Of a stretch of 64,000 nucleotides of DNA, positions 1 to 64,000 are shown piece by piece. Numbering within the stretch: position 1 is the first letter of the stretch; every line of letters starts with the position of its first letter. Location of the stretch: positions 1 to 64,000 of IMG/VR virus record IMGVR_UViG_3300009514_000001; one strand, 5' to 3'. The position numbers were made by a program, and so were the translations under genes. The notes under the pieces are model-generated. The model was not told the DNA's origin. It was given only the letters and a program-made list of their open reading frames with translations, and made no database searches.

Positions 1-160
1 GAAGCTGTGCCAGTCCGACCTGACGGAGGTACCCTGGTAGTAAGCTCCCGGCCCAACGGTGAGGGCGCGTAAGGCGGCGCAAGCCGCTGGACGACTCCCG
101 AGGAACTGTCCCGTTTAGAACGGTGGAGGACAATCGCCAAGCGCATCGATAGGGACGTGC

Positions 161-1054
161 CTAGTGCTCTAGAATGAGTCTCATCTCCTCATCCGACAGG
201 CCTTGCTCAAGCTGACGAGCAACGTGGAGCACCATGCGCTCCATGATTTTCTGGGCGGCCTCGTCGGGTCCCTCGCCTTCGGCAGCTGTCAGTCCACGCA
301 CGAATTCCATCGCCGGACCCAGACCCGGGATGTCGGAGGTGGAGAAGGGGAGTTTGTCGGCCAGGCCACCGCCCGTGGCGAAGCTCTCTGCGGTCTCCCC
401 GTGAAGGAAGATGTCGTCGGCGACTCCACTGACCGCCTTGATGCCAATGTGAAGGCTCAGACTGTGGAGGAGTGCTTTGCTCGCTCCCCAGGCCGCACCG
501 CCACCCATCGCCCCCAGGACCGTCCCGGCGACATAGACGCCCGTCCCATACAGCGTCTTCATCTCGGCCTTGGTCGGCTTGCGCTTCTCCTTGAGGAGCT
601 TGGCGACGATGACCGGGGTGTCGACAACCACCGACTTGACCTCGCCCTTGGCCGATTTCCAGAGCTGAGAGGCAGCAGCCCCCGGGGCCTTCTTGATCCT
701 GGAGGCCGCACTCTTCATGGCCTTGCCGCGGAACGCCTTGTCGGTGACGAGATTCTGGACGTGCTCTGAGGCCCCCTTGAGCTTGACCTTCGCAGCGGGT
801 TTGAGGCCCTTCACGAAGGTGAGAATCCGAGACCCCAGGCCGCCTTTGCTCCCGCCACCGTCTCCGGTGTCCTTGGGGCCCCCTTCGAGGCGGGACTGCC
901 AGTCGGCCTTGCTCAGGGGCTTCTTGCCCTCGCGCTTCTTGCGCTTGACGTAATCCTGGTAGGAGGCCGCCTGGAACGCCCTAGACGCAACGCGCTGGGC
1001 GATGGCGACGCGCTGGGCCATCTCTTGGGCTTCTCTGGGGGTGATGGTCGACAT
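161..1054 (-). CDS. Hypothetical protein, possibly virion-associated (N-terminal AQRVA/IAQRVASR motif)
   Basis: 297-aa ORF with GGAGG RBS; shares the IAxRVA motif with several other ORFs in the window. Confidence 0.6.
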   Translation of the reverse strand: MSTITPREAQEMAQRVAIAQRVASRAFQAASYQDYVKRKKREGKKPLSKADWQSRLEGGPKDTGDGGGSKGGLGSRILTFVKGLKPAAKVKLKGASEHVQNLVTDKAFRGKAMKSAASRIKKAPGAAASQLWKSAKGEVKSVVVDTPVIVAKLLKEKRKPTKAEMKTLYGTGVYVAGTVLGAMGGGAAWGASKALLHSLSLHIGIKAVSGVADDIFLHGETAESFATGGGLADKLPFSTSDIPGLGPAMEFVRGLTAAEGEGPDEAAQKIMERMVLHVARQLEQGLSDEEMRLILEH

Positions 1055-1204
1055 CTTTTCCTCCTACACCAGAGGAGACTATCGAACCAATCTCCAAGAA
1101 CGACGAAAGGAGCCGCATCTTTCGATGCCGCTCCTTCTGCCTGAGCCTAGCGCTAGCTCCCGTTCGACCTACGCGCAGAGGTCGTCAACAAGAAAATGAA
1201 AGTG

Positions 1205-1233
1205 GGTCCATTTTAGTTTCTCCGGACGTATTA
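1205..1233 (+). promoter_or_regulatory. Putative phage promoter GGTCC-N18-GTATTA
   Basis: One of nine intergenic or gene-junction copies with exact 18-nt spacing; upstream of ORF 1291. Confidence 0.65.
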
Positions 1234-1290
1234 GGAGGGACATGGCCTCGACCCGTCGGAGGCCGTCAGAACCTGACTAAGGAACTAGCG

Positions 1291-3216
1291 ATGAGTGACG
1301 AAATTCTCCCAGATGTCATCCCGAACGTAGCTCACCTTCGTGATGACGATGATGGCGACAACCTTGCGGTTGGCCAGTGGTACTGGACTGTCGTCAAAGA
1401 CGAGAGGTGGTTGGGATGTTTGGTTCACATCGGTTCGAACTATGTCCAGGTTCAGCGCGTCGGCGTTGAACACTTCACGAGCGTTCGCATCCACCTGGAC
1501 GAGTTCCACAAGCACTGCGTGGAGCCCGAGAACGAGCCCAACGTCTACATCGGCCAGAAGGTCGAAGAGCACCGCCACCAGGTCCAGGGGCTGATGGGCC
1601 GCGTCAAGCAGCTTTGCGCCAAGTTCGGTCTCACCCCGGCTGGTGCACTCCCCGCCGAGTCCAGCCAGACATCGGGCGCACTCGTGGTGGCCCACGGTGT
1701 CTCCGACATCCAGAAGCATCGCTCCGACCTGGTCAAGGCCAAGGAGGAGACCCTCCCGAACCTGTTCAAGGAGATCGAAAAGCACCACCGCCAGATGGCG
1801 AACTGGATGAAGGCCGAACTCGCACCCCTCAAGGCGAACGAGAACGTTCTCAAGGCCCAGACACGTGGCCTGGAGGACCAGATTTTCACCGTCGACCTGT
1901 ACGCTGGCCTCTCGGAGGAGCTGGTCCTCCTCAGAGATGGCAAGCCGGCCCCGGACGAGGAGAAGATTCGCCTCTACCAGCGCCGCCACTACATGGACGA
2001 GGAGTGTCTACTCCAGTACGAGTCCGGGGGGATGGACTTCAGGGGCATCGGGTCCTTCGACCAGTGGCTCATGAAGGATGAGAACCGGGAGCGGATTCTC
2101 CCCAAGCCCCGGTGTATCGTGGCCTTCCGGGTGCGGCGCCACAATAAGGAGCGCGAGGTCCTGTCCCTGTCCGACTTGTCCCTGTCCGACTTCATCACCT
2201 TCCAAGGGTTCGATGAGGCGGACAAGTGGACGTTCCTCTACCTGCGCAACGGGGACCGGTACTTCAGACTCTCAACGACCATCGAGTTCGGTGAGCGCCT
2301 CTTCCCCGACATCGGGCGGTCCAAGCTCCTCGGCGGCGAGGAGCTGTACATCATGCCTGGGTGGACTCGCTCTAGCGAATGCCTCATCACCGAGCGTGAG
2401 CTGATTGCCAAGCGTGAGAAGGAGGCGAAGGAGAGGGCCAAGTACGAGGATAAGCTGGCTGCCTGGAAGAAGGCTGACCCGAAGGCTCGGGGCCTCCGCC
2501 CCCATCTCTGGTTGGGCTCCAGGCCTTCGTCCGAGAGGTACGAACCGCTCAACCAGGACAGCGTCTACTATGATGACGCGATGGCCGAGATTCACAAGGC
2601 CGCCCGGGACCATAATCGCGTCTCTGTCGTTCTCCAAGGTCTCCTTGACCGGTCGACCGCGTTCCAACCACATCCCCCCTGGCGCCTGTGGACAATCGAG
2701 GGGTTCCAGGGAGCTGTCGAGCTTATCTACAACGACTCTCGGGGTCTCGTTGCGGGCGAGAAGCCGGACTTCGAGGCTTTCCGGAAACGGCTCAACGCCA
2801 CACTCAAGAGAGGGTCGAAGACGGTCGGCCAGGAGTACTTCTGGCTGAGGCGGGAGGCGAAGAAGGAGAACGACCGAAGGGGCGACTCGTTTCCCTACAC
2901 CACGTTCCAACCCTATGGAAATCCTGGTCCTGGGGTCGTCGCCGAAGTCAGTGGGATGAGCAGGGACAAGACCAAGGTGAAGTTCACCTGGGAGCGGAAG
3001 AGGTTGAGCTACGGGTACGACCGTAGCCCCATACGCTGCCACCTCGAAGTCCCCATCGACCGCGTCCTGAATGTGGACGCCTACGAGCCGGGGTCTTACC
3101 AGCAATTCTACCGCGACCATAGAACACGCGCGGAGTACCTGAAGTGGGCTCCACTGCTGCTGGCCTGCGAGGACCACTACCAAGAAAAAGCGAAAAAAAG
3201 CGACATGCGTTCATAG
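1291..3216 (+). CDS. Large hypothetical protein (coiled-coil N-terminal half)
   Basis: 641-aa ORF with consistent GC3-rich codon usage; in-frame 15-bp duplication at 2162-2191. Confidence 0.75.
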   Translation: MSDEILPDVIPNVAHLRDDDDGDNLAVGQWYWTVVKDERWLGCLVHIGSNYVQVQRVGVEHFTSVRIHLDEFHKHCVEPENEPNVYIGQKVEEHRHQVQGLMGRVKQLCAKFGLTPAGALPAESSQTSGALVVAHGVSDIQKHRSDLVKAKEETLPNLFKEIEKHHRQMANWMKAELAPLKANENVLKAQTRGLEDQIFTVDLYAGLSEELVLLRDGKPAPDEEKIRLYQRRHYMDEECLLQYESGGMDFRGIGSFDQWLMKDENRERILPKPRCIVAFRVRRHNKEREVLSLSDLSLSDFITFQGFDEADKWTFLYLRNGDRYFRLSTTIEFGERLFPDIGRSKLLGGEELYIMPGWTRSSECLITERELIAKREKEAKERAKYEDKLAAWKKADPKARGLRPHLWLGSRPSSERYEPLNQDSVYYDDAMAEIHKAARDHNRVSVVLQGLLDRSTAFQPHPPWRLWTIEGFQGAVELIYNDSRGLVAGEKPDFEAFRKRLNATLKRGSKTVGQEYFWLRREAKKENDRRGDSFPYTTFQPYGNPGPGVVAEVSGMSRDKTKVKFTWERKRLSYGYDRSPIRCHLEVPIDRVLNVDAYEPGSYQQFYRDHRTRAEYLKWAPLLLACEDHYQEKAKKSDMRS

Positions 3217-3255
3217 TTGGCCTGGTGGGCGGGCTTACTGGAGTGAAGGGCGGCC
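3208..3255 (+). repeat. Conserved upstream element, copy 1 (CGTTCATAGTTGG..GGGCGGGCTTA.TG..TGAAGGG.CGGCC); copy 2 at 7877-7928
   Basis: Two near-identical ~48-nt intergenic blocks, each followed by an ACAACC(C)GAGAGG leader. Confidence 0.7.
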
Positions 3256-3287
3256 AAAGGGGCTGCTCACAACCGAGAGGCAACACC

Positions 3288-3765
3288 ATGACTAACTAAC
3301 GATACTCCCCTAGCAATCCAGTCCCTCCAGCGCGCGTACAACGGCTCCAACGAGGTCCGCTCCGAGCTAGTCATCCTCAACACCACCGGCGATGTCGACC
3401 CGCTCAACTACGGAGGGGGTGTCGTATTCGAGCGGTCCGAGACAGACACCGTCGAGTGGTGGTTCTGGTCCGGATGTGACGAGATGTACGGCGCCCCCGA
3501 CGACGAGCTGGACGCCAAGTTCAAGGTCTACCGACTCACCGTGCCGGACAACGTGCACGAGGAGTACGACTGGGCCGAGTGGAAGAGCATCAGCTCCTTC
3601 ACGGGCGCCGAGGACATCTGCAAGATGGCCGAGAGCAGTGACCTCCAGGAACGCCTCGTCGCTCTGGAGGCAGTCAAGAGCTACCACGGACCCGACGTCT
3701 TGGACTTCTACCCCGTCACGATGACCGGCCGCGAGCTGGCCCGGAAGTTCGGACTTGACAACTAA
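3288..3765 (+). pseudogene. Hypothetical gene broken at codon 4 by a 4-bp duplication (TAAC TAAC)
   Basis: ATG ACT AAC TAA after a strong GAGAGG leader; removing one TAAC joins the ATG to the long frame ending at 3765. Confidence 0.65.
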
Positions 3766-3819
3766 CCCACTGACGAGTGCTGCTGGGGAGCAGCCGAAAC
3801 GCCCCTCGGGGCGTCTGGG
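3766..3819 (+). ncRNA. Type I hammerhead ribozyme
   Basis: CCCA-CUGACGA-G(U)GCUGCU/AGCAGC C-GAAA-CGCCC/GGGCG-UC-UGGG: complete core, three stems, GUC cleavage triplet ending at 3815. Confidence 0.8.
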
Positions 3820-3841
3820 ACCCACTAACCACAGGAGAAGC

Positions 3842-4078
3842 ATGCTTGATAGTTCCACCCTGAACATCCTTCGTTCACAACATCCAGAGTTCACCTGGCA
3901 GGCCATCAAGGGAGCCGGCGTGATTGGCGCGAGAGGAACGAAGGACGAGGAGACCATCGAGGTCTTCTTCTGGGCCGACACCCACCAGTGGGTTGCCCAA
4001 CACAATGGCGGCAGCCTCACTCTGGGAAACCACTACACGGCCTGTCAGGCGGTCGATGAGACCCTCGCAACCGACTAG
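3842..4078 (+). CDS. Small hypothetical protein
   Basis: AGGAG RBS, ATG at 3842, directly downstream of the hammerhead. Confidence 0.55.
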   Translation: MLDSSTLNILRSQHPEFTWQAIKGAGVIGARGTKDEETIEVFFWADTHQWVAQHNGGSLTLGNHYTACQAVDETLATD

Positions 4079-4086
4079 GAGATGCA

Positions 4087-4608
4087 ATGAAATACGACGA
4101 ACGACACTACACCATGGCCCGCCAGGCGGCGGCTGTGGCTCACCAGGGGCAGACCTACGAGATTTTCCCCTACACCATGCACCTCGACCTCGTCGTCGAC
4201 GTCATCAAGCGACACGGCCTCTCCGGTCCGTTCATCGTCGCCGGGTACCTTCACGACGCGATGGAGGACGGGGCTCTGACCTACTCCAAAATCAAGCGCT
4301 ATTTCGGTGAGAAGGTCGCCGAGATGGTTCTCGCGGTCACTGACGAGATCGGACGCAACCGCAAGGAGAAGAAGACCCGAACCTTGGCCAAGATTGCCGG
4401 AAATGAGGACGCCACCATCCTCAAGTTGGCCGACCGCATCGCCAACGTGGAATTCGGCAAGGAGTTCGGGGGCAAGGTCGACATGTATCGCAAGGAGTAC
4501 AGGGCGTTCCGCCAGGCACTCTACAATCTCGACCACTCACGGGCTTGTCCCCTCTGGCGAGACCTGGACGTGTTGATGGGCTGGGTGGGTGAGGAAATCG
4601 ATGGCTAG
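4087..4608 (+). CDS. HD-domain protein of the RelA/SpoT hydrolase (small alarmone hydrolase/Mesh1-like) type
   Basis: AH.GQ....PY..H, LHDAMED (HDxxED) and KLADRIAN motifs. Confidence 0.85.
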   Translation: MKYDERHYTMARQAAAVAHQGQTYEIFPYTMHLDLVVDVIKRHGLSGPFIVAGYLHDAMEDGALTYSKIKRYFGEKVAEMVLAVTDEIGRNRKEKKTRTLAKIAGNEDATILKLADRIANVEFGKEFGGKVDMYRKEYRAFRQALYNLDHSRACPLWRDLDVLMGWVGEEIDG

Positions 4609-4846
4609 CTTTGATTTCCACACCCTCTACGTGGTCTGCTACCCCGGACCACACTGCCCCCAACCCTTCGACGAGAGGGTCTACACTGACCGCGTCGAGG
4701 CCGAGAAGGTGGCCGCCTACGCACGCAAAGCGAAGGGTCTTGGCGTTCGTCCATATAAGGACGCCAAGGTCCTGTCGCTCGGCGACTTCATCTCGGACGT
4801 CCGCACCGAGGCCCTCGACGCCACCCGAGGAGACCACTGCTGGTGA
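4601..4846 (+). CDS. Small hypothetical protein
   Basis: GAGG RBS; overlaps the stop of the previous gene. Confidence 0.5.
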   Translation: MASFDFHTLYVVCYPGPHCPQPFDERVYTDRVEAEKVAAYARKAKGLGVRPYKDAKVLSLGDFISDVRTEALDATRGDHCW

Positions 4847-5164
4847 CCCCCATGAAGATTCGACTGACCTGCCCTCGCCGACGGCGAGGTCTGTGCCGGG
4901 GCTCTCAACTGGGACGAGCCCCAGGAGAGGAAAGATGCTGAGCGAGCCGACGCCTGGATTACCCAAGCGGTCGAGAACCACATTAAGCGCTGCAGCGGAG
5001 CGTACTAGTCAAAGATCTAGGTGGGATGCCGGATCTCGGTGATCGCATCCTACCCGAAGTGTAATGCGCCCTGTGGAGGTGTGGATCGACGAAGAGGGTT
5101 ACTACAGACTATCAATCTACTCCAAGGACACTTCACCCGCGGGGCGTTACCCCGAGAGGACGAC

Positions 5165-5449
5165 ATGAGAGAAGACCTACAGCAGGCAGTTCGAGAGCTT
5201 CACGAAACGGACCCGCGCCGAGAGGCGTGGAACTTGTTCGAGGTGGTCGGCTCGAGCCAGAGACCCAACAAGTTCGAGATCGAAAAGGTCGACCTCCCAG
5301 AAGTCGAGTGCGAGGAGTTTGAGGCCGATGACGACGCGGCCACATACGTGGCCGAGCGCCTCATGGAGGTACACGGCGGGAACAGGTGGGCCGACCATCC
5401 CTCGTGCGCACAGTGTAGGTTGTGCCTCATCCGCGCACTCTACCCATGA
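5165..5449 (+). CDS. Hypothetical protein
   Basis: GAGGA RBS, ATG at 5165, phage-like codon usage. Confidence 0.5.
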   Translation: MREDLQQAVRELHETDPRREAWNLFEVVGSSQRPNKFEIEKVDLPEVECEEFEADDDAATYVAERLMEVHGGNRWADHPSCAQCRLCLIRALYP

Positions 5450-5827
5450 AGATCCACGGCGACCAGATCAGGTACTGGTCTGTGTTCGATCAAATGCCGG
5501 AGATACTTCGAGGACTTTTATTCTGGCGCGGATGCTGATGATTAGAGCTTTCTGAGCGTCCTGGTCGACGTATCCGAGATGGTCCGAGAGGCCGGAATCA
5601 CGTTCCCTACGGCCATGATGGCCCGAGAGGCCGGAATCACGTTCCCTACGGCCATCACACGCCGCCTGTAGGGACGAAAGGTAAACACGGCGAGGATCTG
5701 ACTGAAACCAACCAACCACTGGGGTGATGTCTTCTGGGGTGTCTGCAAGGGAGTGGGCCAGAACAAGCTGGGCCACATTTTGATGCAGGTGCGCCAGGAG
5801 CTACGCTCCCAACTCCAACAGGAGTGA
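5446..5827 (+). pseudogene. Decayed NADAR (YbiA-like) gene
   Basis: Fragments FLS..GITFPTA and ETN-HWGDVFWGVCKGVGQNKLGHILMQVRQEL in broken frames, with duplications at ~5584-5655 and ~5707. Confidence 0.7.
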
Positions 5828-5830
5828 CCC

Positions 5831-6433
5831 ATGTTCGCAATGTTCACAATGTACGACCCTCACGAGTTCGCCGAGGCCATCGAGGTCCCGGTGGAGGAGT
5901 GGCCAGGTCGGTGCTTCGAGATCGCCTGCCTCATCGTCAAACGTGCGTTGGTCGAGGGTACACCGGTCTATGGACACTGGCTCGGGCCGGTCCATCCGGA
6001 CAACGGCACGTTCGACCCCAAGCGTTCCTTCCAGCGTCATGGCTGGGTTGTGGATGACGACGGTGAGATCATCGACCCCACCCGGTGGGTGTTCGAGAAC
6101 CGCACCCCCTACATCTTCGCTGGCCCCAACGAAGATGGCTTCTACGACGAAGGGGGCAACAAGTTCAGGGACCTGTACCGGAGGCCCTGTCCGTCCCCGG
6201 ATGCTCACGACCAGTTCCCGGACTTCCAGGTCGTGGGTGAGGCCAGGGACTTCTGTATCGCCCAGATGGGCCCACCACCCTGGAACGTCCTCCAGGTGGG
6301 CTGGCTCGCCAACCTCAACCCCCAGCCCCTCGGCGACCTTGCCCCGGTCCTTCACCAGGCCATCAAGGACGCCGGGTGGTCTGGATTCATCCCCATCGAC
6401 AACCGTCTATGGGTCGAGCGCACCTTCGGGTGA
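5831..6433 (+). CDS. Hypothetical protein
   Basis: 200-aa ORF with good codon usage and GGAG RBS. Confidence 0.65.
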   Translation: MFAMFTMYDPHEFAEAIEVPVEEWPGRCFEIACLIVKRALVEGTPVYGHWLGPVHPDNGTFDPKRSFQRHGWVVDDDGEIIDPTRWVFENRTPYIFAGPNEDGFYDEGGNKFRDLYRRPCPSPDAHDQFPDFQVVGEARDFCIAQMGPPPWNVLQVGWLANLNPQPLGDLAPVLHQAIKDAGWSGFIPIDNRLWVERTFG

Positions 6434-6446
6434 GCTTGGAGGCCGT

Positions 6447-7034
6447 ATGACTGAAGAAGGCCATCCCAATTACCCCTTCAAGGCGGAGCCCGGGCGGGGG
6501 AATAGAAGTCACTGGAACCCCATCAGCTGTCGCTGTCGCTGAATACGTCTACGACTTCCTCATCGAAGAGGGAGAGCGTAGGTTGAAAGAGTACAGGGAA
6601 AACGGAGGGGTTGGCTGCTCTCCGACCTCGACACCTGGCACCAGTGCCGGGACCACTACGACGACCAGCCCCACCCCGAGATGGACATCTACTGTGACTG
6701 TGGGTGTGGCACCGAGGGCCTCTGCGAGGAGGAGGCCATTCGCTGGCAGGCCGAGGCCGCCGTCAGTCGGGTTCAGACACTGGCTGAGAAGCCGATGCTG
6801 CGAGAGGCCGTTCTAGTCACGCCTGAACTTGTCCGCCGGTTCGAAACCATCCAAGGCGGGCTCGGCTCTTTCGATGACTCCGAGGCCATCCTGGCCGCCG
6901 CCGAGCGTCGGGGAGTTTCGGTCGAGCAGAACGGCCGCGGCGAAAGAATCGGCCTCCGGCGCAGGTACGACGCCCTCGGCGACTACACGCCCGTGTTCAT
7001 GACTGACAAAGATGACGACGACATCCCCTTCTGA
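6447..7034 (+). pseudogene. Frameshifted hypothetical gene (CxC..C motif in the C-terminal frame)
   Basis: Coding-like sequence continues across three frames to the stop at 7034. Confidence 0.4.
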
Positions 7035-7047
7035 GAGGCAACACACC

Positions 7048-7344
7048 ATGGACACTCCCAAGCGCATCATCCTAGTCCACGACCTAAATCCTGACAGCCA
7101 GGGTCGGCAGTCCTTCACCATGCTTTGGCCGGACGACCGGCTGTTCCTCCTCGGCAAGGAGAAGGCGGAACAGATGAGAAAGAAGGGCCGCACCCAGTAC
7201 GTCCGCGGCCAAGGTTTCTTCGCCAAGGTCGAGGACCACACGAGACCTGGAGACCTCGTCCTCGACGACTTCAACAACACCCGCTTAGAGGAGGCCAAGG
7301 GTCTTCTCCTCCCGGAGAACCATCATGTCACTTCCACGGATTAA
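7048..7344 (+). CDS. Hypothetical protein
   Basis: Preceded by the GAGAGGCAACACACCATG leader. Confidence 0.6.
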   Translation: MDTPKRIILVHDLNPDSQGRQSFTMLWPDDRLFLLGKEKAEQMRKKGRTQYVRGQGFFAKVEDHTRPGDLVLDDFNNTRLEEAKGLLLPENHHVTSTD

Positions 7345-7873
7345 CGCTCACAGCGTCAAACGATGCGTAGGTGAGGTTATCAATTTCATTCTCGACCCGG
7401 ATTTCCCCTTCGAGTTCAACCCCGCCTACCAGCGAGGTGCCGTCTGGAGCGTCGAGCAGAAACGCAACCTCTGGAAGTCTCTCCTGATGGGGCTTCCGGT
7501 GGGGGCGGTGTTCATTAACCAACGGGGGGACCACTCCTTCGGAGCCGAGAAAACCTATCACGTCGTCGACGGCCAGCAGCGCCTGCGAGCCCTGCTGGAG
7601 TTCCGCCAAGGTCTCTACGGCCTCCCCCGCGACTGGTTCGAAGACGACTGGGTAGCTCCTGACTACGAGGGCGAGTTCGTCACCTTCGACGGCCTCTCTC
7701 GGAATGGTTGGTCCTGTATCCGCAAAGAGGCCACCATCATCTGGCTGGAGACCACCCTGAAGACCGAGGCCGAGGAGGCCGAGATGTACCTCCTTATCAA
7801 CTTCGGCGGAGTCGAGCAGACGGCGGAAGACCGCTCCAGGGCTGAGGATGTCGCTTTTTCACAAGAAAAGTGA
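7325..7873 (+). CDS. Stand-alone DUF262 (ParB-like, GmrS/SspE-type) domain protein
   Basis: PAYQRGAVW, LLMGLPVG and VVDGQQRL motifs. Confidence 0.8.
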   Translation: MSLPRINAHSVKRCVGEVINFILDPDFPFEFNPAYQRGAVWSVEQKRNLWKSLLMGLPVGAVFINQRGDHSFGAEKTYHVVDGQQRLRALLEFRQGLYGLPRDWFEDDWVAPDYEGEFVTFDGLSRNGWSCIRKEATIIWLETTLKTEAEEAEMYLLINFGGVEQTAEDRSRAEDVAFSQEK

Positions 7874-8064
7874 CCTCGTTTCATAGTTGGTCCTCTGGGC
7901 GGGCTTAGTGACATGAAGGGGGCGGCCCCCACAACCCGAGAGGAGACGAGATGTCCGCCAACTACTGGCAAAAAGGTCCATTCGGATACACCGCCACAAT
8001 CAGTGGAATCGCTGGTCGCTCTGTCGAGAGGGAGAGTTCCTCGAGACGGCCGATACCCTGAAGG

Positions 8065-8196
8065 TGACGATGGCCCGCGGCGGCGGGCCGAAACGCCCTC
8101 ACGGGCGTCTGGGACGCAAACACCCACCCATGACGATGGCCCGCGGCGGCGGGCCGAAACGCCCTCACGGGCGTCTGGGACGCAAACACCCACCCA
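8065..8196 (+). repeat. Perfect 66-bp tandem duplication containing a hammerhead-like fold
   Basis: 8065-8130 equals 8131-8196; contains UGACGA, the stem GGCCCGC/GCGGGCC, GAAAC, CGCCC/GGGCG and UCUGGG as at 3766. Confidence 0.8.
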
Positions 8197-8464
8197 CAAC
8201 CCGAGAGGCAACACCATGAGCTACGAGAAACGAGACGAGAGAATGGAAGCAGCCCTCAACCGCTTCCGCGCCAACACCCGACGACGCCGCCGCAACCGAC
8301 GCCGGGTCGAGGCCCGGGACCGCAAGGAAGAGCGCTTCCGCGACGTCGACCCGCACCTCGCCCCGAGCAGTATCGCCTGCACCGACGAGGTCTGACACCC
8401 TTCTCCTGTCCACTGGAATTCTAGTGGACAGGAGAACGCACCCAACACCCCGAGAGGCAACACC

Positions 8465-9065
8465 ATGTCAGCTACCGACACCCGACCCGTCGTCCTGTCC
8501 TACGGACTCGGCGCCGACTCCACCGCCATCCTGCTTCGCTGGCTCCTCGACCCGTCGAGCCGTAACTTTGACCTGTCCCAGCTCATCGTCGTCACGGCGA
8601 TGGTCGGCGACGAATTCGACGAGACCGGTCGTCTCGTCGAGGAGCACATCCTCCCCATCATCCGCGAGATCAACGAAGAGCTTCGCAAGCAAGGCCGGCA
8701 TCCGGGTAGCTCAGGTCGCCCGAGGCGGTCGCCTGGAGAAAGACGGCATCGTCGTCCTGGACGACTCCACCAACCCCGAGAAGCTCCACCTCAAGGGCGC
8801 CTACAAGCTCAGTGACGAGCTTCGCCACGCCCTCACCGTTCCCCAGTTCCGGGCCTACGCCCGCAAGTCCCACTCGGCCAGCGACGAGGACCGGCCCCAG
8901 GAGGACAGGAACGAGGCCCACGAGATGGCCAGGATGTTCGCCGCTCTCGAACACGAGGGCATCAAGCCCTGGGAGATTTCCTTTGGCTACCACGACTGTC
9001 CGGAGAGCGTCCTGGGGATTTGCTACCACCAGACCATCGCCAAGGAGTGGTGTGACGTGAGCTAA
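8465..9065 (+). pseudogene. PAPS-reductase-like (adenine nucleotide alpha-hydrolase) gene, frameshifted and truncated
   Basis: N-terminal VVLSYGLGADST PP-loop motif; frame change near 8695. Confidence 0.55.
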
Positions 9066-9082
9066 ACCCGAGAGGTGTCACC

Positions 9083-9367
9083 ATGTCCCGCAAGAAGAAG
9101 AGCAACAAGCAACGACGAGAGCGGCGGGAGCGCCTGAGGGTTCGTCGCCAAGAGCGTTTCGACAACGCCCCTCAGGCCCCCGCTCGCCCCTTCTTTCTGG
9201 GCAAGTCCAGGAAGGGCGACGAGGCGGAAGTTTGCTTTGACTTCCGCGACCAACCTGAGATCGAAGTCGACTTCGAGGATGCAGAGGACCCGGGGGAAGC
9301 CATCAAGGAGGCCTCCCTGCGGAATCAATGGTCTGAGCTGGACCACACCACCAAAGGTGAGGCCTAG
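9083..9367 (+). CDS. Small basic/acidic hypothetical protein
   Basis: GAGAGG leader and ATG. Confidence 0.5.
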   Translation: MSRKKKSNKQRRERRERLRVRRQERFDNAPQAPARPFFLGKSRKGDEAEVCFDFRDQPEIEVDFEDAEDPGEAIKEASLRNQWSELDHTTKGEA

Positions 9368-9939
9368 CTCAGGGCCATCCTCTCAACGTCTGCTCGGGAG
9401 ATGGGAGTTCTGCCGTCCCAGGGCACTTCGGTCCAGACGAAGCCGAACTCGAACCGCAGTCCGCGGGCTTTCGAGTACAGCTCCGAGCCCGGGTCAGGCG
9501 ATATCTGGAGGGCTGGGCTGCCTGAGGGATCAACCGCGAGAACCGCACGGGGGACTCCCTCCGTGAAGTACATGCCGACGACGCCCTCCCTACTCTTGTA
9601 GATGACAGCGTCCTGTTGATACCGACGTCCCAGCTCGAACAGGTCTTGAGAGGACATCCCGGGTACCAAGATGGACCTCTCGGAGACTCCCTCCCACTTG
9701 CCTCGGAGGGGTTCCCACCGACGATAGCCCATCGCTTGGAGGTCACGAATCAAGTTCGTGTGGCGTCTCTTGTTCTCGGACTTCGAGGTCGTCGTGTAGG
9801 CCGACAGAACCCCAAAGTGACTTCCCATGCCCATCAGCTTCCTGAGCTGATGGACGCGAAGGGCCGTCTTCTGTCTGGCTGTCACCACCTCGCGCAGGTA
9901 CCAAGACGCTACGCGCTTCGCAATCTGGATGTCGCCCAT
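9364..9939 (-). CDS. Hypothetical phage protein (FGVLSAY..SENKRRH..QDAVIY), IAKRVA motif
   Basis: GGAGG RBS; resembles a conserved large-phage hypothetical family. Confidence 0.6.
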   Translation of the reverse strand: MGDIQIAKRVASWYLREVVTARQKTALRVHQLRKLMGMGSHFGVLSAYTTTSKSENKRRHTNLIRDLQAMGYRRWEPLRGKWEGVSERSILVPGMSSQDLFELGRRYQQDAVIYKSREGVVGMYFTEGVPRAVLAVDPSGSPALQISPDPGSELYSKARGLRFEFGFVWTEVPWDGRTPISRADVERMALS

Positions 9940-9987
9940 CAACCGTCCTCCCAAGACCCACAGAAATAGACAGAAAACCCAACAAGG

Positions 9988-10016
9988 GGTCCACTTGGAC
10001 TCCCGAGGACGTACAA
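9988..10016 (+). promoter_or_regulatory. Putative phage promoter GGTCC-N18-GTACAA
   Basis: Exact spacing; divergent intergenic region. Confidence 0.6.
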
Positions 10017-10378
10017 GAGAGTGTCACTGGGCTTACGCCCTCGAACCAAACACTGAACCAACCCCAACCAGGAGGTGCCTATGAGGTGGCCCGGCCGCGG
10101 AGGTGACTAGCCGCGGTGCAGGATAAAGCCACCGACGTCAACCAAGCTCTCTGCATTGACCATGTACCCACGTGAGGACGACCCTTGAAGACAGATACCT
10201 GGTGCATCTGGAAGTGGAACGACAACATCGTTGGTGGCCCAATCACCTGGTGCGGACAAGAGCGATACGAGGGGCCTGCATACCGTAGGGTCAATGACGC
10301 CATGTACAAGGGCGGCCCCAAGGTCTGTCCCGGGTGTGTCAATGAAGTCGTAAAGCACCTCCAGGGTAGGAAAGGACC

Positions 10379-11017
10379 ATGAGCAAAGACGACAAGAGCC
10401 ACCCAAGCTACGCAACCATCCGCTGGGGACACCAACAGTCCTCAGGGAACGACCCCCTGTTCATGTCGTCCCTAGGACATCGGAACACCGTCTACGTCGA
10501 GGTGTCTGAGGCCGTCGAATACCTTGACAGAGTCCCGCGGGCGATTGCCAAGGATCTCATTATCCAGCTCCAGATGAGCCCTCTTCAGTGGGCCGAGTTC
10601 ATCTCGACACCGAACCAGGGAACGGGTACCCCGTGTACCATCCAGCGACGAGGCGCCGAGCTGGTGCCCCGGCCTCCCAGGAATGAAGAGACGGCCCGAC
10701 TGCGTCAGAAGGTCCGTAACAAGGCAGGTGAGGTCTCAGAGGGCGGCAAGAACCTCCTCAAGGAGATGGACGCCATCATCGGAGGCAAGTCCGTCCGCAA
10801 GAAGGACCTGAGAGAGCTTCGCGACAAATTCAGCCAGCTCCTCCTACAAATCAACGACCGCCTTCCCTTCGTTGTCCAGGAGTTCCAGGAACACATGGAC
10901 GACCTCACCCACGACGCTGTGGCGTCCGTCAACAGCCAGATTCAACACAAGATTCGAGAGACTGGACTCGCCGCCCTGGGAGTCCAGATTGATGCCCCGG
11001 CGCTGCCGGAAGAATGA
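10379..11017 (+). CDS. Hypothetical protein
   Basis: 212-aa ORF coupled (ATGA overlap) to the small ORF 10185-10382. Confidence 0.65.
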   Translation: MSKDDKSHPSYATIRWGHQQSSGNDPLFMSSLGHRNTVYVEVSEAVEYLDRVPRAIAKDLIIQLQMSPLQWAEFISTPNQGTGTPCTIQRRGAELVPRPPRNEETARLRQKVRNKAGEVSEGGKNLLKEMDAIIGGKSVRKKDLRELRDKFSQLLLQINDRLPFVVQEFQEHMDDLTHDAVASVNSQIQHKIRETGLAALGVQIDAPALPEE

Positions 11018-11480
11018 CCCATGCCTGACGGGTGTCGTACTCAAGTGCCGGGGCAGGAAATAACAACGAGGAACGAACCGTGCACCACGAACCCCCCGAC
11101 AGAGAAGAGCTGTGCGACCTGCTGGTCGCCGAGGCCTTTGCCCTACGACAAGAGTTCCGAGCGGCCGAGCTGGATGACGGCACCGGTCCCGGGACGCCTA
11201 TCCGTCTACGTCTCAACGACCAGGGGTGGAACCTACTCACCGGCGACTCCTCATTCGACCAAGACCTCGAAGGCCTTGTCGCTGTCGGGTGGTTGCCCTA
11301 TGATGCCGATGCCGATGTCTGCGACGACGTTGCCGAGCAATTGCTCGAAGAGCTTGAGGAACTGGCTGCCGAGTAGCCAGTTCACATCGCCTTCCCCGGG
11401 TTGGGTTGCCTCTCGACCGGGGATTCGAAGGCCCTCCGAGTTGGGTGCTCGGGGGGCCTTCACCGCTTTTGGAGTCTGTC

Positions 11481-12104
11481 ATGGATGACCTCGAACGCCT
11501 CCTCCAGCTCGTACACAGCGGAGACCGGGAGGCCGCCAAGGACGTGTTTGCTCAGGCTCGCAGGCGAGGAGACAAGGCCGCAACTCAGATGGCAGGCCTT
11601 CTCCTGTACCCCACCGAGGCCATGTACCTGCGGAGCGTCCTAGTACCGGCCTGGAAGGACCGGGACGCTAGGCTCCTGGAGTTCGCCTCCACATGCCTCG
11701 GGGTGTGTCTGGACGTCGCCACCGTCACGAGGCTGGACGCCCTCCGCTCCCGAGCCAACAGGAAAGACGACTCCCCCCACATGACGACCTCTCTGGACAT
11801 CGTCAGGACACTCCAGGGGGCTCTCGCCAAAGACACACACTGGGATTCCCCCTCCAGGAAAACCACGAAAAGAGACGCTCTCGGAACCCACCGGACGATA
11901 GTCTTGGCCACTCGCCAGGGCGGTACTCTGGTGTGTGGCATCTCCTCCGCCGACGTACTCAACCCTCACCCAGGCCACTTCTGGGACGACCTCAACCCCT
12001 GGGGGTGGACTGCCAGCTCTACCGGCGACGGTGAGTTCCTCCAGCGCTTGCAGAAATGGGCAAGCGACACCCGGAGCGACCGAACCACCATCGACATCCT
12101 CTGA
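11481..12104 (+). CDS. Hypothetical protein
   Basis: GGAG RBS, ATG at 11481. Confidence 0.55.
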   Translation: MDDLERLLQLVHSGDREAAKDVFAQARRRGDKAATQMAGLLLYPTEAMYLRSVLVPAWKDRDARLLEFASTCLGVCLDVATVTRLDALRSRANRKDDSPHMTTSLDIVRTLQGALAKDTHWDSPSRKTTKRDALGTHRTIVLATRQGGTLVCGISSADVLNPHPGHFWDDLNPWGWTASSTGDGEFLQRLQKWASDTRSDRTTIDIL

Positions 12105-12201
12105 CGCCCCGCCCCGGCGGGGTCCTTTTCGATCTTTGGGGGTCCTCCGGGGGAGGACCCCACGCCGTATGAGTCCGATAGCGCCGCAACAGGAGAACCC
12201 C

Positions 12202-12958
12202 ATGACTGACTGGGAGTATGACCTAATTGAGACTTTCTGGCTCCCTGAGCATCTCAGTGAGGGGTTCCACAAAGCAGACGTTGCATTTCAGCATGTTGCG
12301 GGCGAGCCTCACCATCAGTGGACAGTACTGAGGTTCAACTACCCCATGGCTCTTGTCGACATCAGGGATGCTACGTTTGTCGAGATTCACGTAGGTTCTT
12401 CCCTATGGCCTCCTCTCGAAGCACGTCTTCCTCGGTTGTGCGATGGCCTTCGTTCCGAACTCGAACGAATCGGCTGGAGCGCCCTTGACCAAAAGGACTG
12501 CCCATGAGCCAACAGAAGGACATCACCTTGGTCCACATCCTCAAGCACATCGAGACCCTGCGCTCCCAGGAGGTCACCGTGCACGTCGACCAGGGGCGTC
12601 TGGAGTCGAAAGACTGGGAGCGCGTCAACATCCGACAGCACAAGGTCGACGAGGCCACGGTCATCATCGACGGAGAGGCACCGGAGCCTGGGGCCGCCTC
12701 ATGAAATTTCAGGTCATGAAGTCAGCGACTATCAAAGACCCGCAAGGACGGCCCTTGACCGTCAGGCCGCCCAATATTCTGGACCTTTCCGGCGTCCCCC
12801 AGTCCAACAACGAATACTGGCACTACATCATGACTCTCGTCAGGGACCAGCGTATCATCGAACCTCTGCCGGCTGTTTCTGCTGGGCCTTACTTCACCCA
12901 CTGCGCGGACCCCCTGGTGTTCTGGGGAGTCATCTCTGGGTCCAGGAGTTTGCACTGA
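12202..12958 (+). CDS. Three coupled small hypothetical ORFs (12202-12507, 12504-12704, 12701-12958)
   Basis: Successive ATGA overlaps. Confidence 0.5.
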
Positions 12959-13174
12959 TGAGCAAAAAATGACGGATACAACCAGGCGTACCTCATCTGG
13001 TGCTACTACTACTTCGAGGCGGAGCACTACGACCGCAAGGTCTGTCAGCACATGAAGGACGGAGATGCCTTTCCCTTTGTGGCCACTGTGATGATGGTCG
13101 CAATGGCGATAATGACCAAGAAAGCAGAAGGGCCCGCCATCAGGCGAGCCCTTCCACCAGTCGAGCTGGGAGGC

Positions 13175-13471
13175 TTACCGGCCGTCGGCAGCGTCGCCAG
13201 TCGCATCCTCCTCGGCGGGAGCGTCTTCGGTCGTCGCGTCTTCCTCGGAAACGTCCTCGGCGGGTGCGTCTTCAGAGGGGGCGTCCTCGACAGCGGCGTC
13301 GCCTTCGGTACTGTCTTCGGCAGCGGCGTCACCTTCGGCAGCGTCCTTGACGGGAACGTCACCTTCGATGGCGTCGGTCGGAGCCTGGACGTCGGTGCTC
13401 TTGTCGTCACTGCCACAGGCGAAGGTCAGGGTGAGGGCGAGAGTGGCCAGAATGAGAATCAGCTTGCGCAT
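13175..13471 (-). CDS. Lipoprotein with acidic DAxxxD repeats
   Basis: MRK + hydrophobic stretch + TFA-C lipobox; low-complexity Asp/Glu/Ala tail. Confidence 0.7.
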   Translation of the reverse strand: MRKLILILATLALTLTFACGSDDKSTDVQAPTDAIEGDVPVKDAAEGDAAAEDSTEGDAAVEDAPSEDAPAEDVSEEDATTEDAPAEEDATGDAADGR

Positions 13472-13614
13472 TGTTGGTTGGTACTACCCGATATCCCTTA
13501 CGGGATGTCGACAGGAGTTGGGGAAACGGCCCGTCGGCCAAGCCGGCATCTCTACCCGTTCTTCTTTCCCAGGTCAAGTCCAACCCCTGACCATCGTGCA
13601 AAGGAACCATCTAG

Positions 13615-14658
13615 ATGAGAAAGCCCTCTGTCGACAAATTCCAAGGATGCCTCATTGGGTGCGCTGTCGGAGATGCCGTCGGCGCTCCCGCGGAAACCTG
13701 GGGACTGCGAGAGTGTCAGACCTACGTCAAGACCAAGGTCGGACCCATGGCCTTTGAGAGGGTGTTCCGGACGTCCAGAAAGGGCGAGCGAGTCCCCTTC
13801 GGACAGTACACCGACGACACCCAGCTCACCCGAGAGCTGATCTCGTCCATCCTCGACCGCGGCGAGGTCGACCCTGAGCACTACGCCGATATCCTCGTGG
13901 ACCTGTTCGGTAACCGCAACCCGGTCGGTACCGGACGAGCCACTAGAGCGGCCGTCACCCGCCTCTATCAGGGAGTCCCCTGGGACGAGGCAGGAACGCC
14001 CTCGCCATCCGCGGGCAACGGCTCGGCCATGAGGGCCGCCCCCGTCGGCCTGCTCCACTGGAACACCAGGCCGAAGCGTATCAAGAACCTGGTCGAGGAC
14101 GCCGAGGCCCAGGGCATCATCACGCATGCCAACCCCGTGTGTACCGCGGGGGCCGTTGCCCTCGCCACTGCCGTCAAACAGGCCCTCTCGCCCGCCCCTC
14201 CGAACACGCTACGCTGGTGGAAGGACCTGGCGGAGGGGGTGTCCTGCGTGGACCACAACGCCTACGACGACGTCCCGATGGACGAACTTATCCTGAGCCT
14301 GTGGAAGCGCCGTGAGGCCAAACCCGAGGACATCAGGACCTGGCTGATGGACATCACCCCAGACTTCGGCACCAAGTGGCGGGGTATCAGCTCCTGGGTT
14401 GTCTCCAGTGTCCTCTGGTCTCTGTACGCATTCCTCCGGACCCCGGACGACTTCTGGATGACCATCCAGACGGCTATCTGGCCGGGAGGAGACGTCGATT
14501 CGACCGCGGCCATGGCAGGGGCCATCAGCGGCGCCTACAACGGCCTGGGAGCCATTCCCGAGGACGTGGCCAGGCAGGTCAACGACGACGGCTCCCAGGG
14601 CTATGAGGAGCTGTGTGAGATGGCCAGCAAACTCCATCAACGAACAGTAGGAGGCTAG
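13615..14658 (+). CDS. ADP-ribosylglycohydrolase (ARH/DraG family)
   Basis: AVGDAVG, YTDDTQ, GNGSAMRAAPVG and GGDVDSTAAMAGAISGA motifs. Confidence 0.92.
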   Translation: MRKPSVDKFQGCLIGCAVGDAVGAPAETWGLRECQTYVKTKVGPMAFERVFRTSRKGERVPFGQYTDDTQLTRELISSILDRGEVDPEHYADILVDLFGNRNPVGTGRATRAAVTRLYQGVPWDEAGTPSPSAGNGSAMRAAPVGLLHWNTRPKRIKNLVEDAEAQGIITHANPVCTAGAVALATAVKQALSPAPPNTLRWWKDLAEGVSCVDHNAYDDVPMDELILSLWKRREAKPEDIRTWLMDITPDFGTKWRGISSWVVSSVLWSLYAFLRTPDDFWMTIQTAIWPGGDVDSTAAMAGAISGAYNGLGAIPEDVARQVNDDGSQGYEELCEMASKLHQRTVGG

Positions 14659-14660
14659 CG

Positions 14661-15491
14661 ATGGGAGACATCTTCACCGACGCCAACAAGGGCTACTGGA
14701 GAGAGAAGAAAGCCCGGGCGAAAGCGGCTCGGCTCAAGGACGAAGCAGCCCAGAGGGAGGTAGAAGCCATGGGAGACGGACAATATCACGCTTGGAAGGA
14801 GCAAAGAGACAAGGAAGACAAGGAGAAGCTCCGCAAGAGCAAGCAGGTCACCGGTCACAGTGCCAAGAACATCATGCGGGTGATATCCTTGAGCGTTCCC
14901 CAAGAGGCCTGGGAAACAGTCGTCCAGGTCTTCCAGAACAATGGGATGCTTCTTCACGATACGAAGGTGCCAGAGCCCGACGGGGGGCCTCTGCTCGATG
15001 TCTGGATTCGACCGGATACGATTAGGACCCTCCCTCTCCCGGACCAGAAGGGGTTTTTCCTGGAACCCTCCAACCTTCGAACGTCGTACGACAGGGCCGA
15101 CGTGTTCATCCACGCGATGGTCCGACATACCTGTCCCGACGGCGGCACCAAGAAATGGACTCAGGACCACACTCTCGGCAGGACCGTGTGGGACAGCCAC
15201 CTCGGATTCCAGTGCCGCTGTGGCGTGTGGGTGGGCATCACCCAGGCCACGTTCCAGGCTCTCCCAAACTCCTGGGACAGCCTCCTGAGTGGACATAAGG
15301 AACGAGACCTCTTGGCCACCAGGACGGCATCCGACAAAGAGAACCTCCTCGGCGAGGTCGAAGAGATGGACGTAGGTGAGGACGTTCCCAAACTCACCCG
15401 AGAGGACCTCCAAGAGGCTCTAGGCAAGGGGAAGGTGTTTGTCCATACCGACCACGGCCTCCAGGCCGCCCCAGAGGACATTCTCAGCTAG
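14661..15491 (+). CDS. Hypothetical protein
   Basis: 276-aa ORF with GGAGG RBS. Confidence 0.65.
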   Translation: MGDIFTDANKGYWREKKARAKAARLKDEAAQREVEAMGDGQYHAWKEQRDKEDKEKLRKSKQVTGHSAKNIMRVISLSVPQEAWETVVQVFQNNGMLLHDTKVPEPDGGPLLDVWIRPDTIRTLPLPDQKGFFLEPSNLRTSYDRADVFIHAMVRHTCPDGGTKKWTQDHTLGRTVWDSHLGFQCRCGVWVGITQATFQALPNSWDSLLSGHKERDLLATRTASDKENLLGEVEEMDVGEDVPKLTREDLQEALGKGKVFVHTDHGLQAAPEDILS

Positions 15492-15492
15492 A

Positions 15493-15798
15493 ATGCGTAT
15501 CCCACACCGGTGCTCACGGTGTCAGGCGCGACATGCGTTCAAGTTCCACTGGCAGACGTACCGGAAGGTCATGAGGTGCGCCCAGTGTGGCTACGCCAAG
15601 TTCTACGTCGACAAGGCGAGGATGCGAAGAAACAACGGCAAACTGGCCTGTCTCTGTGACGCCTACCACTATCCTCACCGCTATCAGTCCGGTCAGTGTA
15701 TTCACGGCCCGAACCCGTATGGGTCTGTCTCGTTCGAGCCACCACCCCCGCCGTTCGACTACAGCGCGCCCGACGACGACGACGGGACGCCCTTCTAG
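15493..15798 (+). CDS. Small Cys/His-rich (Zn-binding) hypothetical protein
   Basis: CxxC, CxxC and CxC..H..C patterns. Confidence 0.55.
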   Translation: MRIPHRCSRCQARHAFKFHWQTYRKVMRCAQCGYAKFYVDKARMRRNNGKLACLCDAYHYPHRYQSGQCIHGPNPYGSVSFEPPPPPFDYSAPDDDDGTPF

Positions 15799-16028
15799 TC
15801 CCCGAACAGTTCCAGAATGCCAACGGGGCCTTCGTGGAGAGGCTCCCAGTTGGTCTCGAACTGCTCTTCGGACTCGACTCCGAACATGCCGACCGAACAC
15901 CCGGTGTCGTAATAGACGGTGCCGTCGATACGGTCGAGGACCTGACACTGATGAGCCGACGCAACTCGATGGCGGTACGTCGGCTCAAAGGGGTCGGCCT
16001 TCGTAAAGGTGTAGCCGTTCTTAGTCAA
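15795..16028 (-). CDS. Small hypothetical protein ending ILELFGD
   Basis: Follows ORF 16021-17170 on the same strand; the C-terminal motif recurs elsewhere. Confidence 0.4.
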   Translation of the reverse strand: MTKNGYTFTKADPFEPTYRHRVASAHQCQVLDRIDGTVYYDTGCSVGMFGVESEEQFETNWEPLHEGPVGILELFGD

Positions 16029-17170
16029 GGAAATCGCCCTTACGAGCCAGCCGCTCGGCTTCGCGGATGACAGTCGAGATGCTGGCCTCTCCCAGCTCCC
16101 GGGACCGCCTACCTAGACTCACCTCGTACTCTCCTCGGAAAGTGTCGTAGTGAACTCCGAGGTAGGTCCTCCCACCGAAGGCAGGGTCAGAGGCTTCGTT
16201 CCAGATAGAGATCCGGATAGAGTCGATACTCCGGTCGGCAGTGAGGTCGGAAGACAGGCCGTATTTTCGCTCGAAGTGATGAGCGATTTGTAGAAGAGCT
16301 TTCTTTGCCTTCGCTGGTGAGAGGGCCGCCCGGCGGTCAAGTCTCTTCGCGGCTTTCACAGCGAGGTAGGCGTCGTCCGAGGCGATACCGGAGTCCATCA
16401 GACTCTTGGCAACGTCTCTTTCCAAGAGACCGATGCCGAGCATCGAACGGGCCCTGTGAATCAGGCTTTCGTCGACCATTGCTTGAAGAGACCTCCCGGA
16501 AGACGCCGTCTCCCTGTCAGCAGCGACAACGGCGTCGAGGAGCTTGTTGCGGAGGGTCTCGTCCTGGACCGTCGAGGCGAACTTGATGGTGTCGGCTCGG
16601 AGGGCCTGATAGCCGTCGTTGCTTTCGGAGGCGACCATCTCCAGACCGCCACCCGCGGTCTCGTGCGCCGAGTCCCGGAGAGCGTCATTGACAGACCCGC
16701 CGCCGGTGTCGTCGACGTACTTGCGCAGCTTGCGAGAGAGGAAGTTAGCGAGTGATCTGAGTTCCTTGCGAGAGTCCTCGAACAGGTGGTCGAGGTCGCC
16801 GTCGAACATGGTCACTCCCTCTCCTCGGAGGGTCATGAACGCCAGGTAGTCGCCGTCGGCGTCCATGAAGGCGTCGGCCTGTTCGCCCAGGTCCTGGCCA
16901 GCCAGGTATCCCTTGAGAGGGTTCTGCTTGAACCAAGACTTGAGGGCCTTCTCCAGCTCCCTTTGGAACTTGTCGATGGCCTTCCCCACCTCTTTGGTGG
17001 CCTCGGCATCTCGGCCGTCCAGCCCCATCGACTCGGCCTCGCCCTGGACCAGCCAGTCCATCACGTCCGGGTCGTCGAGGGCGGCCATCTTCTCCAGGAT
17101 GGGCAGGATGTGCTCCTGGAGGTGAGGCTTGTCGGCGATGTAGCGAATGGTGGCGTCGCGAAGGCTCATG
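16021..17170 (-). CDS. Hypothetical protein, possibly virion-associated (LRDATIRYIADKPHLQEHILPIL motif)
   Basis: GAGGAG RBS; motif shared with ORF 56752-57705. Confidence 0.6.
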
Positions 17171-17252
17171 TGGAATCTCCTCAGGAGGTCTCGGGTCCAG
17201 ACCGCTGGTTCGTCACCCTGGTGCAATTATCGAAGCTCTAGTGGCTTAGGGG

Positions 17253-17281
17253 GGTCCTGTCCAGGCCCCGGTGCGGTATAC
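17253..17281 (+). promoter_or_regulatory. Putative phage promoter GGTCC-N18-GTATAC
   Basis: Exact spacing; upstream of ORF 17288 and the ligase N-half. Confidence 0.6.
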
Positions 17282-17287
17282 AGAGGT

Positions 17288-17644
17288 ATGGAGCTGAGGG
17301 AGTCCCCAATGGCCTGGAAAGTGGTTTACGATGGACGACGTGGGCAGAGTCTCCACCCGGTTGAGAAGCCGGCGCCCGAGTGCGTCTCGCCCCACTGTGA
17401 CTGCAAGACACAGTGGCCCAAGCCCTCTTGGGACAACCATCTGGGGTTTCGCTACGCCGATCACAGCAACCATTGGGAGGTCCGAGATGCCGCCCTAGCC
17501 CTGGACAACCGGGCTGAACGGGCGGTTCCATCCCTGTGGCTCGCCCACATGGAGGAGATCGGCCGCCCCGTGAGACAGGTCTCTTGGAGAGGGGCCCACG
17601 GCAAAATCCCGAAATTCTACAGAAGAAGAGGACAAGAGCAATGA
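17288..17644 (+). CDS. Hypothetical protein
   Basis: GAGG RBS; ATGA overlap with the ligase N-half. Confidence 0.55.
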   Translation: MELRESPMAWKVVYDGRRGQSLHPVEKPAPECVSPHCDCKTQWPKPSWDNHLGFRYADHSNHWEVRDAALALDNRAERAVPSLWLAHMEEIGRPVRQVSWRGAHGKIPKFYRRRGQEQ

Positions 17645-18756
17645 ACAAGAGCGCGCTCACCAGGAAGATTGAAGATGCCAGAAAGGCCTACTACGGACCT
17701 AACGCCCCTCTCATGACGGATGCCGAGTACGATGCTCTCGAAGACGAGCTTCGCCTCCTCGACCCCGAGCATTACCTGCTCATGACAACAGGGACTCCTC
17801 CTGGCGACAGCGGCTGGGAGAAGGTCTCCCACGGCATCCCGATGCGCTCACTCAACAAGGCCCAGGTCTTCGATGAGATGGGCACCTGGTTCAAGAGCCT
17901 GGGACAGGTCCCCTGCCCACCTCTGGAACCCTCTCTGGTATTGACCGAGAAGCTCGACGGGATCTCATGCTCCCTCCAGTACATCAAGGGCCGACTCGTC
18001 TCGGCCCTGACCCGAGGTGACGGTGCCGTGGGTGAGGATATCACCCGCAACGTCAGTCTGATGAAGGGCGTTCAACACCGGCTGCCGAAAGGACCCTATG
18101 AGAACTGGAGCGGCCACCTCCGAGGTGAGATCGTCTGTCGCCGGTCCGACTTCGAGAAGCACTTCAAGGGCTACTCGAATCCCCGGAACACGGCGAGCGG
18201 GACGGCCAAACGTGAGAGCGACCCGGAGCCCTGCAAACACCTGACGGTCATCGTCTACCAGATGGTTCCCGAGGGCGGCTACATGATTTCGAAGATGACG
18301 GAGCTGGAGACCATCCAGAGCCTCGGGTTCATCGCCCCCAACTACGTTGGCCTGAAGTTCGACCGCATCGAGTCCATCTACCGAGGGTACGTTGACGACC
18401 AACGGGAGCTGTTGGACTACGACATCGACGGCCTGGTCATCGAGGTCAACTCCCAGTCCTTCGCTGAGGACCTCGGCGAGCTGAACAAGAGACCCAAAGG
18501 TGCCGTCGCGTTCAAGTTCCCCCACGACTCCAAAGAGACTACCCTGGAGCGCGTCGAATGGCAGGTCGGCAACACCGGCCGCATCACGCCGGTGGCGGTG
18601 TTCAAGGCGGTCAACCTGGCCGGTGCCAACGTTACCCGGGCAAGTCTCCACAACGTGTCCTACGTCAAGTCACTCAATCTCCACGAGGGCGACAAGATTC
18701 TCGTCAGCCGACGAAATGACGTCATCCCGGCCGTAGAGTCCAACCTCTCAAGGTAA
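17641..18756 (+). CDS. ligA: NAD-dependent DNA ligase, N-terminal half (Ia + adenylation + OB domains)
   Basis: YY..D.EYD.L, EKLDG, RGDG..GEDIT, NPRN.ASG, DIDGLV, WQVG.TGRITPVA and RASLHN; stops right after VIPAV. Confidence 0.93.
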   Translation: MNKSALTRKIEDARKAYYGPNAPLMTDAEYDALEDELRLLDPEHYLLMTTGTPPGDSGWEKVSHGIPMRSLNKAQVFDEMGTWFKSLGQVPCPPLEPSLVLTEKLDGISCSLQYIKGRLVSALTRGDGAVGEDITRNVSLMKGVQHRLPKGPYENWSGHLRGEIVCRRSDFEKHFKGYSNPRNTASGTAKRESDPEPCKHLTVIVYQMVPEGGYMISKMTELETIQSLGFIAPNYVGLKFDRIESIYRGYVDDQRELLDYDIDGLVIEVNSQSFAEDLGELNKRPKGAVAFKFPHDSKETTLERVEWQVGNTGRITPVAVFKAVNLAGANVTRASLHNVSYVKSLNLHEGDKILVSRRNDVIPAVESNLSR

Positions 18757-19252
18757 CTAAGGAATCCGGTAAGAATGGCCAAAAAGAAAACTGGGTTCTC
18801 CCTGTTCAAAAACCCCGTCACCAGAATGAGCGCGACGCCTCTCGTAGAGCGAAGGGTGTCATGGAGAAGCTGGCTGGCGTCGGCTCGGCGTTCAACAAAC
18901 TCCCCAAGAGCCCGACACCCGTCAATCTCTTGGCCTTTGGAGTACAACTCCCAGAGGAGCCGACCAATCTCCTGGCCGACCTTCTTGTCCTGCCCCTCCT
19001 CGTTCCGGTCGAGGAACCAGAAGTTCTGGTCGCTCTTCGACCCTGAGGACACGACAGTCTCGTCCCAGAGCTTCGTCACCTTGACCTGGTCTTTGTTGCT
19101 CCCGAGGACCTCGGTGTTGGGGTGGTTGGCGAGCACGCGGCCGATGAGTTCGTGGAACTCGAACATCCAGAACTGCGTGAGAGAGGGGTCGGACGACGGG
19201 TCCAGGGCCTTCTCTGAGAGGAGCTTGGACAGACCGACGACTCCAAAGGGAG

Positions 19253-19969
19253 TTGTACGGCTCCCGTGTTGAGGTGATGAGTTCCGGTCGCTGGAACTCG
19301 ACCCTCCGTTCCTGGAACATCGGTGAGGATTCCCTCGAAAGCGAACAGACCAGTGCTCTCCTGGAGCGTATCGAGAGGTTCTTCGCTGCTGGGCATTCTC
19401 GGAGCATCATCCTTCATGGGTCCCCGGGAACGGGCAAGAGCGAGATGTCCAGGACGATCTCGAAGAGCCTCCAGGGGATGACCCTGTTCATCAACGCATC
19501 CGAGTTCAAGAGCCTCCAGTCGAATACTCTGTCCAACTGTCTCGACCTCCTCCACCCTGACATCGTCATCATCGACGACCTCGACTGTGTCTACGACGTC
19601 AAATCACTCCTCTCGGCCATCGACCGCATTCACCGGACCACCAGGCTGTTCATCGTGACAGCGAACGACCTGGAGTCCTTCGATGCTGCTGCGGTTCGGG
19701 CAGGGCGCTTCGACGAAATCGAGGTGGTCAGGAGAGTGGTCATGCCCGAGGACATGATTCCGGGCCTGGAGGAATCCGTCTACAAAGACCTCAACGACTG
19801 GCCCGTTGCCTTCGTCGAGGAGCTGGGGAAGAGGCTTGAAGTCCTGGGGGATGAGAGCCTGAGCGAGGAGATGGGACGACTCAAGGCCCGTGAGGAAGCA
19901 AACGTCGTCAACCGCAAACGGGGTGCCGCATCCCTAGAAGAAACTACGGAAGGTAGCAGTGATGAGTAA
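19253..19969 (+). CDS. AAA+ ATPase (N-terminal region 18775-19253 appears frameshifted)
   Basis: LHGSPGTGKS, IVIIDDLD, TAND and RAGRFD motifs. Confidence 0.8.
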   Translation: MYGSRVEVMSSGRWNSTLRSWNIGEDSLESEQTSALLERIERFFAAGHSRSIILHGSPGTGKSEMSRTISKSLQGMTLFINASEFKSLQSNTLSNCLDLLHPDIVIIDDLDCVYDVKSLLSAIDRIHRTTRLFIVTANDLESFDAAAVRAGRFDEIEVVRRVVMPEDMIPGLEESVYKDLNDWPVAFVEELGKRLEVLGDESLSEEMGRLKAREEANVVNRKRGAASLEETTEGSSDE

Positions 19970-21092
19970 CAAGACGTTCCTGACTGGTGTTCACGAGATT
20001 GACCGTGTGTTCGGTGGTCTACCAATCAACACGGTCTGGACCCACCTCGACATCGACTCGAAGAGGGGTGACAAGACCCTCGACAGATTCATGGCCGCCC
20101 TCCGCAAGCAAAATCTTCGCGCTATGTTCTTCGATGTCGTGCCGGAGGAGCGCCCTTCGGACTGGGACTTGGTTCTCGTCCGCTGCGACGAGGAGAGCTT
20201 CGTCGAACAACTTCGACGGGCCCAGCATCACAGCGTCTATGGGGGCGTCGGGACGATTCTCTCCGTCAACGTCCCCGAGCGGTTCCTCGACTTCGTCGAA
20301 CGGAAGGGGACCGTCGAACTGGCTCGCCTGTACCGAGGGGAGTTGGCTGAACGATGCGACCTGGTAACGGCCACCCTACCTCGGCCCTATGACGTCGGGA
20401 TTTGGATGAGCTGCCTCAAGTCCCGCCAACGGGGATTCGGCTCCTTCGAGTGGCCTCCTGTCGAGAGACTCCCCGACAAGCCGTCCCTATCTGAGGCGAT
20501 GAGTGTCATCGGCGACACCCTGGGCGACAACGCTCTCCTCGATGGTCTGTCCTGGGAACCTCGTGGGTCAGCATCGACGAGCTTCGGGACTACAACCGCA
20601 TCGACGAAAGTGATTGACGCCTTGGACATCGACGACCTGGTCCGTCGCCTTCCGGTAGGACAGAACGTCCGTCGCCTCGCTGTCCGCATCGTCCGCGAAG
20701 CGGGACAGCGTGGTGGCTCTGTGCTCGTCGACCTAGTGGCGAACCTGATCTCACGAGCCAATGAGGTCGACCTCTACGAAGAGGAACGCAACGAGGCCCT
20801 AGAGGACCTGGAGAGCCTCATCCTGGAGGTCAGCTTCGAGGGTCAGGACTTCGAAGAGTCCCTCAAATACTGGAAGTCTGTCGAACAACTCCGGAGACTG
20901 GAGAGCCTCATCCTGGAGGTCAGCTTCGAGGGTCAGGACTTCGAAGAGTCCCTCAAATACTGGAAGTCTGTCGAACAACTCCGGAGAAAAGCCATCGACC
21001 TCCTCATCGAGCACGGCGTCGACCGCGACGAGATGGACAGCGACCTTCTCAAGGGCATCAAACTACTGGCCGAGAGAGACGATGACGACTGA
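19962..21092 (+). CDS. Hypothetical protein with a degenerate RecA/DnaB-like N-terminus and a 90-bp internal duplication
   Basis: TGVHEIDRVFGGL; 20808-20897 equals 20898-20987. Confidence 0.55.
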   Translation: MSNKTFLTGVHEIDRVFGGLPINTVWTHLDIDSKRGDKTLDRFMAALRKQNLRAMFFDVVPEERPSDWDLVLVRCDEESFVEQLRRAQHHSVYGGVGTILSVNVPERFLDFVERKGTVELARLYRGELAERCDLVTATLPRPYDVGIWMSCLKSRQRGFGSFEWPPVERLPDKPSLSEAMSVIGDTLGDNALLDGLSWEPRGSASTSFGTTTASTKVIDALDIDDLVRRLPVGQNVRRLAVRIVREAGQRGGSVLVDLVANLISRANEVDLYEEERNEALEDLESLILEVSFEGQDFEESLKYWKSVEQLRRLESLILEVSFEGQDFEESLKYWKSVEQLRRKAIDLLIEHGVDRDEMDSDLLKGIKLLAERDDDD

Positions 21093-21399
21093 CCCTACGA
21101 CCATCCGCTGGTACCTCTGGGAAGCCGACGACGGCTCCAGCAGCTATTACTCTCCCTCTCCCGGACACCCCGACAGACATCTGAAGGAGGAGGACAGGGA
21201 CCCCTATACCCTGGCCAAGACCTTCGACGTCGTCGGGTGCGGCAAGGAGTGCTGGGACGAGAACAACCCGCCAGAAACTCCACACAACGACATGTGCAGG
21301 ACCTGCTATTGCACTGGTATGCAGGCCCTGTACGACCACTACGACTGGGAGGCGTACAACCCACCTCTCCCTGGAACCTTCAAGGACGACGATGTCTGA
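21082..21399 (+). CDS. Small hypothetical protein (CxxxC, CxxC)
   Basis: Overlapping, coupled ORF. Confidence 0.5.
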   Translation: MTTDPTTIRWYLWEADDGSSSYYSPSPGHPDRHLKEEDRDPYTLAKTFDVVGCGKECWDENNPPETPHNDMCRTCYCTGMQALYDHYDWEAYNPPLPGTFKDDDV

Positions 21400-21679
21400 C
21401 GACCCAGTCCTCGCCCTCGCTCCCTTAGTGCCGGTCGACGGGGTTTTGGAGCCGGTGTATGACGCCGTGTTGGTTGACGTTGGGCCCAACCGTTTGGCCA
21501 CCCTCAGGAGGCTCCGCATCGGTCTCTGGCCCGACCTTGGCCTCCTGGAGGTCAAGAGACGGATGGACAAGCTCCCTGTCATCCTGCGGGAGGACATCGA
21601 CCTCTCCGATGCCCAGGACATCAAGAGGGAGTTCTCTCGCTTCGGGGCTCGGGTCGAGATCGTACCTGGGTCCAGTTAG
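21392..21679 (+). CDS. Ribosomal protein bL12 (L7/L12) C-terminal-domain-like protein
   Basis: YDAVLVDVGPNRL...LGLLEVKRRMDKLPVILREDIDLSDAQDIK.EFSRFGARVEI aligns by eye with the bL12 CTD. Confidence 0.65.
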   Translation: MSDDPVLALAPLVPVDGVLEPVYDAVLVDVGPNRLATLRRLRIGLWPDLGLLEVKRRMDKLPVILREDIDLSDAQDIKREFSRFGARVEIVPGSS

Positions 21680-21697
21680 GTGAGCTAGGTCGTATAA
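21669..21697 (+). promoter_or_regulatory. Putative phage promoter GGTCC-N18-GTATAA
   Basis: Exact spacing; upstream of ORF 21729. Confidence 0.65.
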
Positions 21698-21728
21698 CCA
21701 GGTGCTACAACTGACAAGGAGACTACGG

Positions 21729-22127
21729 ATGGCAAGACGACTCAACGACCTATTCAAGCGCGTACAACGACGACGAGGCCCTGGACTCGCTGACCTCAGC
21801 GACCTGAAGAAGCGCCTGGGCATCGAGGAAGCAGAACCCCATGAGGCCCTTCTCAGCTACCCGATGGCGGTAGCCTCTCGCTTTGCCGCGGCGGCCGGAA
21901 CCCTGCGGGACAAGGTCGACACAATGGACCCCTTGGATGGGTTGGTTGAAGTCGGTCGGGCCAAAGCCCTTGCCGGAATCATCCGGTCACAGGAGGGGGA
22001 GGCCAAAGCCGAGGAGATATTGACCATCCTCGGGGTCGATCTGAAGGGTCTCCAGCGGCGCCTGGAGGAACGCCTGGTCGAGGAGATGACCGATCTCGTC
22101 ACCAACTCCCTCTCGGGAGGTGAGTAG
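21729..22127 (+). CDS. Hypothetical protein
   Basis: AGGAG RBS. Confidence 0.55.
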   Translation: MARRLNDLFKRVQRRRGPGLADLSDLKKRLGIEEAEPHEALLSYPMAVASRFAAAAGTLRDKVDTMDPLDGLVEVGRAKALAGIIRSQEGEAKAEEILTILGVDLKGLQRRLEERLVEEMTDLVTNSLSGGE

Positions 22128-22717
22128 TGACCCACATCGAACGCGAGCACAAGTGGACCGTAAGGCCCTTCTTCCACTTCCCTGTCGGCAGCTTCGACCG
22201 CAAACACGATATTTGGACCCCTCACGGCGTTTTGGTGGGAGACGGAAAGTATGCTCCCTCCACGGAGAAGCGTATCATCCAGGTGTACCTGGACGGCACC
22301 AGTCTCGACCTCCGCAACACCGAACGCATCCGCCTCATCAAGGAGGACGGCAAGTGTCGCTTCTTCCACACCCACAAGACTCACCGGACCGCGGGGGAGG
22401 CCTACGAGACGGAGAAGGAGATTACGAACACGGAGTTCTCTCGCCTCTACCGGACCTTTCGCAGCCCTCTGGCCAGTGACCTCGTCAAGACTCGTCGGAC
22501 GTTCACCTGGAAAGACATTGTCTGGGAGATGGACAAGTTCGACCAGCCCACCTACTCCCGGTATCTGCTGGAGGCTGAGGTCGAGGACTTGTCCGCCACT
22601 CTGGAACCACCCCCTCTCTGGTCCGTGACCAAAGTTACGGGGGACCCGAAGTACTCCAACGCTTACCTGGCCCTCACCGAGCTGGGCCGGCTCCTTTGGG
22701 AGGACACTAGAACATGA
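22127..22717 (+). CDS. CYTH-domain (triphosphate tunnel metalloenzyme) protein
   Basis: N-terminal EREHK (ExExK), RIR, K.R and EAEVE motifs; C-terminal VTGDPKYSN. Confidence 0.85.
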   Translation: MTHIEREHKWTVRPFFHFPVGSFDRKHDIWTPHGVLVGDGKYAPSTEKRIIQVYLDGTSLDLRNTERIRLIKEDGKCRFFHTHKTHRTAGEAYETEKEITNTEFSRLYRTFRSPLASDLVKTRRTFTWKDIVWEMDKFDQPTYSRYLLEAEVEDLSATLEPPPLWSVTKVTGDPKYSNAYLALTELGRLLWEDTRT

Positions 22718-23388
22718 CTCACCCACTCATTCGTCCGGGCAAGATTGTCCTCCTCACCGGCTATCCCGAGAGCGGGAAGACGACTGAGGCCCTGAAGGCC
22801 TCCGCCGAAGTCAACAACGAAGGCGGAGCCGTGTTCTACGTCGATGCGTGCAACCAATTCGACCACCAGTTCGCCGAACACCTGGGGGTGCCGGTGACTG
22901 ACAAGGAAGCGTTCGGGCTGATGTACGCCTCCGTCATCGACCAGGCTGTCCTGGTGTCGAAAGCGGCCATCAAGTCTGGAGTCGACCTGCTCGTCCTGGA
23001 CATGGTCAATGCCATGGTCGAGCCCGGGGCGGAGACTTTCTCCCTGGTGGACCAGGAGGACCGGGCGGACGAGGTGCTCAGGGCCCGAGCCCGAGAGAGG
23101 GAGGACTTCTTGGAGATGTCCCAGGAGGAGGTCATCGAAGGTGATCCCGAAGAAGGCATCGACACGGAAGAGGAAATGGACACCGTAGACGTCCCTGAGA
23201 GCCCCGAGGAGCTGGCCCTTGCCGAGACGTGGCAAGAGCACCTGGAAGGTATCCAGGAGGCTCTCAGAAGCTCTCACACGGCTGTCCTGGCCCTCTGGGG
23301 AACGTCCCGCAAGTTCCTCAACACCAAGGGTGCGTATGTCCCCTGGTCGAAGGCCGCCGAAGCCGTCCTCGACGTGGAGTCCCTCTGA
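22714..23388 (+). CDS. Short RecA-like ATPase with an acidic insert
   Basis: GKIVLLTGYPESGKTT, FYVDA...D..FA..LGV and VDLLVLD. Confidence 0.75.
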   Translation: MTHPLIRPGKIVLLTGYPESGKTTEALKASAEVNNEGGAVFYVDACNQFDHQFAEHLGVPVTDKEAFGLMYASVIDQAVLVSKAAIKSGVDLLVLDMVNAMVEPGAETFSLVDQEDRADEVLRARAREREDFLEMSQEEVIEGDPEEGIDTEEEMDTVDVPESPEELALAETWQEHLEGIQEALRSSHTAVLALWGTSRKFLNTKGAYVPWSKAAEAVLDVESL

Positions 23389-24011
23389 TGAGCACTGACA
23401 TCTGTAGCAACCTGCGCGTCGCCACCGGCGGCTACCTGATGAACATCAGGCGGGCGTCCGACAACATGATGCAGGCAGTTTCACAGCCCAAAACTCTGGA
23501 GGAGAGGGCAGAGACCTCTTTCATGAGTATGCTGGAGACCGTCAGAAAAGCCTGTGCTTGTGACTGGTTCACGATGGCCGAGTACGACCAGATGTCCCGC
23601 TTCAACGGATTTGAGTCTGAGCCGGAGCTTCCCACCGGGATGGTCCTCCTTCACACGCTCCGACACTCCTTGGGCGGGTTCGTCGCCACGTTCCCGAAGA
23701 ACCCCGAGGAGGAAGTCATCCTGCCGACCATCTCCGATGTGATGGAGGCCCTGATGAGCTTCGAGTACGTCCTGAACTTCGAGGAGGAAGAGGAAGGGGA
23801 AGAGGAAGAACACACCCAGGGGCCGTGGAAGGGGACGGGGACGTACAAATTCATCAGCCAGGTCACGGTCGACGGACCCGAACTGCACTTAAGTGAGGTC
23901 GCCCTGACTTCGGAGGAGACCGCCGCCTTCGAGGTGATGACTCCAGCGCAGCAGGACCTCTTTCTTCTCAGCCGCAGCCTAGAAGACTCCGAGGAGGAGG
24001 GTCAACCATGA
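23388..24011 (+). CDS. Acidic hypothetical protein
   Basis: TGATG coupling to the RecA-like gene. Confidence 0.55.
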   Translation: MSTDICSNLRVATGGYLMNIRRASDNMMQAVSQPKTLEERAETSFMSMLETVRKACACDWFTMAEYDQMSRFNGFESEPELPTGMVLLHTLRHSLGGFVATFPKNPEEEVILPTISDVMEALMSFEYVLNFEEEEEGEEEEHTQGPWKGTGTYKFISQVTVDGPELHLSEVALTSEETAAFEVMTPAQQDLFLLSRSLEDSEEEGQP

Positions 24012-24356
24012 AAGAAAAGACCATGAATGCCAGAGTCACGAGAACGATGCTCGGGTTCGAGGACCACGGCATTCTGACCGCCCTTGTGGACGTCACCTTT
24101 GCTGATGGCGGACAGGGCTTCGGTGGTCTGTTCCTCGACAACGCCAACCTCGCCTGGTTCGTCAAGGCGTCCTCAAGGCGGTGGGTGTCGACAAGTGGGG
24201 AAGCCTCAAGGGCAAGCCGTGTCGAGTTAGGGGCACCGCCGTGAAGCTCACGGCCATTGGCCACTTCATCGACGACGAGTGGTTCGACATTACGAACCCG
24301 CCTCCAGTCGACTCGGAGAACGTCCCCGCCCCCGATAAGGGATACGAGATCGTCTA

Positions 24357-24385
24357 GGTCCTGAGGAGATTCGGAACCCGTACTA
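24357..24385 (+). promoter_or_regulatory. Putative phage promoter GGTCC-N18-GTACTA
   Basis: Exact spacing; directly upstream of the ligase C-half. Confidence 0.6.
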
Positions 24386-24412
24386 GAAGATAGAACAGCC
24401 AATGAGGAGACC

Positions 24413-25252
24413 ATGAACATTCTCGACATGTTTGGTGACGAGGAAGACCAGGCCCAGCTGACCAGCCAGCCAATCGCCATCCCCACCCACTGCCCGGAGT
24501 GCGAGTTCCCGCTCCGGATGGACGGGGAGTACCTGGTGTGCAAGAACGGCAAGGCCTGTCCCGCTCAGGTGACGGGGGCAATGAAAGCCTGGATTTCCAA
24601 GCTGGGCATCCTTCACTTCGGCACCTCTCTCATCGAGGCCATCGTCGAATCCGGCTTGGCCAAGACTGTTCCCGACCTCTACCGACTCAAGGCGCCCCAG
24701 GTGGCGGCACTGACGATGTCCGGCCGGCGCGTCGGCGACAGCACGGCCCACACTGCCCTCTCCAACCTACACGCCAAGAAGGACCTGGCTCTGGCTACTA
24801 TGGTCGGTTCCCTGGGCATCCCGATGGTTGCCCGAAGCATGTGCAAGACCATCGCCCAGGGAGGTTTCGATACCATCGACCTGATGATGGTGGCCAAGGT
24901 CGACGACGTGGCCGCCATCCCGGGTGTCGGCCAGAGCAAGGCCGAGAGCTTTGTTGCCGGCATCGCCGAGCGCAAGGAGATCATCGAAGACCTCCTGGAG
25001 GTGGGAGTCACCATCAAGGCGGCGGCCGACGGACCCCTCAGGGGCAAGCTCTTCTGCATGACCGGGTTCCGCTCGAAGGAGATGGAAGAGGCCATCGAAG
25101 ACGCTGGCGGCATCATCAAGTCGGGCGTCAGCCGCAAGCTCGATTTTCTGGTTGCGGACGACCCGGATTCGACCAGCGGCAAGCCCAAGAAGGCCCGCAG
25201 GTACGGCGTACCCATCATCGACAAGGCGACACTCTGGGGGATGGTATCGTGA
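24413..25252 (+). CDS. ligA: NAD-dependent DNA ligase, C-terminal half (Zn finger + HhH + BRCT)
   Basis: PTHCPEC...C.N..ACPAQ, LGI..V, IPGVG..KA, LRGKLFCMTG, SGVSRKLDFLV and KARRYGVPII; own GAGGAG RBS. Confidence 0.9.
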   Translation: MNILDMFGDEEDQAQLTSQPIAIPTHCPECEFPLRMDGEYLVCKNGKACPAQVTGAMKAWISKLGILHFGTSLIEAIVESGLAKTVPDLYRLKAPQVAALTMSGRRVGDSTAHTALSNLHAKKDLALATMVGSLGIPMVARSMCKTIAQGGFDTIDLMMVAKVDDVAAIPGVGQSKAESFVAGIAERKEIIEDLLEVGVTIKAAADGPLRGKLFCMTGFRSKEMEEAIEDAGGIIKSGVSRKLDFLVADDPDSTSGKPKKARRYGVPIIDKATLWGMVS

Positions 25253-26082
25253 ATGACCATACACTCGTCGATGCCCTCCTAGAGGGCATCTGTGACAACC
25301 TCGAACGACATCAGGCAAAGGCCCAAGGACCGAAAAGCGAGGTCAAGAAGTTCGCTCAACTCGTCCGAAAAGAGTTGGAAAACGATGTCCTGGCAAGAGT
25401 CTCCCGAAGCCAAGCCAACGAGTTGCGTCTGGAGTTTGTTCGCGCCCTCGACTTCTGCCTCCACTGTGGTGAGGACACCCGAGACCGTGTCTGCTACTGC
25501 TACCGAGACGAATGAGGTGTCATGGCTACCGCCCTCACTACCGCCCGCACTCTGGTCCAGATGGACCTGCCGCCACCCCCAGGCATTGATGACTGGGCCG
25601 CTCCGGAGGGTGTCCTCTCCCCCACGGAGGTGAAGGAGCTGCGTATTGGCCGCAAGCTCTTGATGCACGGCTGGGTCGAGTTCGGCTACCCTGAGGACTC
25701 CCTCTCCCGACGAGGGGTTGTACACCCCGTGGAGGGGCCTCCCCTGGAGGTCTACTTCATCGGCTGGCGGTACCGATGCGAGGGTGTCCGCACACCTGGG
25801 CACAAGGCCGGCTGGTCGGGCGTAGACCACTGGGACCCGGGCTCGCCTTCGGAGTTCTCCATGAAACGGAGAGTTCTCGTCGTGCAGGTCAAGAGGGGAC
25901 CTGGGTCGAGGATTGAGGAAACCCTCCCCTCTCAAGTGACGAGGAAGAGATGACCATCCAGGTCGAACAAGAGATGTACGGATGGACCCTGGAGCCCCTA
26001 CGGAACCAGACTCGGGACATGGAAGAGTTTGCTCAGAAGATAAACGACTTCCTTGTCGCAATGGGGATTGACGCCCCGACCT
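25249..26082 (+). CDS. Three small hypothetical ORFs (25249-25515, 25522-25953, 25950-26082)
   Basis: Coupled starts and stops after the ligase C-half. Confidence 0.5.
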
Positions 26083-26159
26083 GACGACGGTAAGGTCCGC
26101 GGCGCTACTCATTTAGAGCCACGGGCCTTTGAGGCCCCTCACTCCCCGAGGAGGGAACC

Positions 26160-26438
26160 ATGAACAAGAATGAACTGATCACCGCCGTCCACAACAACAA
26201 TGACAACCTCACCAAGAAGCAGGTGGAGCAAGTCATCTCCACCTTCTTCAACGTGACCGCCAACGAGCTGAAGTCCGGCGGCGCGGTCAGATACCACGGA
26301 TTCGGTTCGTTCACCGTCTCCCAGCGGAACGCTCGTAAGGGCCGCAATCCGCAGACCGGCAAAGCCATGAACATTCCGGCCAAGAGAATCGTGAAGTTCA
26401 AAGCCGCCAAGACTCTCTCGGAAACCGTCAACGTCTGA
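26160..26438 (+). CDS. hup: HU/IHF-family DNA-binding protein
   Basis: MNKNELI, GFGSF..RNARKGRNPQTG..IPAKR.VKFKAAK.L. Confidence 0.95.
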   Translation: MNKNELITAVHNNNDNLTKKQVEQVISTFFNVTANELKSGGAVRYHGFGSFTVSQRNARKGRNPQTGKAMNIPAKRIVKFKAAKTLSETVNV

Positions 26439-26466
26439 GCCGACAGTCGACCGAGAGCACCATAGA

Positions 26467-26496
26467 GAGGGGACTCTGACCCAGGGTCCCCTCTCC
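26467..26496 (+). terminator. Hairpin after HU
   Basis: AGAGGGGAC...GTCCCCTCT inverted repeat. Confidence 0.5.
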
Positions 26497-26557
26497 TCGT
26501 TTCGAGGAGGTACCATGAGCCTCGTCAGCTCAAACCCCTACTCCTGAGGATACCAGC

Positions 26558-27688
26558 ATGATCATCGAGTATATCTGGATTGACGGAACCGGGCCAACGC
26601 CCCAGCTCCGAAGCAAGACCAAGGTCGACAACAACAACAAGTCCCGGCTGGTGACAGAAGCCGTCCAGGACGGATTGGTAGCCACCGACGACGACGACAA
26701 CATCCCAGAGAACCTGCGTGAGTGCTATCTCGGCCCTGTCTGGGGCGCCGACGGCAGTTCGACGAACCAGGCGGCAGGAAAGGACTCCGACATCATCCTC
26801 GTCCCTGTCTGCTCAGTACGGGACCCGTTCCGGGCCAACGCCTTCCTGAACCTTTGTGAGGTCCTCGACAGCAAGGGAGAGCCTCACTCAAGCAACACCC
26901 GGGCGAAATTCCGAAAAGTCCTCACCCCACGGAGGCACTTCCAGCCTTGGCTCGGCCTGGAGCAGGAGTACACCCTCCTGACGCTCTCTAACCACGTGTC
27001 CTTGGATGCCAAGGGCAACACGGCCTTCGTCCTGGACCCCCTCGGGTTTGTAGCTCAGAAGGGCTACCCCAGACCCCAGGGTCCCTACTATTGTGGGGTC
27101 GGAGCCAACAACATCTACGGCCGAGGGGTCTACGAGGAATTCCTCAAGGCCACCTCCCTCGCCGGCATTGCCATCACGGGGGCCAACTGGGAGGTCATGC
27201 CTGGACAGGCTGAGTTCCAGGTCTCTGCCCCGGAAGCTCTCCTGACCTGCGACCATCTCTGGCTCGCCAGGTGGATTATCCAGCGCGTCGCGGAGGACCA
27301 CAGGGCCGTCGTGTCCTTCGATCCCAAACCGGCCGATGGTGACTGGAACGGCGCCGGTATGCACGCCAACTTCTCCACCGGGGTGATGCGAAGCCGGGAT
27401 GGACTCGACGTCATCAAAGAGGCCTGTGACCAGCTCGAAGAGCACGTCCAAAAGCACCTAGACGCCTACGGCGAGGGCTACGAACGTCGCCTCACGGGCG
27501 ACCACGAGACGTGCTCCTTCCAAGAGTACCGGTGGGGCATCGCTGACCGGACGGCCAGCGTCCGCATCCCCCTCCAAGTCAAGGAGGATGGCAAGGGCTA
27601 CCTAGAGGACCGTCGGCCAAACGCCAACGCCGACCCGTACAACGTCGGCCGGGTCCTCGTCGACACCATCTGTCGTCGGTTCACCTAG
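26558..27688 (+). CDS. glnII: Glutamine synthetase type II
   Basis: EYIWIDG, DGSST, EQEY, PQGPYYCGVG, EVMPGQ.EFQ, DWNGAGMH.NFST, LTG.HET and GYLEDRRP. Confidence 0.95.
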   Translation: MIIEYIWIDGTGPTPQLRSKTKVDNNNKSRLVTEAVQDGLVATDDDDNIPENLRECYLGPVWGADGSSTNQAAGKDSDIILVPVCSVRDPFRANAFLNLCEVLDSKGEPHSSNTRAKFRKVLTPRRHFQPWLGLEQEYTLLTLSNHVSLDAKGNTAFVLDPLGFVAQKGYPRPQGPYYCGVGANNIYGRGVYEEFLKATSLAGIAITGANWEVMPGQAEFQVSAPEALLTCDHLWLARWIIQRVAEDHRAVVSFDPKPADGDWNGAGMHANFSTGVMRSRDGLDVIKEACDQLEEHVQKHLDAYGEGYERRLTGDHETCSFQEYRWGIADRTASVRIPLQVKEDGKGYLEDRRPNANADPYNVGRVLVDTICRRFT

Positions 27689-27696
27689 CAGCCTGA

Positions 27697-27731
27697 CCAA
27701 CGCTTTCTGAAAAAATTGCAGAAAGCGTTGG
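27697..27731 (+). terminator. 13-bp perfect stem hairpin after glnII
   Basis: CCAACGCTTTCTG / CAGAAAGCGTTGG. Confidence 0.6.
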
Positions 27732-27732
27732 G

Positions 27733-27761
27733 GGTCCGGTGTGGGTCCCTCCTCCGTATTA
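27733..27761 (+). promoter_or_regulatory. Putative phage promoter GGTCC-N18-GTATTA
   Basis: Exact spacing; upstream of the NYN gene. Confidence 0.65.
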
Positions 27762-27795
27762 AGAGGAGGAGACCCACACTGGACCCGGAGAGGAG

Positions 27796-28743
27796 ATGAT
27801 GACCTCTGACGCCGCTGCACTTTTCGTCGACTTTGAAAACCTCTACTACCGCCTCTTGGACGCACCGTTCAGTCTACGAGGAGACGAGGCCCTCTCGAAG
27901 TCCCTTGACGTCCTGAACGAACTTCGAGACGCCGCCCGCAAGAGTGGCCACTCCCTCATCGTCGAGCGCTGCTATGCCGACTGGGAGTTGATGCCGATGA
28001 CTGCTCAGAGGCAGCTCCAAATCGCTGGAATCCTTCCCAGGTACGTCGACTCTCGCCGCAAGAAGAACTCGGCCGACATCGAGATGAGCCTCGACGTCCT
28101 GAATGTCGTCCTCACCAGGCCCGAGATAACCTTCGTCATCCTAGTCGGCGGGGACCGGGACTACCTGCCCATCCTGAGGCGTCTGAAGGAACACCACCGA
28201 TCCGTTCGCATCGGCTCCCTCAAGGAGTCCCTCTCCGGAGACATGCGGGAGTTCGCCAACACCTACTCCCTGGCCGACGTGGTCGAACTGAACCAGTGGG
28301 TTGAGAGCAAGGAAAAGATTCCCTCGGCTGAAGAAAGCCTCGTAGAGGTCCAGGACGTCGTGGTTGAGGACCTTGTGGTTGAGGACCTTGAGCCGATCGC
28401 TGTCGAAAAGACGCCCAAGACCGCCCCACCTGTAGAGCAGAACCACAACACGAGGAAGGCCCAGAGCATCGAGGTCGGTGAGTGGCACGAACGCTACATC
28501 CGGGCCATGTTGGACTTTCTACGAGACCACGGGTACGACGAGGTCCACATGGGGCCCTACCTTCGCTGGCTGAACCACTCTGGTCGCTTCGACCTAGTCA
28601 GCCACCGCGAACAGAGGAAAGTACTCGACGACCTCCAGGCCCTCGGTGCGGTGAACATCGAGAGCCGGCGCGCCTACGAGGGCCACACCTTTGGTGTAGC
28701 CCACATTGACTGGAACCACAGCCTGGTTCAGTCCGCAAACTAA
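27796..28743 (+). CDS. NYN (LabA/DUF88, PIN-like) domain protein
   Basis: LFVDFENL, KNSADIEMSLD and GGDRDYLP. Confidence 0.88.
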   Translation: MMTSDAAALFVDFENLYYRLLDAPFSLRGDEALSKSLDVLNELRDAARKSGHSLIVERCYADWELMPMTAQRQLQIAGILPRYVDSRRKKNSADIEMSLDVLNVVLTRPEITFVILVGGDRDYLPILRRLKEHHRSVRIGSLKESLSGDMREFANTYSLADVVELNQWVESKEKIPSAEESLVEVQDVVVEDLVVEDLEPIAVEKTPKTAPPVEQNHNTRKAQSIEVGEWHERYIRAMLDFLRDHGYDEVHMGPYLRWLNHSGRFDLVSHREQRKVLDDLQALGAVNIESRRAYEGHTFGVAHIDWNHSLVQSAN

Positions 28744-28752
28744 GGAGACCAC

Positions 28753-29432
28753 ATGTCGCGCTACAAGTTCGAGCCCGGAACCAAAGTCCTCTACCTGGCC
28801 GGAGAGGACATCATCGAGACCACCATCGAGAGGCTCGGCTCAGGCCATCCGGAGATGGGTCCGTCCTACCTCATCACCGTCGGTGAGAGTGACGAGAGTG
28901 AGATCGTGGAGGTCTACGGGGACCATCTCCTGCCCCAGTTGGGGTTGGAGCGAGACAAGACCAAGCCCGCGGGCGTCGTCCGCTACACCTTCCGCGACGA
29001 CAAGGGCCAGCAGTGCTCCCTGGAGTTCAACCGTCACAAGGACAGCGGAATGCTCTGGGTCGGCATCGAGGTCAACCTCCAGGGCACCAAGCTCGTCGCC
29101 GGACGCATGTGTCTCAACCGAGCCCAGGCGATGGTCATCGCCCCCCTGCTCGCTCAGTTCGCCGTGAGCGGGACCCTCTCGTGAGCGTGGTCGAGGAATT
29201 CAGGAAGCTCTGGGAGCAGAAGCACATTGACGCCACCGCTTTCTGGCTGGCAGTGGCTGAGGGGATAGATGAACGAGGCGAGGAGACCGAGTGGGAGCTA
29301 CTTCAGGGGCTGAGGACTTGGCCGGATGGAGTTGCCCACGGGTTGAGGAGCTTCTCGTCAAACATGCAAAAGGGGAGGATACCTTCACAGGCAGTTCTCA
29401 CTACAACGCCAGGACCAACTGTCACACCCTAG
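28753..29432 (+). CDS. Two hypothetical ORFs (28753-29184, 29181-29432)
   Basis: AGGAG RBS and GTGA coupling. Confidence 0.5.
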
Positions 29433-29734
29433 GGTACACAAACTGTACCCGCTAACTTAACAATTTCTGTCTAAATCTCACTTTTTCTCGGTAGTGTAGT
29501 TATACCAACCCCCTAAGTAGGTGAAGGTCATGATGAGGAAAGCCATGATTGTCCGAGTTACCGCAACCGAGTTTGAAACTGACCAGGGGAGGGTGTTCCC
29601 GCACCCTGTCCCCTTTGAGGAAGATCAGGTGCCTTCCGTCGAGGACTTCCAGAAATGGTACGACCATTGGTTTGCCCTTTTCTGCGATGAGTTCTCGGGA
29701 GAGAGAATCGCCGTGCTGCCAAAGAGAGGAGAGG

Positions 29735-30361
29735 ATGCCGAAGAAGGATAAACTTCTGTCTCTCGGCAAAGCCTCCACTTTGCTAGGTCTTCACCCAAAC
29801 ACACTCCGCAACTGGAGTAATGAGGGGAAGATCAAGTCCGTCCGAACGCCTGGGGGTCACCGTAAGTTCCCCCTCTCGGAGGTCCAGAAGCATATGGGGC
29901 TGGAGTCCTCTGAGGATCAACCAGGAAACCGCACCGCCATCTACTGCCGTGTCAGCAGTCACGACCAGAAGAAAAAAGGTGATCTAGAACGCCAGGCGGG
30001 CCGGGTGAGTTCTTACTGCGTCCAGAAAAGCTACCAGGTGGTTGATGTCCTCCAAGATGTCGGGTCTGGTATGTCTGAGAATCGACCTCGTTTGCGTAAG
30101 CTATTCAAGTTGGTGGACGACCACCAAATTGACCGGGTGGTCGTCGAGCACAAGGACCGCCTGACCCGGTTCGGTTTCGGTCTCTTGCAAGCCTACTTCG
30201 GGAGTCACGGAGTGGCCATCGAGTGGACAGAGGAGACTCTGGGGAAATCCTACGAGGAAGAGTTGGTGGAGGACATCTTGTCCCTCATGGCGTCCTTCTC
30301 CGCCCGCATCTACGGCAAGCGTTCCGCTGAAAACAGGAAGAAAGCCCAGGATAATAAATGA
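29735..30361 (+). CDS. tnpA: IS607 serine-recombinase transposase
   Basis: MerR-like HTH (LGLHPNTLRNW..RTPGGHR), then IYCRVSS.DQK..DLERQ and EHKDRLTRFGF. Confidence 0.93.
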   Translation: MPKKDKLLSLGKASTLLGLHPNTLRNWSNEGKIKSVRTPGGHRKFPLSEVQKHMGLESSEDQPGNRTAIYCRVSSHDQKKKGDLERQAGRVSSYCVQKSYQVVDVLQDVGSGMSENRPRLRKLFKLVDDHQIDRVVVEHKDRLTRFGFGLLQAYFGSHGVAIEWTEETLGKSYEEELVEDILSLMASFSARIYGKRSAENRKKAQDNK

Positions 30362-31080
30362 AAATGAGAGTCTGTATCCCATATTTCGGCGCGAAGTTTA
30401 TGAGAGCACCTCACTACCCGGCCCCTCAACACGACACCATTGTGGAGCCTTTTTGTGGGGGTGCGGGTTATTCTCTGAGACATCACATGAAAAAGGTGAT
30501 TCTATTTGACAAGAGTGAGTACGTCGTTGGTGCCTGGAGGTTCCTTCTCAGATCTCCAAAAAAAGAAATACTCAATTTGCCCCTTCTGGAACCTGGTGAG
30601 GACGTATCCGATCTGAGCATCTGCCAAGAGGCAAAGTGGTTGATCGGGTTTTGGATCAATCAGGGATCTGCGGTTCCGAAGAGGACTATGGGGGGCAGGC
30701 GGTCAAATAGAAGATTCGGAACCTGGGGAGATGCTGCCCGTCAGCGACTTGCTGACCAAGTTGGATCCCTTCGTCACTGGGAAATAAATCAGGGGAGTTA
30801 CACAGAAGTGCCTGATATTAAAGCGACTTGGTTTATAGACCCTCCATACCAAATCCAGGGTAAACATTACCCCCACCGCATCGGGGACTATACGGGTTTG
30901 GCTTTATGGTGTCGGAGCCGAAGAGGTCAGGTGATGGTGTGCGAAAGTGAAGGCGCAGACTGGCTTCCTTTCTCTCCTGTCACAACTGTCGTCGGTGCCA
31001 CGCACCGAAAGACAACCGAAGTTCTCTGGACAAACAAAAACGAGGCATTGGTTCCTCCTATCCACAAGGTGGATAAGTAG
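30358..31080 (+). CDS. Dam/D12-class N6-adenine DNA methyltransferase
   Basis: YFGAK, IVEPFCGGAGY (motif I) and FIDPPY (motif IV). Confidence 0.85.
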   Translation: MKMRVCIPYFGAKFMRAPHYPAPQHDTIVEPFCGGAGYSLRHHMKKVILFDKSEYVVGAWRFLLRSPKKEILNLPLLEPGEDVSDLSICQEAKWLIGFWINQGSAVPKRTMGGRRSNRRFGTWGDAARQRLADQVGSLRHWEINQGSYTEVPDIKATWFIDPPYQIQGKHYPHRIGDYTGLALWCRSRRGQVMVCESEGADWLPFSPVTTVVGATHRKTTEVLWTNKNEALVPPIHKVDK

Positions 31081-31082
31081 TT

Positions 31083-32346
31083 ATGTCTGTCGTCCAAAGG
31101 GCATACAAGGTTGAGATCGACCCCAATAACAAGCAACGCACCGCTCTGCGGTGCCGCTCTGCGGTGCCACGCTGGTTGTGCCAGGTGGGCATTCAATTGG
31201 GGACTCTCCCGTAAAATCGAGTCCTACAAGGAGACGAGGAAGTCCCCGAACAACATCGAGCTTCATCGGGAGTTGAATAAGCTCAAGAGGGCCGACCCAG
31301 AGAACGGTGGAATTCCCTGGATGTACAACGTCTCGAAGTGCGCACCACAGGAAGCTCTCCGAGACCTGGATAAAGCGTTCAAGAGCTTCTTCAGACGCTG
31401 TAAGAAGGGGGCCAAGAGAAAAGGTTTCCCTCGGTTTAAATCTCGTCGGAAGAGTCCCCTCAAATTTCGCCTCACAGGGGCTATCAGGACTTCCGAAGAC
31501 GGCAAACAGATCAAACTCCCCAACTTGGGGTGGATCCGGCTCAAAGAGACCGGGTACCTCCCAGGACCCGAGAGGAAAGAAGTGAAAATCCAGTCGGCAT
31601 CACTCTCTGAGCGAGCCGGAAGGTGGTTCGTTTCTCTGACCTGTAAAGTAGAGGTTCCTGATACCGCACCACGACCGAGAACCAAAGTCGTTGGGGTGGA
31701 TGTTGGAATCAAATCTCTTGCGGTGACGAGCGACGGACAGGTGTTCGAGAATCCGAAAGCCCTGGCTCGTGTGCAACGCCGCTTGCGGCGAGCACAAAAG
31801 GCACTGGCTAGGAAACAGAAGGGCAGTAGGAATCGGGAGAAGGCACGTAGGAGAGTTGCGAAGCTCTACTATCGGGTGTCGTGCATCCGACAAGATGCTC
31901 TACACAAAGCCACCAGTGAGATCGTGAAGGGCGCAGATGTAGTCTGCATCGAGTCCCTGAACGTCTCTGGGATGTTGAAGAACAGGAAACTCTCTCGTGC
32001 TCTTTCTGACGCATCCCTGTCGGAGTTCTTGCGTCAGTTGGCCTACAAGGCTGAGTGGGCCGGTGTTGAGGTGGTAGAGGCCGACAGGTTCTACCCATCG
32101 AGCAAGACCTGTTCTGGGTGTGGTCACGTCAAACAGGACTTGTCTTTGTCTGATCGTACCTACTCTTGTGGGGAGTGTGGTTTGGTGATGGACCGAGACC
32201 TGAATGCCGCAATCAATTTGAAAAACTTGGCCCCGAGTTCCGGGGTGTCAGCCTGTGGAGAGAATGTAAGACCCCAGTCGGAGCTTGCTCGGGTTGGGGC
32301 TATCTCTGCGAAACAGGAACCGAACACAGGAGCTACACCATGTTAG
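31083..32346 (+). pseudogene. tnpB: TnpB RNA-guided nuclease, frameshifted by a 13-bp duplication at 31141-31166
   Basis: GVDVG, CIESL and DRDLNAA RuvC residues and the Zn ribbon are intact; removing one CCGCTCTGCGGTG restores MSVVQRAYKVEIDPNNKQRTALRCHAGCARWAFNW. Confidence 0.88.
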
Positions 32347-32471
32347 CTTTTGGTAAGTTTCGGAGAACGGTTGATGACCCCTCAGGGAGGGTATGACGTG
32401 CTGACGGCCAAGGGTGTGAGAGTCGTCCAACTGGTCTACTTCGGTCCCATCAAGGGTCGGGTACTCAAGTC

Positions 32472-33197
32472 ATGAACCACCGAACTGGCGATCCCGTCTC
32501 CATCCCCCAGGGCAAGGGTTCTCTGAGGGAAGACCTCGTGCGCCGCCTGAATAACGTTGCCCTGGACATCGAGATGTACAGGGAGGGCTTAGACATCGAC
32601 GAACACGTCGCCCTCGACTTTGCCCAACGCTGCGACGTGATTTGTGGTCTTCTCAAGAGGGACAAGGAACCACCATCACCCTTCGCCCAGTTTGTTGACC
32701 CGGCCCTCTTCTGGGCGGCGGTAGCGCAAGGATGGAGTCTTCAGACCAAGGTCGACAATCTCCTCCACGTCGTTGTTCTCGGTCCGACTGGGGTCCCGTA
32801 CGTTCGTACCGACGACTTCGACTCGCCTTTCTTGGCTAAACCGAAAATGTCCTCCCAGTACCCGATCATCGGCATCTGGGTCGTCCGCGACGTGAACGGA
32901 GTTGAGGGGAGTCCCTATTGGGACGAGTTCGCCGGCAACAGCGAGTATACCGTCGTTCGACTGGTCGACGGTGGTGTTGGCATCGTCAGCACCGACTATG
33001 AACGATCCGGTCCCGGGAGACACCGCGTACGGAGGTATTTCAAGGACGAAAAGAGGGGTGAATCCGTCGAGGGCCCACTGAACGCCACCGCCTCGACCAC
33101 CTGGCGCACCTACGAGAATGGCCAAGGAGATGCCTACGGGAGACTCCTCAAGAAGGCCAAGGCCCGGGTGAGGTGTCCGGGGCATGAGATCGCCTAG
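32472..33197 (+). CDS. Hypothetical protein
   Basis: 241-aa ORF. Confidence 0.55.
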   Translation: MNHRTGDPVSIPQGKGSLREDLVRRLNNVALDIEMYREGLDIDEHVALDFAQRCDVICGLLKRDKEPPSPFAQFVDPALFWAAVAQGWSLQTKVDNLLHVVVLGPTGVPYVRTDDFDSPFLAKPKMSSQYPIIGIWVVRDVNGVEGSPYWDEFAGNSEYTVVRLVDGGVGIVSTDYERSGPGRHRVRRYFKDEKRGESVEGPLNATASTTWRTYENGQGDAYGRLLKKAKARVRCPGHEIA

Positions 33198-33225
33198 GTC
33201 CACTTCGGTCCCTCCGGCCGTATAA
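33197..33225 (+). promoter_or_regulatory. Putative phage promoter GGTCC-N18-GTATAA
   Basis: Exact spacing; upstream of the PARP-like gene. Confidence 0.65.
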
Positions 33226-33265
33226 CAGGGTGGAAGCAAACCACCCTTGTCGAGAGGACAAACCG

Positions 33266-35011
33266 ATGGCCAAGGCCGACAAACTCAAGCGAAAGCTCCT
33301 CCCCCCCAACCACACTGCTGCCGACTTCCAGTACAGGGGTCGGCCATCGACTGATGTGGGCGACTTCGGCGAGGACGTGGGTATCGCTGACGGAGCTTGC
33401 GTCAACCAGTTCGGCGATGACGGCTCCGACAAGGGCCGCAACAACTGCAAGTACTACCACGGCGGCGTCGTCCAGAGTACCAAGGACAACTCCTGGTGGT
33501 GCTACTTCCAGTACGGACGCATCGACGACAGTGGCGAAAGCTGGACGGCCCCCTACTCGAACCCGGCGAAGGGTGGCGACTTCCGCGGCGGAGACTTCCA
33601 GTTCTACGGATGCGAGAGCGAGGCCCACGCGCGCAAAGAGTTCGCCGCCCAGATGAGGAAGAAGTCCACGAACCGCCTGGAGAGGAAAGACCTCGGCGGT
33701 GGCGTGAAGGTCTGGGTCTCGAAGACCGACAAGAACGGCAAGAGCAAGGATGGCTACATCATCCAGGCCTTGGCCACACGGACCCGAGGCCTCCCCGACG
33801 CCTACACCATCAAGGACGACACCGGAGTCACCATCAAGGACGACACCGGAGTCGCCGAGGCGAAGGCGAAGCCCAAGAAGAAGACCAAGCGAGCGTCTTC
33901 GGCCCCCAAGGTCCACCCCCAGGTCGTCAAGCTCGCCCAAGACCTCGTGGGTGGTACCAAGACCTTCGCCCGGGCTGCCGCGGCGGCCACGGGTGTCACG
34001 CCCACCCTGGCGGCCATCACCGAGGCTCGCGACGTCATCATCCCCCAGGCGCTCCAGCTCCTCGCCAAGATCGGAGATGACCTCGACGCCCAGCTCAACG
34101 ACAAGAACCTCCAAGGACTGTCCCGCTACATGGCCGGGCGCATCCCCGTCATCATCCCTCGTGGAGCCACTCAAGAGGACCGGGCCAAGATGCTGCTCCT
34201 CTCCAAAGACACCATCATGGAGCGCCAGCAGGACCTCGACGCGTTCGAGGCCGCCCTCAAGTCTGAGGACTTCGAGACCGAAGGGGACTCCCCGGTCGTC
34301 GACTACAACGCCATGCTCGGCGCCCTGGTCGACTGGATTGACCCCCAGAGCGAGTTGGGAAGGTGGTTGGAACCCACATTCCGGGCGATGTCGAACAATC
34401 GTCACTACAACAGTAGGGGACGTCTGGTCATCAAGAACATGTTCAAGGTGGTTCGGCCGGACAGGGACGCCCTTTTCGTGGCTGCGACCAAGAAAGTCGC
34501 TGCCAAATGTCGGGGAAGAGTCGACCTCAAGGCGCGTCTCCAGCCACCAGCCAGGCCCGATGTGTCGGACATCTCGGACGAATACGACCAGGCCAACGTG
34601 TTCCTGGGCATCCACGGAACCCGGGCTGTGAACATCCACCCCATCATGTCGACGAACCTGAGACTTCCAAAGTCTCTCAGAGGAGTCGTAATCACCGGCA
34701 GTGCCTTCGGATCGGGTATTTACGCAGCTTCCGACTGGAAAAAAAGCTATAATTATTGTGGGCTTAGCAGCTCCTACTACGGGGGTGGAGGTACGATTTC
34801 GGGCCGCGGGTTCTTCATGTTCCTCCAGGACATCATCATGGGCCAGGCATACAAGGCCCGATCCGTGGGTTCTTGGCAGACTCCTCCCAACGGGTGTGAC
34901 TCCATCGCGGCCTACCCGGACTTCATGAGGACGCTTCAGAACGACGAGCACATCATCTTCGACCCGTCGTATCAGCGTATCCGATACCTCATCGAAGGGG
35001 AGATTCACTAG
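33266..35011 (+). CDS. PARP-like ADP-ribosyltransferase with WGR and helical regulatory domains
   Basis: YFQYGRI (WGR-like), helical middle, IHGT, GSAFGSGIYAAS..KKS.NY, FMFL.D...G and LQNDEHIIFD..Q.IRYL (H-Y-E triad). Confidence 0.85.
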   Translation: MAKADKLKRKLLPPNHTAADFQYRGRPSTDVGDFGEDVGIADGACVNQFGDDGSDKGRNNCKYYHGGVVQSTKDNSWWCYFQYGRIDDSGESWTAPYSNPAKGGDFRGGDFQFYGCESEAHARKEFAAQMRKKSTNRLERKDLGGGVKVWVSKTDKNGKSKDGYIIQALATRTRGLPDAYTIKDDTGVTIKDDTGVAEAKAKPKKKTKRASSAPKVHPQVVKLAQDLVGGTKTFARAAAAATGVTPTLAAITEARDVIIPQALQLLAKIGDDLDAQLNDKNLQGLSRYMAGRIPVIIPRGATQEDRAKMLLLSKDTIMERQQDLDAFEAALKSEDFETEGDSPVVDYNAMLGALVDWIDPQSELGRWLEPTFRAMSNNRHYNSRGRLVIKNMFKVVRPDRDALFVAATKKVAAKCRGRVDLKARLQPPARPDVSDISDEYDQANVFLGIHGTRAVNIHPIMSTNLRLPKSLRGVVITGSAFGSGIYAASDWKKSYNYCGLSSSYYGGGGTISGRGFFMFLQDIIMGQAYKARSVGSWQTPPNGCDSIAAYPDFMRTLQNDEHIIFDPSYQRIRYLIEGEIH

Positions 35012-35226
35012 CTGGAGTGCTCGGTCACTCTAACCGCCCAGTCCAGGAACTCTTGGACTGGGCGGTTCCGTTTCATGCGGTTACACCTGCTGCAACAAGG
35101 AACACAGTTGTCCACCTCATAGCCTCGGTCGTTATCGACCCGGTCGATGCCTGAGGCACGCAAGACGGGGGTTATCTCCTGTGCCCGATCTGTCGTGCCG
35201 AGCGCCCCGCGCCCTCCTGATTGCAC
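35008..35226 (-). pseudogene. HNH endonuclease fragment
   Basis: GIDRVDNDRGYEVDNCVPCCSRCNRMK. Confidence 0.7.
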
Positions 35227-35229
35227 TTG

Positions 35230-35747
35230 AGACGGGGCGTTCGTCGTTCTTGACGACGACTCAGCGAGTTTGCATACTTGGCGAGCAATCAGGAGGCCGC
35301 CTTGAGGAGGCGTTCGACATCCAGGTCCAGTGCTTCGACCCGGAGGCCGTCGCCCGTCTCAACCGCATCTCGAAGGAGACCGGGGCCGAGTTCGTGCTCA
35401 CGACCAACTGGCGGCGACGCATCGGACCTGAACGCCTGGTCCGAATCCTCAAAGCCATCGGCGTCATGTTCGATGGCCTGGTGTTCCAGACCGGAGTCCG
35501 GTTCAGCCACCAGGAGCGCTCCGACGAGATTCTCGGGTGGCTCAACGACAACCACGGCAAGCTCAACATCGAGAGCTTCGTCATCCTGGAGGACCTCCAC
35601 CCGATGCGCCAGCTTGAAAGGATGACCGTCAGGACGGACGCCCGCTGGGGTCTCCGCGAGAACCACGTCGAGAAGGCCATCGACATCCTCACCGAGTCCT
35701 CGAATGAGGACTGGCTCCCTCTTCTCAACGCCCCGGAGTTCTACTGA
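35230..35747 (+). pseudogene. HAD_SAK_2-like (HAD superfamily) protein lacking a clear N-terminus
   Basis: DPEAVARLNRI..TGAEFVLTTNWR, RSDEI..WL, FVILED and GL.E.HVEKAIDIL; no intact DxDGV start found. Confidence 0.6.
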
Positions 35748-35838
35748 TGGGAAGCGCACCTGAAGCACGGATTTTCTACGGCTACTTCCTCGACGACCTC
35801 GACATCGACGGCTACGCTCGAGAACTTAGGAGAACCCC

Positions 35839-36423
35839 ATGTCCATGACAGACAAGATGCAGAGCCTCCGACGCCACGGAGCAACCAACTTCAACTTCCT
35901 CACTCTGACGAGCGGCCTCTTCGGCCTGGTCGTTGTCCTTTCCGAGGAGGCATCCAGAGCACGGGGTCTGATTCGTATCCTCCAGGTCAATGCTACGACC
36001 CCAGCCGAGACGCCCGGACGACTGATGGACGAAGTCCTCCAGCGCCTCGAAGGCCAGAAGGACATCCCGAAGCACTGGATTGGAGAGGCTGAGACCTCGA
36101 CTCCCTCCGAGGGTCTCAAGCTCATCGTCAAGGAGCGGGAGCGCCAGGTCCAGAAGAAGGGATTTACGCCCGACAAGGACCGTCAGTACACCGACGGTGA
36201 GCTGTACCGGGCAGCTATCTGCTACGCCGCCGGCAAGATGCCGGTGTTCATCCCCTCGGAAGAGGGGGTGGGACATAACAACAGCCCCAACGGAGACAAG
36301 ATGGTCGACCCCTGGCCCTGGGACGCCGAGCACGACCACCGGTCCGCGGACCGAGTCGAAGGTCTGGCGAAAGCGGGAGCGCTCATCGCCGCCGAAATCG
36401 ACCGCCTTCTCTCGATGAGTTGA
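35839..36423 (+). CDS. Conserved phage hypothetical protein (ERERQ..GFT..D..Y..GEL..AA.CYA..WPW..AGALIAAEIDR)
   Basis: Recognisable recurrent phage domain of unknown function. Confidence 0.65.
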   Translation: MSMTDKMQSLRRHGATNFNFLTLTSGLFGLVVVLSEEASRARGLIRILQVNATTPAETPGRLMDEVLQRLEGQKDIPKHWIGEAETSTPSEGLKLIVKERERQVQKKGFTPDKDRQYTDGELYRAAICYAAGKMPVFIPSEEGVGHNNSPNGDKMVDPWPWDAEHDHRSADRVEGLAKAGALIAAEIDRLLSMS

Positions 36424-37389
36424 ATGATGTCTCTCTCCCCGAAAGAACTGGTCGAACACTCCATTACCATCGCCGAGGAGTACCGGCGTCAGGGCCTCAA
36501 CCTGACCCTACGCCAGCTCTACTATCAGCATGTCGCTAGGGGCCTCACGGGCTCCGGGCAGAAGGTCTACAACCGCCTGGGGGCCGCCCTGACCAAGGCC
36601 CGCTACGATGGCAGGTTCCCGGTCGAGTGGCTCTGCGACCGGGGGCGGTCTGTAGAGTCCTCTCAGTCGACGGGCCACAACGTGAAACCCGACTCCGCGA
36701 TGGTCCAGGCTGAGCGCATCATCGGCGACCTTCCACACTGGCTACTCAAGTCTGAGCGCTGGGTGGGCCAGCCTATATACGTTTCGGTGTGGGTCGAGAA
36801 GGAAGCCCTGGCGGGGGTGTTCGAGCCCGTCACTCAACAGTTGGGCGTCGGCATGTTCGCCTGCAAGGGATACCCCTCTGTCAGCGCCCTGTACCAGTGG
36901 CTCGAACAGGCCGACCGAGCCGCCCAGGGCATCTGGGACGACGGTCACGACCACTTCGAGGGCCACGCCGAGAGAGCGGTGGTGCTCTACTTTGGCGACC
37001 ACGACCCTGATGGCTTCGAAATTCCGAGGTCGGCCAAGCGCAACCTCGACAAGCTGGTCAACGTCACCCGGTTCGATCCCGGGCCCATCGAGTTCCGGCG
37101 CATCGCCCTGAATATGGACCAGATTCGCCAGTACTCCCCACCCCCGTTCGAGGCCAAGACCACCTCCTCACGCTACGCCACCTACCGCGTAGAGCACGAC
37201 ACCGAGGACGCCTGGGAGCTGGATGCCCTGGAGCCGACGGTCCTTCGCGATCTCATCAGGACCAACGTCCGGGCCTTGTTCGACCAGGACATCTATGCGG
37301 ACAACCAGGACCTGGTTCGAGAGGCTCGCGAGGAGATGCGTGAGCGCATGGCCGACATCGAGTGGCTCGAAGAGGTCGTCGGAGACTAG
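36424..37389 (+). CDS. Topo VI-A/Spo11-like TOPRIM-domain protein
   Basis: TLRQLYY, VWVEKEAL, GDHDPDG and WELDAL. Confidence 0.75.
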   Translation: MMSLSPKELVEHSITIAEEYRRQGLNLTLRQLYYQHVARGLTGSGQKVYNRLGAALTKARYDGRFPVEWLCDRGRSVESSQSTGHNVKPDSAMVQAERIIGDLPHWLLKSERWVGQPIYVSVWVEKEALAGVFEPVTQQLGVGMFACKGYPSVSALYQWLEQADRAAQGIWDDGHDHFEGHAERAVVLYFGDHDPDGFEIPRSAKRNLDKLVNVTRFDPGPIEFRRIALNMDQIRQYSPPPFEAKTTSSRYATYRVEHDTEDAWELDALEPTVLRDLIRTNVRALFDQDIYADNQDLVREAREEMRERMADIEWLEEVVGD

Positions 37390-37886
37390 CGCTCCAGCGG
37401 CACCGGGACGCCAGAGTAGGGAGCCTGCTTGAGGTCCCCGGACTTGACCACCCCGGCCAGGTGCCGGATGTAGGCCTCGGCGACCTCACTGGCGCTATTG
37501 AGGCCGGAGATGTTCGGCGGGTCGATGTGAGAGGCGCTGAAGCTCTCCGTGATGTTCGGCTTGCGGGGGTCGTGGACGAACTGCTGGAACATCGCCGCCG
37601 GCAGCTCAACCACGAAGAGCATGGCCCGGTGGTCGCCCGACTTGAACAAGTTGAGATGCAACTTCCGATCTCCATCCAGGTGGACCCGAGGCGGGTGTGA
37701 GTTACTCGGGTCGATGTTCGTCGCCCTCTTGCGGATGAGTTCGACGACGGCATCTCTGAACTTGCGGGAGAGATCGACGTCGGTGGTCGAGAGGAGCTGA
37801 CGGATGTAGGCCAGGGACGACGTCTGCTGCGTCACGTAGATGTAGGCCACCCTCCTGGCGATGTTCTCGGCGGCTTGTCGGTTCAT
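37386..37886 (-). CDS. Hypothetical protein (IARRVA motif)
   Basis: GAGGAG RBS. Confidence 0.55.
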   Translation of the reverse strand: MNRQAAENIARRVAYIYVTQQTSSLAYIRQLLSTTDVDLSRKFRDAVVELIRKRATNIDPSNSHPPRVHLDGDRKLHLNLFKSGDHRAMLFVVELPAAMFQQFVHDPRKPNITESFSASHIDPPNISGLNSASEVAEAYIRHLAGVVKSGDLKQAPYSGVPVPLER

Positions 37887-37936
37887 CCAGCCCTCCTCAA
37901 GTCTCTACAGAGTACCAGGCGATAGAGAGACAAGTG

Positions 37937-37965
37937 GGTCCACTTTCGGACCCGGTGTCGTATGG
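37937..37965 (+). promoter_or_regulatory. Putative phage promoter GGTCC-N18-GTATGG in front of the cas operon
   Basis: Exact spacing, 23 nt before the GTG start at 37988. Confidence 0.6.
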
Positions 37966-37987
37966 AGGGCTACGAGGTGAGGAAAGA

Positions 37988-39985
37988 GTGAGAGACATCT
38001 ACGCCAGGCCGGGACAGCTTCTTTACGACCACCTGCTGGGTGTCTGTCGAAAAGCTCTCCCAAAGGCAGCTCGACTCAATCTTGAAAAGCCCCTGTTTGA
38101 CCTGATTGTGAGCCACGATTTAGGTAAGGCTTCATTTCTCTGGCAGCAAGGATTGCAGAGAGGAGACAGACCCCTGCCTGACCACGTCTCCGCAGGGGCT
38201 AAGGTACTTCTCGACAGAGGGAGTCCGCTATTCCTGTTGTCGCATAGCCACCATGGTAGTCTAGGCAGTCTCGCGGCTTGTCGCCCCCAAGTAGGGGAGT
38301 TCTCAGTACCCGAAGAAGTTCTGATTTGGCTCTCTGATAACGCACCGAGGCTGGCTAGTGAAGTCCACCAAGAGCTGGGCCTGGGTGTTGAGTTCGGCAG
38401 GGAGAACAACCCCTGGTGGCTGGAAGACACCCCAGAACAGGTCTCTCTTCGTCTACGGCTCCTCTTCTCCCTTCTTGGAGACATGGACATCCAAGATGCT
38501 AGGGAGTTCGACACAGGAGAACGCCAGAATCATCACGGAGTGCAGGAGCTTCACCAGAGGTTCTTGGAGTGGGTCGACAACAGTCCCTCAACTGTCGTCT
38601 CCGAAGCCCTAGCGTTCGCCCGGCACCCCCCCGGTAGGTACCGCATCACATCCCCCCACCCCATCGGCAAGACGACTGCGGGGCTGGGATACGGACTGGC
38701 CCATGCGAGGGCGCACGACCTGGACAGGGTCGTTCTGGTCGCCCCCTACCTTTCCCACCTACACCATCTGGAGGAGCGTCTCACAGACCTCTTCGGAGAG
38801 CGACTGGTCTCTAGTTCAGTTCTCCAGCACCACACCGGGATAGCCACTTCCGAGTTGTCTCCTTGGGCCAAGCCGCTCATCCTGACTACCTCGGCCCAGT
38901 TCTGGGGGACCCTCAACCATCACCATAAGATGGCCCTCCGCAACGTCCACTATCTCTCCCACAGTGTCGTCATCCTCGACGAGAACCAGGCTCTCACCTC
39001 TCGCCTTCACGACCACTATGAAAGCACCCTGAACCTGATGCGGGATGAGTGGGGGTGTTCGATTGTGCAGACAGGACAAACTATCCGTGCCCGCTCAAGA
39101 GAGATGCCAGCCCGCCTGTCGTCTTCCTCAGGGACAGATAATCGGTCGTCCACCCTACTAGGGGAGGTGGAGTGGTCTGCTGTTGCCTCACGGGCTAGTG
39201 AGTCGACCAGAGCAATGGTTGTCACCAACACCATCGCCGATGCTCTGGAGGTGGCCAGCCACATGCCGGAGGGAACTGTGTGCCTGACCAGTCGCCTCTG
39301 CTCGCGAGACCGACAGGACATTGGACACCGCCTCCGCCTCCGAACACAAGAGGGCCCCCTGAGAGTGGTTGCGACTCCCCTGACGGAGACAGACACCGGG
39401 ATGCTCTTCGGTCTCGTGTTGAGGGCCATGTGTGGAGCGGGGTCCCTGCTCCTTTCACGGGCACACCTCCTCCCCGGAGGGGAGATGGGCATCTTCACCT
39501 CGACACCCCCAAGGGCGGCTGGTCGGGATGCCGCTATTACCCAGAGGCTTCTCCAAGACCCCTGGCAGCTCACAGACTCGGACTGGCTGGCCGAGTACTA
39601 CGACCAAGTCTTAGCGACAGGAACCGTCAGCTCCGACCTCGTCAGAGCGGCCCATGAACTCGACTTCAGAGGAGCATCCAGAGCCTTCAGGCTCATCTCA
39701 GATAACAAGACCAACATCCTGCTCGTGAGACACCCCAACGTTGACATCCAAGATGAGATTGACTCCGTATTGGGAGGCCTGAGGTCCCCCTCACCAAGGA
39801 TACGGCGAAAAGCGCGTCGAGACGCCCTGAGATACTCCGTGCCCCTTTCTGAGTATGAGTTGAACTCTGCTAGGAACCAGGGCCTTATCGGAACCCTCGC
39901 CACACATCTGGAATGTGACCTCGAAACACCCATCTGGCTAGGGGGCTACGACGACACAAGTGGAGGACTTCGTTTTTTCTCTTGA
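37988..39985 (+). CDS. cas3: Type I-C Cas3: intact HD domain, degenerate SF2 helicase
   Basis: DHL, SHDLGKA, DHVSAG and SHHG (HD); SPHPIGKTT, ILDENQ, VTNT, ATPLTETDTG and SLLLSRAHL (eroded helicase motifs). Confidence 0.88.
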   Translation: MRDIYARPGQLLYDHLLGVCRKALPKAARLNLEKPLFDLIVSHDLGKASFLWQQGLQRGDRPLPDHVSAGAKVLLDRGSPLFLLSHSHHGSLGSLAACRPQVGEFSVPEEVLIWLSDNAPRLASEVHQELGLGVEFGRENNPWWLEDTPEQVSLRLRLLFSLLGDMDIQDAREFDTGERQNHHGVQELHQRFLEWVDNSPSTVVSEALAFARHPPGRYRITSPHPIGKTTAGLGYGLAHARAHDLDRVVLVAPYLSHLHHLEERLTDLFGERLVSSSVLQHHTGIATSELSPWAKPLILTTSAQFWGTLNHHHKMALRNVHYLSHSVVILDENQALTSRLHDHYESTLNLMRDEWGCSIVQTGQTIRARSREMPARLSSSSGTDNRSSTLLGEVEWSAVASRASESTRAMVVTNTIADALEVASHMPEGTVCLTSRLCSRDRQDIGHRLRLRTQEGPLRVVATPLTETDTGMLFGLVLRAMCGAGSLLLSRAHLLPGGEMGIFTSTPPRAAGRDAAITQRLLQDPWQLTDSDWLAEYYDQVLATGTVSSDLVRAAHELDFRGASRAFRLISDNKTNILLVRHPNVDIQDEIDSVLGGLRSPSPRIRRKARRDALRYSVPLSEYELNSARNQGLIGTLATHLECDLETPIWLGGYDDTSGGLRFFS

Positions 39986-40079
39986 CGAGAGTCAGAGAAA
40001 GCCCTTGCCTTTCCGACCACGGGAACACCCGGGGAACTATTAACAACACAATGTGGTTGAGGCGAAAATTGAGGCGAAA

Positions 40080-40754
40080 ATGAACCTGAGAAAACTACTC
40101 AGCGACCCTGTGAGGGTCAAGGTCACAGGCAGAAGAGGCCTCTTTTCGCGCCATGACTTTCCTACGGAGAGGATTTCATACCCTATCATGACCCCCAGTG
40201 CCGCCCGGGGGCTGCTCAGAAGGATATACGGAAAACCTCAGCATTTCTGGGTGATACAGGCGGTTCAGGTGCTGAATCCAATTCGGTTCGAGAACATCAC
40301 CTACAACGAGGTGAGACTCCCGAAGAGACCTGTTCCTGTGAATGTTAGCAATACATCTCAGGTCCGTATTCAGAGGTCTGCCCAGGTTCTCATAGAGCCC
40401 TCCTACATCATCGAGGCACGGGTTCTGGTGCATCCCTATGCGTACAGGAACGGAGGCATGCCCACCAAGCACACGGAACAGCTCAAGAGACGTCTGAAGA
40501 GGGGCCAGTTCTTCCTCCAACCCGATCTCGGCAAGAGCGAGTTTTTCGCTGATTGTTCTTTGCCGGACGGCAGCGAGAGTCCCCTTCCAGTGAGCCAGGA
40601 CCTCGGCCGTATCCCTCTCTTCGTCGATCAGAGCGAAGGGCGCTCGCACTACTTCCAGGCCTTCATGAAGCGGGGTGTGGTGCAGGTGCCGCAGAAGCAG
40701 CTTCTGGACGTCCTGGAGCCGAAACTCCTCGACCAAGACCCTTGGAGAACGTGA
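40080..40754 (+). CDS. cas5: Type I-C Cas5 (Cas5d, crRNA-processing)
   Basis: ERISYPIMTPSAARG.L..IYGKP..W.I..V.VLNPIRF..I..NEV; TKH..Q..RR..RGQ.F.QP.LG..EF. Confidence 0.92.
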   Translation: MNLRKLLSDPVRVKVTGRRGLFSRHDFPTERISYPIMTPSAARGLLRRIYGKPQHFWVIQAVQVLNPIRFENITYNEVRLPKRPVPVNVSNTSQVRIQRSAQVLIEPSYIIEARVLVHPYAYRNGGMPTKHTEQLKRRLKRGQFFLQPDLGKSEFFADCSLPDGSESPLPVSQDLGRIPLFVDQSEGRSHYFQAFMKRGVVQVPQKQLLDVLEPKLLDQDPWRT

Positions 40755-42655
40755 TGTACAATCTCATCCGAGAACTCACCAAAGTACGGGTGCCCTCGAC
40801 GTTCCCGGGCCCTGGGTATCTCCTCAGAACTGCCAACGTGTTCTGTCACCTAGACAGATCGGGATTCTCTCACTGGGAGGTCAAGAAAGAGGGTGAGCTT
40901 TACATGCTCCCCGACTCTGGACGTACAGGGACGGGTACAAAGGTCGGCCTGTGGGGTGACCAGGTGAGGGTCTACACCGGGAACAAGGAGACCAAGAAGG
41001 CCCGGGCCAAGAGAGAGGCCGCGAACAAGGCGAAGGGGAGAGACAACTCCAACGACTTGGCGGTTGCAATGGCCAAAGCTGTGAGCGAGGCCCACAATCG
41101 CATCAAGGGCCGCGCCGGAGAGGACACCAGGCTGAGTCTCGTCTACACATTTCTCACGGACGAGAGTCAGCGTCAGCGGGCTTACGATGCCCTTCCGGAT
41201 GACGTGAACCCGAACAGTCCTGTCGTCCTTGTTGTCGAGGGGAGGACGATGGTCCGTCCCCAGGAAGGTCCCTGGGCATCTCCGAACATCGACCTCTACG
41301 AGGAAGAGGGCAAACGCATTGCCTGGGTAGGCAATCTCAAGACCGTCGAGGGGGTGTGTAGCGTCACAGGCGAAAAGGACCTCATCCCCGACATCCACCC
41401 TGGGTCCGTGAAGATTGGTGACTCCAGAGCCCAGCTACTTTCCGGAAACATCCCCCAACACTTCCCCAATCCCAAAGGCAAGCTGTGGAGCACTGGCATC
41501 GGCCTGGAGGCTGCCCAGCAGTACACGACCGCCCTTGACTACCTGACGACGGACAAGAACCACCACCTGACGGCCCTCCACACCACGACCAAGAACCCCT
41601 CCTCCAGCGACTTCCAGAAGATAGTCTGGTGGGGCCGGGACGAGGACGCCTCCCTTCCTATCTACCAGAGCATTATCCGCCCCTCTGCGGAAGTCCGCAC
41701 GGCTATCGAGGAAGCCCTTGAGGGGAGGGGAGGTCCGGTCAACCTCGAACACCCCTTCAACACACTCGTCCTAGGTACCCACGTCAGACGCCTGGTGGTG
41801 CTCAGCATGTCGAGCGATACCCTCCTGGGTGTCTACCAGAGTGCCAGTCGATGGCTGAGAATGACCGAGACTCTCAGCGTTGATGAAAGGGGCGCCCTTG
41901 CCCGGAAAAACCACTCTCTCAAGGCCCTGTCGAGGGCCCTTCTGCCCCGCTCAAAGGAGGGTGAGTGGTTCGGTAAGTGCTCTCCCTACACGACGCAGGA
42001 CATCCTGAGGTCCATGCTCTTTCGGGAGCCCCTCACCAAGAGGCTCATCCACGGCCTGATGACTCGTCTCGAACGTGACCAACAGCTAACCACCGCCCGC
42101 ACAGCCCTCTTGCAGGTCTACCTACACCAACGAGGAATCATGGCTGACAAGACCCAAGCCCGAACCCCCATCGACCCGGAACTGGGAGGGTACGTCGGAT
42201 ACAATCTCGGACGTCTCCTCCAAGAGGCGACGGCCATCCAAAAGGCGGCAATCCGAGTCAATCGGGACTTGAGTTCCACCCTCTCATCCTACGCCAAGAA
42301 CCACCCCCGACGGCTGTACGACAAAACCACTCAGAAGGCGGACAATCACTTGACCTCTCTCAGGACCAAAGGGGACTACGGACTGGCCTCAATGTTCGAG
42401 AAGCGCCTGGGGGCCATCATCGGACGCATCTCTATGGTGCCGAAACAACTTCCCGAGGAGCAACTCGCACTGTTTCGCAAGGGACTGCGGGATCAGTATC
42501 TGGCCTCCCAGGCCGCCAACAAAAGACGATCTCAACTTAACAACGAGGACATCGCCAAGGACGAACTCGCATACCAGAAAGCGCAGGTCGACCTGACTCT
42601 AGGTCTCATTGACCCGGAGGACTGCCCTGCACCACCCACCACCGACAAGGAGTGA
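40754..42655 (+). CDS. cas8c: Type I-C Cas8c large subunit
   Basis: CSVTGEK...HP, AAQQYTTALDYL and C-terminal GYNLGRL..Q..A; TGATG coupling to cas5. Confidence 0.82.
   Translation: MYNLIRELTKVRVPSTFPGPGYLLRTANVFCHLDRSGFSHWEVKKEGELYMLPDSGRTGTGTKVGLWGDQVRVYTGNKETKKARAKREAANKAKGRDNSNDLAVAMAKAVSEAHNRIKGRAGEDTRLSLVYTFLTDESQRQRAYDALPDDVNPNSPVVLVVEGRTMVRPQEGPWASPNIDLYEEEGKRIAWVGNLKTVEGVCSVTGEKDLIPDIHPGSVKIGDSRAQLLSGNIPQHFPNPKGKLWSTGIGLEAAQQYTTALDYLTTDKNHHLTALHTTTKNPSSSDFQKIVWWGRDEDASLPIYQSIIRPSAEVRTAIEEALEGRGGPVNLEHPFNTLVLGTHVRRLVVLSMSSDTLLGVYQSASRWLRMTETLSVDERGALARKNHSLKALSRALLPRSKEGEWFGKCSPYTTQDILRSMLFREPLTKRLIHGLMTRLERDQQLTTARTALLQVYLHQRGIMADKTQARTPIDPELGGYVGYNLGRLLQEATAIQKAAIRVNRDLSSTLSSYAKNHPRRLYDKTTQKADNHLTSLRTKGDYGLASMFEKRLGAIIGRISMVPKQLPEEQLALFRKGLRDQYLASQAANKRRSQLNNEDIAKDELAYQKAQVDLTLGLIDPEDCPAPPTTDKE
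42140..42655 (+). CDS. cas11: Cas11c small subunit from an internal in-frame start in cas8c
   Basis: GAGG-AATC-ATG in frame, just before the Y.LGRL C-terminal domain. Confidence 0.6.
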   Translation: MADKTQARTPIDPELGGYVGYNLGRLLQEATAIQKAAIRVNRDLSSTLSSYAKNHPRRLYDKTTQKADNHLTSLRTKGDYGLASMFEKRLGAIIGRISMVPKQLPEEQLALFRKGLRDQYLASQAANKRRSQLNNEDIAKDELAYQKAQVDLTLGLIDPEDCPAPPTTDKE

Positions 42656-42659
42656 AAGA

Positions 42660-43613
42660 ATGGACGTCAAGTGTATCAACCCAAAGACCCGCCACGATTT
42701 GCTAATCACCTTCAGCGTCACCCGAGGCAACCCCAACGGAGATCCGGATGCCGGAGGAGCGCCCCGAGAAACCCAGGATGGCTATGGCATCGTCACCGGT
42801 GAGAGCATCAAGCGCTTGGTACGGGATGCCGCGGAAGAGGTCTTCGAACAGAAGATTTACATCCGGTCCGGACCGCCCCTAGAGGAGGCTCTGTTGAAGG
42901 CCGTCGAGCGAGCCTACAACGGAGACTCCTCCGAAGCTCCCCGTGACAAGAAAGGCAACCTCCTGGTGGCCCAGGTACCAAAGGACAAAATCCAGGCCAT
43001 CCTCGACGAACTGAGATCGTACTTCGACAACCGCATGTTCGGAGCCGTTTTCGCCAGTCAGAAAGTCCCTGTCGGACGATTCCGAGGACCCGTAGCTATC
43101 GGAGATGCCCGGTCCTTCGATGAGATCGTAGTCCGAGAAAATCGCCTCACTCGGGTCGTCTCCGCCAAGTCCGATGAGGGCAAGGACCGAACCGGCCAGG
43201 GCACCTTCGCGGAGCGCTACGCCGTCGACTTCGGCTTCTACGAAAGCTTCGGCAGCTTCAGCCCCCACGGCTCTGGCAAGCACGTCTCCGAGGAGGACCT
43301 CAAGGTGCTCTTCCAGTCTCTCGTCACGGGGTTCCAAGAAAGCGCCTCCGCCCGTCGTGGGGGCTCCTACCAGGTTCACCGCATCTACGTGTTCACGCAC
43401 GACAACGCCCTGGGTAACGCCTCCCAGCACGATCTCCGCAAAGTCGTCAAGGTGACCAAGCGGAAAGACGTGGATAGTCCCCTCTCCCTCGACGACTACC
43501 TCGTCGAAGTGAACCGAGGTGCCATCCCCAAAGGAGTTCACCTGAGCATCATCGACAACAGCAACGTCCTGGACCCGCAGGCCTGGTACGTCGACAGCTC
43601 CCGTCCTCGATAG
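42660..43613 (+). CDS. cas7: Type I-C Cas7 (Csd2)
   Basis: GNPNGDPDAGG.PR, G.VT.ESIKR.VRD, FDNRMFGAVF, RGPV and HDNALGNA. Confidence 0.95.
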   Translation: MDVKCINPKTRHDLLITFSVTRGNPNGDPDAGGAPRETQDGYGIVTGESIKRLVRDAAEEVFEQKIYIRSGPPLEEALLKAVERAYNGDSSEAPRDKKGNLLVAQVPKDKIQAILDELRSYFDNRMFGAVFASQKVPVGRFRGPVAIGDARSFDEIVVRENRLTRVVSAKSDEGKDRTGQGTFAERYAVDFGFYESFGSFSPHGSGKHVSEEDLKVLFQSLVTGFQESASARRGGSYQVHRIYVFTHDNALGNASQHDLRKVVKVTKRKDVDSPLSLDDYLVEVNRGAIPKGVHLSIIDNSNVLDPQAWYVDSSRPR

Positions 43614-43789
43614 TACCCGTTCGAACACCCCAGTGATGAGGAGACCCCTAGGGGTGCTCGAACGATAATGAAATCAATAGGTTGGATGCACTTTTGAGAG
43701 CCTCCCATCTTGTTCTTTGATAAGTGAATTAGGGGTGCTCGAAAACAGTACTCCAACTACCTAAGAACACTAGCTTTTGGGCTAGTGCG
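43614..43789 (+). promoter_or_regulatory. CRISPR leader
   Basis: AT-richer region with CGTTCGAACACCCC/GGGGTGCTCGAACG inverted repeat and a second AGGGGTGCTCGAA. Confidence 0.7.
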
Positions 43790-45473
43790 GTCGTCTTCTC
43801 GAAAGAGGAGACGGGAGATTTCAACGTGAGAAAGCTGAGGAGGTTCTGGAAGCATGGAGCGTCGTCTTCTCGAAAGAGGAGACGGGAGATTTCAACGAGG
43901 TGGGCGTAGACTCCGGGGGACTCGCCTTCAGTCGTCTTCTCGAAAGAGGAGACGGGAGATTTCAACGAGTTCGATGGGGACCGGCTTAAAGGAATCCTGA
44001 GCAGGTCGTCTTCTCGAAAGAGGAGACGGGAGATTTCAACGCCGAGAAGTACCCGGTGTAGTCGTAGCCATGGAACAGTCGTCTTCTCGAAAGAGGAGAC
44101 GGGAGATTTCAACGAGTGTGTAGTGGGCTGCCCCGCTACGGATTACGGGTCGTCTTCTCGAAAGAGGAGACGGGAGATTTCAACGATGATGCCTGCGGTG
44201 ATGTAGGGGCCGTCTTTCCGGGTCGTCTTCTCGAAAGAGGAGACGGGAGATTTCAACCTAGGATAGGGAAACGGGTTCAGCCGAAGACGCACGTCGTCTT
44301 CTCGAAAGAGGAGACGGGAGATTTCAACGTTGAAGAGAAGACCAGGAGAGACAGAGAGGCCACGTCGTCTTCTCGAAAGAGGAGACGGGAGATTTCAACA
44401 ACGTCGACACCAGTCTCTTCTCGCCCTTCTTGAGAGGTCGTCTTCTCGAAAGAGGAGACGGGAGATTTCAACTGATTCTGTCGGACACGACTGTCCTCGA
44501 CGCACTGAGTCGTCTTCTCGAAAGAGGAGACGGGAGATTTCAACGTCTTCAGGAGAGCTGGAGCCGACCCCACCCGACCCCACCTGAGCCCGTCGTCTTC
44601 TCGAAAGAGGAGACGGGAGATTTCAACATGGTCAGGGTCTCGACGGGGAGGTGATACGAGGGCGGTCGTCTTCTCGAAAGAGGAGACGGGAGATTTCAAC
44701 CCGAAGAGATCGTCGGAGGCGAATCCGCCACCCACGAGTCGTCTTCTCGAAAGAGGAAGATTTCAACTATCCGAGGTTAGAACAGGACAGTGAAGGTGTC
44801 GCCTGAGAGCTGAACTCGTGTCGTCTTCTCGAAAGAGGAGACGGGAGATTTCAACAGGGCCTGGCTACCCCCAGGAGACTTCTGGGCGGGCGTCGTCTTC
44901 TCGAAAGAGGAGACGGGAGATTTCAACTCACTCTCGTGGTCCACATCCAACCTCGGGGCTCCTGTCGTCTTCTCGAAAGAGGAGACGGGAGATTTCAACG
45001 ATGAAGAGCCGAAGCCGCGCCAGCGCCCGAGAAGCGCGTCGTCTTCTCGAAAGAGGAGACGGGAGATTTCAACGGAGGGACAGCGTGTTTCTTCTTCGGC
45101 TTGGCTTCCTGTCGTCTTCTCGAAAGAGGAGACGGGAGATTTCAACCGGAGCAGATGCTACGCAGGGCGGAGACTGCCCGCGGTCGTCTTCTCGAAAGAG
45201 GAGACGGGAGATTTCAACGGACTACGAGCGCCGCTATCCTGGCACCACGCACCCCGTCGTCTTCTCGAAAGAGGAGACGGGAGATTTCAACAGGTGCGGT
45301 CGTCTTCTCGAAAGAGGAGACGGGAGATTTCAACAAAGACAGGGACACGGTCGTTCACACCTGGTGTCGTCTTCTCGAAAGAGGAGACGGGAGATTTCAA
45401 CGGCAATGTCGCCCGCTGTTAGCCCCCAGCGCAGCCAGTCGTCTTCTCGAAAGAGGAGACGGGAGATCCGGGG
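43790..45473 (+). CRISPR. Type I-C array: 24 repeats GTCGTCTTCTCGAAAGAGGAGACGGGAGATTTCAAC (36 bp), 23 spacers, mostly 34-38 bp
   Basis: Counted by hand; 9-bp stem with GAAA loop and a G-U pair supports the + strand; the last repeat (45438) is degenerate. Confidence 0.97.
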
Positions 45474-45527
45474 CTTCGAGCCCCTTCAACTGCAACCAAG
45501 CCACCCCACGAGGAAGGATTACAACCA

Positions 45528-46418
45528 ATGGCTACTGCAACTATGACCAACACCGTTCCCACCGTCGACTCCGTACTCCAGGGCACCTCCAACTGGAGGG
45601 ACGCCGCCTTCGAAGCCTGTAAGTTCTACGTCGACCAAGGCCAGTGCTTCAGCTCCGGCGAGGTCGCCCGAGACCTTCGAACGCACCGGACCGATCTCAA
45701 GTTCTCCGTCATGGGTGTCGGAGAGTACCTCCGCGACCTGTTCTACGGCGGAGGGATGCCTGACTACCAGGCCCTCGGCATGACCATGCCTGTTCAGCAG
45801 GTCGGCCGAACGACCACCGGCAAGGGGCGGACCCCGGCGGGCCGAGACGTCTTCGTCTACTGCCCTGACCCAACTGAGGGCTACAACCACGACTTCGAGG
45901 TCGACATCCCTCGTCCCCCGGTTGATGGCGGGTTCGTCGCAACCGGCATCCTTCCAGGACGCGTCTCGGCGACGAGACCTACCGGAGCGCCGGCTCTGAC
46001 CCCCGTTCCGGTGGGCGCGACTCCTTCGGGCATCCACCCGCCGCACCAGTCGACCTACACTCGCCAGCCGACGGCCAAGGCCGCCAACATCACTGGCAAG
46101 GCTCCAAAGAAGGACCCCGAGGCCAAGGTCCACACCGACCGCCGCCTCTGCATCTCCCGCAACGCCTTCGAGGCCTTCGTCCACCTGACAAAGACGCCGA
46201 TGAAGGGAGGTGACCCGATTTACCTCTCCTTCGACGGAGACACAGCCACCGTCACCCTCGACCAGGTTCCCGGGTCCAAGCCCTACAGCCTGGCCACGGA
46301 GAGGGGACGCATCCTGTTCCCGTCGCCGAACAAGACCAAGTCCTTCGCTCCGGGCAAGACGACTCCGGTGACCATCACCGCCAAGAGTCTCTCGGTGAAC
46401 CTGGCGGACGTCTACTGA
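45528..46418 (+). CDS. Hypothetical protein
   Basis: 296-aa ORF with good codon usage. Confidence 0.7.
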   Translation: MATATMTNTVPTVDSVLQGTSNWRDAAFEACKFYVDQGQCFSSGEVARDLRTHRTDLKFSVMGVGEYLRDLFYGGGMPDYQALGMTMPVQQVGRTTTGKGRTPAGRDVFVYCPDPTEGYNHDFEVDIPRPPVDGGFVATGILPGRVSATRPTGAPALTPVPVGATPSGIHPPHQSTYTRQPTAKAANITGKAPKKDPEAKVHTDRRLCISRNAFEAFVHLTKTPMKGGDPIYLSFDGDTATVTLDQVPGSKPYSLATERGRILFPSPNKTKSFAPGKTTPVTITAKSLSVNLADVY

Positions 46419-46444
46419 CGTGACGGACCTGGCCAAGAGCAACA

Positions 46445-46482
46445 AGACCCCTCGGGCTCTCTCACGGGGCCGGAGGGGTCTT
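46445..46482. terminator. Hairpin between convergent genes
   Basis: AAGACCCCTC...GAGGGGTCTT. Confidence 0.55.
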
Positions 46483-46500
46483 GCGTTTCGTTCGGGCTGG

Positions 46501-46788
46501 TCAGGTTATGATGCCCAGCAACTCGCCCTCACGGAGCAAGTAGTGATCCTTTCCTTCGAGTTGGACCGTCGCGGCACCTCCGGCATACTTGCCGTAGATG
46601 ACGCGGTCGCCCACCGAGACTTCCATCGGGATTCGCTCCCCTTGCTCGTTTCGAGCGCCGGGTCCAACGGCGATGACGACCCCCTCGTTGGGCTTGTCTG
46701 GATTCACGAGCAGGATGCCGCCCTTGCTCCGTCCTTCGGCTTTGTGGGGTCTGATGAGTACGCGGTCGCCCAGTGGCTTGATTCCCAT
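46501..46788 (-). CDS. groES: Co-chaperonin GroES
   Basis: IKPLGDRV, GGILL, GVVIAVGPG, VGDRVIYGKYAG and LLREGELLGI. Confidence 0.95.
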   Translation of the reverse strand: MGIKPLGDRVLIRPHKAEGRSKGGILLVNPDKPNEGVVIAVGPGARNEQGERIPMEVSVGDRVIYGKYAGGAATVQLEGKDHYLLREGELLGIIT

Positions 46789-46849
46789 GGTGTCCCTCCT
46801 GTCGAGACGGGTATGGTGCTGACGTGACACTACCACCAAGGAGAACCAG

Positions 46850-47290
46850 ATGAACGACCCGTATCGAGTAGTTGAGGTCGACGACAACCTCACGGTCCTG
46901 GAAGAGAATCCCGAAGCCGCCTACGGCAAGGCCAAGCGCGAGGGCAACCTGGCCTACGCTGTCGTCTCACTGGCCGACATCCGGGACGACTGGTTCGCCT
47001 GGATGGCCTACAAGCTCTGTCGGAATGACGACCAGCTAGATATGCCGACCGCCTCTGTCGTGGTCTCCCTAGCCGCCATCCGACGACCCGTCGAACCGAG
47101 TCAGGTCGTCGAGTGGTTGGCGGAGTGGCTCAAGGAGCCCAGCGGCGTAGAGGACGTACTCAACCGACTTCTGAAGGACGGCAACGTCCAGACCAAGGAC
47201 GGCCCCATCGAGGCCGTCCGTAACCTCAACGGCCAGCTCCAGTTCATCTCGACGAATACCTGGCCCATACCCAAGTTGGAGACTAAGTAG
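46850..47290 (+). CDS. Hypothetical protein
   Basis: AGGAG RBS. Confidence 0.55.
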   Translation: MNDPYRVVEVDDNLTVLEENPEAAYGKAKREGNLAYAVVSLADIRDDWFAWMAYKLCRNDDQLDMPTASVVVSLAAIRRPVEPSQVVEWLAEWLKEPSGVEDVLNRLLKDGNVQTKDGPIEAVRNLNGQLQFISTNTWPIPKLETK

Positions 47291-47483
47291 TGTCAGAGAC
47301 CATCGAAACCGGAACCGTCTTCACCCCCGGCAGCTCCAGCAACCTAGCCTTCGGAAACGGTCAGTGCATCTGCTCGGCCGGAGGATATCGGAACCGCTAA
47401 ACCAGTTCCAACTCTACTCTAGGACCCTTGGGAAACCGTTTTACCGGTCCCTGAGCGTCTGTTTTCTGATCTCAGGAGACTCC

Positions 47484-48371
47484 GTGTCATCAGTACGCAT
47501 TCCCGAACCCCACGAAATCGACCTCGTTCTCTACCACGCCGGCTGCACAGACGGCTTCACAGCAGCCTGGGCAGCCTGGGAGGTCCTCGGCGACAAGGCC
47601 GAGTACATCCACGTCCAGTACGGGTCCGACCCGCCAGACGTCGAGGGACGCAAGGTCGCCGTCGTCGACTTCAGCTACCCCCGGGAGCAGCTCCAGGAGA
47701 TGGCCTCGAAGGCAGAGGCCCTCGTCGTCCTGGACCACCACAAGACGGCGGAAGCTCAGCTCCACGGCCTCGACTACGCCCGGTTCGACATGGACAAGTC
47801 CGGCGCTGTCCTCTCCTGGGAGTTCTTCCACCCCGGCAAGACGGTTCCTCCGGGTGTCCTCTACGTCCAGGACCAAGACCTCTGGCAGTGGGAGATGGCT
47901 GACTCCAAGGAGTTCTCGGCCGGCCTCGGCCTCCGGGAGTTCGAGTTCGAGGTGTGGCGAAAGGTCATGTATGACTCCTGGGAGGTCACCGACGAGGGGG
48001 TCATCATCCTCAAGTACGTCGACAACCAGGCCTCCCGCCTGGCGAAGAAGGCGGTCTTGGTCGAGATCAACGGACAGCGGATGTGGATGGTCAACGCCAC
48101 CAACCACGCCAGCGAGATTGGCCATCTCCTGTGTGCTCGCGAGGATGACGTCGGGGTCGCAATGATTTGGTTCTACGAGGCCCAGAAGAGTAGGGCACGG
48201 GTGTGCTCTCTTCGGTCTCGCAAGGGCGGGGTTGATGTGGGTGCCTTCGCGGCCTCGTTCCGCAAAGACAACCCGGAGAAGGTACTCTCGGGGGGTGGTC
48301 ACCAGGCAGCCGCAGGGTTCGTCTGGAAAGGTCCTATCGAGGACCTGGTCACCTTCATTGATGACGAGTGA
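47484..48371 (+). CDS. DHH/DHHA1 phosphoesterase (NrnB-like)
   Basis: YHAGCTDG, VVDFSY, LDHHKT, DQDLW, SLRS and GGGHQAAAGF. Confidence 0.9.
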   Translation: MSSVRIPEPHEIDLVLYHAGCTDGFTAAWAAWEVLGDKAEYIHVQYGSDPPDVEGRKVAVVDFSYPREQLQEMASKAEALVVLDHHKTAEAQLHGLDYARFDMDKSGAVLSWEFFHPGKTVPPGVLYVQDQDLWQWEMADSKEFSAGLGLREFEFEVWRKVMYDSWEVTDEGVIILKYVDNQASRLAKKAVLVEINGQRMWMVNATNHASEIGHLLCAREDDVGVAMIWFYEAQKSRARVCSLRSRKGGVDVGAFAASFRKDNPEKVLSGGGHQAAAGFVWKGPIEDLVTFIDDE

Positions 48372-48378
48372 GCGAACG

Positions 48379-49580
48379 ATGGACAGGCTGCACCACTACG
48401 GACGAGATGACTCCGGGGCTCTCTACGAGCTGGCGGTAATCTCTCGTCGTAGGGGTGACCGGGCGCCTTGGGGCGTCGCTGTCAGCCGTCTCGTCGTTCT
48501 TGAGCAGTGGAATCTGCTCGCCGATGCCTTTTTGGGGAGTCCACTTCCCTGGCTCCGGTCGTATTATCCAGTAACAGGGCGCTGTGCCTCCTCATGGAAA
48601 GTGGCAGCACGGTGCCTCCGGGCCCTAGAAGGCCCGGACTGGTGGCTCTGGCTCCAACAGCATTCACTGGACTCTTGCGTCGCCGGTATCCTACATGGCG
48701 ACGACCGGGACCTCAGCGAGGCTGTCAGGGCCGACTGGAACCGGCTTCTTGCCGAAGGCGTCAGCCAAAGGATTCTCGCCAAGGGCAAGAGAGGACCGGT
48801 TCTCTGGGTTCGAGTCCCAGTTCCTTCACTGGACACGAGGATGCGATGAAACACGTTCTGCCCGAAGACACGACCGAGAAAGAGTTCCCCCGCCAGTTGG
48901 CCGCCATCCTGGCGAAAGCCTCGGACGGTGACGAGATCGAGCTGCCGACCAATGAGCTGTGCCAGGTGGCCGCCGAGACCCTCAGGGAGGACTACCCCAA
49001 CAAGCAGAATATCCGCCTGATCAGCCAAGAACCAATTCCCGTGTTCCAAGCCCCGGGCGGCGGACCCATGGTGCTCATCGGACCACCGCCGTGGCTCCAG
49101 GGAGAGGGAGACAACGACACTCCCCTGGCCGGCTCACCTCTCAGAGACTACGACGCCTGGATTCAAAAGCTCCAGGAGGACGGCCGGGTCCCAAGCGAAG
49201 AGGACGTCCAGGAGTGGCGGGAAAGGGAGGCGAGCATCCGAGGCCACGAGACCTGGATGGCCGGCTGGTTCGACAGCATGATTCACGGGTTCATCATGGC
49301 GGGCAGGGAGGAAGGGACCAACGAGTTCCTCGACCGAACCCGCGTCCTTGTCCACCAGAGCGCCCTCGTTGTAGGACACCTGATGGAACTGGCTCGCCAG
49401 GCTGCCAACCGGGAGGAAGGAAAGGGACCCGAAGTCCTTCAGGAGCTTCGGGACCTGATGCGCGACGGTATCCGTTCGGGCATCTCGGACACCTCCAACT
49501 GCCAGTGCCCGAGCTGCGTTCAGCGACGCGAGGAAGAAGCCCGCGCCGCCGAAGCCGCTCTGGATGAGGATGGGGATTGA
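48379..49580 (+). CDS. Two hypothetical ORFs (48379-48849, 48846-49580)
   Basis: ATGA coupling. Confidence 0.55.
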
Positions 49581-49589
49581 CAGGTTGTC

Positions 49590-49734
49590 GCAGAGTCCGC
49601 GCGAGCGGAGATGAGCCCGACCCCTGCTGCGGGACCGGTGGGATGCTCGCGCCTACCCCACATGCGTGGGGATGAGCCCGTACCCTGGTCTGATGCGAAG
49701 CCCGAGTCCGCTCCGCACACGCGGAGATGATCCC
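49590..49734 (+). CRISPR. Degenerate type I-E-like mini-array: 3 repeats of 29 bp, spacers of 32 and 26 bp
   Basis: Repeats at 49590-49618, 49651-49679 and 49706-49734, each 5 nt + 6-bp stem + 4-nt loop + stem + ATGA(G/T)CCC. Confidence 0.65.
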
Positions 49735-49737
49735 CTC

Positions 49738-50766
49738 CTAGAGGTCGCCGAAGATTTGGCCCCACCAGGGAGCGATATCCCACTTGGTCTTCACCACATG
49801 GTGGTGGCCGATGACACCGCGGAACGTGCTGGCTCCGCCTTTGCCCGTGAGAGCCTCACGGGGGATGACCCCGTGGTAGGGCTCGCCCGTCTCCTCCAGG
49901 CCGTCCTTGCCCCTGGGGATGCGGAACGGGATGCCGAGCGCGGCACAGAGGTCCTCTGTCAGCTCCCTGGCCGCCTTGGCCAGTCGGGGCTCCAGGGTGA
50001 CGATCTTGTCTCGACCCCGAGGATTGGGGTTGTCGACCAGCTCGACGTTCCACCCCTTCTTCTTGAGCTTCTTGAGCCACTTCTCCGTCGGCTGCTGACA
50101 GATGTCCAGACCGACGGACCGGCTGTTGGCCCCCGCCGCGTGCCAGGCCCGGTGGATGGTGTCTAGGAACTGGTAGAAGTAGACCTGGTCCTCCGCGACC
50201 TGCAAGTCCAGGCCGCCGTGGGAGGACACGTTGCGCTTGTCCGAGACGATGTTGCCCTTCTTGTCGAACTTGGCGTTCTCGAAGACGTTGAACAGGGACT
50301 GGGCTGAAAAGGCGCCCCAGTGCCAGACGATGTAGTCGATGCCCTGACCCAGCTTACGGCCCTCGTTGTAGTCCTTCTCCCGGTGCAGGTCGAGGCCGCC
50401 CCCATCATTGAAGTTGATGAACTGGTAGCTGCGGCCCTCGGGAAGGGCGATCTCCTGTCCGTCGTGAATCAGACGGTTCACCCACGGACCCACTTGTTTG
50501 AGGTGGTCGCCGTAGTTGTCCTTGATGGCCCTCCAGGTCCCGTTACCGAGTTTGCCGTCCCAGTCCTCCTCGTCCTCGAACACGGCCCTCTGGATGTCGT
50601 GGACGGCCTCGGCGAACGCGAGACTACTCGGGTCCTGGGCAAGGTCTGGAAAGGCCTCCAGAGCCGCAAGGGGCATCTTGTCGTAGAAGTTCAGCTTGGC
50701 TTCGGCGCGCTCGTTGAAGTCGGCGGCCTTCTTCGGGTCGTACCCGAATTCCATCAGGTCACTCAT
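49738..50766 (-). CDS. N-acetylmuramoyl-L-alanine amidase (endolysin-like) with a PG-binding motif
   Basis: DGKLGNGTW, IVWHW, VSSH, RAWHA..AN.RSVGLDI and GHHHV..TKWD. Confidence 0.8.
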   Translation of the reverse strand: MSDLMEFGYDPKKAADFNERAEAKLNFYDKMPLAALEAFPDLAQDPSSLAFAEAVHDIQRAVFEDEEDWDGKLGNGTWRAIKDNYGDHLKQVGPWVNRLIHDGQEIALPEGRSYQFINFNDGGGLDLHREKDYNEGRKLGQGIDYIVWHWGAFSAQSLFNVFENAKFDKKGNIVSDKRNVSSHGGLDLQVAEDQVYFYQFLDTIHRAWHAAGANSRSVGLDICQQPTEKWLKKLKKKGWNVELVDNPNPRGRDKIVTLEPRLAKAARELTEDLCAALGIPFRIPRGKDGLEETGEPYHGVIPREALTGKGGASTFRGVIGHHHVVKTKWDIAPWWGQIFGDL

Positions 50767-50771
50767 CTCTC

Positions 50772-51272
50772 TCACCCTCGTTGGAGTTCTCGGAGGCTCT
50801 TCAGACGGTACTCGTCGAAGAGTCTCCATACGGGATCGACATAGGGGCGGACGAGAACCCTCTCCGCCTCCTCACGAGTTTCTACTCCTGGCTTGACTCT
50901 CTGCCTGGCCATGAAATAGAAGCTATAGGCAACCTCCGGACTAGACTGACACCAGACAACGACCGGCAACCCTTCGAGCCGAATGTCGTCGGTGTCGGGA
51001 ACCCGGAATAGGGCTCTCGCCGTGGCTGCTACCTCAGCCGAACTGTAGTGCTTAGGTCTCTCCTCCTCGTAGAGGTCAAAGAGAGGACGCCAGACACCCT
51101 CCTCGTAGGGTGACGCCAGATAGTTCGCCCCATGGGCAAGCCAGAAGGTGTAGCGGCCGTCCTTGACGAAGGCGTCGACCTTGGTCTTTGACAGTATACC
51201 CTTCCGAGGAGGTCTCCGTGACCGGACCCGGTCCTTGCGCTTCCTCTGTTTCTTGCGCTTCTGTCTGCCCAT
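50772..51272 (-). CDS. Hypothetical protein with a basic N-terminus
   Basis: 166-aa ORF. Confidence 0.5.
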   Translation of the reverse strand: MGRQKRKKQRKRKDRVRSRRPPRKGILSKTKVDAFVKDGRYTFWLAHGANYLASPYEEGVWRPLFDLYEEERPKHYSSAEVAATARALFRVPDTDDIRLEGLPVVVWCQSSPEVAYSFYFMARQRVKPGVETREEAERVLVRPYVDPVWRLFDEYRLKSLRELQRG

Positions 51273-51455
51273 GACTTTCCGTCAGCAGATTGTTGAGTGC
51301 GTGGCGGCTCGCCACCTAATCCTCAAAACAACCCACCACCCATCCCTCGAATTACCCCTCTCCACCTTACCCACCTTAGACACCGCCACGCACTCCTCTC
51401 GTTGTTCCTTCGATACTTGCGCCTAGCGTAGTCGACCTCAGAGGAGCGTACCCAG

Positions 51456-51812
51456 ATGAAACTACTCAGGCCCTCCCGTTGCAGCCAGTGCGGACGCACC
51501 ATCCAGGTTCCAGGGCGCGGTTCCTACCGCATCGCCTGTGAGTGTGGCCACCTCAACGAATACCGCGGCACCCCCTCCCGGAAGTGGGAGAAGCCAACGC
51601 CTCCGCGAGAGCCGGCCCCCAGGATTGTGCCCGAGCCTCGACCGGCACCGGAGCCGGAACCAGAGCCTCTCCCCGAGTGGAACAGCAGGATGCTCAAGGC
51701 CGAGCTGTTCACCACCGCCACGGAGTGGTCCCTGGATGTCAGCACTGACAGCACCAAGGCAGAAATCATCGAGGCCCTCAAAGACCTCGAAGCCAGCCGG
51801 AGCGGAGAATGA
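51456..51812 (+). CDS. Small protein: Zn ribbon + Pro-rich linker + SAP/HeH-like helix pair
   Basis: CxxC..CxC, PEPE linker and KAEL..A....V....TKAEIIEAL. Confidence 0.55.
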   Translation: MKLLRPSRCSQCGRTIQVPGRGSYRIACECGHLNEYRGTPSRKWEKPTPPREPAPRIVPEPRPAPEPEPEPLPEWNSRMLKAELFTTATEWSLDVSTDSTKAEIIEALKDLEASRSGE

Positions 51813-54768
51813 CAGCCATGAATCCTCGCCTCCAACTGGAGAGGTTGTCGCAAAAGGTCTCGCGTGAGTTCCTCCGGGCTCTTGACCGGGACGAGTACGA
51901 GGAGGCTAACAACATTCTGCGGGAGTTCTCTCGCAAGGCCCTTCCTATCCTGCAATCTCTCGACAAGGAGTTGACTGGAAGGAACGATAGCAGACTCACG
52001 GAGAAAGGACTGTATGAGGCCTTGTTCGAAGGGTCCGGCTCCTATGTCTACTACCTGAGCGACGGGGGCTACAGCCGGTTGGTGTTTGACATCATGCAGA
52101 CAATGGGCTCCTCTTCGCTCCCGTTTGGCATCGAAAGAGGCCTGGCAACAGCCAGGACGCTCTCCCGTTGGGACGAGATGAGAAAGGCGAGCGGAGGTCT
52201 TCTGGCCGAGCTTGAGAGGAGAGTGGAAGCTCTCCTCTCTGAGGCGGAAAGTAGGGAGGGCAAAATCACCTACGAGGAAGCCAAAGAGATAGGAGGACCC
52301 TTCAAGGAGTGGTTCCTGGCCACATTCCTCATCGAGAGGAGTACCACCCCGAGGGGAGGAAAGAAGGTCAAGGAAGAGGCAAGGAAACTCCTCTGGGCGC
52401 TGACGAACGGCATCTACATAGGAGGGGGGTGGACAATCCAATCGGTCCGCGCCGCTTGGGGACAATTCCGGCCTCTGGCACCCACCCTTGTCAAGCTCTT
52501 CTCAGATGAAGGGAAAGACAAGGACCACCTCCGCGAGAAGAAGACCTCCCTCGCGACCTACGTCAACCAAAGGGGGTTGTCGAACAAGACCTTCCTCAAG
52601 TACGTGGGGGTTATCGAAGCCGTCATAGGCAACCTCAAAGGGTGGCGCCGCAAGGCCCTGGGGAGGGGATTGAGAGTCATCCTCGCCAGTCCCGACCACT
52701 TTCGCGGAACAGCCTCCGGGAAATATCGAAGAGAGGAGGATGCTCTCTACGTTCGAGCCACGCCCAAGGTCCTGAAGAGGACTTCTGGGGCGTATGCGTC
52801 CCCCGAATACATCATCGTCCACGAACTGGGTCACAGGTACGAGTACAAACAGCGAGTCCCCCTGGACTTCGACAGGACCCCTTGGACAACAACCAGGTAC
52901 TCCCGCACGGAAGGCGAGGCCTTCGCGGAACTGTTCGCTCTCGGCCACTTCGGATATCCAGAGTACAGCGACATCCTAGTCAAGTTTGAGGAAGTCATGA
53001 CGGGGAAGAAAAAGAGGCGAGCAACGATGGGCCCCAGAGCAATCGCCCGTAGCATCGCCGAGCGTCTCTCCTGCGGACCTCACCCATGCCAGTGTGGTGG
53101 GGCCTGTCAGTGTGGCGGCACCTGCCGGTCCAAGGGCGCCGACCAGGCCAAGGACGCTGAGCAGATGGTCTACTTCGACGCTGACCACATCGACGTCGAC
53201 GTGACCATCGGTGAGGTCGAAATCGAGAACAAGGGTGGACAGCCGGACATGATAGGCGGATTAAAGGGGGAGTACTACGGAGACATCCCGTTCTCCGAAA
53301 CTTACGGAGACTTGGGTGCCAAGCTCCAGTTCGGTTCCTGTTTCAATGAGGTTGCCCAGGCGGAAAATAGCTTGGTTCTCGCTAGTAATAACCACCCTTG
53401 CGACGGCGGATTTTACGGTTGTGAACCAACCCCCTATCCGCCCAGGACTCACGTCCTCTCCGCAGGCTGTAACACCGATGAACTACCGGCTGAGCCCAAA
53501 CATAGAGACCCTGTCAGACCTCGTCAAGGGGACTCCTGGAAGCTCGCCGGCTGGGATCGAGGTCTCACTGTGGACCAGGTCGAGTTGAAGCTCTCCTACG
53601 CCGACAGAGAGGCCTACGTCCCTTTTGTACCGGGCGCTCGACCTGACCTGCAAGACCAGCAGGAAGAGCGCCCTTTCAACGAGTACATCCACCCCGACGC
53701 CCTCCCGAACGACGACGAGAGCGAGGCTCACCCAGCCACTCCGACGCCGGCGGAGGTCCTCATTCGCAAGGCATCAGCCGGCAGAGTCAGACCCTACCTC
53801 CTCAAGTACCTGAAGATTCTCGGCGAGAAGATTCGCCCTAAGATCAAGATTCGGGGTCGAGGTGGTTGGGCCAAACCCTGTGGACCAGCAGAGATCCTGG
53901 CACCACCACGATTGTCCTCCAGAAGCGCATCCTCGACGACCCGTCCACCCTGGAAAGGGTCGTTGCCCATGAGGTGGTCCACCACGTTGAGTTCATGAGC
54001 GTGGCGCGGGAAGACATCAAGAGGATGAAGTACCATCCCGAGCACGGGAAAATGTTCCTGGATTTGGCTGCCAAGGTAAATGCAGCGATGGGCTCCGGCT
54101 TCGTGACCGTCACATCAGACCAGACATACGTCGAGACTGAGAACACCCGCGAGTTCTACCTCCTGGTAGAACCTCTCCCCTACAGAGGAGAGACCCGATA
54201 CGGCTGGGCGTGGGGAGCCAGGATGACCAAGCGCACCAAGGCGAAGGTGGAGCGCTCCATAAGGAGTGGTGGGAAGCTGGTTCGGACCCGGGATGGACGG
54301 TGGCTAAACGGGGCCAAGCTCAGTCAAGGGGGGTACTCCCTTGCCAAGCCGGGAAGCCCCGAGGAAGATGAGATCAAACACATCCTGGGCATCAAGCCGG
54401 AAAAGCACGCCAGTGCCAGGAGAACGGTGGTTCTGCCCAAGGGTTTCCGCAAGGCGGTCGAGAAGCACGCCAGTGGCGTGTTCGTCATCCTGGGTGGCAA
54501 GAAGTACAAGCTCGTCAAGAAGGGTCACAGCGGAGCCTGGGAGGTCGAGGGAGTGCCCGGTCGACGAGGCGGCGGTCCTCATGTCGGCGAGAGATACATG
54601 CTCAGGGCCAAGCCCTCAAACACGATGTTGTCAGCCTCCCCAGGTGAGTCCCGGACGCCGAGGAGAGTCTACCTCTCCCCGACGACAAGCCGAGGCACGG
54701 CAGACAGGGGGAGCGACGAGAAGGTCTACTTCCCGTTCGACGAGATGGTCCTCTTGCTTCCTCGCTAG
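51809..54768 (+). CDS. Large multi-domain protein with two HExxH zincin motifs, apparently split by a frameshift near 53866
   Basis: IVHELGHR in ORF 51809-53998; VAHEVVHH in ORF 53866-54768. Confidence 0.55.
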
Positions 54769-56747
54769 ATCCCTAACAGGTCCATCAGCTCATCGACCTG
54801 GCGTTGCTCCTCGGGGCTCATGGACTTGCGCTCCACTTCTTCGACCACGGTCTTGATGGCCTTCGGAGAGACCGTCGGGGCCACGTCTGGCTGCGGGAAC
54901 TTGGTCACTCGACCTGTGTGGAAGTGGAACTCCACCGGGACCGGGATGCGGAGCTTCTCAGCGATGGCCAGACGGTGGTTGCCTTCGGCGACCTTGGCAG
55001 AGCCGTCACGGCCGATGTGGAAGTGCAGCGGCTCCTTCGGGTTCCACCCGTTGCGCCGCATGTCCTCCACCAGAGCGTCCCACTTCATTGGTCCTTCGAG
55101 CCAGACGCTCTTGCCCCCGACCTTGGCGTAGCCTGAGCGGCTGTTATCTCGGGTCCAGCGATACTCCTTGTGAGGGGCCATCTCCCGAGGCTTGAACGGT
55201 TGGGGCATCGAATCGTCGAGAGCCTTATCTCCGTCCTCGGACCATCGTCGGATGACCTCGTCGACGGACACGCCGCGGCGGAGACGGTAGTAACCGGCCA
55301 CCCGCTGCATGTACTCGCCGGCGACCCTCTGGGCCATCTGGGACTGAATCAGCTCATCATTCTCCCGTTCTATCCAGAGACGTCGGACCCCATCCAGAAG
55401 TTTATGGGAGGGGTAGCTCTGCCCAAGCTGTTTGGGGGTCGTGCCCATTGCGTTACAGAAGTCGACCAACCACTGCGAGCGCTTTGCGGCGTACCCAGGG
55501 TCCCTCCCGTAGGGCCCGAAACAGAACTCGAAAACCGCTCGCATCTCCTCGGGGTGAGGGGGCCGCCCCCAGACCAGATTGTACTCGGTGATGATTCTGC
55601 CCAGGGCGTCGCCCATGATGTCGGCCGGACCATCGCCGTTGTACATCGCCTCATCGGCAGGGTCGACACCTGGGAAGGCGTTGAGCAGGCCACCCTTGTC
55701 GACCGGCGGAGGGGAGATGCCTGGGTTGCCCGGTGTGATGGCCCACCAGCCGGCGACCTTGTTCGCCAGTCTCCTCTCACCCTCGGCGACCAACTCCATG
55801 CTCTTGACTGGGGCCGGCTCGACGCCGACAACCTGGTAGTCCCGGAGACGACCTCGGTCGAGCGTCTTCATGAGGCTCTGCTCATTGATGACCACCCGCC
55901 ACAGGTCGCGAATCTCGCCGCCTCCCAGGTCGCTGGCGATGCCGTAGGCCCGGTCGGCGTCCGTCGTCAGGAAGATGCCTGGAGGAACCGTCCGTGCGTT
56001 CTCGTAGTGGCGCCTGTCACGCGTCGGGCGGGCCGTCCATAGGAGGAGCCACTTGCCAGGCTTCGAGGTGCTCCCAGGGCTCTCCAGCTCCCTCACGAGG
56101 CCGAAGTAGTCTGACTCGTCTGCGGAGTTCTGGAAGAAGTAGGAGTCCTGGCCCTCCAGGACCTCCATCACCACGACCTTGCTACCTTCAAGGTAGGCTG
56201 AGAATCCCATCAGGTCGCCGAGGCGGACATAGCCACCGGTGACCGGAGTGGTCAGGCCCGTCTCCTCATTGTACATCGGCTCGACCACCACATCGTGGAC
56301 GCCGGACCAAGTCTTGAACCGCTTGGTGGCTTTCTCGATGTGGCCCACGAGAGTATCCAGGTTGACCTTGCTCTCGTCGATTACCTTCTGAGCCGAGGGG
56401 CGATAGTTCTCGTAGAGCTGGTCCTCGGTCATGCTAAGCTCTTCGACTCCCTGGAGCTGGTCGAGGTAGTCGTAGACCTTACGCCAGGTGCTGAACAGCT
56501 CCGTGGGGACGCGGTCGAATAGACCCCGGTCCACCACCATCAAGCTGATCTCAGAGGCGTTGCCGTCTCTCAGGGCCTGGGCGTAGTTCGAGCCGATGTG
56601 GGGCTCCAGAAGGTCTGCCAGGTCGACCCCGTTGATGCGGTTCTGACGGAGGCGCTCGTACCTCTTCCAGGCATACCGAGCCCCCTCGGCCAGGTCAGCG
56701 TCCAGGTCGTCGAGGTACTTCTTCGCGTCAATAGTGACTCGGCCCAT
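54765..56747 (-). CDS. Large multi-domain protein with a C-terminal ParB/Srx-like domain
   Basis: LVEDMRRNGW..PL...VAEGNHRLAIA; internal LANKVA and MAQRVA motifs. Confidence 0.6.
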   Translation of the reverse strand: MGRVTIDAKKYLDDLDADLAEGARYAWKRYERLRQNRINGVDLADLLEPHIGSNYAQALRDGNASEISLMVVDRGLFDRVPTELFSTWRKVYDYLDQLQGVEELSMTEDQLYENYRPSAQKVIDESKVNLDTLVGHIEKATKRFKTWSGVHDVVVEPMYNEETGLTTPVTGGYVRLGDLMGFSAYLEGSKVVVMEVLEGQDSYFFQNSADESDYFGLVRELESPGSTSKPGKWLLLWTARPTRDRRHYENARTVPPGIFLTTDADRAYGIASDLGGGEIRDLWRVVINEQSLMKTLDRGRLRDYQVVGVEPAPVKSMELVAEGERRLANKVAGWWAITPGNPGISPPPVDKGGLLNAFPGVDPADEAMYNGDGPADIMGDALGRIITEYNLVWGRPPHPEEMRAVFEFCFGPYGRDPGYAAKRSQWLVDFCNAMGTTPKQLGQSYPSHKLLDGVRRLWIERENDELIQSQMAQRVAGEYMQRVAGYYRLRRGVSVDEVIRRWSEDGDKALDDSMPQPFKPREMAPHKEYRWTRDNSRSGYAKVGGKSVWLEGPMKWDALVEDMRRNGWNPKEPLHFHIGRDGSAKVAEGNHRLAIAEKLRIPVPVEFHFHTGRVTKFPQPDVAPTVSPKAIKTVVEEVERKSMSPEEQRQVDELMDLLGI

Positions 56748-56751
56748 GGCC

Positions 56752-57705
56752 TTAGTCCACGGCAAGGTAGTAGTGGAAGTTAATACCCAGGTCGCTCATG
56801 ACCTTGGTGACGTCGCGGAACGACATCTTGGGGATGTCGGACTCGTTCTGGCGGGCCCACTCGTAGAACTTCTTGGTGCCCGTCCGCTTGCGCTTGCGGG
56901 GGATGGCCGTCGGCTCGTTGATCTTGTCGGTCAGGTCCCTGACCATGAAGCTCTGCGGTTCGGCAACGACCCTGACCTTGGGGCCGGAGACGTCGACAGG
57001 GTCCATCCCTACCGGGTCGATGCGAATGCCCTTGTGAGTGCGTTCGTCGAGCATCAGGCGGTAGCTGAGGCCCAGGACTGACTTGGCCATGCGAAGGGCC
57101 TTCGTGTAGTCCGCCGAGTAGAGAGAGGAGGACACGTAGTCCAGGAGAGCCTTGCCGAGGCCATCCAGGTACGTCTGGGACCCCAAGCTGAACTGGTCGA
57201 CCTTCTTCCCCCGCTTGCCGGCGTAGGTGAGGTCCCAGACCTTCACCCAGTCCGCGAGACGCTGAACGCGGATGCGACCGTTCTCGAACTTCTCCCCGAC
57301 GGCCAGGGGCTTCCCGGTCGCCCGCTGGACCTTCTTGATGAGTTCGGGGTGCCACTGGCCCTGGTCCCGTGTTCCATACTCCAGCTTCCGAAGCTCTCGG
57401 TACTTCTCGAACTCACGGTCGAGACTGCGAGCTTGTCTAAGGATGGGCAGAAGACGATCTCGAAGCTCCGGCTTGGCGTGAGCCAGACGGACCACCTCGT
57501 CGAAGAGGGCGGCCTCCTTGTCCGGCTGCGGATGGATGTCGCGCTTGTCGAAGTCCTCGCGCTCAACACGCTCCTCTCCATCCTTGTCGAGGTCAGCGAC
57601 CTGAGACGCCCGACGACCCAACCAGCTTCCTCTGGCCTCCTTGGTTGGGCCGCTGACCATCTGGTTCACGACTCGGCGAGCAATCTCCCTGGCGTCCATA
57701 TTCAT
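56752..57705 (-). CDS. Hypothetical protein, possibly virion-associated (IARRVV and VRLAHAKPELRDRLLPIL motifs)
   Basis: GGAG RBS; shared motifs. Confidence 0.6.
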   Translation of the reverse strand: MNMDAREIARRVVNQMVSGPTKEARGSWLGRRASQVADLDKDGEERVEREDFDKRDIHPQPDKEAALFDEVVRLAHAKPELRDRLLPILRQARSLDREFEKYRELRKLEYGTRDQGQWHPELIKKVQRATGKPLAVGEKFENGRIRVQRLADWVKVWDLTYAGKRGKKVDQFSLGSQTYLDGLGKALLDYVSSSLYSADYTKALRMAKSVLGLSYRLMLDERTHKGIRIDPVGMDPVDVSGPKVRVVAEPQSFMVRDLTDKINEPTAIPRKRKRTGTKKFYEWARQNESDIPKMSFRDVTKVMSDLGINFHYYLAVD

Positions 57706-57760
57706 CTCCCAATTGGTCCGCACTGGCTGTCCAATACTCCGGTTGTATAGGAGGCATATC

Positions 57761-57860
57761 ATGCCAGCAGATTCCACATTTGAACAACGACGCATCGCCC
57801 GCCGAGTGGCGGACGCCTACTTCAGAGCCCATCCCGCTGCGCCACGTGACAACAGGGCCA
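57761..57860 (+). pseudogene. N-terminus of an IARRVA-motif gene truncated by the IS remnant
   Basis: GGAGG RBS; MPADSTFEQRRIARRVADAYF runs into tnpB-derived sequence. Confidence 0.5.
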
Positions 57861-58154
57861 TGCTCAGGAGTCAAGGTTATCGAAGCGGACCGATGGTTTC
57901 CCAGCTCGAAGACGTGTTCTGGGTGCGGGGAAGTAAAGTCTGACTTGAGTTTGTCGGACCGGACGTACGAATGTTCGGGGTGCGGTCTCAAACTAGATCG
58001 AGACCTGAACGCCGCAATCAATTTGAAGCAGTTGGCCGGGAGTTCGGCGGTATCAGCCTGTGGAGAGGACGTAAGACCATCAGGAGAGCTTGCTCACCTG
58101 ATGGCGACCTCGATGAAGCAGGAACCGGACAGAGGAAAAAGTTCTGGAGAACGG
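57860..58154 (+). mobile_element. tnpB: IS607 remnant: 3' end of tnpB plus the right end/omega-RNA region
   Basis: GVKVIEADRWFPSSKTCSGCG..DRDLNAAINL; ends GGAGAACGG like the element ending at 32370. Confidence 0.85.
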
Positions 58155-58182
58155 GTCCAGTTGACTCCTCGCGGTCGTATAT
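58154..58182 (+). promoter_or_regulatory. Putative phage promoter GGTCC-N18-GTATAT overlapping the IS right end
   Basis: Exact spacing; the first G is the last base of the IS end. Confidence 0.6.
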
Positions 58183-58217
58183 AGGTATAAGACCTATTCC
58201 GTCGCAAGGAGAAGACG

Positions 58218-58958
58218 ATGACGAACGCCAACAGTACCCTCACAGCCGCCGCTCTTTCTGATGCAGACAACGATGCGCTCACCCGCATCATCACGCGCAA
58301 GAAAGGCATCTCCCGAGGCAAGGGAAACAACCGCAAAGTCTACGGAGACGACCTGGTCGAAGTCCTCGTGGTGACCGGCTTCGACTATCACGAGGTCGTC
58401 GAGCGCTCCTGGCAGGAGCTGAAGAACCTCGACATCAACGACGTCGTTGGAGAGCTTTCCGGACGTCTCGACGGCGAAGGCAACCCCATCACCCGAGACG
58501 ACATCGGCGCCGCGATGAAGGAGCTGCAAGCCAGCTTCTCGGCCAGCCTCGACGGCCGCAACCACGCCTCGACAGAGGGTAACTTCGAGACCCTGGAGGT
58601 CGACGGACAGAAGGTTCGAACAGTCAAGGTCTACAAGGGCCCGAAGACGGGGCAGAAGCGGGCCACCGAGGGTCTGGCACCGGGGACCATCTACATCCAC
58701 GGCCTCAAACTCTCAGAGAAGGTCCTGGAGCCAGCAGCCAATGGGCCCAAGCCCAAGAGCAATTCCTCGGCGAAAACCATCGCCAAGCGGTTCGTTCGTG
58801 GTAAGCTCTCGGTGGGTTCCTACGTGAGCTACGAGCTGCCTCCCGAAGGCAAGCCGTTCATCGTTCGTCCAGGAGGGACGACCCCGTTCCATTCGGACGG
58901 CAGTCGCATCCGGTTCCGCAACGCCACCGTCGAAACCCTCTTCGGTATTGCAGGGTGA
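58218..58958 (+). CDS. Hypothetical protein
   Basis: 246-aa ORF with AGGAG RBS. Confidence 0.7.
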   Translation: MTNANSTLTAAALSDADNDALTRIITRKKGISRGKGNNRKVYGDDLVEVLVVTGFDYHEVVERSWQELKNLDINDVVGELSGRLDGEGNPITRDDIGAAMKELQASFSASLDGRNHASTEGNFETLEVDGQKVRTVKVYKGPKTGQKRATEGLAPGTIYIHGLKLSEKVLEPAANGPKPKSNSSAKTIAKRFVRGKLSVGSYVSYELPPEGKPFIVRPGGTTPFHSDGSRIRFRNATVETLFGIAG

Positions 58959-58959
58959 G

Positions 58960-58988
58960 TACGACCCCGCATGAGCGGGGATGTTCCC
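58960..58988 (+). repeat. Solitary type I-E-like CRISPR repeat unit
   Basis: TACGA-CCCCGC-ATGA-GCGGGG-ATGTTCCC has the 5+6+4+6+8 layout of I-E repeats. Confidence 0.55.
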
Positions 58989-58999
58989 AAACGGGAACA

Positions 59000-59089
59000 G
59001 GTCATTGACCGCTATTGACCTCCTCCGCGAGCACGGAGATTCCCGGTCATTGACCGCTATTGACCTCCTCCGCGAGCACGGAGATTCCC
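59000..59089 (+). repeat. Perfect 45-bp tandem duplication
   Basis: 59000-59044 equals 59045-59089. Confidence 0.9.
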
Positions 59090-59099
59090 AAAGGAGCAC

Positions 59100-59633
59100 A
59101 TGACAGACACCATTCTTTTCCAAAATCGCTGGGTCAAGGTCATCGACCGTGACGGCTACACCATGGTCCACGGGGCCGGGAATGCCGTCGCGGTTCTCCC
59201 CTTTCGAGGGGCGGTCGGCCAAGCCACAACCGCTGACGTGGAGTTCCTGGCTCGCATCGAGCCCTGTCCTCCCCACGGACCGAAGCCCCACCTCTGTGGC
59301 ATTACGGGGGGCATCGAGGGCCGGGAGAAGCCGGTCGACGCTGCGGTGAGGGAGACCTTCGAGGAGTCTGGGTTCCGGGTCACCAGGGAACAACTGGTTC
59401 GCCTGGGCATGGTATGGCCGAGCAAGATGTCGACCACCATCATGCACCTGTTCGCCGTCGATGTGTCCAGCGTCCCCTGGGAGACTCCCCCGGGGGACGG
59501 GACCGTCTACGAGGCCCAGTCGATGACTGTGTGGCTCCCTTACGAGAAGTCCGCCCTGGTCCCAGACGCAGTCTACTGCTCGATGATGCTACGCCTGGGA
59601 CGGTTCTTCCGTGAGGGCCTCTGGGGCGGGTGA
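59100..59633 (+). CDS. Nudix hydrolase (ADP-ribose pyrophosphatase-like)
   Basis: Nudix box GGIEGREKPVDAAVRETFEESGF; N-terminal AVAVLP. Confidence 0.88.
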   Translation: MTDTILFQNRWVKVIDRDGYTMVHGAGNAVAVLPFRGAVGQATTADVEFLARIEPCPPHGPKPHLCGITGGIEGREKPVDAAVRETFEESGFRVTREQLVRLGMVWPSKMSTTIMHLFAVDVSSVPWETPPGDGTVYEAQSMTVWLPYEKSALVPDAVYCSMMLRLGRFFREGLWGG

Positions 59634-59883
59634 GTCTCCGAAGAGGTCGAGTATGCCGCCCTCGGAGGGCGCCGCGGAACGTTCTTCGTTGAGTTGGAAG
59701 AGTCGGTCGAGTAGTTCATCCTCGACTGGTCGTGTCCAGCATAGCTCGGAACGTCGAGGTCGTCCCACCCGTAGCTTCTGAGGACCTCCATCTCTTCGTG
59801 GAGCTGTTGAAGCGGGTAGTTCGCCGGCCTTGATAGTGTTGTAGAGCTTGATAGTGTTGTAGAGCTTCGTCAGGACCTGGTTC
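59631..59883 (-). pseudogene. MmeI/type IIL-like R-M C-terminal tail, copy A (frameshifted)
   Basis: LTKLYNTIK..LHEEM..YGW.DL..ILDLFGD; homologous to 62527-62815. Confidence 0.65.
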
Positions 59884-60526
59884 CTACGTCCTGAATGTGG
59901 ACGGATTCACGCTGGCTCCGGAAGAGCGTGACGCCCTTATCGACAAGGACCCGAGGAACGCCCAAAGAATCTTCCCCTACATCGGAGGAAAAGAGGTCAA
60001 TAGCTCACCGACTCAAGACTTCCATCGATACATCATCAACTTCGGCCAGATGTCGCTGGAAGAGGCCGAACAGTGGTCAGACCTGGTTGAGCGGCTGAGA
60101 AGACTCGTCAAACCGGAGAGAGATAAGCTCAAAAGAGACAATTACCGACTACTCTGGTGGAGGTTTGGAGAGCCCCAAGTAGGCCTCTACCGCGCCCTCT
60201 CCGGACTACATCGTTGTTTGGTTACGGCTGCGACTTCGAAGCATGTGATGTTCTCGTTTCAGCCGGCGGGGAGGGTGTTCGGTCACGTCCTCTACGTGTT
60301 CCCTTTGGAGTCGTGGACGGCCTTCGCGGTGCTCCAGTCTCGGGTCCACGAGTACTGGGCTCGCATCATGGGCTCTTCTCTTCAAGGAACTTCCCGCTAT
60401 ACGGCGGAGACCTGCTTTCGAACCTTCCCCTTTCCTCGTGAGGACCCCAAAGAGGTCATCCTCTCGGAAGGCATCGGACAGCGGCTCTATGCCGCCCGAG
60501 CCGAGTGGATGACCTCGAATCAGAAA
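59879..60526 (+). pseudogene. MmeI/type IIL-like target-recognition-domain fragment
   Basis: RIFPYIGGKEVN, RYIINF, WWRF, TSKH, FAVLQSRVHEYWA, RYT..TCFRTFPFP and RLYAARA. Confidence 0.75.
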
Positions 60527-60555
60527 CGAAACTCAGACCCTTGTTGGCCCCCAAC

Positions 60556-60748
60556 GGGAGGGGGTCCGGGCGCTCCGGAGCCCGACGTAGACGAGAGTTC
60601 AGCGCGGCCGTCACTGGGTCCGGGCGCTCCGGAGCCCGACGTAGACGAGAGTTCAGCGCGGCCGTCACTGCGGCCGTCACTGGGTCCGGGCGCTCCGGAG
60701 CCCGACGTAGACGAGAGTTCAGCGCGGCCGTCACTGCGGCCGTCACTG
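60556..60748. repeat. Compound tandem repeat (GGTCCGGGCGCTCCGGAGCCCGACGTAGACGAGAGTTCAGCGCGGCCGTCACT x3 with sub-duplications); related single copy at ~62836-62905
   Basis: Read directly from the sequence. Confidence 0.85.
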
Positions 60749-61450
60749 AAGGGTCTGTCGAGATTCCGCCAGGTCACTCCTGGTCCTAACCACCCATTCC
60801 ACCACTTCGGCAACCAGCTCGTCCTGGGTCTTCGTGGCATCCAGAATGACCCTCCCTTTGCGGGGAGTGTTCGAGTAGGGGCCTTCGACCAGGTCGAGAT
60901 AGGCCTGGCGGTACTGGGCGAGCTGGTCAGGAGTCTCGAATGAATCCGCTTTTCGACCGGCCTGGATGCGCTCGTAGGCCACCTCTGGAGCCAGGTCCAT
61001 GACCAGGAGGAGGTCGGGAACTGGGCAAATCTGCGTGGCCTCGAACCAGATGCGCTGCCGCAGACCGTATATCCCTCCTTGGGCCGGCATGCGCAACGCC
61101 TGATAGACGATGGTGCTGTGGTAGTAGCGGTCCGTGACGATGACTTCGCCGCGCTCCAGGGCCGGACGGATGACCCGACGGGCGTGCTCGGCACGGTCGA
61201 GCATGAACAGCCAGTACTCCTCCAAGGGGGAGTAGCGCTCGTCCCTGCTCTCACAGAGAAGCCTGCCGAACTTCCCGTCGCGGGTCGGCTCCCTTGTCTG
61301 GGATGCTGGAAGGCCCTTTTCCCGGAGGGCGGGGACCAGGTTGTCCACGAGGGTGCTCTTGCCCGCGCCGTCCATACCCTCAACCACGACCAACATGCCG
61401 TGGCCCACGACACCGGCAGGAACCGGCTGACCCGTCTTCATCATCGCCAT
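60743..61450 (-). CDS. tmk: Thymidylate kinase
   Basis: VVEGMDGAGKST, TREP, DRAEH, TDRYYHSTIVYQ and PDLLLVMD. Confidence 0.93.
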   Translation of the reverse strand: MAMMKTGQPVPAGVVGHGMLVVVEGMDGAGKSTLVDNLVPALREKGLPASQTREPTRDGKFGRLLCESRDERYSPLEEYWLFMLDRAEHARRVIRPALERGEVIVTDRYYHSTIVYQALRMPAQGGIYGLRQRIWFEATQICPVPDLLLVMDLAPEVAYERIQAGRKADSFETPDQLAQYRQAYLDLVEGPYSNTPRKGRVILDATKTQDELVAEVVEWVVRTRSDLAESRQTLQ

Positions 61451-61460
61451 CTTCTCTCCT

Positions 61461-62462
61461 TCACATCTTGAACGACTTGGGGGCAGGACCCTTGAACCCC
61501 TCCCACGAGGTGATGTGGTCCCACCTCGACTCTTTACCATACCCACCCTCGCTCTGGGGTGTCTCGTAAGTCAAGCGCAGGACCTCCATAGCACTCGCGC
61601 CCTTGCCTGCCTTCTCCTTTCCTACGCGGGTTCGCTTGTAAGCGGACCCACTGTTCTGGATACGGATGCAGGCGGCCAGTATCTGACCTCCATTCGGTCC
61701 GTCGAGATCGGAAGTCCACCCGAAGTTCCGGGCCATCTTGAGGCCCTTGGCTCCATACTTCTTGAGCCACACCTCTGCCTGGAACTTCATCGCCTCCGGC
61801 TTGCGGGCCGCCCACCACCAGCCGGCACAAAGCCAGTTGTAGCGAGCCTGATGCCTGCGCTCTCCTTGTTTGGCCCGGACTCGTTCACGAATCCAGTCGT
61901 GGTCGCGCATATTCTCCGCCGTCTCAGCTCCCCAGGCCTGAGCTGACAGCTCCGGAAGGGCTCGAACGAACGAGGCCAGGAAGGGCGGCGCTGTCCCCGC
62001 CCAGTAATGGGCGATGCCGATACTGAACTCGTCCACAGAAACCCAGCTCTTGGGGTCTCGGCTGAACTTGCCCCCCGGCCTCCATCCGCTGACCAAACGG
62101 AACATGGCGTCGTGCCACCTACCGTGTGAGGTGAAGGACTCCCAAGCTGGGGCCCTGATGGGATACCTGAGGTCTCCGGGTTCTTGGGCATGGTCGTACC
62201 CCCAGCGAGGGACGAAGATGGGCATGGGATGGAGGGTGAGCATCTCCTCGGAGAACGGTCCGTACCGGTGAACCAGCTCCTCTTGAGTGCCCGGTCCAAG
62301 CATCCCGTCAACGGTCAGCCTGAGGGCCTTCTGTTGCATCTCCACCCAGGCGACGCCGGCGAGAGTCGTCGGGTCAACCATGACACCGGTGGACTGGCAG
62401 AGGAAAGGACCGGGAGCGCGCTTGCGGTTGTAGGCAATGGCCTTGTCGACATTGACAGCCAT
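61461..62462 (-). CDS. Protein with an N-terminal peptidoglycan-binding motif; possible cell-wall hydrolase
   Basis: QQKALRLTVDGMLGPGT; the rest is unassigned. Confidence 0.55.
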   Translation of the reverse strand: MAVNVDKAIAYNRKRAPGPFLCQSTGVMVDPTTLAGVAWVEMQQKALRLTVDGMLGPGTQEELVHRYGPFSEEMLTLHPMPIFVPRWGYDHAQEPGDLRYPIRAPAWESFTSHGRWHDAMFRLVSGWRPGGKFSRDPKSWVSVDEFSIGIAHYWAGTAPPFLASFVRALPELSAQAWGAETAENMRDHDWIRERVRAKQGERRHQARYNWLCAGWWWAARKPEAMKFQAEVWLKKYGAKGLKMARNFGWTSDLDGPNGGQILAACIRIQNSGSAYKRTRVGKEKAGKGASAMEVLRLTYETPQSEGGYGKESRWDHITSWEGFKGPAPKSFKM

Positions 62463-62526
62463 GGAGACCTCCTGTGGTGAAGTGTCTTCACCACAGGCGA
62501 TTTCATAGGCTGGCTAGTGTCTCAGT

Positions 62527-62815
62527 TCAGTCTCCAAAGAGGTCGAGTATGCCGCCCTCGGAGGGCGCTGTAGTCCGTTCATTCAACACGAAGAGCCGGT
62601 CCAGCACTCCGTCCTCGAAATTCTGGTCGTGTTCGGTGTAGGGCGGGACGTCTAGGTCACCCCACCCGTAGGCTTTGAGGACCTCTCGGTCCATCTCTTC
62701 GTGAAGCTGTTGGAGTTCGGGCAGCTCACCGGCCTTGATGGTGTTGTACAACTTCGTCAGGCCTTTCTGGTTCGAGGCCATCCACTTGGCCCGGGCCGCA
62801 TAGAGACGCTGAGAA
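62527..62815 (-). pseudogene. MmeI/type IIL-like R-M C-terminal tail, copy B
   Basis: QRLYAARAKWMASNQKGLTKLYN..LHEEMDREVLKAYGWGDL..LDRLF.LNER..ILDLFGD. Confidence 0.7.
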
Positions 62816-62905
62816 CGGTGGAGCCCTGATGAATTGACCCTTCGTTGGCCTCTAGGGGCAAGGGGTCCGGACGCTCAGGACCTCGACGTAGACGGGAGTT
62901 CAACG

Positions 62906-63199
62906 TCATGCTGCGTTCCTCTCCGTGTGATGTCCGCCTCGTGGCCAGACCTTGGTCACAGGCTTCCTGCGCTGTCGAGTGTACCTCACCGTCGACCAGG
63001 TGTCAGGCGGGTGGACGACGATGAAGAACCCCAGTTCTCTGGCGATGCTGTGGGCCTGCTCGTCGGCCCCGACACAATCTCCATGGTGGAAGACGGGCTG
63101 TGTGTTGCAGCGCTCTACGATGCGTCTGAGGAGCTTGTAGAGGGTCTGTCGCTGGAGGTCCGTCAGACCATCCCGTGTGCCAGTGAACCCTACGTGCAT
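62906..63199 (-). CDS. SLOG/YspA-like small phage protein, possibly truncated
   Basis: VGFTGTRDG..FHHGDCVGAD.QAH.IA..VVHPP. Confidence 0.6.
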   Translation of the reverse strand: MHVGFTGTRDGLTDLQRQTLYKLLRRIVERCNTQPVFHHGDCVGADEQAHSIARELGFFIVVHPPDTWSTVRYTRQRRKPVTKVWPRGGHHTERNAA

Positions 63200-63876
63200 C
63201 GCCTCGGCGGGACCAAAACCTCGAAGGAGTAGTCCTCCACCCCGAGGTGTTCGAGATAGAGGTCACAGACCCGAGTGAACCCCTTGTGGACAAGAACCCG
63301 CAGACGCTTCACGACCTGCCAGGTGGCTGGGTACTTGGACGCCAGTTGGCGGTCGCTCGAAAAGGGAGCCTTGGGCTTGAAGAAGTCCGGGTGGAGCTTG
63401 AGGGCCTTGACGATCTCTGCGCCCAGGAACTTGAGGGCGTCCTGAGTCTGCTTTGTCGCGGCCACCAGCAAGGAACCGTCCGTCAGAAGGGCTCGTTGCT
63501 CGCAGAGTTGAATGGCCTGGAAGAGGAATGGCTCTTCACTAAACTTGAAGTTTAGAATCTTGCCACCGGGGAGAAGGTTCTCCGTCGGCTTCACAACCTG
63601 GAGCCCGTCCGACGGAGATGTAGAGACCCTCAGCTTGACCGTGCCGTAGAGCAACATCTGTTTGACCAGATGCCCCGAGAGCGTGGTGAACTCCTCGTTG
63701 AACCTGGCCAGGCCCCCTGCCACGGACTTGTCCGGGGACTCCGTCCACTGGTAGCGAGGGCGAGTGGCCAGGTTGAGCTGCAAGGTCAGGGCTCGAAGGC
63801 GGTCAACAGCCTGTCCGAGGATTGGATAGGTCTGGAGGGCCTGGTTGATGTGTTCGACTTGGTCCACAGCTCTCAC
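63190..63876 (-). CDS. Hypothetical protein
   Basis: 228-aa ORF. Confidence 0.5.
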   Translation of the reverse strand: MRAVDQVEHINQALQTYPILGQAVDRLRALTLQLNLATRPRYQWTESPDKSVAGGLARFNEEFTTLSGHLVKQMLLYGTVKLRVSTSPSDGLQVVKPTENLLPGGKILNFKFSEEPFLFQAIQLCEQRALLTDGSLLVAATKQTQDALKFLGAEIVKALKLHPDFFKPKAPFSSDRQLASKYPATWQVVKRLRVLVHKGFTRVCDLYLEHLGVEDYSFEVLVPPRRCT

Positions 63877-64000
63877 CGGATTTCTTGGGACACCACGACG
63901 GCTTCTCCCCTCCTACCTTAGGGTATTTTCCACCAAAGCGTGCACGTTGCGCTGCGTCCTTGTGTCGGCATTGCCCGAAAGCTCTCTTGTGCTGGCCATT

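What the first reader, a model, noticed from the sequence alone, without database searches (positions are those of the whole stretch)
1205..58182. GGTCC-N18-GTA(T/C) promoter motif repeated nine times with invariant spacing
Seen: GGTCC at 1205, 9988, 17253, 21669, 24357, 27733, 33197, 37937 and 58154, each followed after exactly 18 nt by GTATTA, GTACAA, GTATAC, GTATAA, GTACTA, GTATTA, GTATAA, GTATGG and GTATAT. All are on the + strand just upstream of gene or operon starts, including both ligase halves, the PARP-like gene and the cas operon. This bipartite layout resembles ECF-type sigma promoters but not sigma70 TTGACA/TATAAT. Inference: a regulon read by a phage-encoded sigma factor or RNA polymerase, or by a hijacked host ECF sigma.
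Basis: partly seen in the sequence, partly recalled or inferred. Interest (0 to 1): 0.72.

Follow-up and report, generated by a model that had tools for sequence, protein, structure and literature searches.

The report
Huge-phage promoter motif, ECF-sigma style
The repeated GGTCC-N18-GTAT signal is real and is almost certainly the promoter of the early and middle genes of an uncultured huge phage; related phages use the same two-box layout with other letters and encode their own ECF-like sigma factor, though no such gene was found in this record.

Summary
All nine sites are at the stated coordinates on the + strand, against 1.08 expected by chance. The window is the first 64 kb of a 222-kb viral record. 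That record holds 12 exact sites and one near-site. All are intergenic and point at the next gene; 10 of the 12 exact sites end 25-60 nt before a start codon. They occur only at spacing 18 and only in the non-structural 1-99 kb.

The wider consensus is gGGTCCAnTT-N13-CGTAT. A close relative keeps both boxes while the spacer has diverged. A distant 60% GC phage fragment has five more sites.

Relatives of 200-620 kb share the split ligase and PARP gene order. They carry the same layout, a 5-mer, 18 nt, then GTA, with other letters: GGCTT..GAGTAGTCT, GGATC..GAGTAG, GACTT..CGTAGAT. One complete 436-kb relative has 54 strict copies.

Those relatives encode a 300-330 aa sigma-70-family protein of ECF type. 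In two of them it sits behind a TTGACA-N17-TAGGAA promoter. ECF sigma-H and sigma-E promoters (GGAAT-N18-19-GTT) have the same geometry.

No sigma or RNA polymerase gene was found in this record, which may be incomplete. No transcript data could be obtained. Best reading: a promoter class read by host core polymerase with a phage-clade ECF-like sigma.

The parts
1205..1231 (+). Promoter-like site GGTCC-N18-GTAT, 60 nt before the ATG of a 641-aa ORF (1291-3216) with no family match
9988..10014 (+). Site GGTCC-N18-GTAC in a divergent gap. The next sizeable gene starts at 10379 (phrog_6452), so there is a leader of about 365 nt or a tiny ORF
17253..17279 (+). Site in a divergent gap before the LigA N-half (adenylation and OB domains; 17641-18756, or from GTG 17536)
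21669..21695 (+). Site 34 nt before a run of genes 21729-24011, which includes a CYTH-like and a RecA-like protein
24357..24383 (+). Site 30 nt before the LigA C-half (HhH and BRCT). Both boxes are identical in relative L218 while the spacer differs
27733..27759 (+). Site 40 nt before a NYN-domain gene. It is embedded in the inverted repeat 27732-27747 / 27771-27786
33197..33223 (+). Site 43 nt before the PARP/WGR gene 33266-35011
37937..37963 (+). Site 25 nt before a 665-aa ORF, followed by cas8c (40754), cas7 (42660) and a 24-repeat CRISPR array (43790-45470)
48538..48564 (+). Near-site AGTCC-N18-GTAT (one mismatch), intergenic, about 280 nt before gene 48846-49580
58154..58180 (+). Site in a divergent gap, 38 nt before a 246-aa ORF (58218-58958) that has a homologue in the 436-kb relative

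Best explanation
The GGTCC-N18-GTAT sites are the promoters of the early and middle (non-structural) genes of an uncultured huge phage. They form a two-box promoter. The -35-like box is gGGTCCAnTT and the -10-like box is CGTAT(A), held exactly 18 nt apart (5-mer to GTA). Transcription would start a few bases after the second box, giving leaders of about 20-50 nt that carry the ribosome-binding site. The layout is one lineage's version of a promoter grammar shared by a clade of 200-620 kb phages: a 5-mer, N18, then GTA. In the relatives the likely reader is the host core RNA polymerase carrying a phage-encoded ECF-like (sigma-24-type) sigma factor, made first from an ordinary host-type promoter. 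Shown here: the motif, its statistics, its placement, its conservation, the variants in other lineages, and the sigma-like family in relatives. Inferred: that the sites fire as promoters, where transcription starts, that the sigma family reads them, and that this phage has such a sigma. If it does, the gene lies on DNA missing from the record or is too divergent to recognise.
For: Statistics and placement: 9 hits against 1.08 expected. There are 12 of 12 sites intergenic and co-oriented in the full record, only at spacing 18. Extra conserved positions lie outside the search pattern. It is the only enriched dyad upstream of genes. No site lies in the structural half, 100-222 kb.
Footprinting: relative L218 (88% identical LigA C-half) keeps GGTCCTGAG and CGTACTAGA, with a diverged spacer of equal length.
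Second phage: G001 is 60% GC and shares few proteins with this phage. It has five intergenic, co-oriented sites with the same consensus.
Clade-wide layout with other letters: G[GT]CTTAyyT..GAGTAGTCTAGG in G509; GGATCATC..GAGTAG in L223, L229, L238 and L257; GACTTACTT..CGTAGAT in G518; GGGTAAC..GAGTAG in G517. In G509 a looser form of its motif gives 73 hits at N18 against 2-19 at other spacings. The strict form gives 54 sites, of which 45 are intergenic and 51 co-oriented, with a median of 21 nt to the start codon.
Sigma: weak Sigma70_r2 hits in 300-330 aa ORFs of relatives define a family with region-2-like and region-4-like blocks. It is present in all three relatives that are at least 90% complete. 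Its best solved relative by sequence is sigma-H 3mzy, E 1.5e-5. Its fold matches are nearly all ECF sigmas. JGI names some members sigma-24. TTGACA-N17-TAGGAA precedes the sigma gene in G509 and G538.
Geometry: it matches the ECF sigma-H/sigma-E promoters GGAAT-N18-19-GTT and GGAAC-N17-18-cGTT (PMC10012870).
Against: No sigma region 2, no convincing region 4 and no member of the relatives' sigma family was found in this 222-kb record or in G001, even with relaxed thresholds and a 12-member profile.
Several relatives that do encode the sigma showed no clear motif in the roughly 20 kb I held, so the sigma-to-motif link rests on co-occurrence in a few genomes.
The -35 box lacks the AAC that is typical of ECF promoters.
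No transcript ends are available.
If these are the very first genes expressed, a phage sigma made after infection could not read them.
Confidence: 0.55

Rival explanations
1. The sites are promoters, but they are read by a host sigma factor (an ECF-type or other alternative sigma already in the cell), not by a phage protein.
For: No sigma or polymerase gene was found in this record or in G001. G000 and G001 share the motif and the 60% GC content but few proteins, as two phages of one host might. The geometry is that of cellular ECF promoters. The sites precede what look like the earliest genes, which need a reader present at infection.
Against: Related phages of 46-64% GC keep the same N18-GTA layout while changing the box letters. 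That is easier to explain by a factor carried by the phages. Those relatives encode an ECF-like sigma. Five bacterial genomes tested showed no excess of the motif over the reversed control, but the host is unknown, so this is weak.
Confidence: 0.2
2. The sites are promoters for an unrecognised phage-encoded, perhaps virion-delivered, RNA polymerase or other novel factor hidden among the unannotated proteins, for example the 3789-aa and 3604-aa ORFs.
For: Most proteins of this phage match nothing. The two giant ORFs have no Pfam or PHROG hit. A reader delivered with the DNA would explain early expression without a host-type promoter. Canonical sigma-70 sites are not enriched.
Against: No T7-like, beta or beta-prime polymerase domain was found. 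No convincing catalytic DxDGD-type motif was found. The two short boxes with a variable spacer are typical of sigma-dependent promoters, not of the contiguous promoters of single-subunit polymerases. Relatives with the same layout have a sigma.
Confidence: 0.12
3. The motif is not a promoter but another strand-specific intergenic signal, such as an operator for a regulator that binds GGTC-like repeats, or an RNA-level processing or termination element.
For: Several sites carry further GGTC(C) copies about 10 and 20 nt downstream, or short inverted repeats. Site 27733 lies inside a 16-nt-arm inverted repeat that is also present, with other letters, in L218.
Against: The extra repeats and hairpins are not shared by all sites. 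The sites sit at the head of gene runs, including divergent gaps where no upstream transcript would exist. In G509 many sites are arranged back to back in divergent gaps, as promoters are.
Confidence: 0.05

Closest known systems
ECF (group 4) sigma promoters of the sigma-H / sigma-E / sigma-R type (GGAAT-N18-19-GTT, GGAAC-N17-18-cGTT; PMC10012870)
   Same: Two short boxes. The first is a 5-mer starting with GG. The gap is about 18 nt. The second box has a (c)GT core. There are few sites per genome, each directly before a gene.
   Different: The -35 letters are GGTCC here (GGCTT, GGATC, GACTT in relatives), not GGAAC/T. The -10 box is GTA, not GTT. The spacing is invariant at 18. The sites are in a phage. 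No cognate sigma was found in this record.
Phage-encoded sigma cascades. From my own knowledge: SPO1 gp28 and gp33/34, T4 gp55, phiEco32 gp36. From papers read here: sigma factors of 'group 2' jumbo phages (PMC7824862) and sigma-70 genes in huge phages (PMC7162821).
   Same: In the relatives a host-type promoter precedes a phage sigma gene, and many phage genes carry a private promoter, so the host core polymerase is redirected.
   Different: The sigma family here is ECF-like with an extra N-terminal domain of about 130 aa. Its promoter layout and its per-lineage letter changes were not described in the papers I searched. In this record the sigma itself is missing.
T7-like, N4-like and phiKZ-like phage polymerase promoters
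   Same: A private, highly repeated promoter that marks phage genes.
   Different: No such polymerase was detected. The motif is split into two boxes with a variable spacer rather than one contiguous block. Hairpins are not a shared feature.

Membership tests
ECF-sigma-dependent promoter class | Two conserved boxes at a fixed distance of about 16-19 nt | tested here: met
   12 of 12 sites at N18; other spacings are at background level
ECF-sigma-dependent promoter class | -10 box with a (C)GT core | tested here: met
   CGTA in 11 of 12 sites; compare cGTT in PMC10012870
ECF-sigma-dependent promoter class | -35 box containing AAC (GGAAC-like) | tested here: not met
   The box is GGTCC(A); only the leading GG and the T-rich tail resemble GGAACTT
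ECF-sigma-dependent promoter class | A cognate two-domain (sigma-2 plus sigma-4) sigma in the same genome | tested here: not met
   None in the 222-kb record. Present in relatives G509, G514, G517, G518, G538 and others. The record may be incomplete.
ECF-sigma-dependent promoter class | Transcription start about 5-8 nt after the -10 box | not testable with these tools
   No sequencing run was listed for this DNA
Housekeeping sigma-70 promoters (TTGACA-N17-TATAAT) | TTGACA-like -35 box and TAnnnT -10 box | tested here: not met
   The position matching the last T of the -10 box is never T. Consensus sites are not enriched: 4 against 3.1 in 1-20 kb, and one perfect TTGACA site in the whole record.
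Single-subunit (T7-like or N4-like) phage polymerase promoters | A phage polymerase gene and a contiguous promoter of about 20 nt, or a hairpin promoter | tested here: not met
   No PF00940 hit, although that search also found nothing in the control genomes. The spacer is variable. Hairpins occur at some sites only.
phiKZ-like multisubunit phage polymerase system | Beta-like and beta-prime-like genes | tested here: not met
   No Rpb2_6 or Rpb1_2 hit at E <= 1, with the controls positive
Sigma-70 family, ECF-like (the relatives' 300-330 aa protein) | Region 2 and region 4 folds and sequence similarity to known sigmas | tested here: met
   Pfam Sigma70_r2 down to E 1.4e-6. PDB profile hit to sigma-H 3mzy, E 1.5e-5, spanning both regions. 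The Foldseek list is dominated by ECF sigmas, best probability 0.97, though E-values are weak and model pLDDT is 70.

The most novel reading that the evidence does not exclude
A large clade of uncultured 200-620 kb phages uses a private promoter grammar: a 5-mer, exactly 18 nt, then GTA. Its box letters drift between lineages together with a phage ECF-like sigma that carries a new N-terminal domain. The lineage of this window keeps the grammar but has lost or replaced the recognisable sigma, so a new kind of reader may be at work, either a very divergent sigma or a virion-delivered factor.
Probability: 0.35. Interest if true: 0.7.

Novelty: new variant of a known kind. Interest (0 to 1): 0.6.

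Why it matters
It gives a usable transcription map for a phage whose proteins mostly match nothing. About 13 start points organise the ligase, PARP, NYN, CRISPR-Cas and helicase genes into units.

Across the clade it offers a natural series of matched sigma and promoter variants (GGTCC, GGCTT, GGATC, GACTT; GTAT, GTAG). These could be tested as orthogonal expression parts, and could show how ECF-type sigmas change specificity.

The motif is also a cheap marker for recognising fragments of these phages in metagenomes. That is how G001 was found.

Tried and rejected
RNA or DNA sequencing runs holding this DNA: none was listed in two attempts, so no transcript starts could be read.

Host identification:
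- TnpB relatives in genomes reach 48% identity at most and are scattered over Actinomycetota, Chloroflexota and Pseudomonadota.
- GlnII is 50-55% identical in both Actinomycetota and Chloroflexota.
- No tRNA genes.
The host remains unknown.

Motif excess in five bacterial genomes: none.

Link to GGWCC restriction-modification: GGTCC is not avoided in the genome (507 observed against 582 expected), so this was rejected.

Sigma candidates in this record:
- The weak Sigma70_r4_2 hit is a LAGLIDADG/HNH-type homing endonuclease.
- The 340-aa orphan behind the only TTGACA promoter shows no likeness to the sigma family or to any known fold.
- Proteins shared with G001 are a RecA-like protein, a DNA methylase and an SNF2 helicase, not transcription factors.

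A polymerase catalytic-motif search gave nothing convincing. Relatives of the 641-aa first gene: none in IMG/VR. GenBank phages reach only about 30% identity. G003, a 46% GC relative, has no site. A literature search for GGTCC-type sigma promoters found nothing relevant.

My generic 5-mer/N18/GTA statistic is weak. It did not rank GGTCC first on the whole genome, and it found no clear variant in eight sigma-bearing relatives from the roughly 20 kb held for each.
Full report
OBSERVATION. The pattern GGTCC-N18-GTAY occurs nine times in the window, at exactly the coordinates given. All nine are on the + strand, and shuffles give 1.08.

The window is bases 1-64000 of a 222,005-bp IMG/VR virus record. 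The record is 60% GC, has a 96-bp terminal repeat, and CheckV rates it 42% complete. The whole record has 12 exact hits. The three extra ones are on the minus strand at 65079, 80308 and 98858, where the genes also run on the minus strand. There is none between 100 and 222 kb.

Other spacings from 14 to 22 give 0-4 hits, with 9 at spacing 21. With a rough gene caller of my own (about 89% coding), all 12 sites are intergenic and point at the next gene. Ten of them end 25-60 nt before a start codon that has a Shine-Dalgarno sequence. The other two, 9988 and 17253, have leaders of about 360 nt or only small ORFs.

Bases that were not part of the search pattern are conserved too. This gives gGGTCCAnTT-N13-CGTAT(A). 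A weight matrix adds one site with a single mismatch at 48538. An unbiased count of all 4-mer/gap/4-mer dyads in upstream regions returns this motif and nothing else.

WHAT LIES BEHIND THE SITES. The genes that follow the sites are:
- a 641-aa orphan;
- a phrog_6452 protein;
- the two halves of a split NAD-dependent DNA ligase;
- a run of genes that includes CYTH-like and RecA-like proteins;
- a NYN-domain protein;
- a PARP/WGR protein;
- a 665-aa orphan followed by type I-C cas8c and cas7 and a 24-repeat CRISPR array;
- further orphans;
- on the minus strand, a protein with a peptidoglycan-binding domain.

The half of the genome without sites, 100-222 kb, is a long minus-strand block of very large genes and tail-fibre-like genes. 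The motif thus marks the non-structural, early or middle part of the genome.

CONSERVATION. Scanning IMG/VR with a stricter form of the motif found one other contig with several hits. This is G001, an 86.6-kb fragment, also 60% GC. It has five well-formed sites, intergenic and on the gene strand. It shares only a handful of proteins with this phage.

A much closer relative is L218, whose ligase C-half is 88% identical. Before the ligase C-half it keeps GGTCCTGAG and CGTACTAGA, while the 18-nt spacer and the upstream DNA have diverged. It also keeps both boxes before the NYN gene. That is the footprint expected of two protein-contacted boxes held at a fixed distance.

A CLADE-WIDE GRAMMAR. Searching with the ligase C-half found many contigs of 200-620 kb that share the split ligase and PARP gene order. 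They do not carry GGTCC..GTAT. Several of them do carry their own repeated intergenic motif with the same geometry, a 5-mer, 18 nt, then GTA:
- G509/L220 (436 kb, complete, 62% GC): G[GT]CTTAyyT..aGAGTAGTCTAGG;
- L223, L229, L238 and L257: GGATCATC..GAGTAG;
- G518 (536 kb): GACTTACTT..CGTAGAT;
- G517: GGGTAAC..GAGTAG.

In G509 a looser form of its motif gives 73 hits at N18 against 2-19 at other spacings. The strict form gives 54 sites, of which 45 are intergenic and 51 point at the next gene. The median distance to the start codon is 21 nt, and many sites are arranged back to back in divergent gaps. The window's motif is therefore one lineage's version of a shared promoter layout.

THE LIKELY READER IN THE RELATIVES. 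This record has no Sigma70_r2 hit and no T7-like, beta or beta-prime polymerase domain. Its only weak region-4 hit is a homing endonuclease.

Across 31 relatives' records, the Sigma70_r2 model gave weak hits in ORFs of 300-330 aa. These form a family with three parts. There is an N-terminal domain of about 130 aa (ARTEHGGHxV..YPSARK..TFDRYFR). There is a region-2-like block (GYDPEDVLQEVYKGLLVRNxGKCPFDPxKSSFGHYVH..NYRRR). There is a C-terminal region-4-like helix-turn-helix.

A profile of the family finds it in 12 of the 31 relatives' records, including all three that are at least 90% complete. Its best solved relative by sequence is sigma-H 3mzy (E 1.5e-5, both regions). An AlphaFold model (pLDDT 70) gives a Foldseek list made almost entirely of ECF sigmas: M. 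tuberculosis sigma-H and sigma-L, E. coli sigma-E, CnrH, AlgU. The E-values are weak, as expected for two domains on a flexible linker.

The family has more than 800 members in the large protein collection, and JGI names some of them sigma-24. In G509 and G538 the gene is preceded by TTGACA-N17-TAGGAA, an ordinary host-type promoter. That fits a cascade: host sigma, then phage sigma, then phage promoters.

Cellular ECF sigma-H/sigma-E promoters are GGAAT-N18-19-GTT and GGAAC-N17-18-cGTT (PMC10012870). That is the same geometry as GGnnn-N18-(c)GTA.

THE GAP IN THE ARGUMENT. Neither this record nor G001 holds a detectable member of that family, even with a 12-member profile and all filters off. 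The record may be incomplete, for four reasons:
- CheckV rates it 42% complete.
- Its 64-222 kb part is collinear with G509 270-435 kb, while most of G509 1-145 kb has no counterpart in it.
- G001, which has the same motif, is collinear with G509 3-81 kb, the part missing here.
- The 96-bp 'terminal repeat' of this record recurs inside G001 at 95% identity. This is what one would see if the contig were one arc between two copies of a repeat.

Against this, the sigma gene of G509 (159 kb) lies between segments that do have counterparts in the window. Its absence here is therefore not simply explained by the missing arc.

In addition, eight sigma-bearing relatives showed no clear motif in the roughly 20 kb I held of each. 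No RNA data exist to place transcription starts. The host is unknown.

VERDICT. That these sites are promoters I hold at about 0.85. That they are read by host core polymerase with a phage-clade ECF-like sigma I hold at about 0.55. A host sigma is at about 0.2, an unrecognised phage polymerase or factor at about 0.12, and a non-promoter element at about 0.05.

Phage sigmas and ECF-type promoters are both known, and huge and jumbo phages are known to encode sigmas (PMC7162821, PMC7824862). The layout shared by these phages, its letter changes between lineages and the N-terminally extended sigma family were not described in the papers I searched. I rate the finding a new variant of a known kind and of moderate to good interest.

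Noticed in passing
window 1-96 (identical to genome 221910-222005); G001 69619-69714: The 96-bp terminal repeat of the record recurs inside the otherwise dissimilar phage fragment G001 at 94.8% identity. With CheckV at 42% and the gene-order comparison with G509, the 222-kb record may be one arc of a larger genome rather than a complete one. The fold of the 96-mer is unremarkable (z = -1.4).
   Followed up: partly
window 37988-45470: A phage-borne type I-C-like module: a 665-aa orphan, a likely cas5, cas8c (40754-42655), cas7 (42660-43613) and a 24-repeat CRISPR array (43790-45470; repeat GTCGTCTTCTCGAAAGAGGAGACGGGAGATTTCAAC). I recognised no nuclease or adaptation genes among those scanned.
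   Followed up: partly
window 30358-32346; genome 219034-220293: An IS607-type element (serine-recombinase TnpA plus TnpB) in a lower-GC patch that my codon-based gene caller skipped. There is a second TnpB copy near the right end of the genome.
   Followed up: partly
window 27732-27786; L218 about 5123-5170: The promoter-like site before the NYN gene lies inside an inverted repeat with 16-nt arms centred on the GTATTAA box. The close relative has an inverted repeat at the same place with different letters, which hints at a conserved hairpin (a terminator overlap or a regulatory element).
   Followed up: partly
window 17641-18756 and 24413-25252: The NAD-dependent DNA ligase is split into two genes about 5.6 kb apart. 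The split is conserved across many 200-620 kb phage contigs. In relatives, inteins, HNH or TnsA-like genes sit between or beside the halves.
   Followed up: partly
genome 105854-117223 and 145369-156183 (outside the window): ORFs of 3789 and 3604 aa with no Pfam or PHROG match at all. The 3604-aa one is conserved in the 436-kb relative (36% identity over its full length).
   Followed up: partly
genome 179836-179863, minus strand (outside the window): The only perfect TTGACA-N16-TAnnnT site in the record. It is intergenic, 21 nt before an 88-aa gene and a 340-aa orphan, and is a candidate host-type early promoter. The 340-aa protein has one known homologue and no recognisable fold.
   Followed up: yes
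G001 40069-40671; G509 31419-32012: A conserved 200-aa protein with a clear Sigma70 region 4 domain (E 2e-11) followed by a second helix-turn-helix, but with no region 2. It is a possible transcription regulator of the clade and was not found in this record.
   Followed up: partly
upstream regions across the whole genome, e.g. window 26090s, 46810s, 51370s: TA(A/T)GGT is mildly enriched upstream of genes (16 forward against 5 reverse; top among words of equal composition). It might be a -10-like element of a second promoter class. The signal is weak.
   Followed up: partly
window 13615-14658, 26558-27688, 33266-35011: The phage carries an ADP-ribosylglycohydrolase, a GlnII-type glutamine synthetase and a PARP/WGR protein. 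These suggest ADP-ribosylation-based host takeover or counter-defence.
   Followed up: no
window 60562-60720: A tandem repeat of three units of about 54-66 nt in a 1.1-kb stretch where I called no gene.
   Followed up: no
genome 93503-96544 (outside the window): An SNF2-family helicase interrupted by an intein with a LAGLIDADG endonuclease domain.
   Followed up: no

What the first reader, a model, noticed from the sequence alone, without database searches (positions are those of the whole stretch)
3766..3819. Canonical type I hammerhead ribozyme between two phage genes
Seen: stem I CCCA(3766-69)/UGGG(3816-19); core CUGACGA (3770-76); stem II GCUGCU/AGCAGC closed by G-C; GAAA (3796-99); stem III CGCCC/GGGCG; cleavage triplet GUC ending at 3815. 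It starts immediately after the TAA of the upstream frame and about 25 nt before the next RBS. Established: this is the hammerhead consensus. Inference: self-cleavage cuts the polycistronic early mRNA, leaving a 5'-OH transcript for the downstream genes, including the alarmone hydrolase.
Basis: partly seen in the sequence, partly recalled or inferred. Interest (0 to 1): 0.68.

Follow-up and report, generated by a model that had tools for sequence, protein, structure and literature searches.

The report
Type I hammerhead ribozyme between phage genes
A 54-base stretch between two genes of a 222-kb uncultured phage has every defining sequence feature of a self-cutting hammerhead RNA; it belongs to a large, already described kind of phage ribozyme, so it is real but ordinary.

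Summary
Window 3766-3819 (+) carries the full hammerhead core (CUGACGA, GAA, A15.1-U16.1, C17 = C3815). Three helices surround it in type I topology. The element starts directly after a TAA stop and ends 22 nt before the next ATG.

- **Not chance.** A generic hammerhead descriptor hits once in the window, against 1 hit in 300 dinucleotide shuffles.
- **Family membership.** A covariance model built only from relatives in other viral contigs scores it 58.5 bits (E about 6e-17).
- **Covariation.** 110 distinct relatives show 93.5% pairing and compensatory changes in 14 of 16 pairs, with an invariant core. They also show a pseudoknot between loop II and the 3' tail, which this copy can form.
- **Rfam.** Rfam's curated models miss this copy and all its type I relatives. 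That is a coverage gap in the models, not a refutation.
- **Function.** Cleavage after C3815 would split a multi-gene transcript, as Perreault et al. (2011) proposed for phage hammerheads. Cleavage itself is untested here, because no RNA runs were listed.
- **Decayed copies.** A perfect 66-nt tandem at 8065-8196 carries two more copies that lack C3. They are probably inactive.

Verdict: new member of a known kind; modest interest.

The parts
3301..3765 (+). Upstream gene (open frame from 3292; TAA at 3763-3765 abuts stem I). Start codon unclear.
   Evidence: GC3 0.8-0.97 in this frame; 157 open codons upstream of the stop; no Pfam, PHROG or NCBIfam hit.
3766..3769 (+). Stem I, 5' strand (CCCA)
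   Evidence: pairs with 3816-3819. Stem I columns covary in the family.
3770..3776 (+). Catalytic core C3-A9 (CUGACGA)
   Evidence: In 110 distinct relatives: C3 108, U4 109, G5, A6, G8 and A9 all 110.
3777..3795 (+). Stem II hairpin: G3777-C3795, bulged U3778, 6 bp 3779-3784/3789-3794, loop GGGG 3785-3788
   Evidence: An extra nucleotide at this place is present in 36 of 110 relatives. Stem II covaries.
3796..3798 (+). Core G12 A13 A14
   Evidence: invariant in 110 of 110 relatives.
3799..3814 (+). Stem III hairpin (A15.1-U16.1 plus 5 G-C pairs, loop CUCG)
   Evidence: A-U invariant in 110 of 110; the inner pairs covary.
3815..3815 (+). C17: predicted cleavage 3' of this base. The upstream RNA would end in a 2',3'-cyclic phosphate and the downstream RNA would start with 5'-OH U3816.
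   Evidence: Position follows from hammerhead numbering. C in 109 of 110 relatives. The cleavage chemistry is established knowledge of the class and was not tested here.
3816..3819 (+). Stem I, 3' strand (UGGG)
3821..3824 (+). Predicted pseudoknot partner (CCCA) of loop II (U3784 GGG 3785-3787)
   Evidence: pairing between loop II and the tail is enriched over mismatched partners across the family. For this copy it is only 3-4 bp.
3833..3837 (+). Shine-Dalgarno AGGAG of the downstream gene
   Evidence: The same ACAGGAG context follows relatives in L045.
3842..4078 (+). Downstream gene, 78 aa, no family match
   Evidence: GC3 about 0.8.
4087..4608 (+). HD-domain phosphohydrolase resembling the RelA/SpoT hydrolase domain (putative small alarmone hydrolase)
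   Evidence: PF13328 HD_4, E 6e-11; phrog_990, E 3.5e-28; TIGR00691 N-terminal part, E 5.5e-13.
8065..8130 (+). Hammerhead-like copy 2: no C3 and no stem I 5' strand; starts 3 nt after the TGA of a possible 36-codon ORF
   Evidence: (46.2 bits, local match).
8131..8196 (+). Hammerhead-like copy 3: stem I CCCA/UGGG present, C3 missing. It is the second unit of a perfect 66-nt tandem.
   Evidence: (55.3 bits, C3 column deleted). The two window copies are the only 2 of 110 sequences lacking C3.

Best explanation
Window 3766-3819 encodes an intact type I hammerhead self-cleaving ribozyme, transcribed as part of a + strand multi-gene mRNA. Once 3766 to about 3824 has been transcribed, stems I-III form. 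Loop II (UGGG) probably pairs with CCCA 3821-3824 to hold stems I and II parallel. The 2'-OH of C3815 then attacks its 3' phosphate. This leaves the upstream gene's RNA ending in two stable hairpins and a 2',3'-cyclic phosphate. It also leaves a new downstream mRNA with a 5'-OH at U3816, 17 nt ahead of the ribosome-binding site of the 78-aa gene and the HD hydrolase gene behind it. The two halves of the transcript can then have separate stabilities and separate translation. Shown here: the sequence features, family membership, covariation and the intercistronic position. Inferred: the cleavage itself, the pseudoknot in this particular copy, and the consequence for gene expression.
For: - All core positions and the three helices are present.
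- A generic descriptor gives 1 hit against 0.003 expected per shuffled window.
- Covariance model R1, built from 32 relatives in other IMG/VR contigs with the window left out, scores this site 58.5 bits, E 5.7e-17.
- Across 51 distinct relatives, 92.7% of cells pair (shuffles 74%, slid controls 35-46%) and 13 of 16 pairs show compensatory change.
- Across 110 distinct relatives, 93.5% of cells pair (shuffles 70.7%, slid controls 17-44%) and 14 of 16 pairs show compensatory change.
- The core columns are essentially invariant.
- Loop II to tail complementarity exceeds every mismatched-partner control: 3.90 against 3.35 +/- 0.11, 0 of 2000, and 3.57 against 3.29 +/- 0.075, 0 of 1000.
- The hammerhead fold lies 0.5 to 2.9 kcal/mol above the MFE, without counting tertiary energy.
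- In most relatives for which flanking ORFs could be called, the element starts within 0-6 nt of a stop codon and ends mostly 16-44 nt before a start codon with an RBS. This copy does the same.
- Clusters of the same element between small genes occur in other phage contigs: 14 in 7.4 kb of G002, 6 in G004, 5 in G003.
- Published precedent: tandem hammerhead arrangements from three bacterial genomes (Clostridium scindens, Azorhizobium caulinodans, Agrobacterium tumefaciens) were tested in vitro, and the A. tumefaciens ribozymes also self-cleaved when expressed in E. coli. The same paper shows that the pseudoknot is needed at physiological Mg2+ (PMC3088659).
Against: - No Rfam family reaches its gathering score. 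The best sub-threshold matches are RAGATH-1-hammerhead at 19.2 bits (cut-off 56.3) and Hammerhead_II at 15.6 bits.
- Stem I is only 4 bp and the pseudoknot only 3-4 bp, one pair of which costs the closing U-A pair of stem II.
- A bulged U sits next to the G10.1-C11.1 pair.
- RNAfold's MFE for the longer context is not the hammerhead fold.
- The same genome holds two decayed copies, so decay does happen here.
- No RNA data exist to show cleavage.
- No orthologous locus in a related phage keeps the element.
- R1's seed sequences were fished with a pattern taken from this element, so agreement in the fixed parts is partly by construction. The stems, the additional copies found by the model, and the generic descriptor are independent of that pattern.
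Confidence: 0.85

Rival explanations
1. The element is a hammerhead by descent but no longer cleaves at a useful rate. It would persist only as a pair of stable intergenic hairpins, for example protecting the upstream mRNA's 3' end or pausing or terminating transcription.
For: Short 4-bp stem I, weak 3-4 bp pseudoknot, U3778 bulge next to the core. Two clearly decayed copies in the same genome. Not conserved next to the homologous HD gene in two other viral contigs: the 5.5-kb loci of both, and the whole 353-kb record of one.
Against: Every catalytic nucleotide is intact, whereas the decayed copies have lost C3. An extra nucleotide at the same stem II position is found in 36 of 110 relatives, so it is a family trait rather than damage. 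It is the second-best scoring hit among 131. No T-run follows either hairpin, so it is not an intrinsic terminator.
Confidence: 0.1
2. The hammerhead is primarily the boundary of a mobile or exchangeable gene cassette. Near-identical ribozyme copies between small genes would act as recombination points that shuffle genes among unrelated phages, with RNA cleavage secondary.
For: The same ribozyme family occurs in many viral contigs whose hammerhead regions range from 45 to 78% G+C, often as arrays between small ORFs. A family copy was found in none of the 5.5-kb HD-relative loci and nowhere in the 353-kb record G001. Both hammerhead loci in this genome follow a motif of about 75 nt that is found nowhere else in the genome.
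Against: The core is invariant and the stems covary, which is selection on RNA structure and catalysis rather than on DNA identity. No recombinase, target-site duplication or cassette ends were identified. The ACCCACU repeat flanking this copy is explained by both sites being complementary to other parts of the RNA.
Confidence: 0.04
3. Chance resemblance to the hammerhead consensus in a G+C-rich intergenic hairpin pair.
For: Rfam curated models do not call it. Core-only patterns occur at chance frequency.
Against: Descriptor shuffles give 0.003 expected per window. The independent family model gives E about 6e-17. The family context is shared.
Confidence: 0.01

Closest known systems
Type I hammerhead ribozymes of bacteria and prophages (Perreault et al. 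2011, PLoS Comput Biol, PMC3088659)
   Same: Same core, same open-stem-I topology, and a stabilising pseudoknot between stems I and II. They lie in intergenic regions of phage or prophage gene blocks, often several flanking single genes. The proposed role is processing long phage transcripts into gene-length mRNAs.
   Different: This copy is from an uncultured 222-kb phage and is the only intact one in its genome. Whether this exact subfamily (stem I CCCA/UGGG, core CUGACGA, often an extra nucleotide after A9) was in that paper's alignments was not checked.
Rfam RF03152 RAGATH-1 hammerhead
   Same: Best Rfam alignment. It shares the 5-bp stem I, the CUGANGAG and CGAAAC core segments, stem III and the GUC site, all in the same type I order.
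   Different: Only model positions 21-77 align, so the 5' part of the model is absent. The score is 19.2 bits against a cut-off of 56.3. It is not a member.
Rfam RF02276 type II hammerheads of phages
   Same: Same core, and a very similar GAAAC / G+C-rich stem III / GUC segment. They are found in the same kind of phage contigs: L027 and L016 score 38-59 bits.
   Different: The topology is circularly permuted. In the window the type II reading needs CACUAAC to stand in for CUGAUGA, which fails (15 bits).
Rfam RF00163 Hammerhead_1 (type I model)
   Same: Nominally the same class and topology.
   Different: It gave no reported match even at E up to 10. One lower-scoring match from the same clan was suppressed. 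None of the type I relatives in 8 contigs reached any hammerhead gathering score.
HHphage of haloviruses HF1/HF2 (described in PMC3088659)
   Same: A hammerhead just upstream (13 nt) of a start codon in a phage polycistronic unit. A mapped 5' end lies within 3 nt of the cleavage site.
   Different: That one is a core variant described in the paper's section on variants from high-salt environments. This one has the standard core.

Membership tests
Hammerhead ribozyme, type I | Core strand C3 U4 G5 A6 N7 G8 A9 | tested here: met
   CUGACGA at 3770-3776.
Hammerhead ribozyme, type I | Core G12 A13 A14, the A15.1-U16.1 pair, and H17 (not G) at the cleavage site | tested here: met
   GAA at 3796-3798, A3799-U3814, C3815. 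These columns are invariant in 109-110 of 110 relatives.
Hammerhead ribozyme, type I | Three helices flush to the core (pairs 1.1-2.1 and 10.1-11.1), supported by covariation | tested here: met
   U3816-A3769 and G3777-C3795 pair. In the family, 14 of 16 pairs show compensatory changes and 93.5% of cells pair, against 17-44% in slid controls. That alignment was fitted to the model, which favours the structure.
Hammerhead ribozyme, type I | Type I permutation: stem I open, stems II and III closed by loops | tested here: met
   Order along the strand: stem I 5' strand, core, hairpin II, GAAA, hairpin III, C17, stem I 3' strand.
Hammerhead ribozyme, type I | [quoted passage not shown] | tested here: inconclusive
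   The family-level pseudoknot signal is significant. In this copy only 3-4 bp are possible (3784/5-3787 with 3821-3824).
Hammerhead ribozyme, type I | Score at or above the curated Rfam gathering threshold | tested here: not met
   0 hits at gathering. Best sub-threshold scores are 19.2 and 15.6 bits. The same models miss all type I relatives tested, so this measures model coverage and is not a defining biological feature.
Hammerhead ribozyme, type I | Site-specific self-cleavage giving 2',3'-cyclic phosphate and 5'-OH ends | not testable with these tools
   No sequencing run was listed for this genome. No bench assay was possible.
Hammerhead ribozyme (copies at 8065-8130 and 8131-8196) | C3 present, to pair with G8 | tested here: not met
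   G or A precedes UGACGA, and the model deletes the C3 column. These are the only 2 of 110 sequences without C3. There are 0 IMG/VR contigs with the C3-less form, against 76 with C3 for the same stem I.
RAGATH-1 hammerhead (RF03152) | Full-length match including the 5' extension (model positions 1-20), at or above 56.3 bits | tested here: not met
   Positions 21-77 only; 19.2 bits.
Type II hammerhead (RF02276) | CUGANGA lying 3' of a closed stem I, with stem II open | tested here: not met
   The downstream segment is CACUAAC, not the core. 15.2-15.6 bits against a cut-off of 37.

The most novel reading that the evidence does not exclude
The ribozyme is gated by translation. In this copy and in most relatives the stop codon of the upstream gene abuts stem I (0-6 nt). 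A terminating ribosome's footprint would therefore cover the stem I 5' strand and the CUGANGA core. Cleavage could then happen only when the upstream gene is not being translated, or only after ribosome release. That would link the fate of the downstream mRNA to translation of the upstream gene. A second open possibility: in some subfamilies the 3' product refolds its first bases into a 5'-terminal hairpin (weak signal), which would fix the outcome of cleavage.
Probability: 0.15. Interest if true: 0.6.

Novelty: new member of a known kind. Interest (0 to 1): 0.3.

Why it matters
For this genome, the finding marks a probable RNA processing site. That site would separate the first gene of a small + strand block from a 78-aa gene and a putative (p)ppGpp-type hydrolase, which matters for annotation and for any expression study.

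More generally, the work shows that a very common phage subfamily of type I hammerheads is invisible to Rfam's curated thresholds. With only two narrow search patterns it turned up in more than 120 IMG/VR contigs and 6 MAG contigs. Routine Rfam-based annotation of phage genomes will therefore undercount ribozymes. The biology is not new: hammerheads flanking genes in phage and prophage DNA, their pseudoknot, and the transcript-processing idea were all published in 2011.

Tried and rejected
- **Rfam.** At gathering thresholds over the whole window: nothing. In E-value mode, only sub-threshold hits.
- **Known phages.** Megablast of 3300-4300 against 50,697 GenBank phage records: no match.
- **Sequencing runs.** None was listed for 2000-9000, so read laying was not used and cleavage could not be observed.
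- **Orthologous loci.** The upstream gene has no relatives in IMG/VR. Two loci with a 58%-identical HD protein hold no hammerhead, nor does the whole 353-kb record of one of them.
- **Near-identical copies.** Exact copies of stem II with its flanks from copy 1 or copies 2/3 in IMG/VR: none. Copy-1-like patterns in JGI metagenomes: none.
- **C3-less form.** As a recurrent variant in IMG/VR: none. The 'new core variant' idea for copies 2/3 was therefore dropped.
- **Other loose core matches.** The remaining hits, such as 26478-26528 on the minus strand and 47453-47493 on the minus strand, fail both the descriptor and the family model.
- **Minus-strand ORF 3367-4020.** It overlaps the element but was rejected as spurious, because GC3 supports the + strand frames.
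- **Target-site duplication.** The direct repeat ACCCACU (3765-3771 and 3820-3826) was considered as one. It was rejected in favour of RNA pairing: the first copy is stem I plus the start of the core, and the second is the pseudoknot partner.
- **Upstream motif of about 75 nt.** No Rfam match, no copy in IMG/VR or in the fetched loci. With two sequences only, the fold is uninformative.
- **tblastx.** The comparison of the window with the fetched loci printed nothing. That program is not on the listed tool path, so the blank is not used as evidence.

Full report
**1. What is in the sequence**

- The upstream frame ends with TAA at 3763-3765.
- CCCA 3766-3769 pairs with UGGG 3816-3819 (stem I, 4 bp).
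- CUGACGA 3770-3776 is the C3-A9 core strand.
- G3777-C3795 closes stem II. It is followed by a bulged U3778 and six pairs (3779-3784 with 3789-3794) around a GGGG loop.
- GAA 3796-3798 is G12-A14.
- A3799-U3814 and five G-C pairs form stem III.
- C3815 is position 17, the cleavage site.

The order of parts is type I: stem I is open, and stems II and III are capped by loops. The next Shine-Dalgarno sequence (AGGAG 3833-3837) lies 13 nt after the element and the ATG (3842) 22 nt after it. Third-position G+C supports coding on the + strand in 3301-3765, 3842-4078 and 4087-4608. The element thus fills most of a 76-nt intergenic gap.

**2. Is it more than chance?**

A pattern holding only the core strands is not enriched: 16 matches against 13 expected. 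A generic type I descriptor is far more selective. It requires the core, GAAA and UH, with each helix at least 4 bp and flush to the core, and it allows one extra nucleotide at the base of stem II. It finds exactly this one site on both strands of the window. In 300 dinucleotide-preserving shuffles it finds one site in total. The hammerhead secondary structure is energetically competitive. It scores -24.5 against an MFE of -25.0 kcal/mol for the 54-mer, and stays within 3 kcal/mol in longer contexts, before any tertiary energy is counted.

**3. Rfam**

No family reaches its gathering score anywhere in the 64 kb. With relaxed thresholds the best alignments are RAGATH-1-hammerhead and Hammerhead_II.

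- RAGATH-1-hammerhead scores 19.2 bits against a cut-off of 56.3. Only model positions 21-77 align, but they align in the correct type I register.
- Hammerhead_II scores about 15 bits and needs a non-core heptamer downstream.

However, on ten related contigs the same library recovers type II hammerheads and twister ribozymes, and misses every type I relative. The blank is therefore a limit of the curated models.

**4. Relatives and a purpose-built model**

A pattern taken from the element retrieved 56 IMG/VR contigs. A few of these are type II hammerheads that matched by accident, and they were set aside.

- Thirty-two distinct type I sequences were aligned (A1). They were turned into covariance model R1 with the hammerhead structure, and no window sequence was included.
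- R1 scores the finding 58.5 bits, E 5.7e-17. In the whole 222-kb genome it finds only two other strong sites, at 8123-8198 (55.3 bits) and 8065-8109 (46.2 bits).
- Searching the fetched loci with R1 found additional copies whose stem III differs from the fishing pattern.
- A second pattern fixed only stem I and the core. It retrieved 76 viral contigs and 6 MAG contigs: Burkholderiales, Gemmataceae, Planctomycetaceae, Alphaproteobacteria, Roseimaritima and one unclassified. R1 finds 131 hits in these.

Covariation is strong in both sets.

| Set | Distinct sequences | Cells paired | Shuffled mean | Slid controls | Pairs with compensatory change |
|---|---|---|---|---|---|
| A2 | 51 | 92.7% | 74.3% | 35-46% | 13 of 16 |
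| A4 | 110 | 93.5% | 70.7% | 17-44% | 14 of 16 |

These alignments were fitted to the model, which favours the structure. Parts of each sequence were also fixed by the search patterns. The helices left free in each set nevertheless covary. Core columns are essentially invariant.

**5. Tertiary contact**

Perreault et al. (2011) showed that about 40% of hammerheads use a pseudoknot between stems I and II, and that it is needed for fast cleavage at 0.5 mM Mg2+ (PMC3088659).

In this family loop II is complementary to the few bases that follow stem I, and the pairing covaries. Examples are CGGUU with AACCG, GUGGU with ACCAC, GAUGAU with AUCAUU, UGGC with GCCA and UUGAC with GUCAA.

The longest helix between each loop and its own tail exceeds every control in which loops and tails are re-paired between sequences:

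- 3.90 against 3.35 +/- 0.11, 0 of 2000;
- 3.57 against 3.29 +/- 0.075, 0 of 1000.

In the window the possible pairing is UGGG 3784-3787 with CCCA 3821-3824. That is short, and it borrows the closing U of stem II. This pairing also explains the direct repeat ACCCACU at 3765-3771 and 3820-3826.

**6. Genomic context**

In most relatives for which flanking ORFs could be called, the element begins within 0-6 nt of the stop codon of an upstream ORF. It ends mostly 16-44 nt before a start codon with an AGGAG-type ribosome-binding site. The window copy follows this rule.

Other phage contigs carry arrays of the element on one strand, between small genes:

- 14 copies within 7.4 kb of the 43.9-kb record behind L045;
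- 6 in a 146-kb record;
- 5 in a 62-kb record.

This is the arrangement described in 2011 for prophages, where long phage transcripts were proposed to be processed into single-gene or operon-length mRNAs.

In the present genome no homologous locus keeps the element. The upstream gene has no relatives. Two loci with a 58%-identical HD protein lack it, and so does the whole 353-kb record behind one of them.

The downstream genes are a 78-aa ORF with no family match and a 173-aa HD_4 protein matching the hydrolase end of RelA/SpoT. 'Alarmone hydrolase' is therefore a fair but unproven label.

Nothing supports 'early'. The record's terminal repeat is 96 bp, which looks like an assembly overlap.

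**7. Mechanism**

The best-supported reading is co-transcriptional self-cleavage after C3815.

- The upstream product would end in two G+C-rich hairpins and a 2',3'-cyclic phosphate.
- The downstream product would start with a 5'-OH 17 nt before its ribosome-binding site.

Whether that raises or lowers downstream expression cannot be told. From general knowledge (not tested here), 5'-OH ends escape 5'-monophosphate-stimulated RNase E attack. They are, however, good substrates for RNase J1, as shown for the glmS ribozyme product.

The stop codon touches stem I, so a terminating ribosome would cover the stem I 5' strand and the core. This raises the untested possibility that cleavage is gated by translation of the upstream gene.

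**8. The two other copies**

Window 8065-8196 is a perfect two-unit tandem of 66 nt. Each unit holds UGACGA, a 7-bp stem II, GAAA, stem III and GUC followed by UGGG.

The base before U4 is G in the first unit and A in the second. The model deletes the C3 column, and the first unit also lacks a stem I partner.

Close relatives with the same loop and tail type, in L076, L077, L081 and L084, all have C3. The two window copies are the only ones among 110 sequences without it. The C3-less form with this stem I occurs in no IMG/VR contig, against 76 contigs with C3.

C3 pairs with G8 and natural variation there is compensated (U3 with A8). These copies are therefore most likely inactive remnants, unless the assembly is wrong at that base.

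**9. Comparison and verdict**

The element meets every sequence-level defining feature of a type I hammerhead. It fails only the Rfam score criterion, for reasons of model coverage. It is not a RAGATH-1 member and not a type II member. Cleavage remains to be shown.

It is a new member of a known kind. The useful by-products are evidence that this phage subfamily is large and unannotated by Rfam, and the observations listed under Noticed in passing.

Noticed in passing
window 8065-8196: A perfect 66-nt tandem duplication carries two hammerhead-like units that lack C3. The first unit also lacks the stem I 5' strand. They lie in a 342-nt gap between the GmrSD_N-domain gene (7325-7873) and a 59-aa ORF (8216-8395).
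   Followed up: yes
window 3190-3262 and 7855-7925: A conserved motif of about 75 nt (shared blocks TTCATAGTTGG, GGGCGGGCTTA, TGAAGGG) occurs exactly twice in the 222-kb genome. Each time it sits upstream of a short gene that is followed by a hammerhead. It has no Rfam match and no copy in IMG/VR or in the fetched loci. It may be a promoter or leader specific to these two units.
   Followed up: partly
window 3288-3305: An ATG with a good ribosome-binding site (GAGAGG) is followed by ACT AAC TAA. The strongly coding frame continues from 3301 in the +1 frame. The sequence ACTAACTAAC looks like a 4-nt duplication, so the upstream gene has either a frameshifted start, an unusual start codon, or an assembly error.
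   Followed up: no
window 40553-42655: A 700-aa ORF matches Cas8c/Csd1 (Pfam E 3e-38; TIGR01863 E 4.5e-26, below its cut-off). This suggests a phage-borne type I-C CRISPR-Cas module. Neighbouring genes were not examined.
   Followed up: no
window 31111-32346: A TnpB / IS605 OrfB-type gene (OrfB_IS605, Cas12f1-like TNB, HTH) sits in the only low-G+C dip of the window (0.53 at 30-32 kb). It is probably a recently inserted IS element.
   Followed up: no
window 13615-14658, 33230-35011, 17536-18756, 26558-27688: The window encodes an ADP-ribosylglycohydrolase (E 8e-62), a protein with a PARP catalytic domain, an NAD-dependent DNA ligase, and a glutamine-synthetase-like protein. Together these form an NAD/ADP-ribose-related gene set in a jumbo phage.
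   Followed up: no
relatives, e.g. L004:3888-3967, L013:2689-2768, L005:3766-3848: In subfamilies whose stem I is GCGGG, GUGGG or ACGGG, the 3' strand of stem I can also pair with a downstream repeat of the 5' strand (for example GCGG-GAAA-CCGC). This would give a 5'-terminal hairpin in the cleaved 3' product. Enrichment over mismatched controls is small (3.45 against 3.19 +/- 0.05) and is absent for the UGGG class that includes the window copy.
   Followed up: partly
L045 / G002 (IMGVR_UViG_3300031999_000054) 411-7423; L027: One 43.9-kb viral contig holds 14 type I hammerheads in 7.4 kb between small ORFs. Another contig (L027) alternates type II hammerheads with twister-P5 ribozymes at intervals of roughly 0.4-1.2 kb.
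   Followed up: partly
L139, L140, L143 (MAG contigs): Three of the six bacterial MAG contigs carrying the CCCA/UGGG subfamily are from Planctomycetota (Gemmataceae, Planctomycetaceae, Roseimaritima). This is a weak hint about hosts of phages carrying the subfamily.
   Followed up: no

Follow-up and report, generated by a model that had tools for sequence, protein, structure and literature searches.

Bacterial PARPs with a WGR domain have been described before, and those of H. aurantiacus and C. difficile, which are related to the enzyme discussed here, made PAR in activated-DNA reactions (PMC5966428, PMC4245714). Deltaproteobacterial PARPs are already included in published trees, and the known bacterial systems pair the PARP with PARG (DUF2263) and MacroD. 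Surveys of phages have reported PARPs in Aeromonas phage Aeh1, Cellulophaga phage phi4:1 and a few jumbo phages, and ARH3-like genes in some dsDNA viruses (PMC4245714, PMC7824862); the surveyed phage PARPs were single genes, for which modification of host proteins was suggested. ARG-centred systems with Nudix (NrtR-like) regulators and phosphatases were described by Iyer, Burroughs and Aravind in 2022 (PMC9503650), and the published background of jumbo phages carrying an ARH is about 5% (PMC9503650).

Here we analysed a window of 64,000 nucleotides (Table 1) from a 222-kb huge-phage genome. Like the large phages surveyed before, this phage encodes a PARP catalytic domain, but its PARP is one half of a conserved pair of genes that also occurs in Nannocystaceae, and an ARH is statistically tied to the PARP module, whereas earlier surveys reported lone genes. 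The unannotated partner in this pair is our main new result. PARP, ARH and Nudix genes each occur once in the whole genome, which, unlike the known bacterial PARP systems, has no PARG or macrodomain; neither NAPRTase/NAMPT nor NMNAT was found in the 222 kb. We consider it most plausible, with a probability of roughly 45%, that a PARP triggered by DNA breaks acts with or on a DNA-binding partner and that the ARH resets the system, with the Nudix and NADAR genes standing outside it. For comparison, 49 related huge-phage records were picked via an unrelated marker gene; many of these are fragments.

Table 1. Features of the ADP-ribosylation genes and their surroundings in the window.
Feature	Position	Strand	Basis and remarks
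NADAR pseudogene remnant	5546-5827	+	C-terminal match to intact NADARs, weak PF08719
ADP-ribosylglycohydrolase, ARH/DraG family, candidate eraser	13615-14658	+	347 aa, intact; PF03747
NAD-dependent DNA ligase, N-terminal piece (adenylation + OB)	17536-18756	+	Pfam DNA_ligase_aden 142.5 bits, OB 86.1 bits
NAD-dependent DNA ligase, C-terminal piece (HhH/BRCT)	24413-25252	+	phrog_3869 155.6 bits, profile positions 386-648
PARP1/2/3-type ADP-ribosyltransferase (protein P0001)	33266-35011	+	581 aa; Pfam, triad alignment, Foldseek
PARP-partner separating block	35181-45298	+	~10.5 kb, this genome only; Pfam, NCBIfam, PHROG, synteny with L007
HAD_SAK_2 phosphatase	35181-35747		in separating block
Unknown gene	35839-36423		in separating block
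TopIB-like gene	36424-37389		in separating block
ORF	37386-37886	-	in separating block
Cas3	37934-39985		type I-C CRISPR-Cas cassette
Cas5	40053-40754		type I-C CRISPR-Cas cassette
Cas8c/Csd1	40553-42655		type I-C CRISPR-Cas cassette
Cas7	42609-43613		type I-C CRISPR-Cas cassette
Two CRISPR arrays	43790-44546, 44815-45298		in separating block
PARP partner, predicted winged helix + AbrB/MraZ-like barrel	45528-46418	+	296 aa; synteny, phyletic pattern, predicted folds
Nudix hydrolase, common ~185-aa phage Nudix family	59100-59633	+	177 aa, intact; Pfam 31.5 bits

The PARP-Type Transferase

An earlier note on this DNA had recognized a PARP-like transferase, and Pfam matches to PARP and WGR together with a full-length fold match bear this out: the gene encodes a genuine WGR-helical-ART PARP of the PARP1 type. 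The PARP catalytic domain scores 44.7 bits (cut-off 26.7), while the WGR match is marginal (22.2 bits vs. a cut-off of 22). An N-terminal WGR domain is followed by a disordered Lys-rich linker region, which contains a perfect twofold duplication of 24 nt (33805-33853), a helical regulatory-type domain and the ART domain. In this it resembles the known bacterial PARPs, from which it differs in that Pfam PARP_reg gives no match; the helical domain is assigned from the fold alone. The H-Y-E triad, likewise shared with the bacterial enzymes, aligns to that of PARP1/2 and is invariant across 25 family members (HGTR, GxY, NDEH). The AlphaFold model (pLDDT 74, pTM 0.67) can be aligned along its entire length with human PARP1/PARP2 WGR-HD-ART, and the best Foldseek matches are PARP1 WGR-CAT on a DNA break (7s6h, 4dqy) and PARP2 (6x0l), with E about 1e-18, about 580 aligned columns and TM by target of 0.61-0.64. 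In the INPHARED phage collection the nearest PARP record shows 34% identity.

A role in host take-over, in which the PARP would modify host proteins (e.g., RNA polymerase) like T4 Alt/ModA/ModB, has its counterpart in a proposal for jumbo-phage PARPs (PMC7824862), and the catalytic residues are intact. It is, however, very improbable for this enzyme, since free-living Nannocystaceae, for which there is nothing to take over, keep the same pair, the WGR and helical domains suggest that activation depends on nucleic acid, and no link to a virion or early-gene module occurs in the loci seen.

A Dedicated Partner Gene

The PARP-partner pair is found in phages and in marine myxobacteria (Nannocystaceae), and in nearly all loci examined the PARP is closely followed, on its own strand, by a homolog of the partner. 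Among 73 genomes of one myxobacterial order, the partner is present in 10/10 PARP carriers, always adjacent, and in 0/63 others (Fisher p=1.6e-12, kinship ignored). Over 14 myxobacterial loci the two genes are adjacent in 13, with unrelated flanks. For the 49 phage records, again with kinship ignored, the partner occurs in 9/9 with and 2/40 without a PARP; one of these two partner-only records has the gene 1 kb from a contig end. The partner is single-copy in all 12 PARP-carrying IMG/VR records, and distant partner homologs, taken as the starting point, have a PARP upstream in 3/3 cases.

The partner has no Pfam, NCBIfam or other annotation, and a dedicated wHTH/AbrB-like PARP partner is not mentioned in the PARP/ARH literature that we examined. 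Its model (pLDDT 83, pTM 0.77) shows an N-terminal winged helix (aa ~19-115; structural matches at Z 5-6), a variable, disordered linker (aa ~135-193) and a C-terminal single-chain AbrB/MazE/MraZ-like swapped-hairpin domain (aa ~195-296), which is matched with modest scores (a Foldseek probability of 0.44-0.47 and an atlas TM by row of 0.56-0.63). The structural look-alikes of the latter are MraZ and MazE/SpoVT, and as in MraZ a single barrel is predicted to be built from two hairpin-helix units in tandem. The partner differs from MraZ, AbrB and MazE in lacking a Pfam match, in its fused N-terminal winged helix and in being encoded together with a PARP in nearly all loci. These folds predict a DNA-binding protein. 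The gene was absent from the set considered in the earlier note.

The resemblance of the C-terminal domain to the MazE/AbrB/SymE folds typical of antitoxins also suggests another explanation, i.e., a toxin-antitoxin-like or superinfection-exclusion cassette, in which DNA ends would trigger NAD+ depletion or ADP-ribosylation under the control of an AbrB/MazE-type antitoxin or repressor. The pair is self-contained and has unrelated flanks in the bacteria, which fits this, as do the IS607-like, TnpB and CRISPR-Cas elements around the pair in this phage and the DUF2169/VgrG genes that adjoin it in Pseudenhygromyxa, although this VgrG neighbourhood is not conserved. We nevertheless regard such a cassette as quite improbable. 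Compared with what is usual in conflict systems, the sequences are unusually well preserved (58% mean column identity; ~50% when phage copies are compared with bacterial ones; 65-77% within Nannocystaceae), the Nannocystaceae sequences form a single well-supported clade, which is consistent with vertical descent, and in phages replication/repair genes, among them a ligase, surround the pair.

Replication and Repair Context

In the closest relative (L007) the gene order ARH - LigA - PARP - partner - DHH - amidase is the same as in this phage. The two ligase pieces, 5.6 kb apart in the window, are adjacent in L007, and homologs of the C-terminal piece occur in L007, L010, L016 and L020. In five lineages (L007, G006, G009, G010 and L119) LigA and the PARP are 2-8 kb apart, and in LR756511 an ATP-dependent ligase adjoins the PARP. 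The partner of L007 starts about 0.8 kb past the PARP, without the separating block.

The module that we propose would be a DNA-break-responsive ADP-ribosylation system found in one huge-phage clade, and the window holds a part of it. Its obligate core would be the PARP and its dedicated DNA-binding partner, and its neighbourhood holds replication/repair genes (the split NAD-dependent ligase, a DHH phosphoesterase and the TopIB-like gene). Insertions, an IS607-like element and the CRISPR-Cas I-C block between PARP and partner, appear to have split it here. The WGR domain may sense nicks or DNA ends, whereupon the block that the helical domain imposes on the H-Y-E ART domain would be relieved. 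The partner is most likely the main target of the PARP or a co-factor tethering it to DNA; therefore, ADP-ribosylation would switch its DNA binding. An ARH3-like hydrolase, a frequent accessory in the phages, most likely strips the marks and resets the switch. In functional outline only, this resembles human PARP1/2, HPF1/histones and ARH3, i.e., a break-sensing PARP, an accessory or target on DNA and an ARH3-family eraser, here replacing PARG. The partner, with its predicted winged helix and AbrB-like barrel, shows no similarity to HPF1 or histones.

The ADP-Ribosylglycohydrolase

The ARH/DraG glycohydrolase reported earlier is confirmed by a match to PF03747 over the whole profile (209.9 bits). 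Among solved structures, MJ1187, ARH3 (aligned 5-342) and DraG come closest; the scores stay below the equivalog cut-offs for DraG and Tri1. The metal ligands (E27, TDDT, GGDxDS) are kept and invariant among the orthologs, which occur with 38-47% identity in PARP-carrying relatives. In the 49 records, an ARH is present in 8/11 with and 2/38 without the PARP module (Fisher p=1.4e-5, kinship ignored), and in those at least 60% complete in 6/6 and 2/9, respectively. As the earlier note stated, the genes in this phage are dispersed, with gaps of 18.6 kb between ARH and PARP and 24.1 kb between PARP and Nudix. In L007/L008, 2.7 kb separate the orthologous ARH from the PARP, and in LR756511 an ARH is 4 kb away from it; over all records the distance spans 2.7 to 263 kb. 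The link to the PARP is frequent but not obligate.

Rather unlikely, in our view, is an ARH independent of the PARP that, as a counter-defence, strips the ADP-ribose which host ARTs attach to phage or host molecules, with co-occurrence due to shared ancestry, hosts and large genomes. Separations of up to 263 kb agree with this, as do the presence of an ARH without a PARP in G018 and G118, the absence of an ARH from G003 (93% complete; PARP and partner present) and the lack of a linked ARH ortholog at the myxobacterial PARP loci. A role of its own can further be argued from the neighbours of the ARH in relatives, a Nudix + NrtR winged-helix protein next to the ortholog in G001/2, G005 and G007, and a Nudix fusion and HD phosphatase near it in G009, because these resemble the stand-alone ARG-centred conflict systems (PMC9503650). 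The latter were delimited in bacteria as systems that lack a coupled ART, whereas the genomes with such neighbours here also carry a PARP. The neighbours of the ARH in the window (13052-13618, 14661-15491) have no detectable domains. The strong enrichment within one phage clade and the close linkage in L007/L008 and LR756511 argue against independence, and so does the recruitment of non-orthologous ARHs, of different subfamilies, in different PARP-bearing lineages.

The Nudix Hydrolase and the NADAR Remnant

The earlier note had combined the PARP, ARH, Nudix and a decayed NADAR into one phage-run, reversible ADP-ribosylation cycle. Its writer-eraser part agrees with the enrichment and close linkage of the ARH, whereas the clean-up by Nudix and NADAR finds no support. 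The Nudix assignment itself is sound (Pfam match and canonical Nudix box), and both the N-terminal extension and some structural neighbours are of the ADP-sugar/NDP-sugar pyrophosphatase type, although the YffH/AdpP subfamily model scores far below its cut-off (18.8 vs. 79.55 bits) and gives no assignment to ADP-ribose. The structural look-alikes are phage Nudix clusters. The co-occurrence across related phages that the note had proposed to check is found for the ARH but not for the Nudix: among PARP-carrying records 1/12 has an ortholog of it, which is about 96 kb away from the PARP and far from the ARH as well. All near-complete huge phages that were checked possess 1-4 Nudix genes in any case, and the Nudix genes adjacent to the ARH in relatives are NrtR-like regulators, not orthologous to that of the window, which stands outside the PARP/ARH module. 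The complete cycle is, therefore, decidedly improbable, even though each of the four families is represented, ARH genes are enriched where the PARP occurs and various Nudix genes recur near ARH or PARP in relatives; it also leaves out the partner, the sole near-invariable gene.

The decayed NADAR, placed by the earlier note at 5446-5827, is indeed a pseudogene remnant, but the frame given has three stops and the correct one differs. N-terminal traces remain at 5546-5653 and the C-terminal 37 codons at 5714-5824, the latter with 65-77% identity to the final 31-37 residues of NADARs that are intact in related phages; the match to PF08719 (positions 126-163) reaches 20.3 bits, under the cut-off of 35.1. 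The catalytic core is deleted, in-frame stops occur at 5543, 5669 and 5699, and 5578-5655 is a tandem duplication of 39 nt. The remnant lies beyond the range of 13615-59633 to which the earlier note itself referred.

PARP-like transferase

The PARP-like transferase that the earlier note had recognised was borne out by its Pfam PARP match (see the table), its H-Y-E triad, and its structural match to WGR-HD-ART proteins. The catalytic H, Y, and E align to the triad of PARP1 and PARP2 and are invariant in the 25 aligned family members; the WGR match is marginal (22.2 bits vs. a cut-off of 22), and the W-G-R motif is conserved across the 25-member alignment. The best structure matches of the AlphaFold model (pLDDT 74, pTM 0.67) are the WGR-HD-ART regions of human PARP1 and PARP2 on DNA breaks (~580 columns, E ~1e-18, TM by target 0.61-0.64), with a full-length match to the WGR-CAT chains 4dqy and 7s6h, and the catalytic fragment compares with PARP1 CAT at a TM by target of ~0.7. 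A helical domain at residues ~218-333 of the model aligns with HD+ART fragments; Pfam PARP_reg was not detected in the protein. Judged from sequence and model, the ART fold, the H-Y-E triad, and the WGR domain mark it as a genuine PARP1/2/3-type enzyme, for which ADP-ribose synthesis is predicted. Bacterial PARPs of this WGR-helical-ART architecture make PAR in reactions containing activated DNA (PMC5966428, PMC4245714).

Positions and matches of the features discussed (window coordinates unless a genome or locus handle is given)
Feature	Position	Match	Remarks
NADAR remnant	5546-5827		C-terminal part 5714-5824; N-terminal traces 5546-5653
ARH (ARH/DraG)	13615-14658	PF03747, 209.9 bits	end to end, profile 1-287
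Split NAD-dependent ligase	17536-18756; 24413-25252		adenylation+OB; HhH/BRCT; pieces 5.6 kb apart, adjacent in L007
IS607-like element	29549-32346		upstream of PARP
Serine-recombinase transposase	29549-30361	phrog_6620	part of IS607-like element
TnpB	31111-32346	OrfB_IS605 + Cas12f-like TNB	part of IS607-like element
PARP-like	33266-35011	PF00644, 44.7 bits; WGR PF05406, 22.2 bits	581-aa called product P0001
HAD_SAK_2 phosphatase	35181-35747	64.9 bits	'Swiss-army-knife' RNA-repair HAD; directly downstream of PARP
TopIB-like gene	36424-37389	phrog_6247 (DNA topoisomerase), 228.8 bits	no Pfam match
Type I-C CRISPR-Cas interference module	37934-45298		Cas3 37934-39985; Cas5 40053-40754; Cas8c/Csd1 40553-42655; Cas7 42609-43613
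CRISPR arrays	43790-44546; 44815-45298		36-nt repeat, spacers ~35-37 nt
Partner	45528-46418		296 aa; no Pfam, NCBIfam, or source annotation
Nudix	59100-59633	PF00293, 31.5 bits	canonical Nudix box GX5EX7REUXEEXGU, aa 69-91
Catalytic-less WGR paralogs	G016:C1:4277443-4278087; G072:C196; G074:C620; G077:C43; also L045		

The PARP family has many members and is well conserved, with ~50% identity along its entire length; among reference prokaryote genomes it turned up in Myxococcota alone, chiefly in Nannocystaceae (Enhygromyxa, Plesiocystis, Pseudenhygromyxa). The window has no near relative among deposited phages, and a megablast search of the phage collection with the PARP gene returned nothing; the single PARP protein as a query against IMG/VR also retrieved no related loci, and relatives surfaced only with an alignment-based scan. 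In the PARP tree the Nannocystaceae form one well-supported clade amid several deep phage lineages, and the window protein groups with those of loci L007, its closest relative, and L010. Since the backbone of this tree is unresolved, we do not claim which way any transfer between phages and Nannocystaceae went. In four Nannocystaceae genomes there is an additional paralog without a catalytic domain, its match being confined to the first ~243 positions of the family (WGR and linker). Locus L007 encodes a second, weak PARP-domain protein of 371 aa (L007:20353-21468) ~9 kb downstream of its main PARP.

Partner gene

When all genes of the phage genome were searched against the myxobacterial PARP loci, the sole other match was the gene that we call the partner. 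A homolog of it lies immediately downstream of PARP in 13 of the 14 myxobacterial loci and also in locus L009, while in nearly all phage loci it is found on the same strand 0.02-5.8 kb downstream; the gap is 10.5 kb in the window, with a similar 10.3 kb in genome G008. In the Enhygromyxa order, PARP and partner occur in the same 10 of 73 genomes and are always adjacent (Fisher p=1.6e-12, kinship ignored). Each of the 12 PARP-carrying IMG/VR records contains a single partner copy, and the partner is missing from two PARP-less relatives. Among 49 related huge phages that served as background, picked via an unrelated marker protein of 1,942 aa, 9 of 9 PARP-positive vs. 2 of 40 PARP-negative records contain the partner (p=2.7e-8); in one of these two PARP-less carriers (G105) the contig ends 1 kb from it, and PARP would lie beyond that end. 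Starting from distant partner homologs, three look-ups each revealed a PARP just upstream. With a partner homolog downstream, on the same strand, and with a matching phyletic pattern, PARP and partner very probably are coupled as a two-gene module.

Nothing else is conserved in the flanks of the pair in the bacterial loci. This cassette-like genomic behavior speaks for an alternative but unlikely reading, in which PARP and partner together would constitute a TA/exclusion cassette. The DUF2169/VgrG (T6SS) neighbors in Pseudenhygromyxa were considered as parts of the system and rejected because the bacterial loci share no conserved flanking gene.

The model of the partner is confident (pLDDT 83, pTM 0.77) and comprises two domains with a variable disordered linker between them. 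A winged helix forms the N-domain; its matches to Fur, TFE, and cullin WH-B have modest scores (Z 5-6). The C-domain, for which Pfam gave no match, resembles single-chain tandem AbrB/MazE/MraZ swapped-hairpin barrels: Foldseek returned MraZ (probability 0.44-0.47, TM by target 0.42) and comparison with the protein atlas MazE/SpoVT/SymE clusters (TM by row 0.56-0.63). Foldseek of the partner against the PDB yielded nothing at E <= 0.001, and a feature search of the protein atlas yielded no usable match. On the strength of the model, both domains are predicted nucleic-acid-binding modules. The predicted complex of PARP and partner scored ipSAE 0.14 and 0.00 vs. a mark of 0.32, which counts neither for nor against binding. 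On three MAG contigs of Myxococcota, with PARPs that branch separately from the Nannocystaceae clade, the ORF following PARP (L032:7486-7992, L034:11656-12048, and L044:11797-12192) matches the N-terminal winged helix of the partner only (~130 aa).

ARH glycohydrolase and its link to PARP

The ARH/DraG glycohydrolase reported in the earlier note also stands, its Pfam match running end to end. E27, T66-D67-D68, and D293/D295/S296 align to the ligands of the binuclear metal site of ARH3 and are invariant in orthologs. The protein stays below the specificity cut-offs of the DraG equivalog (83.8 vs. 337 bits) and Tri1 (77.3 vs. 490 bits), and ARH3, MJ1187, and DraG score alike among solved structures, so that it matches no single specificity group (DraG, Tri1, ARH3).

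An ARH-family gene is present in 8 of the 12 PARP-carrying IMG/VR records; of the 5 among them with a completeness of at least 90%, 4 have it. In the background set it occurs in 8 of 11 PARP/partner-positive vs. 2 of 38 negative records (p=1.4e-5), in 7 of 8 vs. 2 of 38 after collapsing one near-identical lineage, and in 6 of 6 vs. 2 of 9 among records at least 60% complete (p=0.006). The three ARH-less positives are fragments (11-27%) of a lineage in which ARH lies >230 kb from PARP. Iyer et al. (PMC9503650) estimated that only ~5% of jumbo phages carry ARH. The subfamilies of ARH differ between PARP lineages (some have orthologs of 38-47% identity, others relatives of 25-32%), which suggests, at the level of sequence, that ARH has been recruited repeatedly in these lineages. 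The link is not obligate: G003 possesses PARP and partner without ARH, G018 and G118 possess ARH without PARP, no linked ARH ortholog was found in the myxobacterial cassettes, and the distance between ARH and PARP varies from 2.7 to 263 kb. We give the ARH3-like hydrolase an even chance of being the eraser in phages.

An independent role of ARH in counter-defense would be the alternative, and it draws on relatives in which ARH lies beside an NrtR-type Nudix regulator or HD phosphatase, as in ARG-centred conflict systems (PMC9503650). This feature is seen in G001/2, G005, G007, and G009 but not in the window, where no Nudix/WYL regulator or phosphatase was found among the neighbors of ARH; moreover, the arrangement in the relatives resembles the bacterial systems but occurs in phage genomes that also encode PARP. 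Two window genes, 14661-15491 and 13052-13618, were considered as divergent NrtR-type regulators, an idea that gained no support, with no Pfam, NCBIfam, or PHROG match and no tblastn match to relatives. At loci L023 (G001:96000-108000), L024 (G005), L025 (G007), and L026 (G009) a protein that combines an NrtR-type Nudix with a winged helix flanks the orthologous ARH. In G001 and G009 a nucleoside-2-deoxyribosyltransferase-like + Nudix fusion also flanks ARH, and in G009 an HD phosphatase does so as well.

A possible ADP-ribosylation switch

The best supported reading is that PARP senses DNA breaks and has a DNA-binding partner dedicated to it. We put the probability of the whole mechanistic statement, including the ARH eraser, at about 45%, because every activity is inferred. 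On a more far-reaching and rather unlikely reading, PARP and its wHTH/AbrB-like partner would form a hitherto unrecognised, obligate two-component ADP-ribosylation switch common to a large huge-phage clade and the Nannocystaceae. The partner would then serve as a DNA-bound specificity factor or as the main substrate of PARP, a functional analogue of HPF1/histones, and the ARH3-like enzyme would be the eraser. PARP, partner, and ARH would, on this reading, be a prokaryotic/viral counterpart of the eukaryotic PARP1/2-HPF1-ARH3 DNA-damage signaling axis. A PARP that acts in host take-over would be a competing, very unlikely explanation.

Published accounts present the PARPs of phages and bacteria, and the ARH3-like genes of viruses, as isolated genes (PMC4245714, PMC7824862, PMC9503650), and surveys list PARPs as single genes of sporadic occurrence. 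In the part of the literature that could be covered, neither the PARP-partner pair nor its statistical tie with ARH is described. A near-invariable partner and a statistically linked, putative ARH3-type eraser turn these genes into a defined three-protein system that is testable in vitro and in cassette-bearing myxobacteria. If the partner is the target or a co-factor of PARP, this would show how DNA-break-dependent ADP-ribosylation signaling proceeds outside eukaryotes and might shed light on how the eukaryotic system arose.

Nudix hydrolase and NADAR remnant

The earlier note had proposed a reversible, phage-run ADP-ribosylation cycle, which in its full form with four enzymes (PARP, ARH, Nudix, and NADAR) is an unlikely rival reading. 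Its Nudix gene was correctly recognised, given the canonical box and the Pfam match, and belongs to a common phage family of ~185 aa. It remains below the cut-off of YffH/AdpP (ADP-sugar pyrophosphatase; TIGR00052, 18.8 vs. 79.55 bits), and its closest solved structures are MutT/DIPP1/NudJ, every one at E >1e-3; the weak YffH/AdpP match and the ADP-sugar-type structural neighbors are hints only to its substrate. An ortholog was found in 1 of the 12 PARP-carrying records (G006, 40% identity), ~96 kb from PARP and 163 kb from ARH. The Nudix genes adjoining ARH or partner in relatives are not orthologous to the window gene, and Nudix genes occur in every near-complete record anyway. The Nudix is thus not linked to PARP. 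The Nudix beside the partner at locus L118 was rejected as an ortholog, the match being limited to the Nudix box.

A decayed NADAR does exist, as the note claimed, but the frame it gave was wrong, with three stops, and the coordinates differ. The NADAR profile (PF08719) matches over its positions 126-163 only, at 20.3 bits vs. a cut-off of 35.1, and 5714-5824 in the correct frame corresponds to the last 31-37 residues of intact NADARs of related phages (65-77% identity). The catalytic middle is deleted, in-frame stops occur at 5669 and 5699, a 39-nt tandem duplication is present, and no intact open frame reaching the family cut-off was found. Nudix and NADAR remnant lie outside the PARP module. 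As for the proposed linkage of the cycle genes and their co-occurrence in related phages, ARH is enriched with PARP, save for G003, G018, and G118, the Nudix shows no link, and NADAR is a pseudogene remnant; the latter two are not to be counted in the cycle on present evidence. The whole genome contains one PARP, one ARH, and one Nudix, and no macrodomain, PARG, NAPRTase/NAMPT, or NMNAT was found in it.

Genomic setting, synteny, and repair context

The IMG/VR virus record measures 222,005 bp and has direct terminal repeats; its first 64 kb, the window, have a G+C of ~60% and carry most genes on the + strand. Genetic code table 11 sufficed throughout. The 1,942-aa protein (genome 99139-104967, - strand; locus L056) has no PHROG match. 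At least 58 IMG/VR records, with lengths reaching 536 kb, encode homologs of 30-54% identity, and the protein is a marker of a large huge-phage clade that includes this genome.

In the closest relative (L007/L008, PARP 59% identical), ARH, LigA(N), and LigA(C) and, further on, PARP, partner, DHH, and amidase follow each other within ~12 kb, an order that the window retains, stretched by insertions. The IS607-like element upstream of PARP lies in a low-GC patch (0.53 vs. ~0.60). The 10.5-kb block between PARP and partner holds the HAD_SAK_2 phosphatase and the TopIB-like gene, neither of which is conserved beside PARP in relatives, followed by Cas3-Cas5-Cas8c-Cas7 and two CRISPR arrays; relative to L007, the CRISPR-Cas block is inserted. 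No Cas1, Cas2, or Cas4 was recognised near it. The phage CRISPR repeat is absent, with up to 3 mismatches allowed, from all 73 Enhygromyxa-order genomes, though Nannocystaceae share the PARP-partner pair.

An NAD-dependent ligase lies 2-8 kb from PARP in L007, G006, G009, G010, and L119, and in phage LR756511 an ATP-dependent ligase directly adjoins PARP. The ligase is split in the window and unsplit in L119 (LigA, 656 aa). An intein/LAGLIDADG-containing AAA protein (L007:1-2578) is encoded near the ligase of L007. Nucleotide-supply genes adjoin the PARP module in relatives, with a PRPP synthetase directly after PARP (L119:7503-8450) and an OMP decarboxylase/phosphoribosyltransferase fusion and IMP dehydrogenase at L010:18450-21088. 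In the window, an ORF with a match to the MmeI target-recognition domain (59897-60943, 54.1 bits) adjoins the Nudix.

Two-copy tandem duplications of 24-90 nt, which may stem from replication slippage or an assembly artefact, are unusually many. Those at 8065-8196, 20808-20987, 33805-33853, 59000-59089, and 60604-60748 are perfect and that at 5578-5655 is 97% so; the PARP linker (8 residues doubled) and the NADAR remnant hold one each, and another lies shortly before the Nudix.
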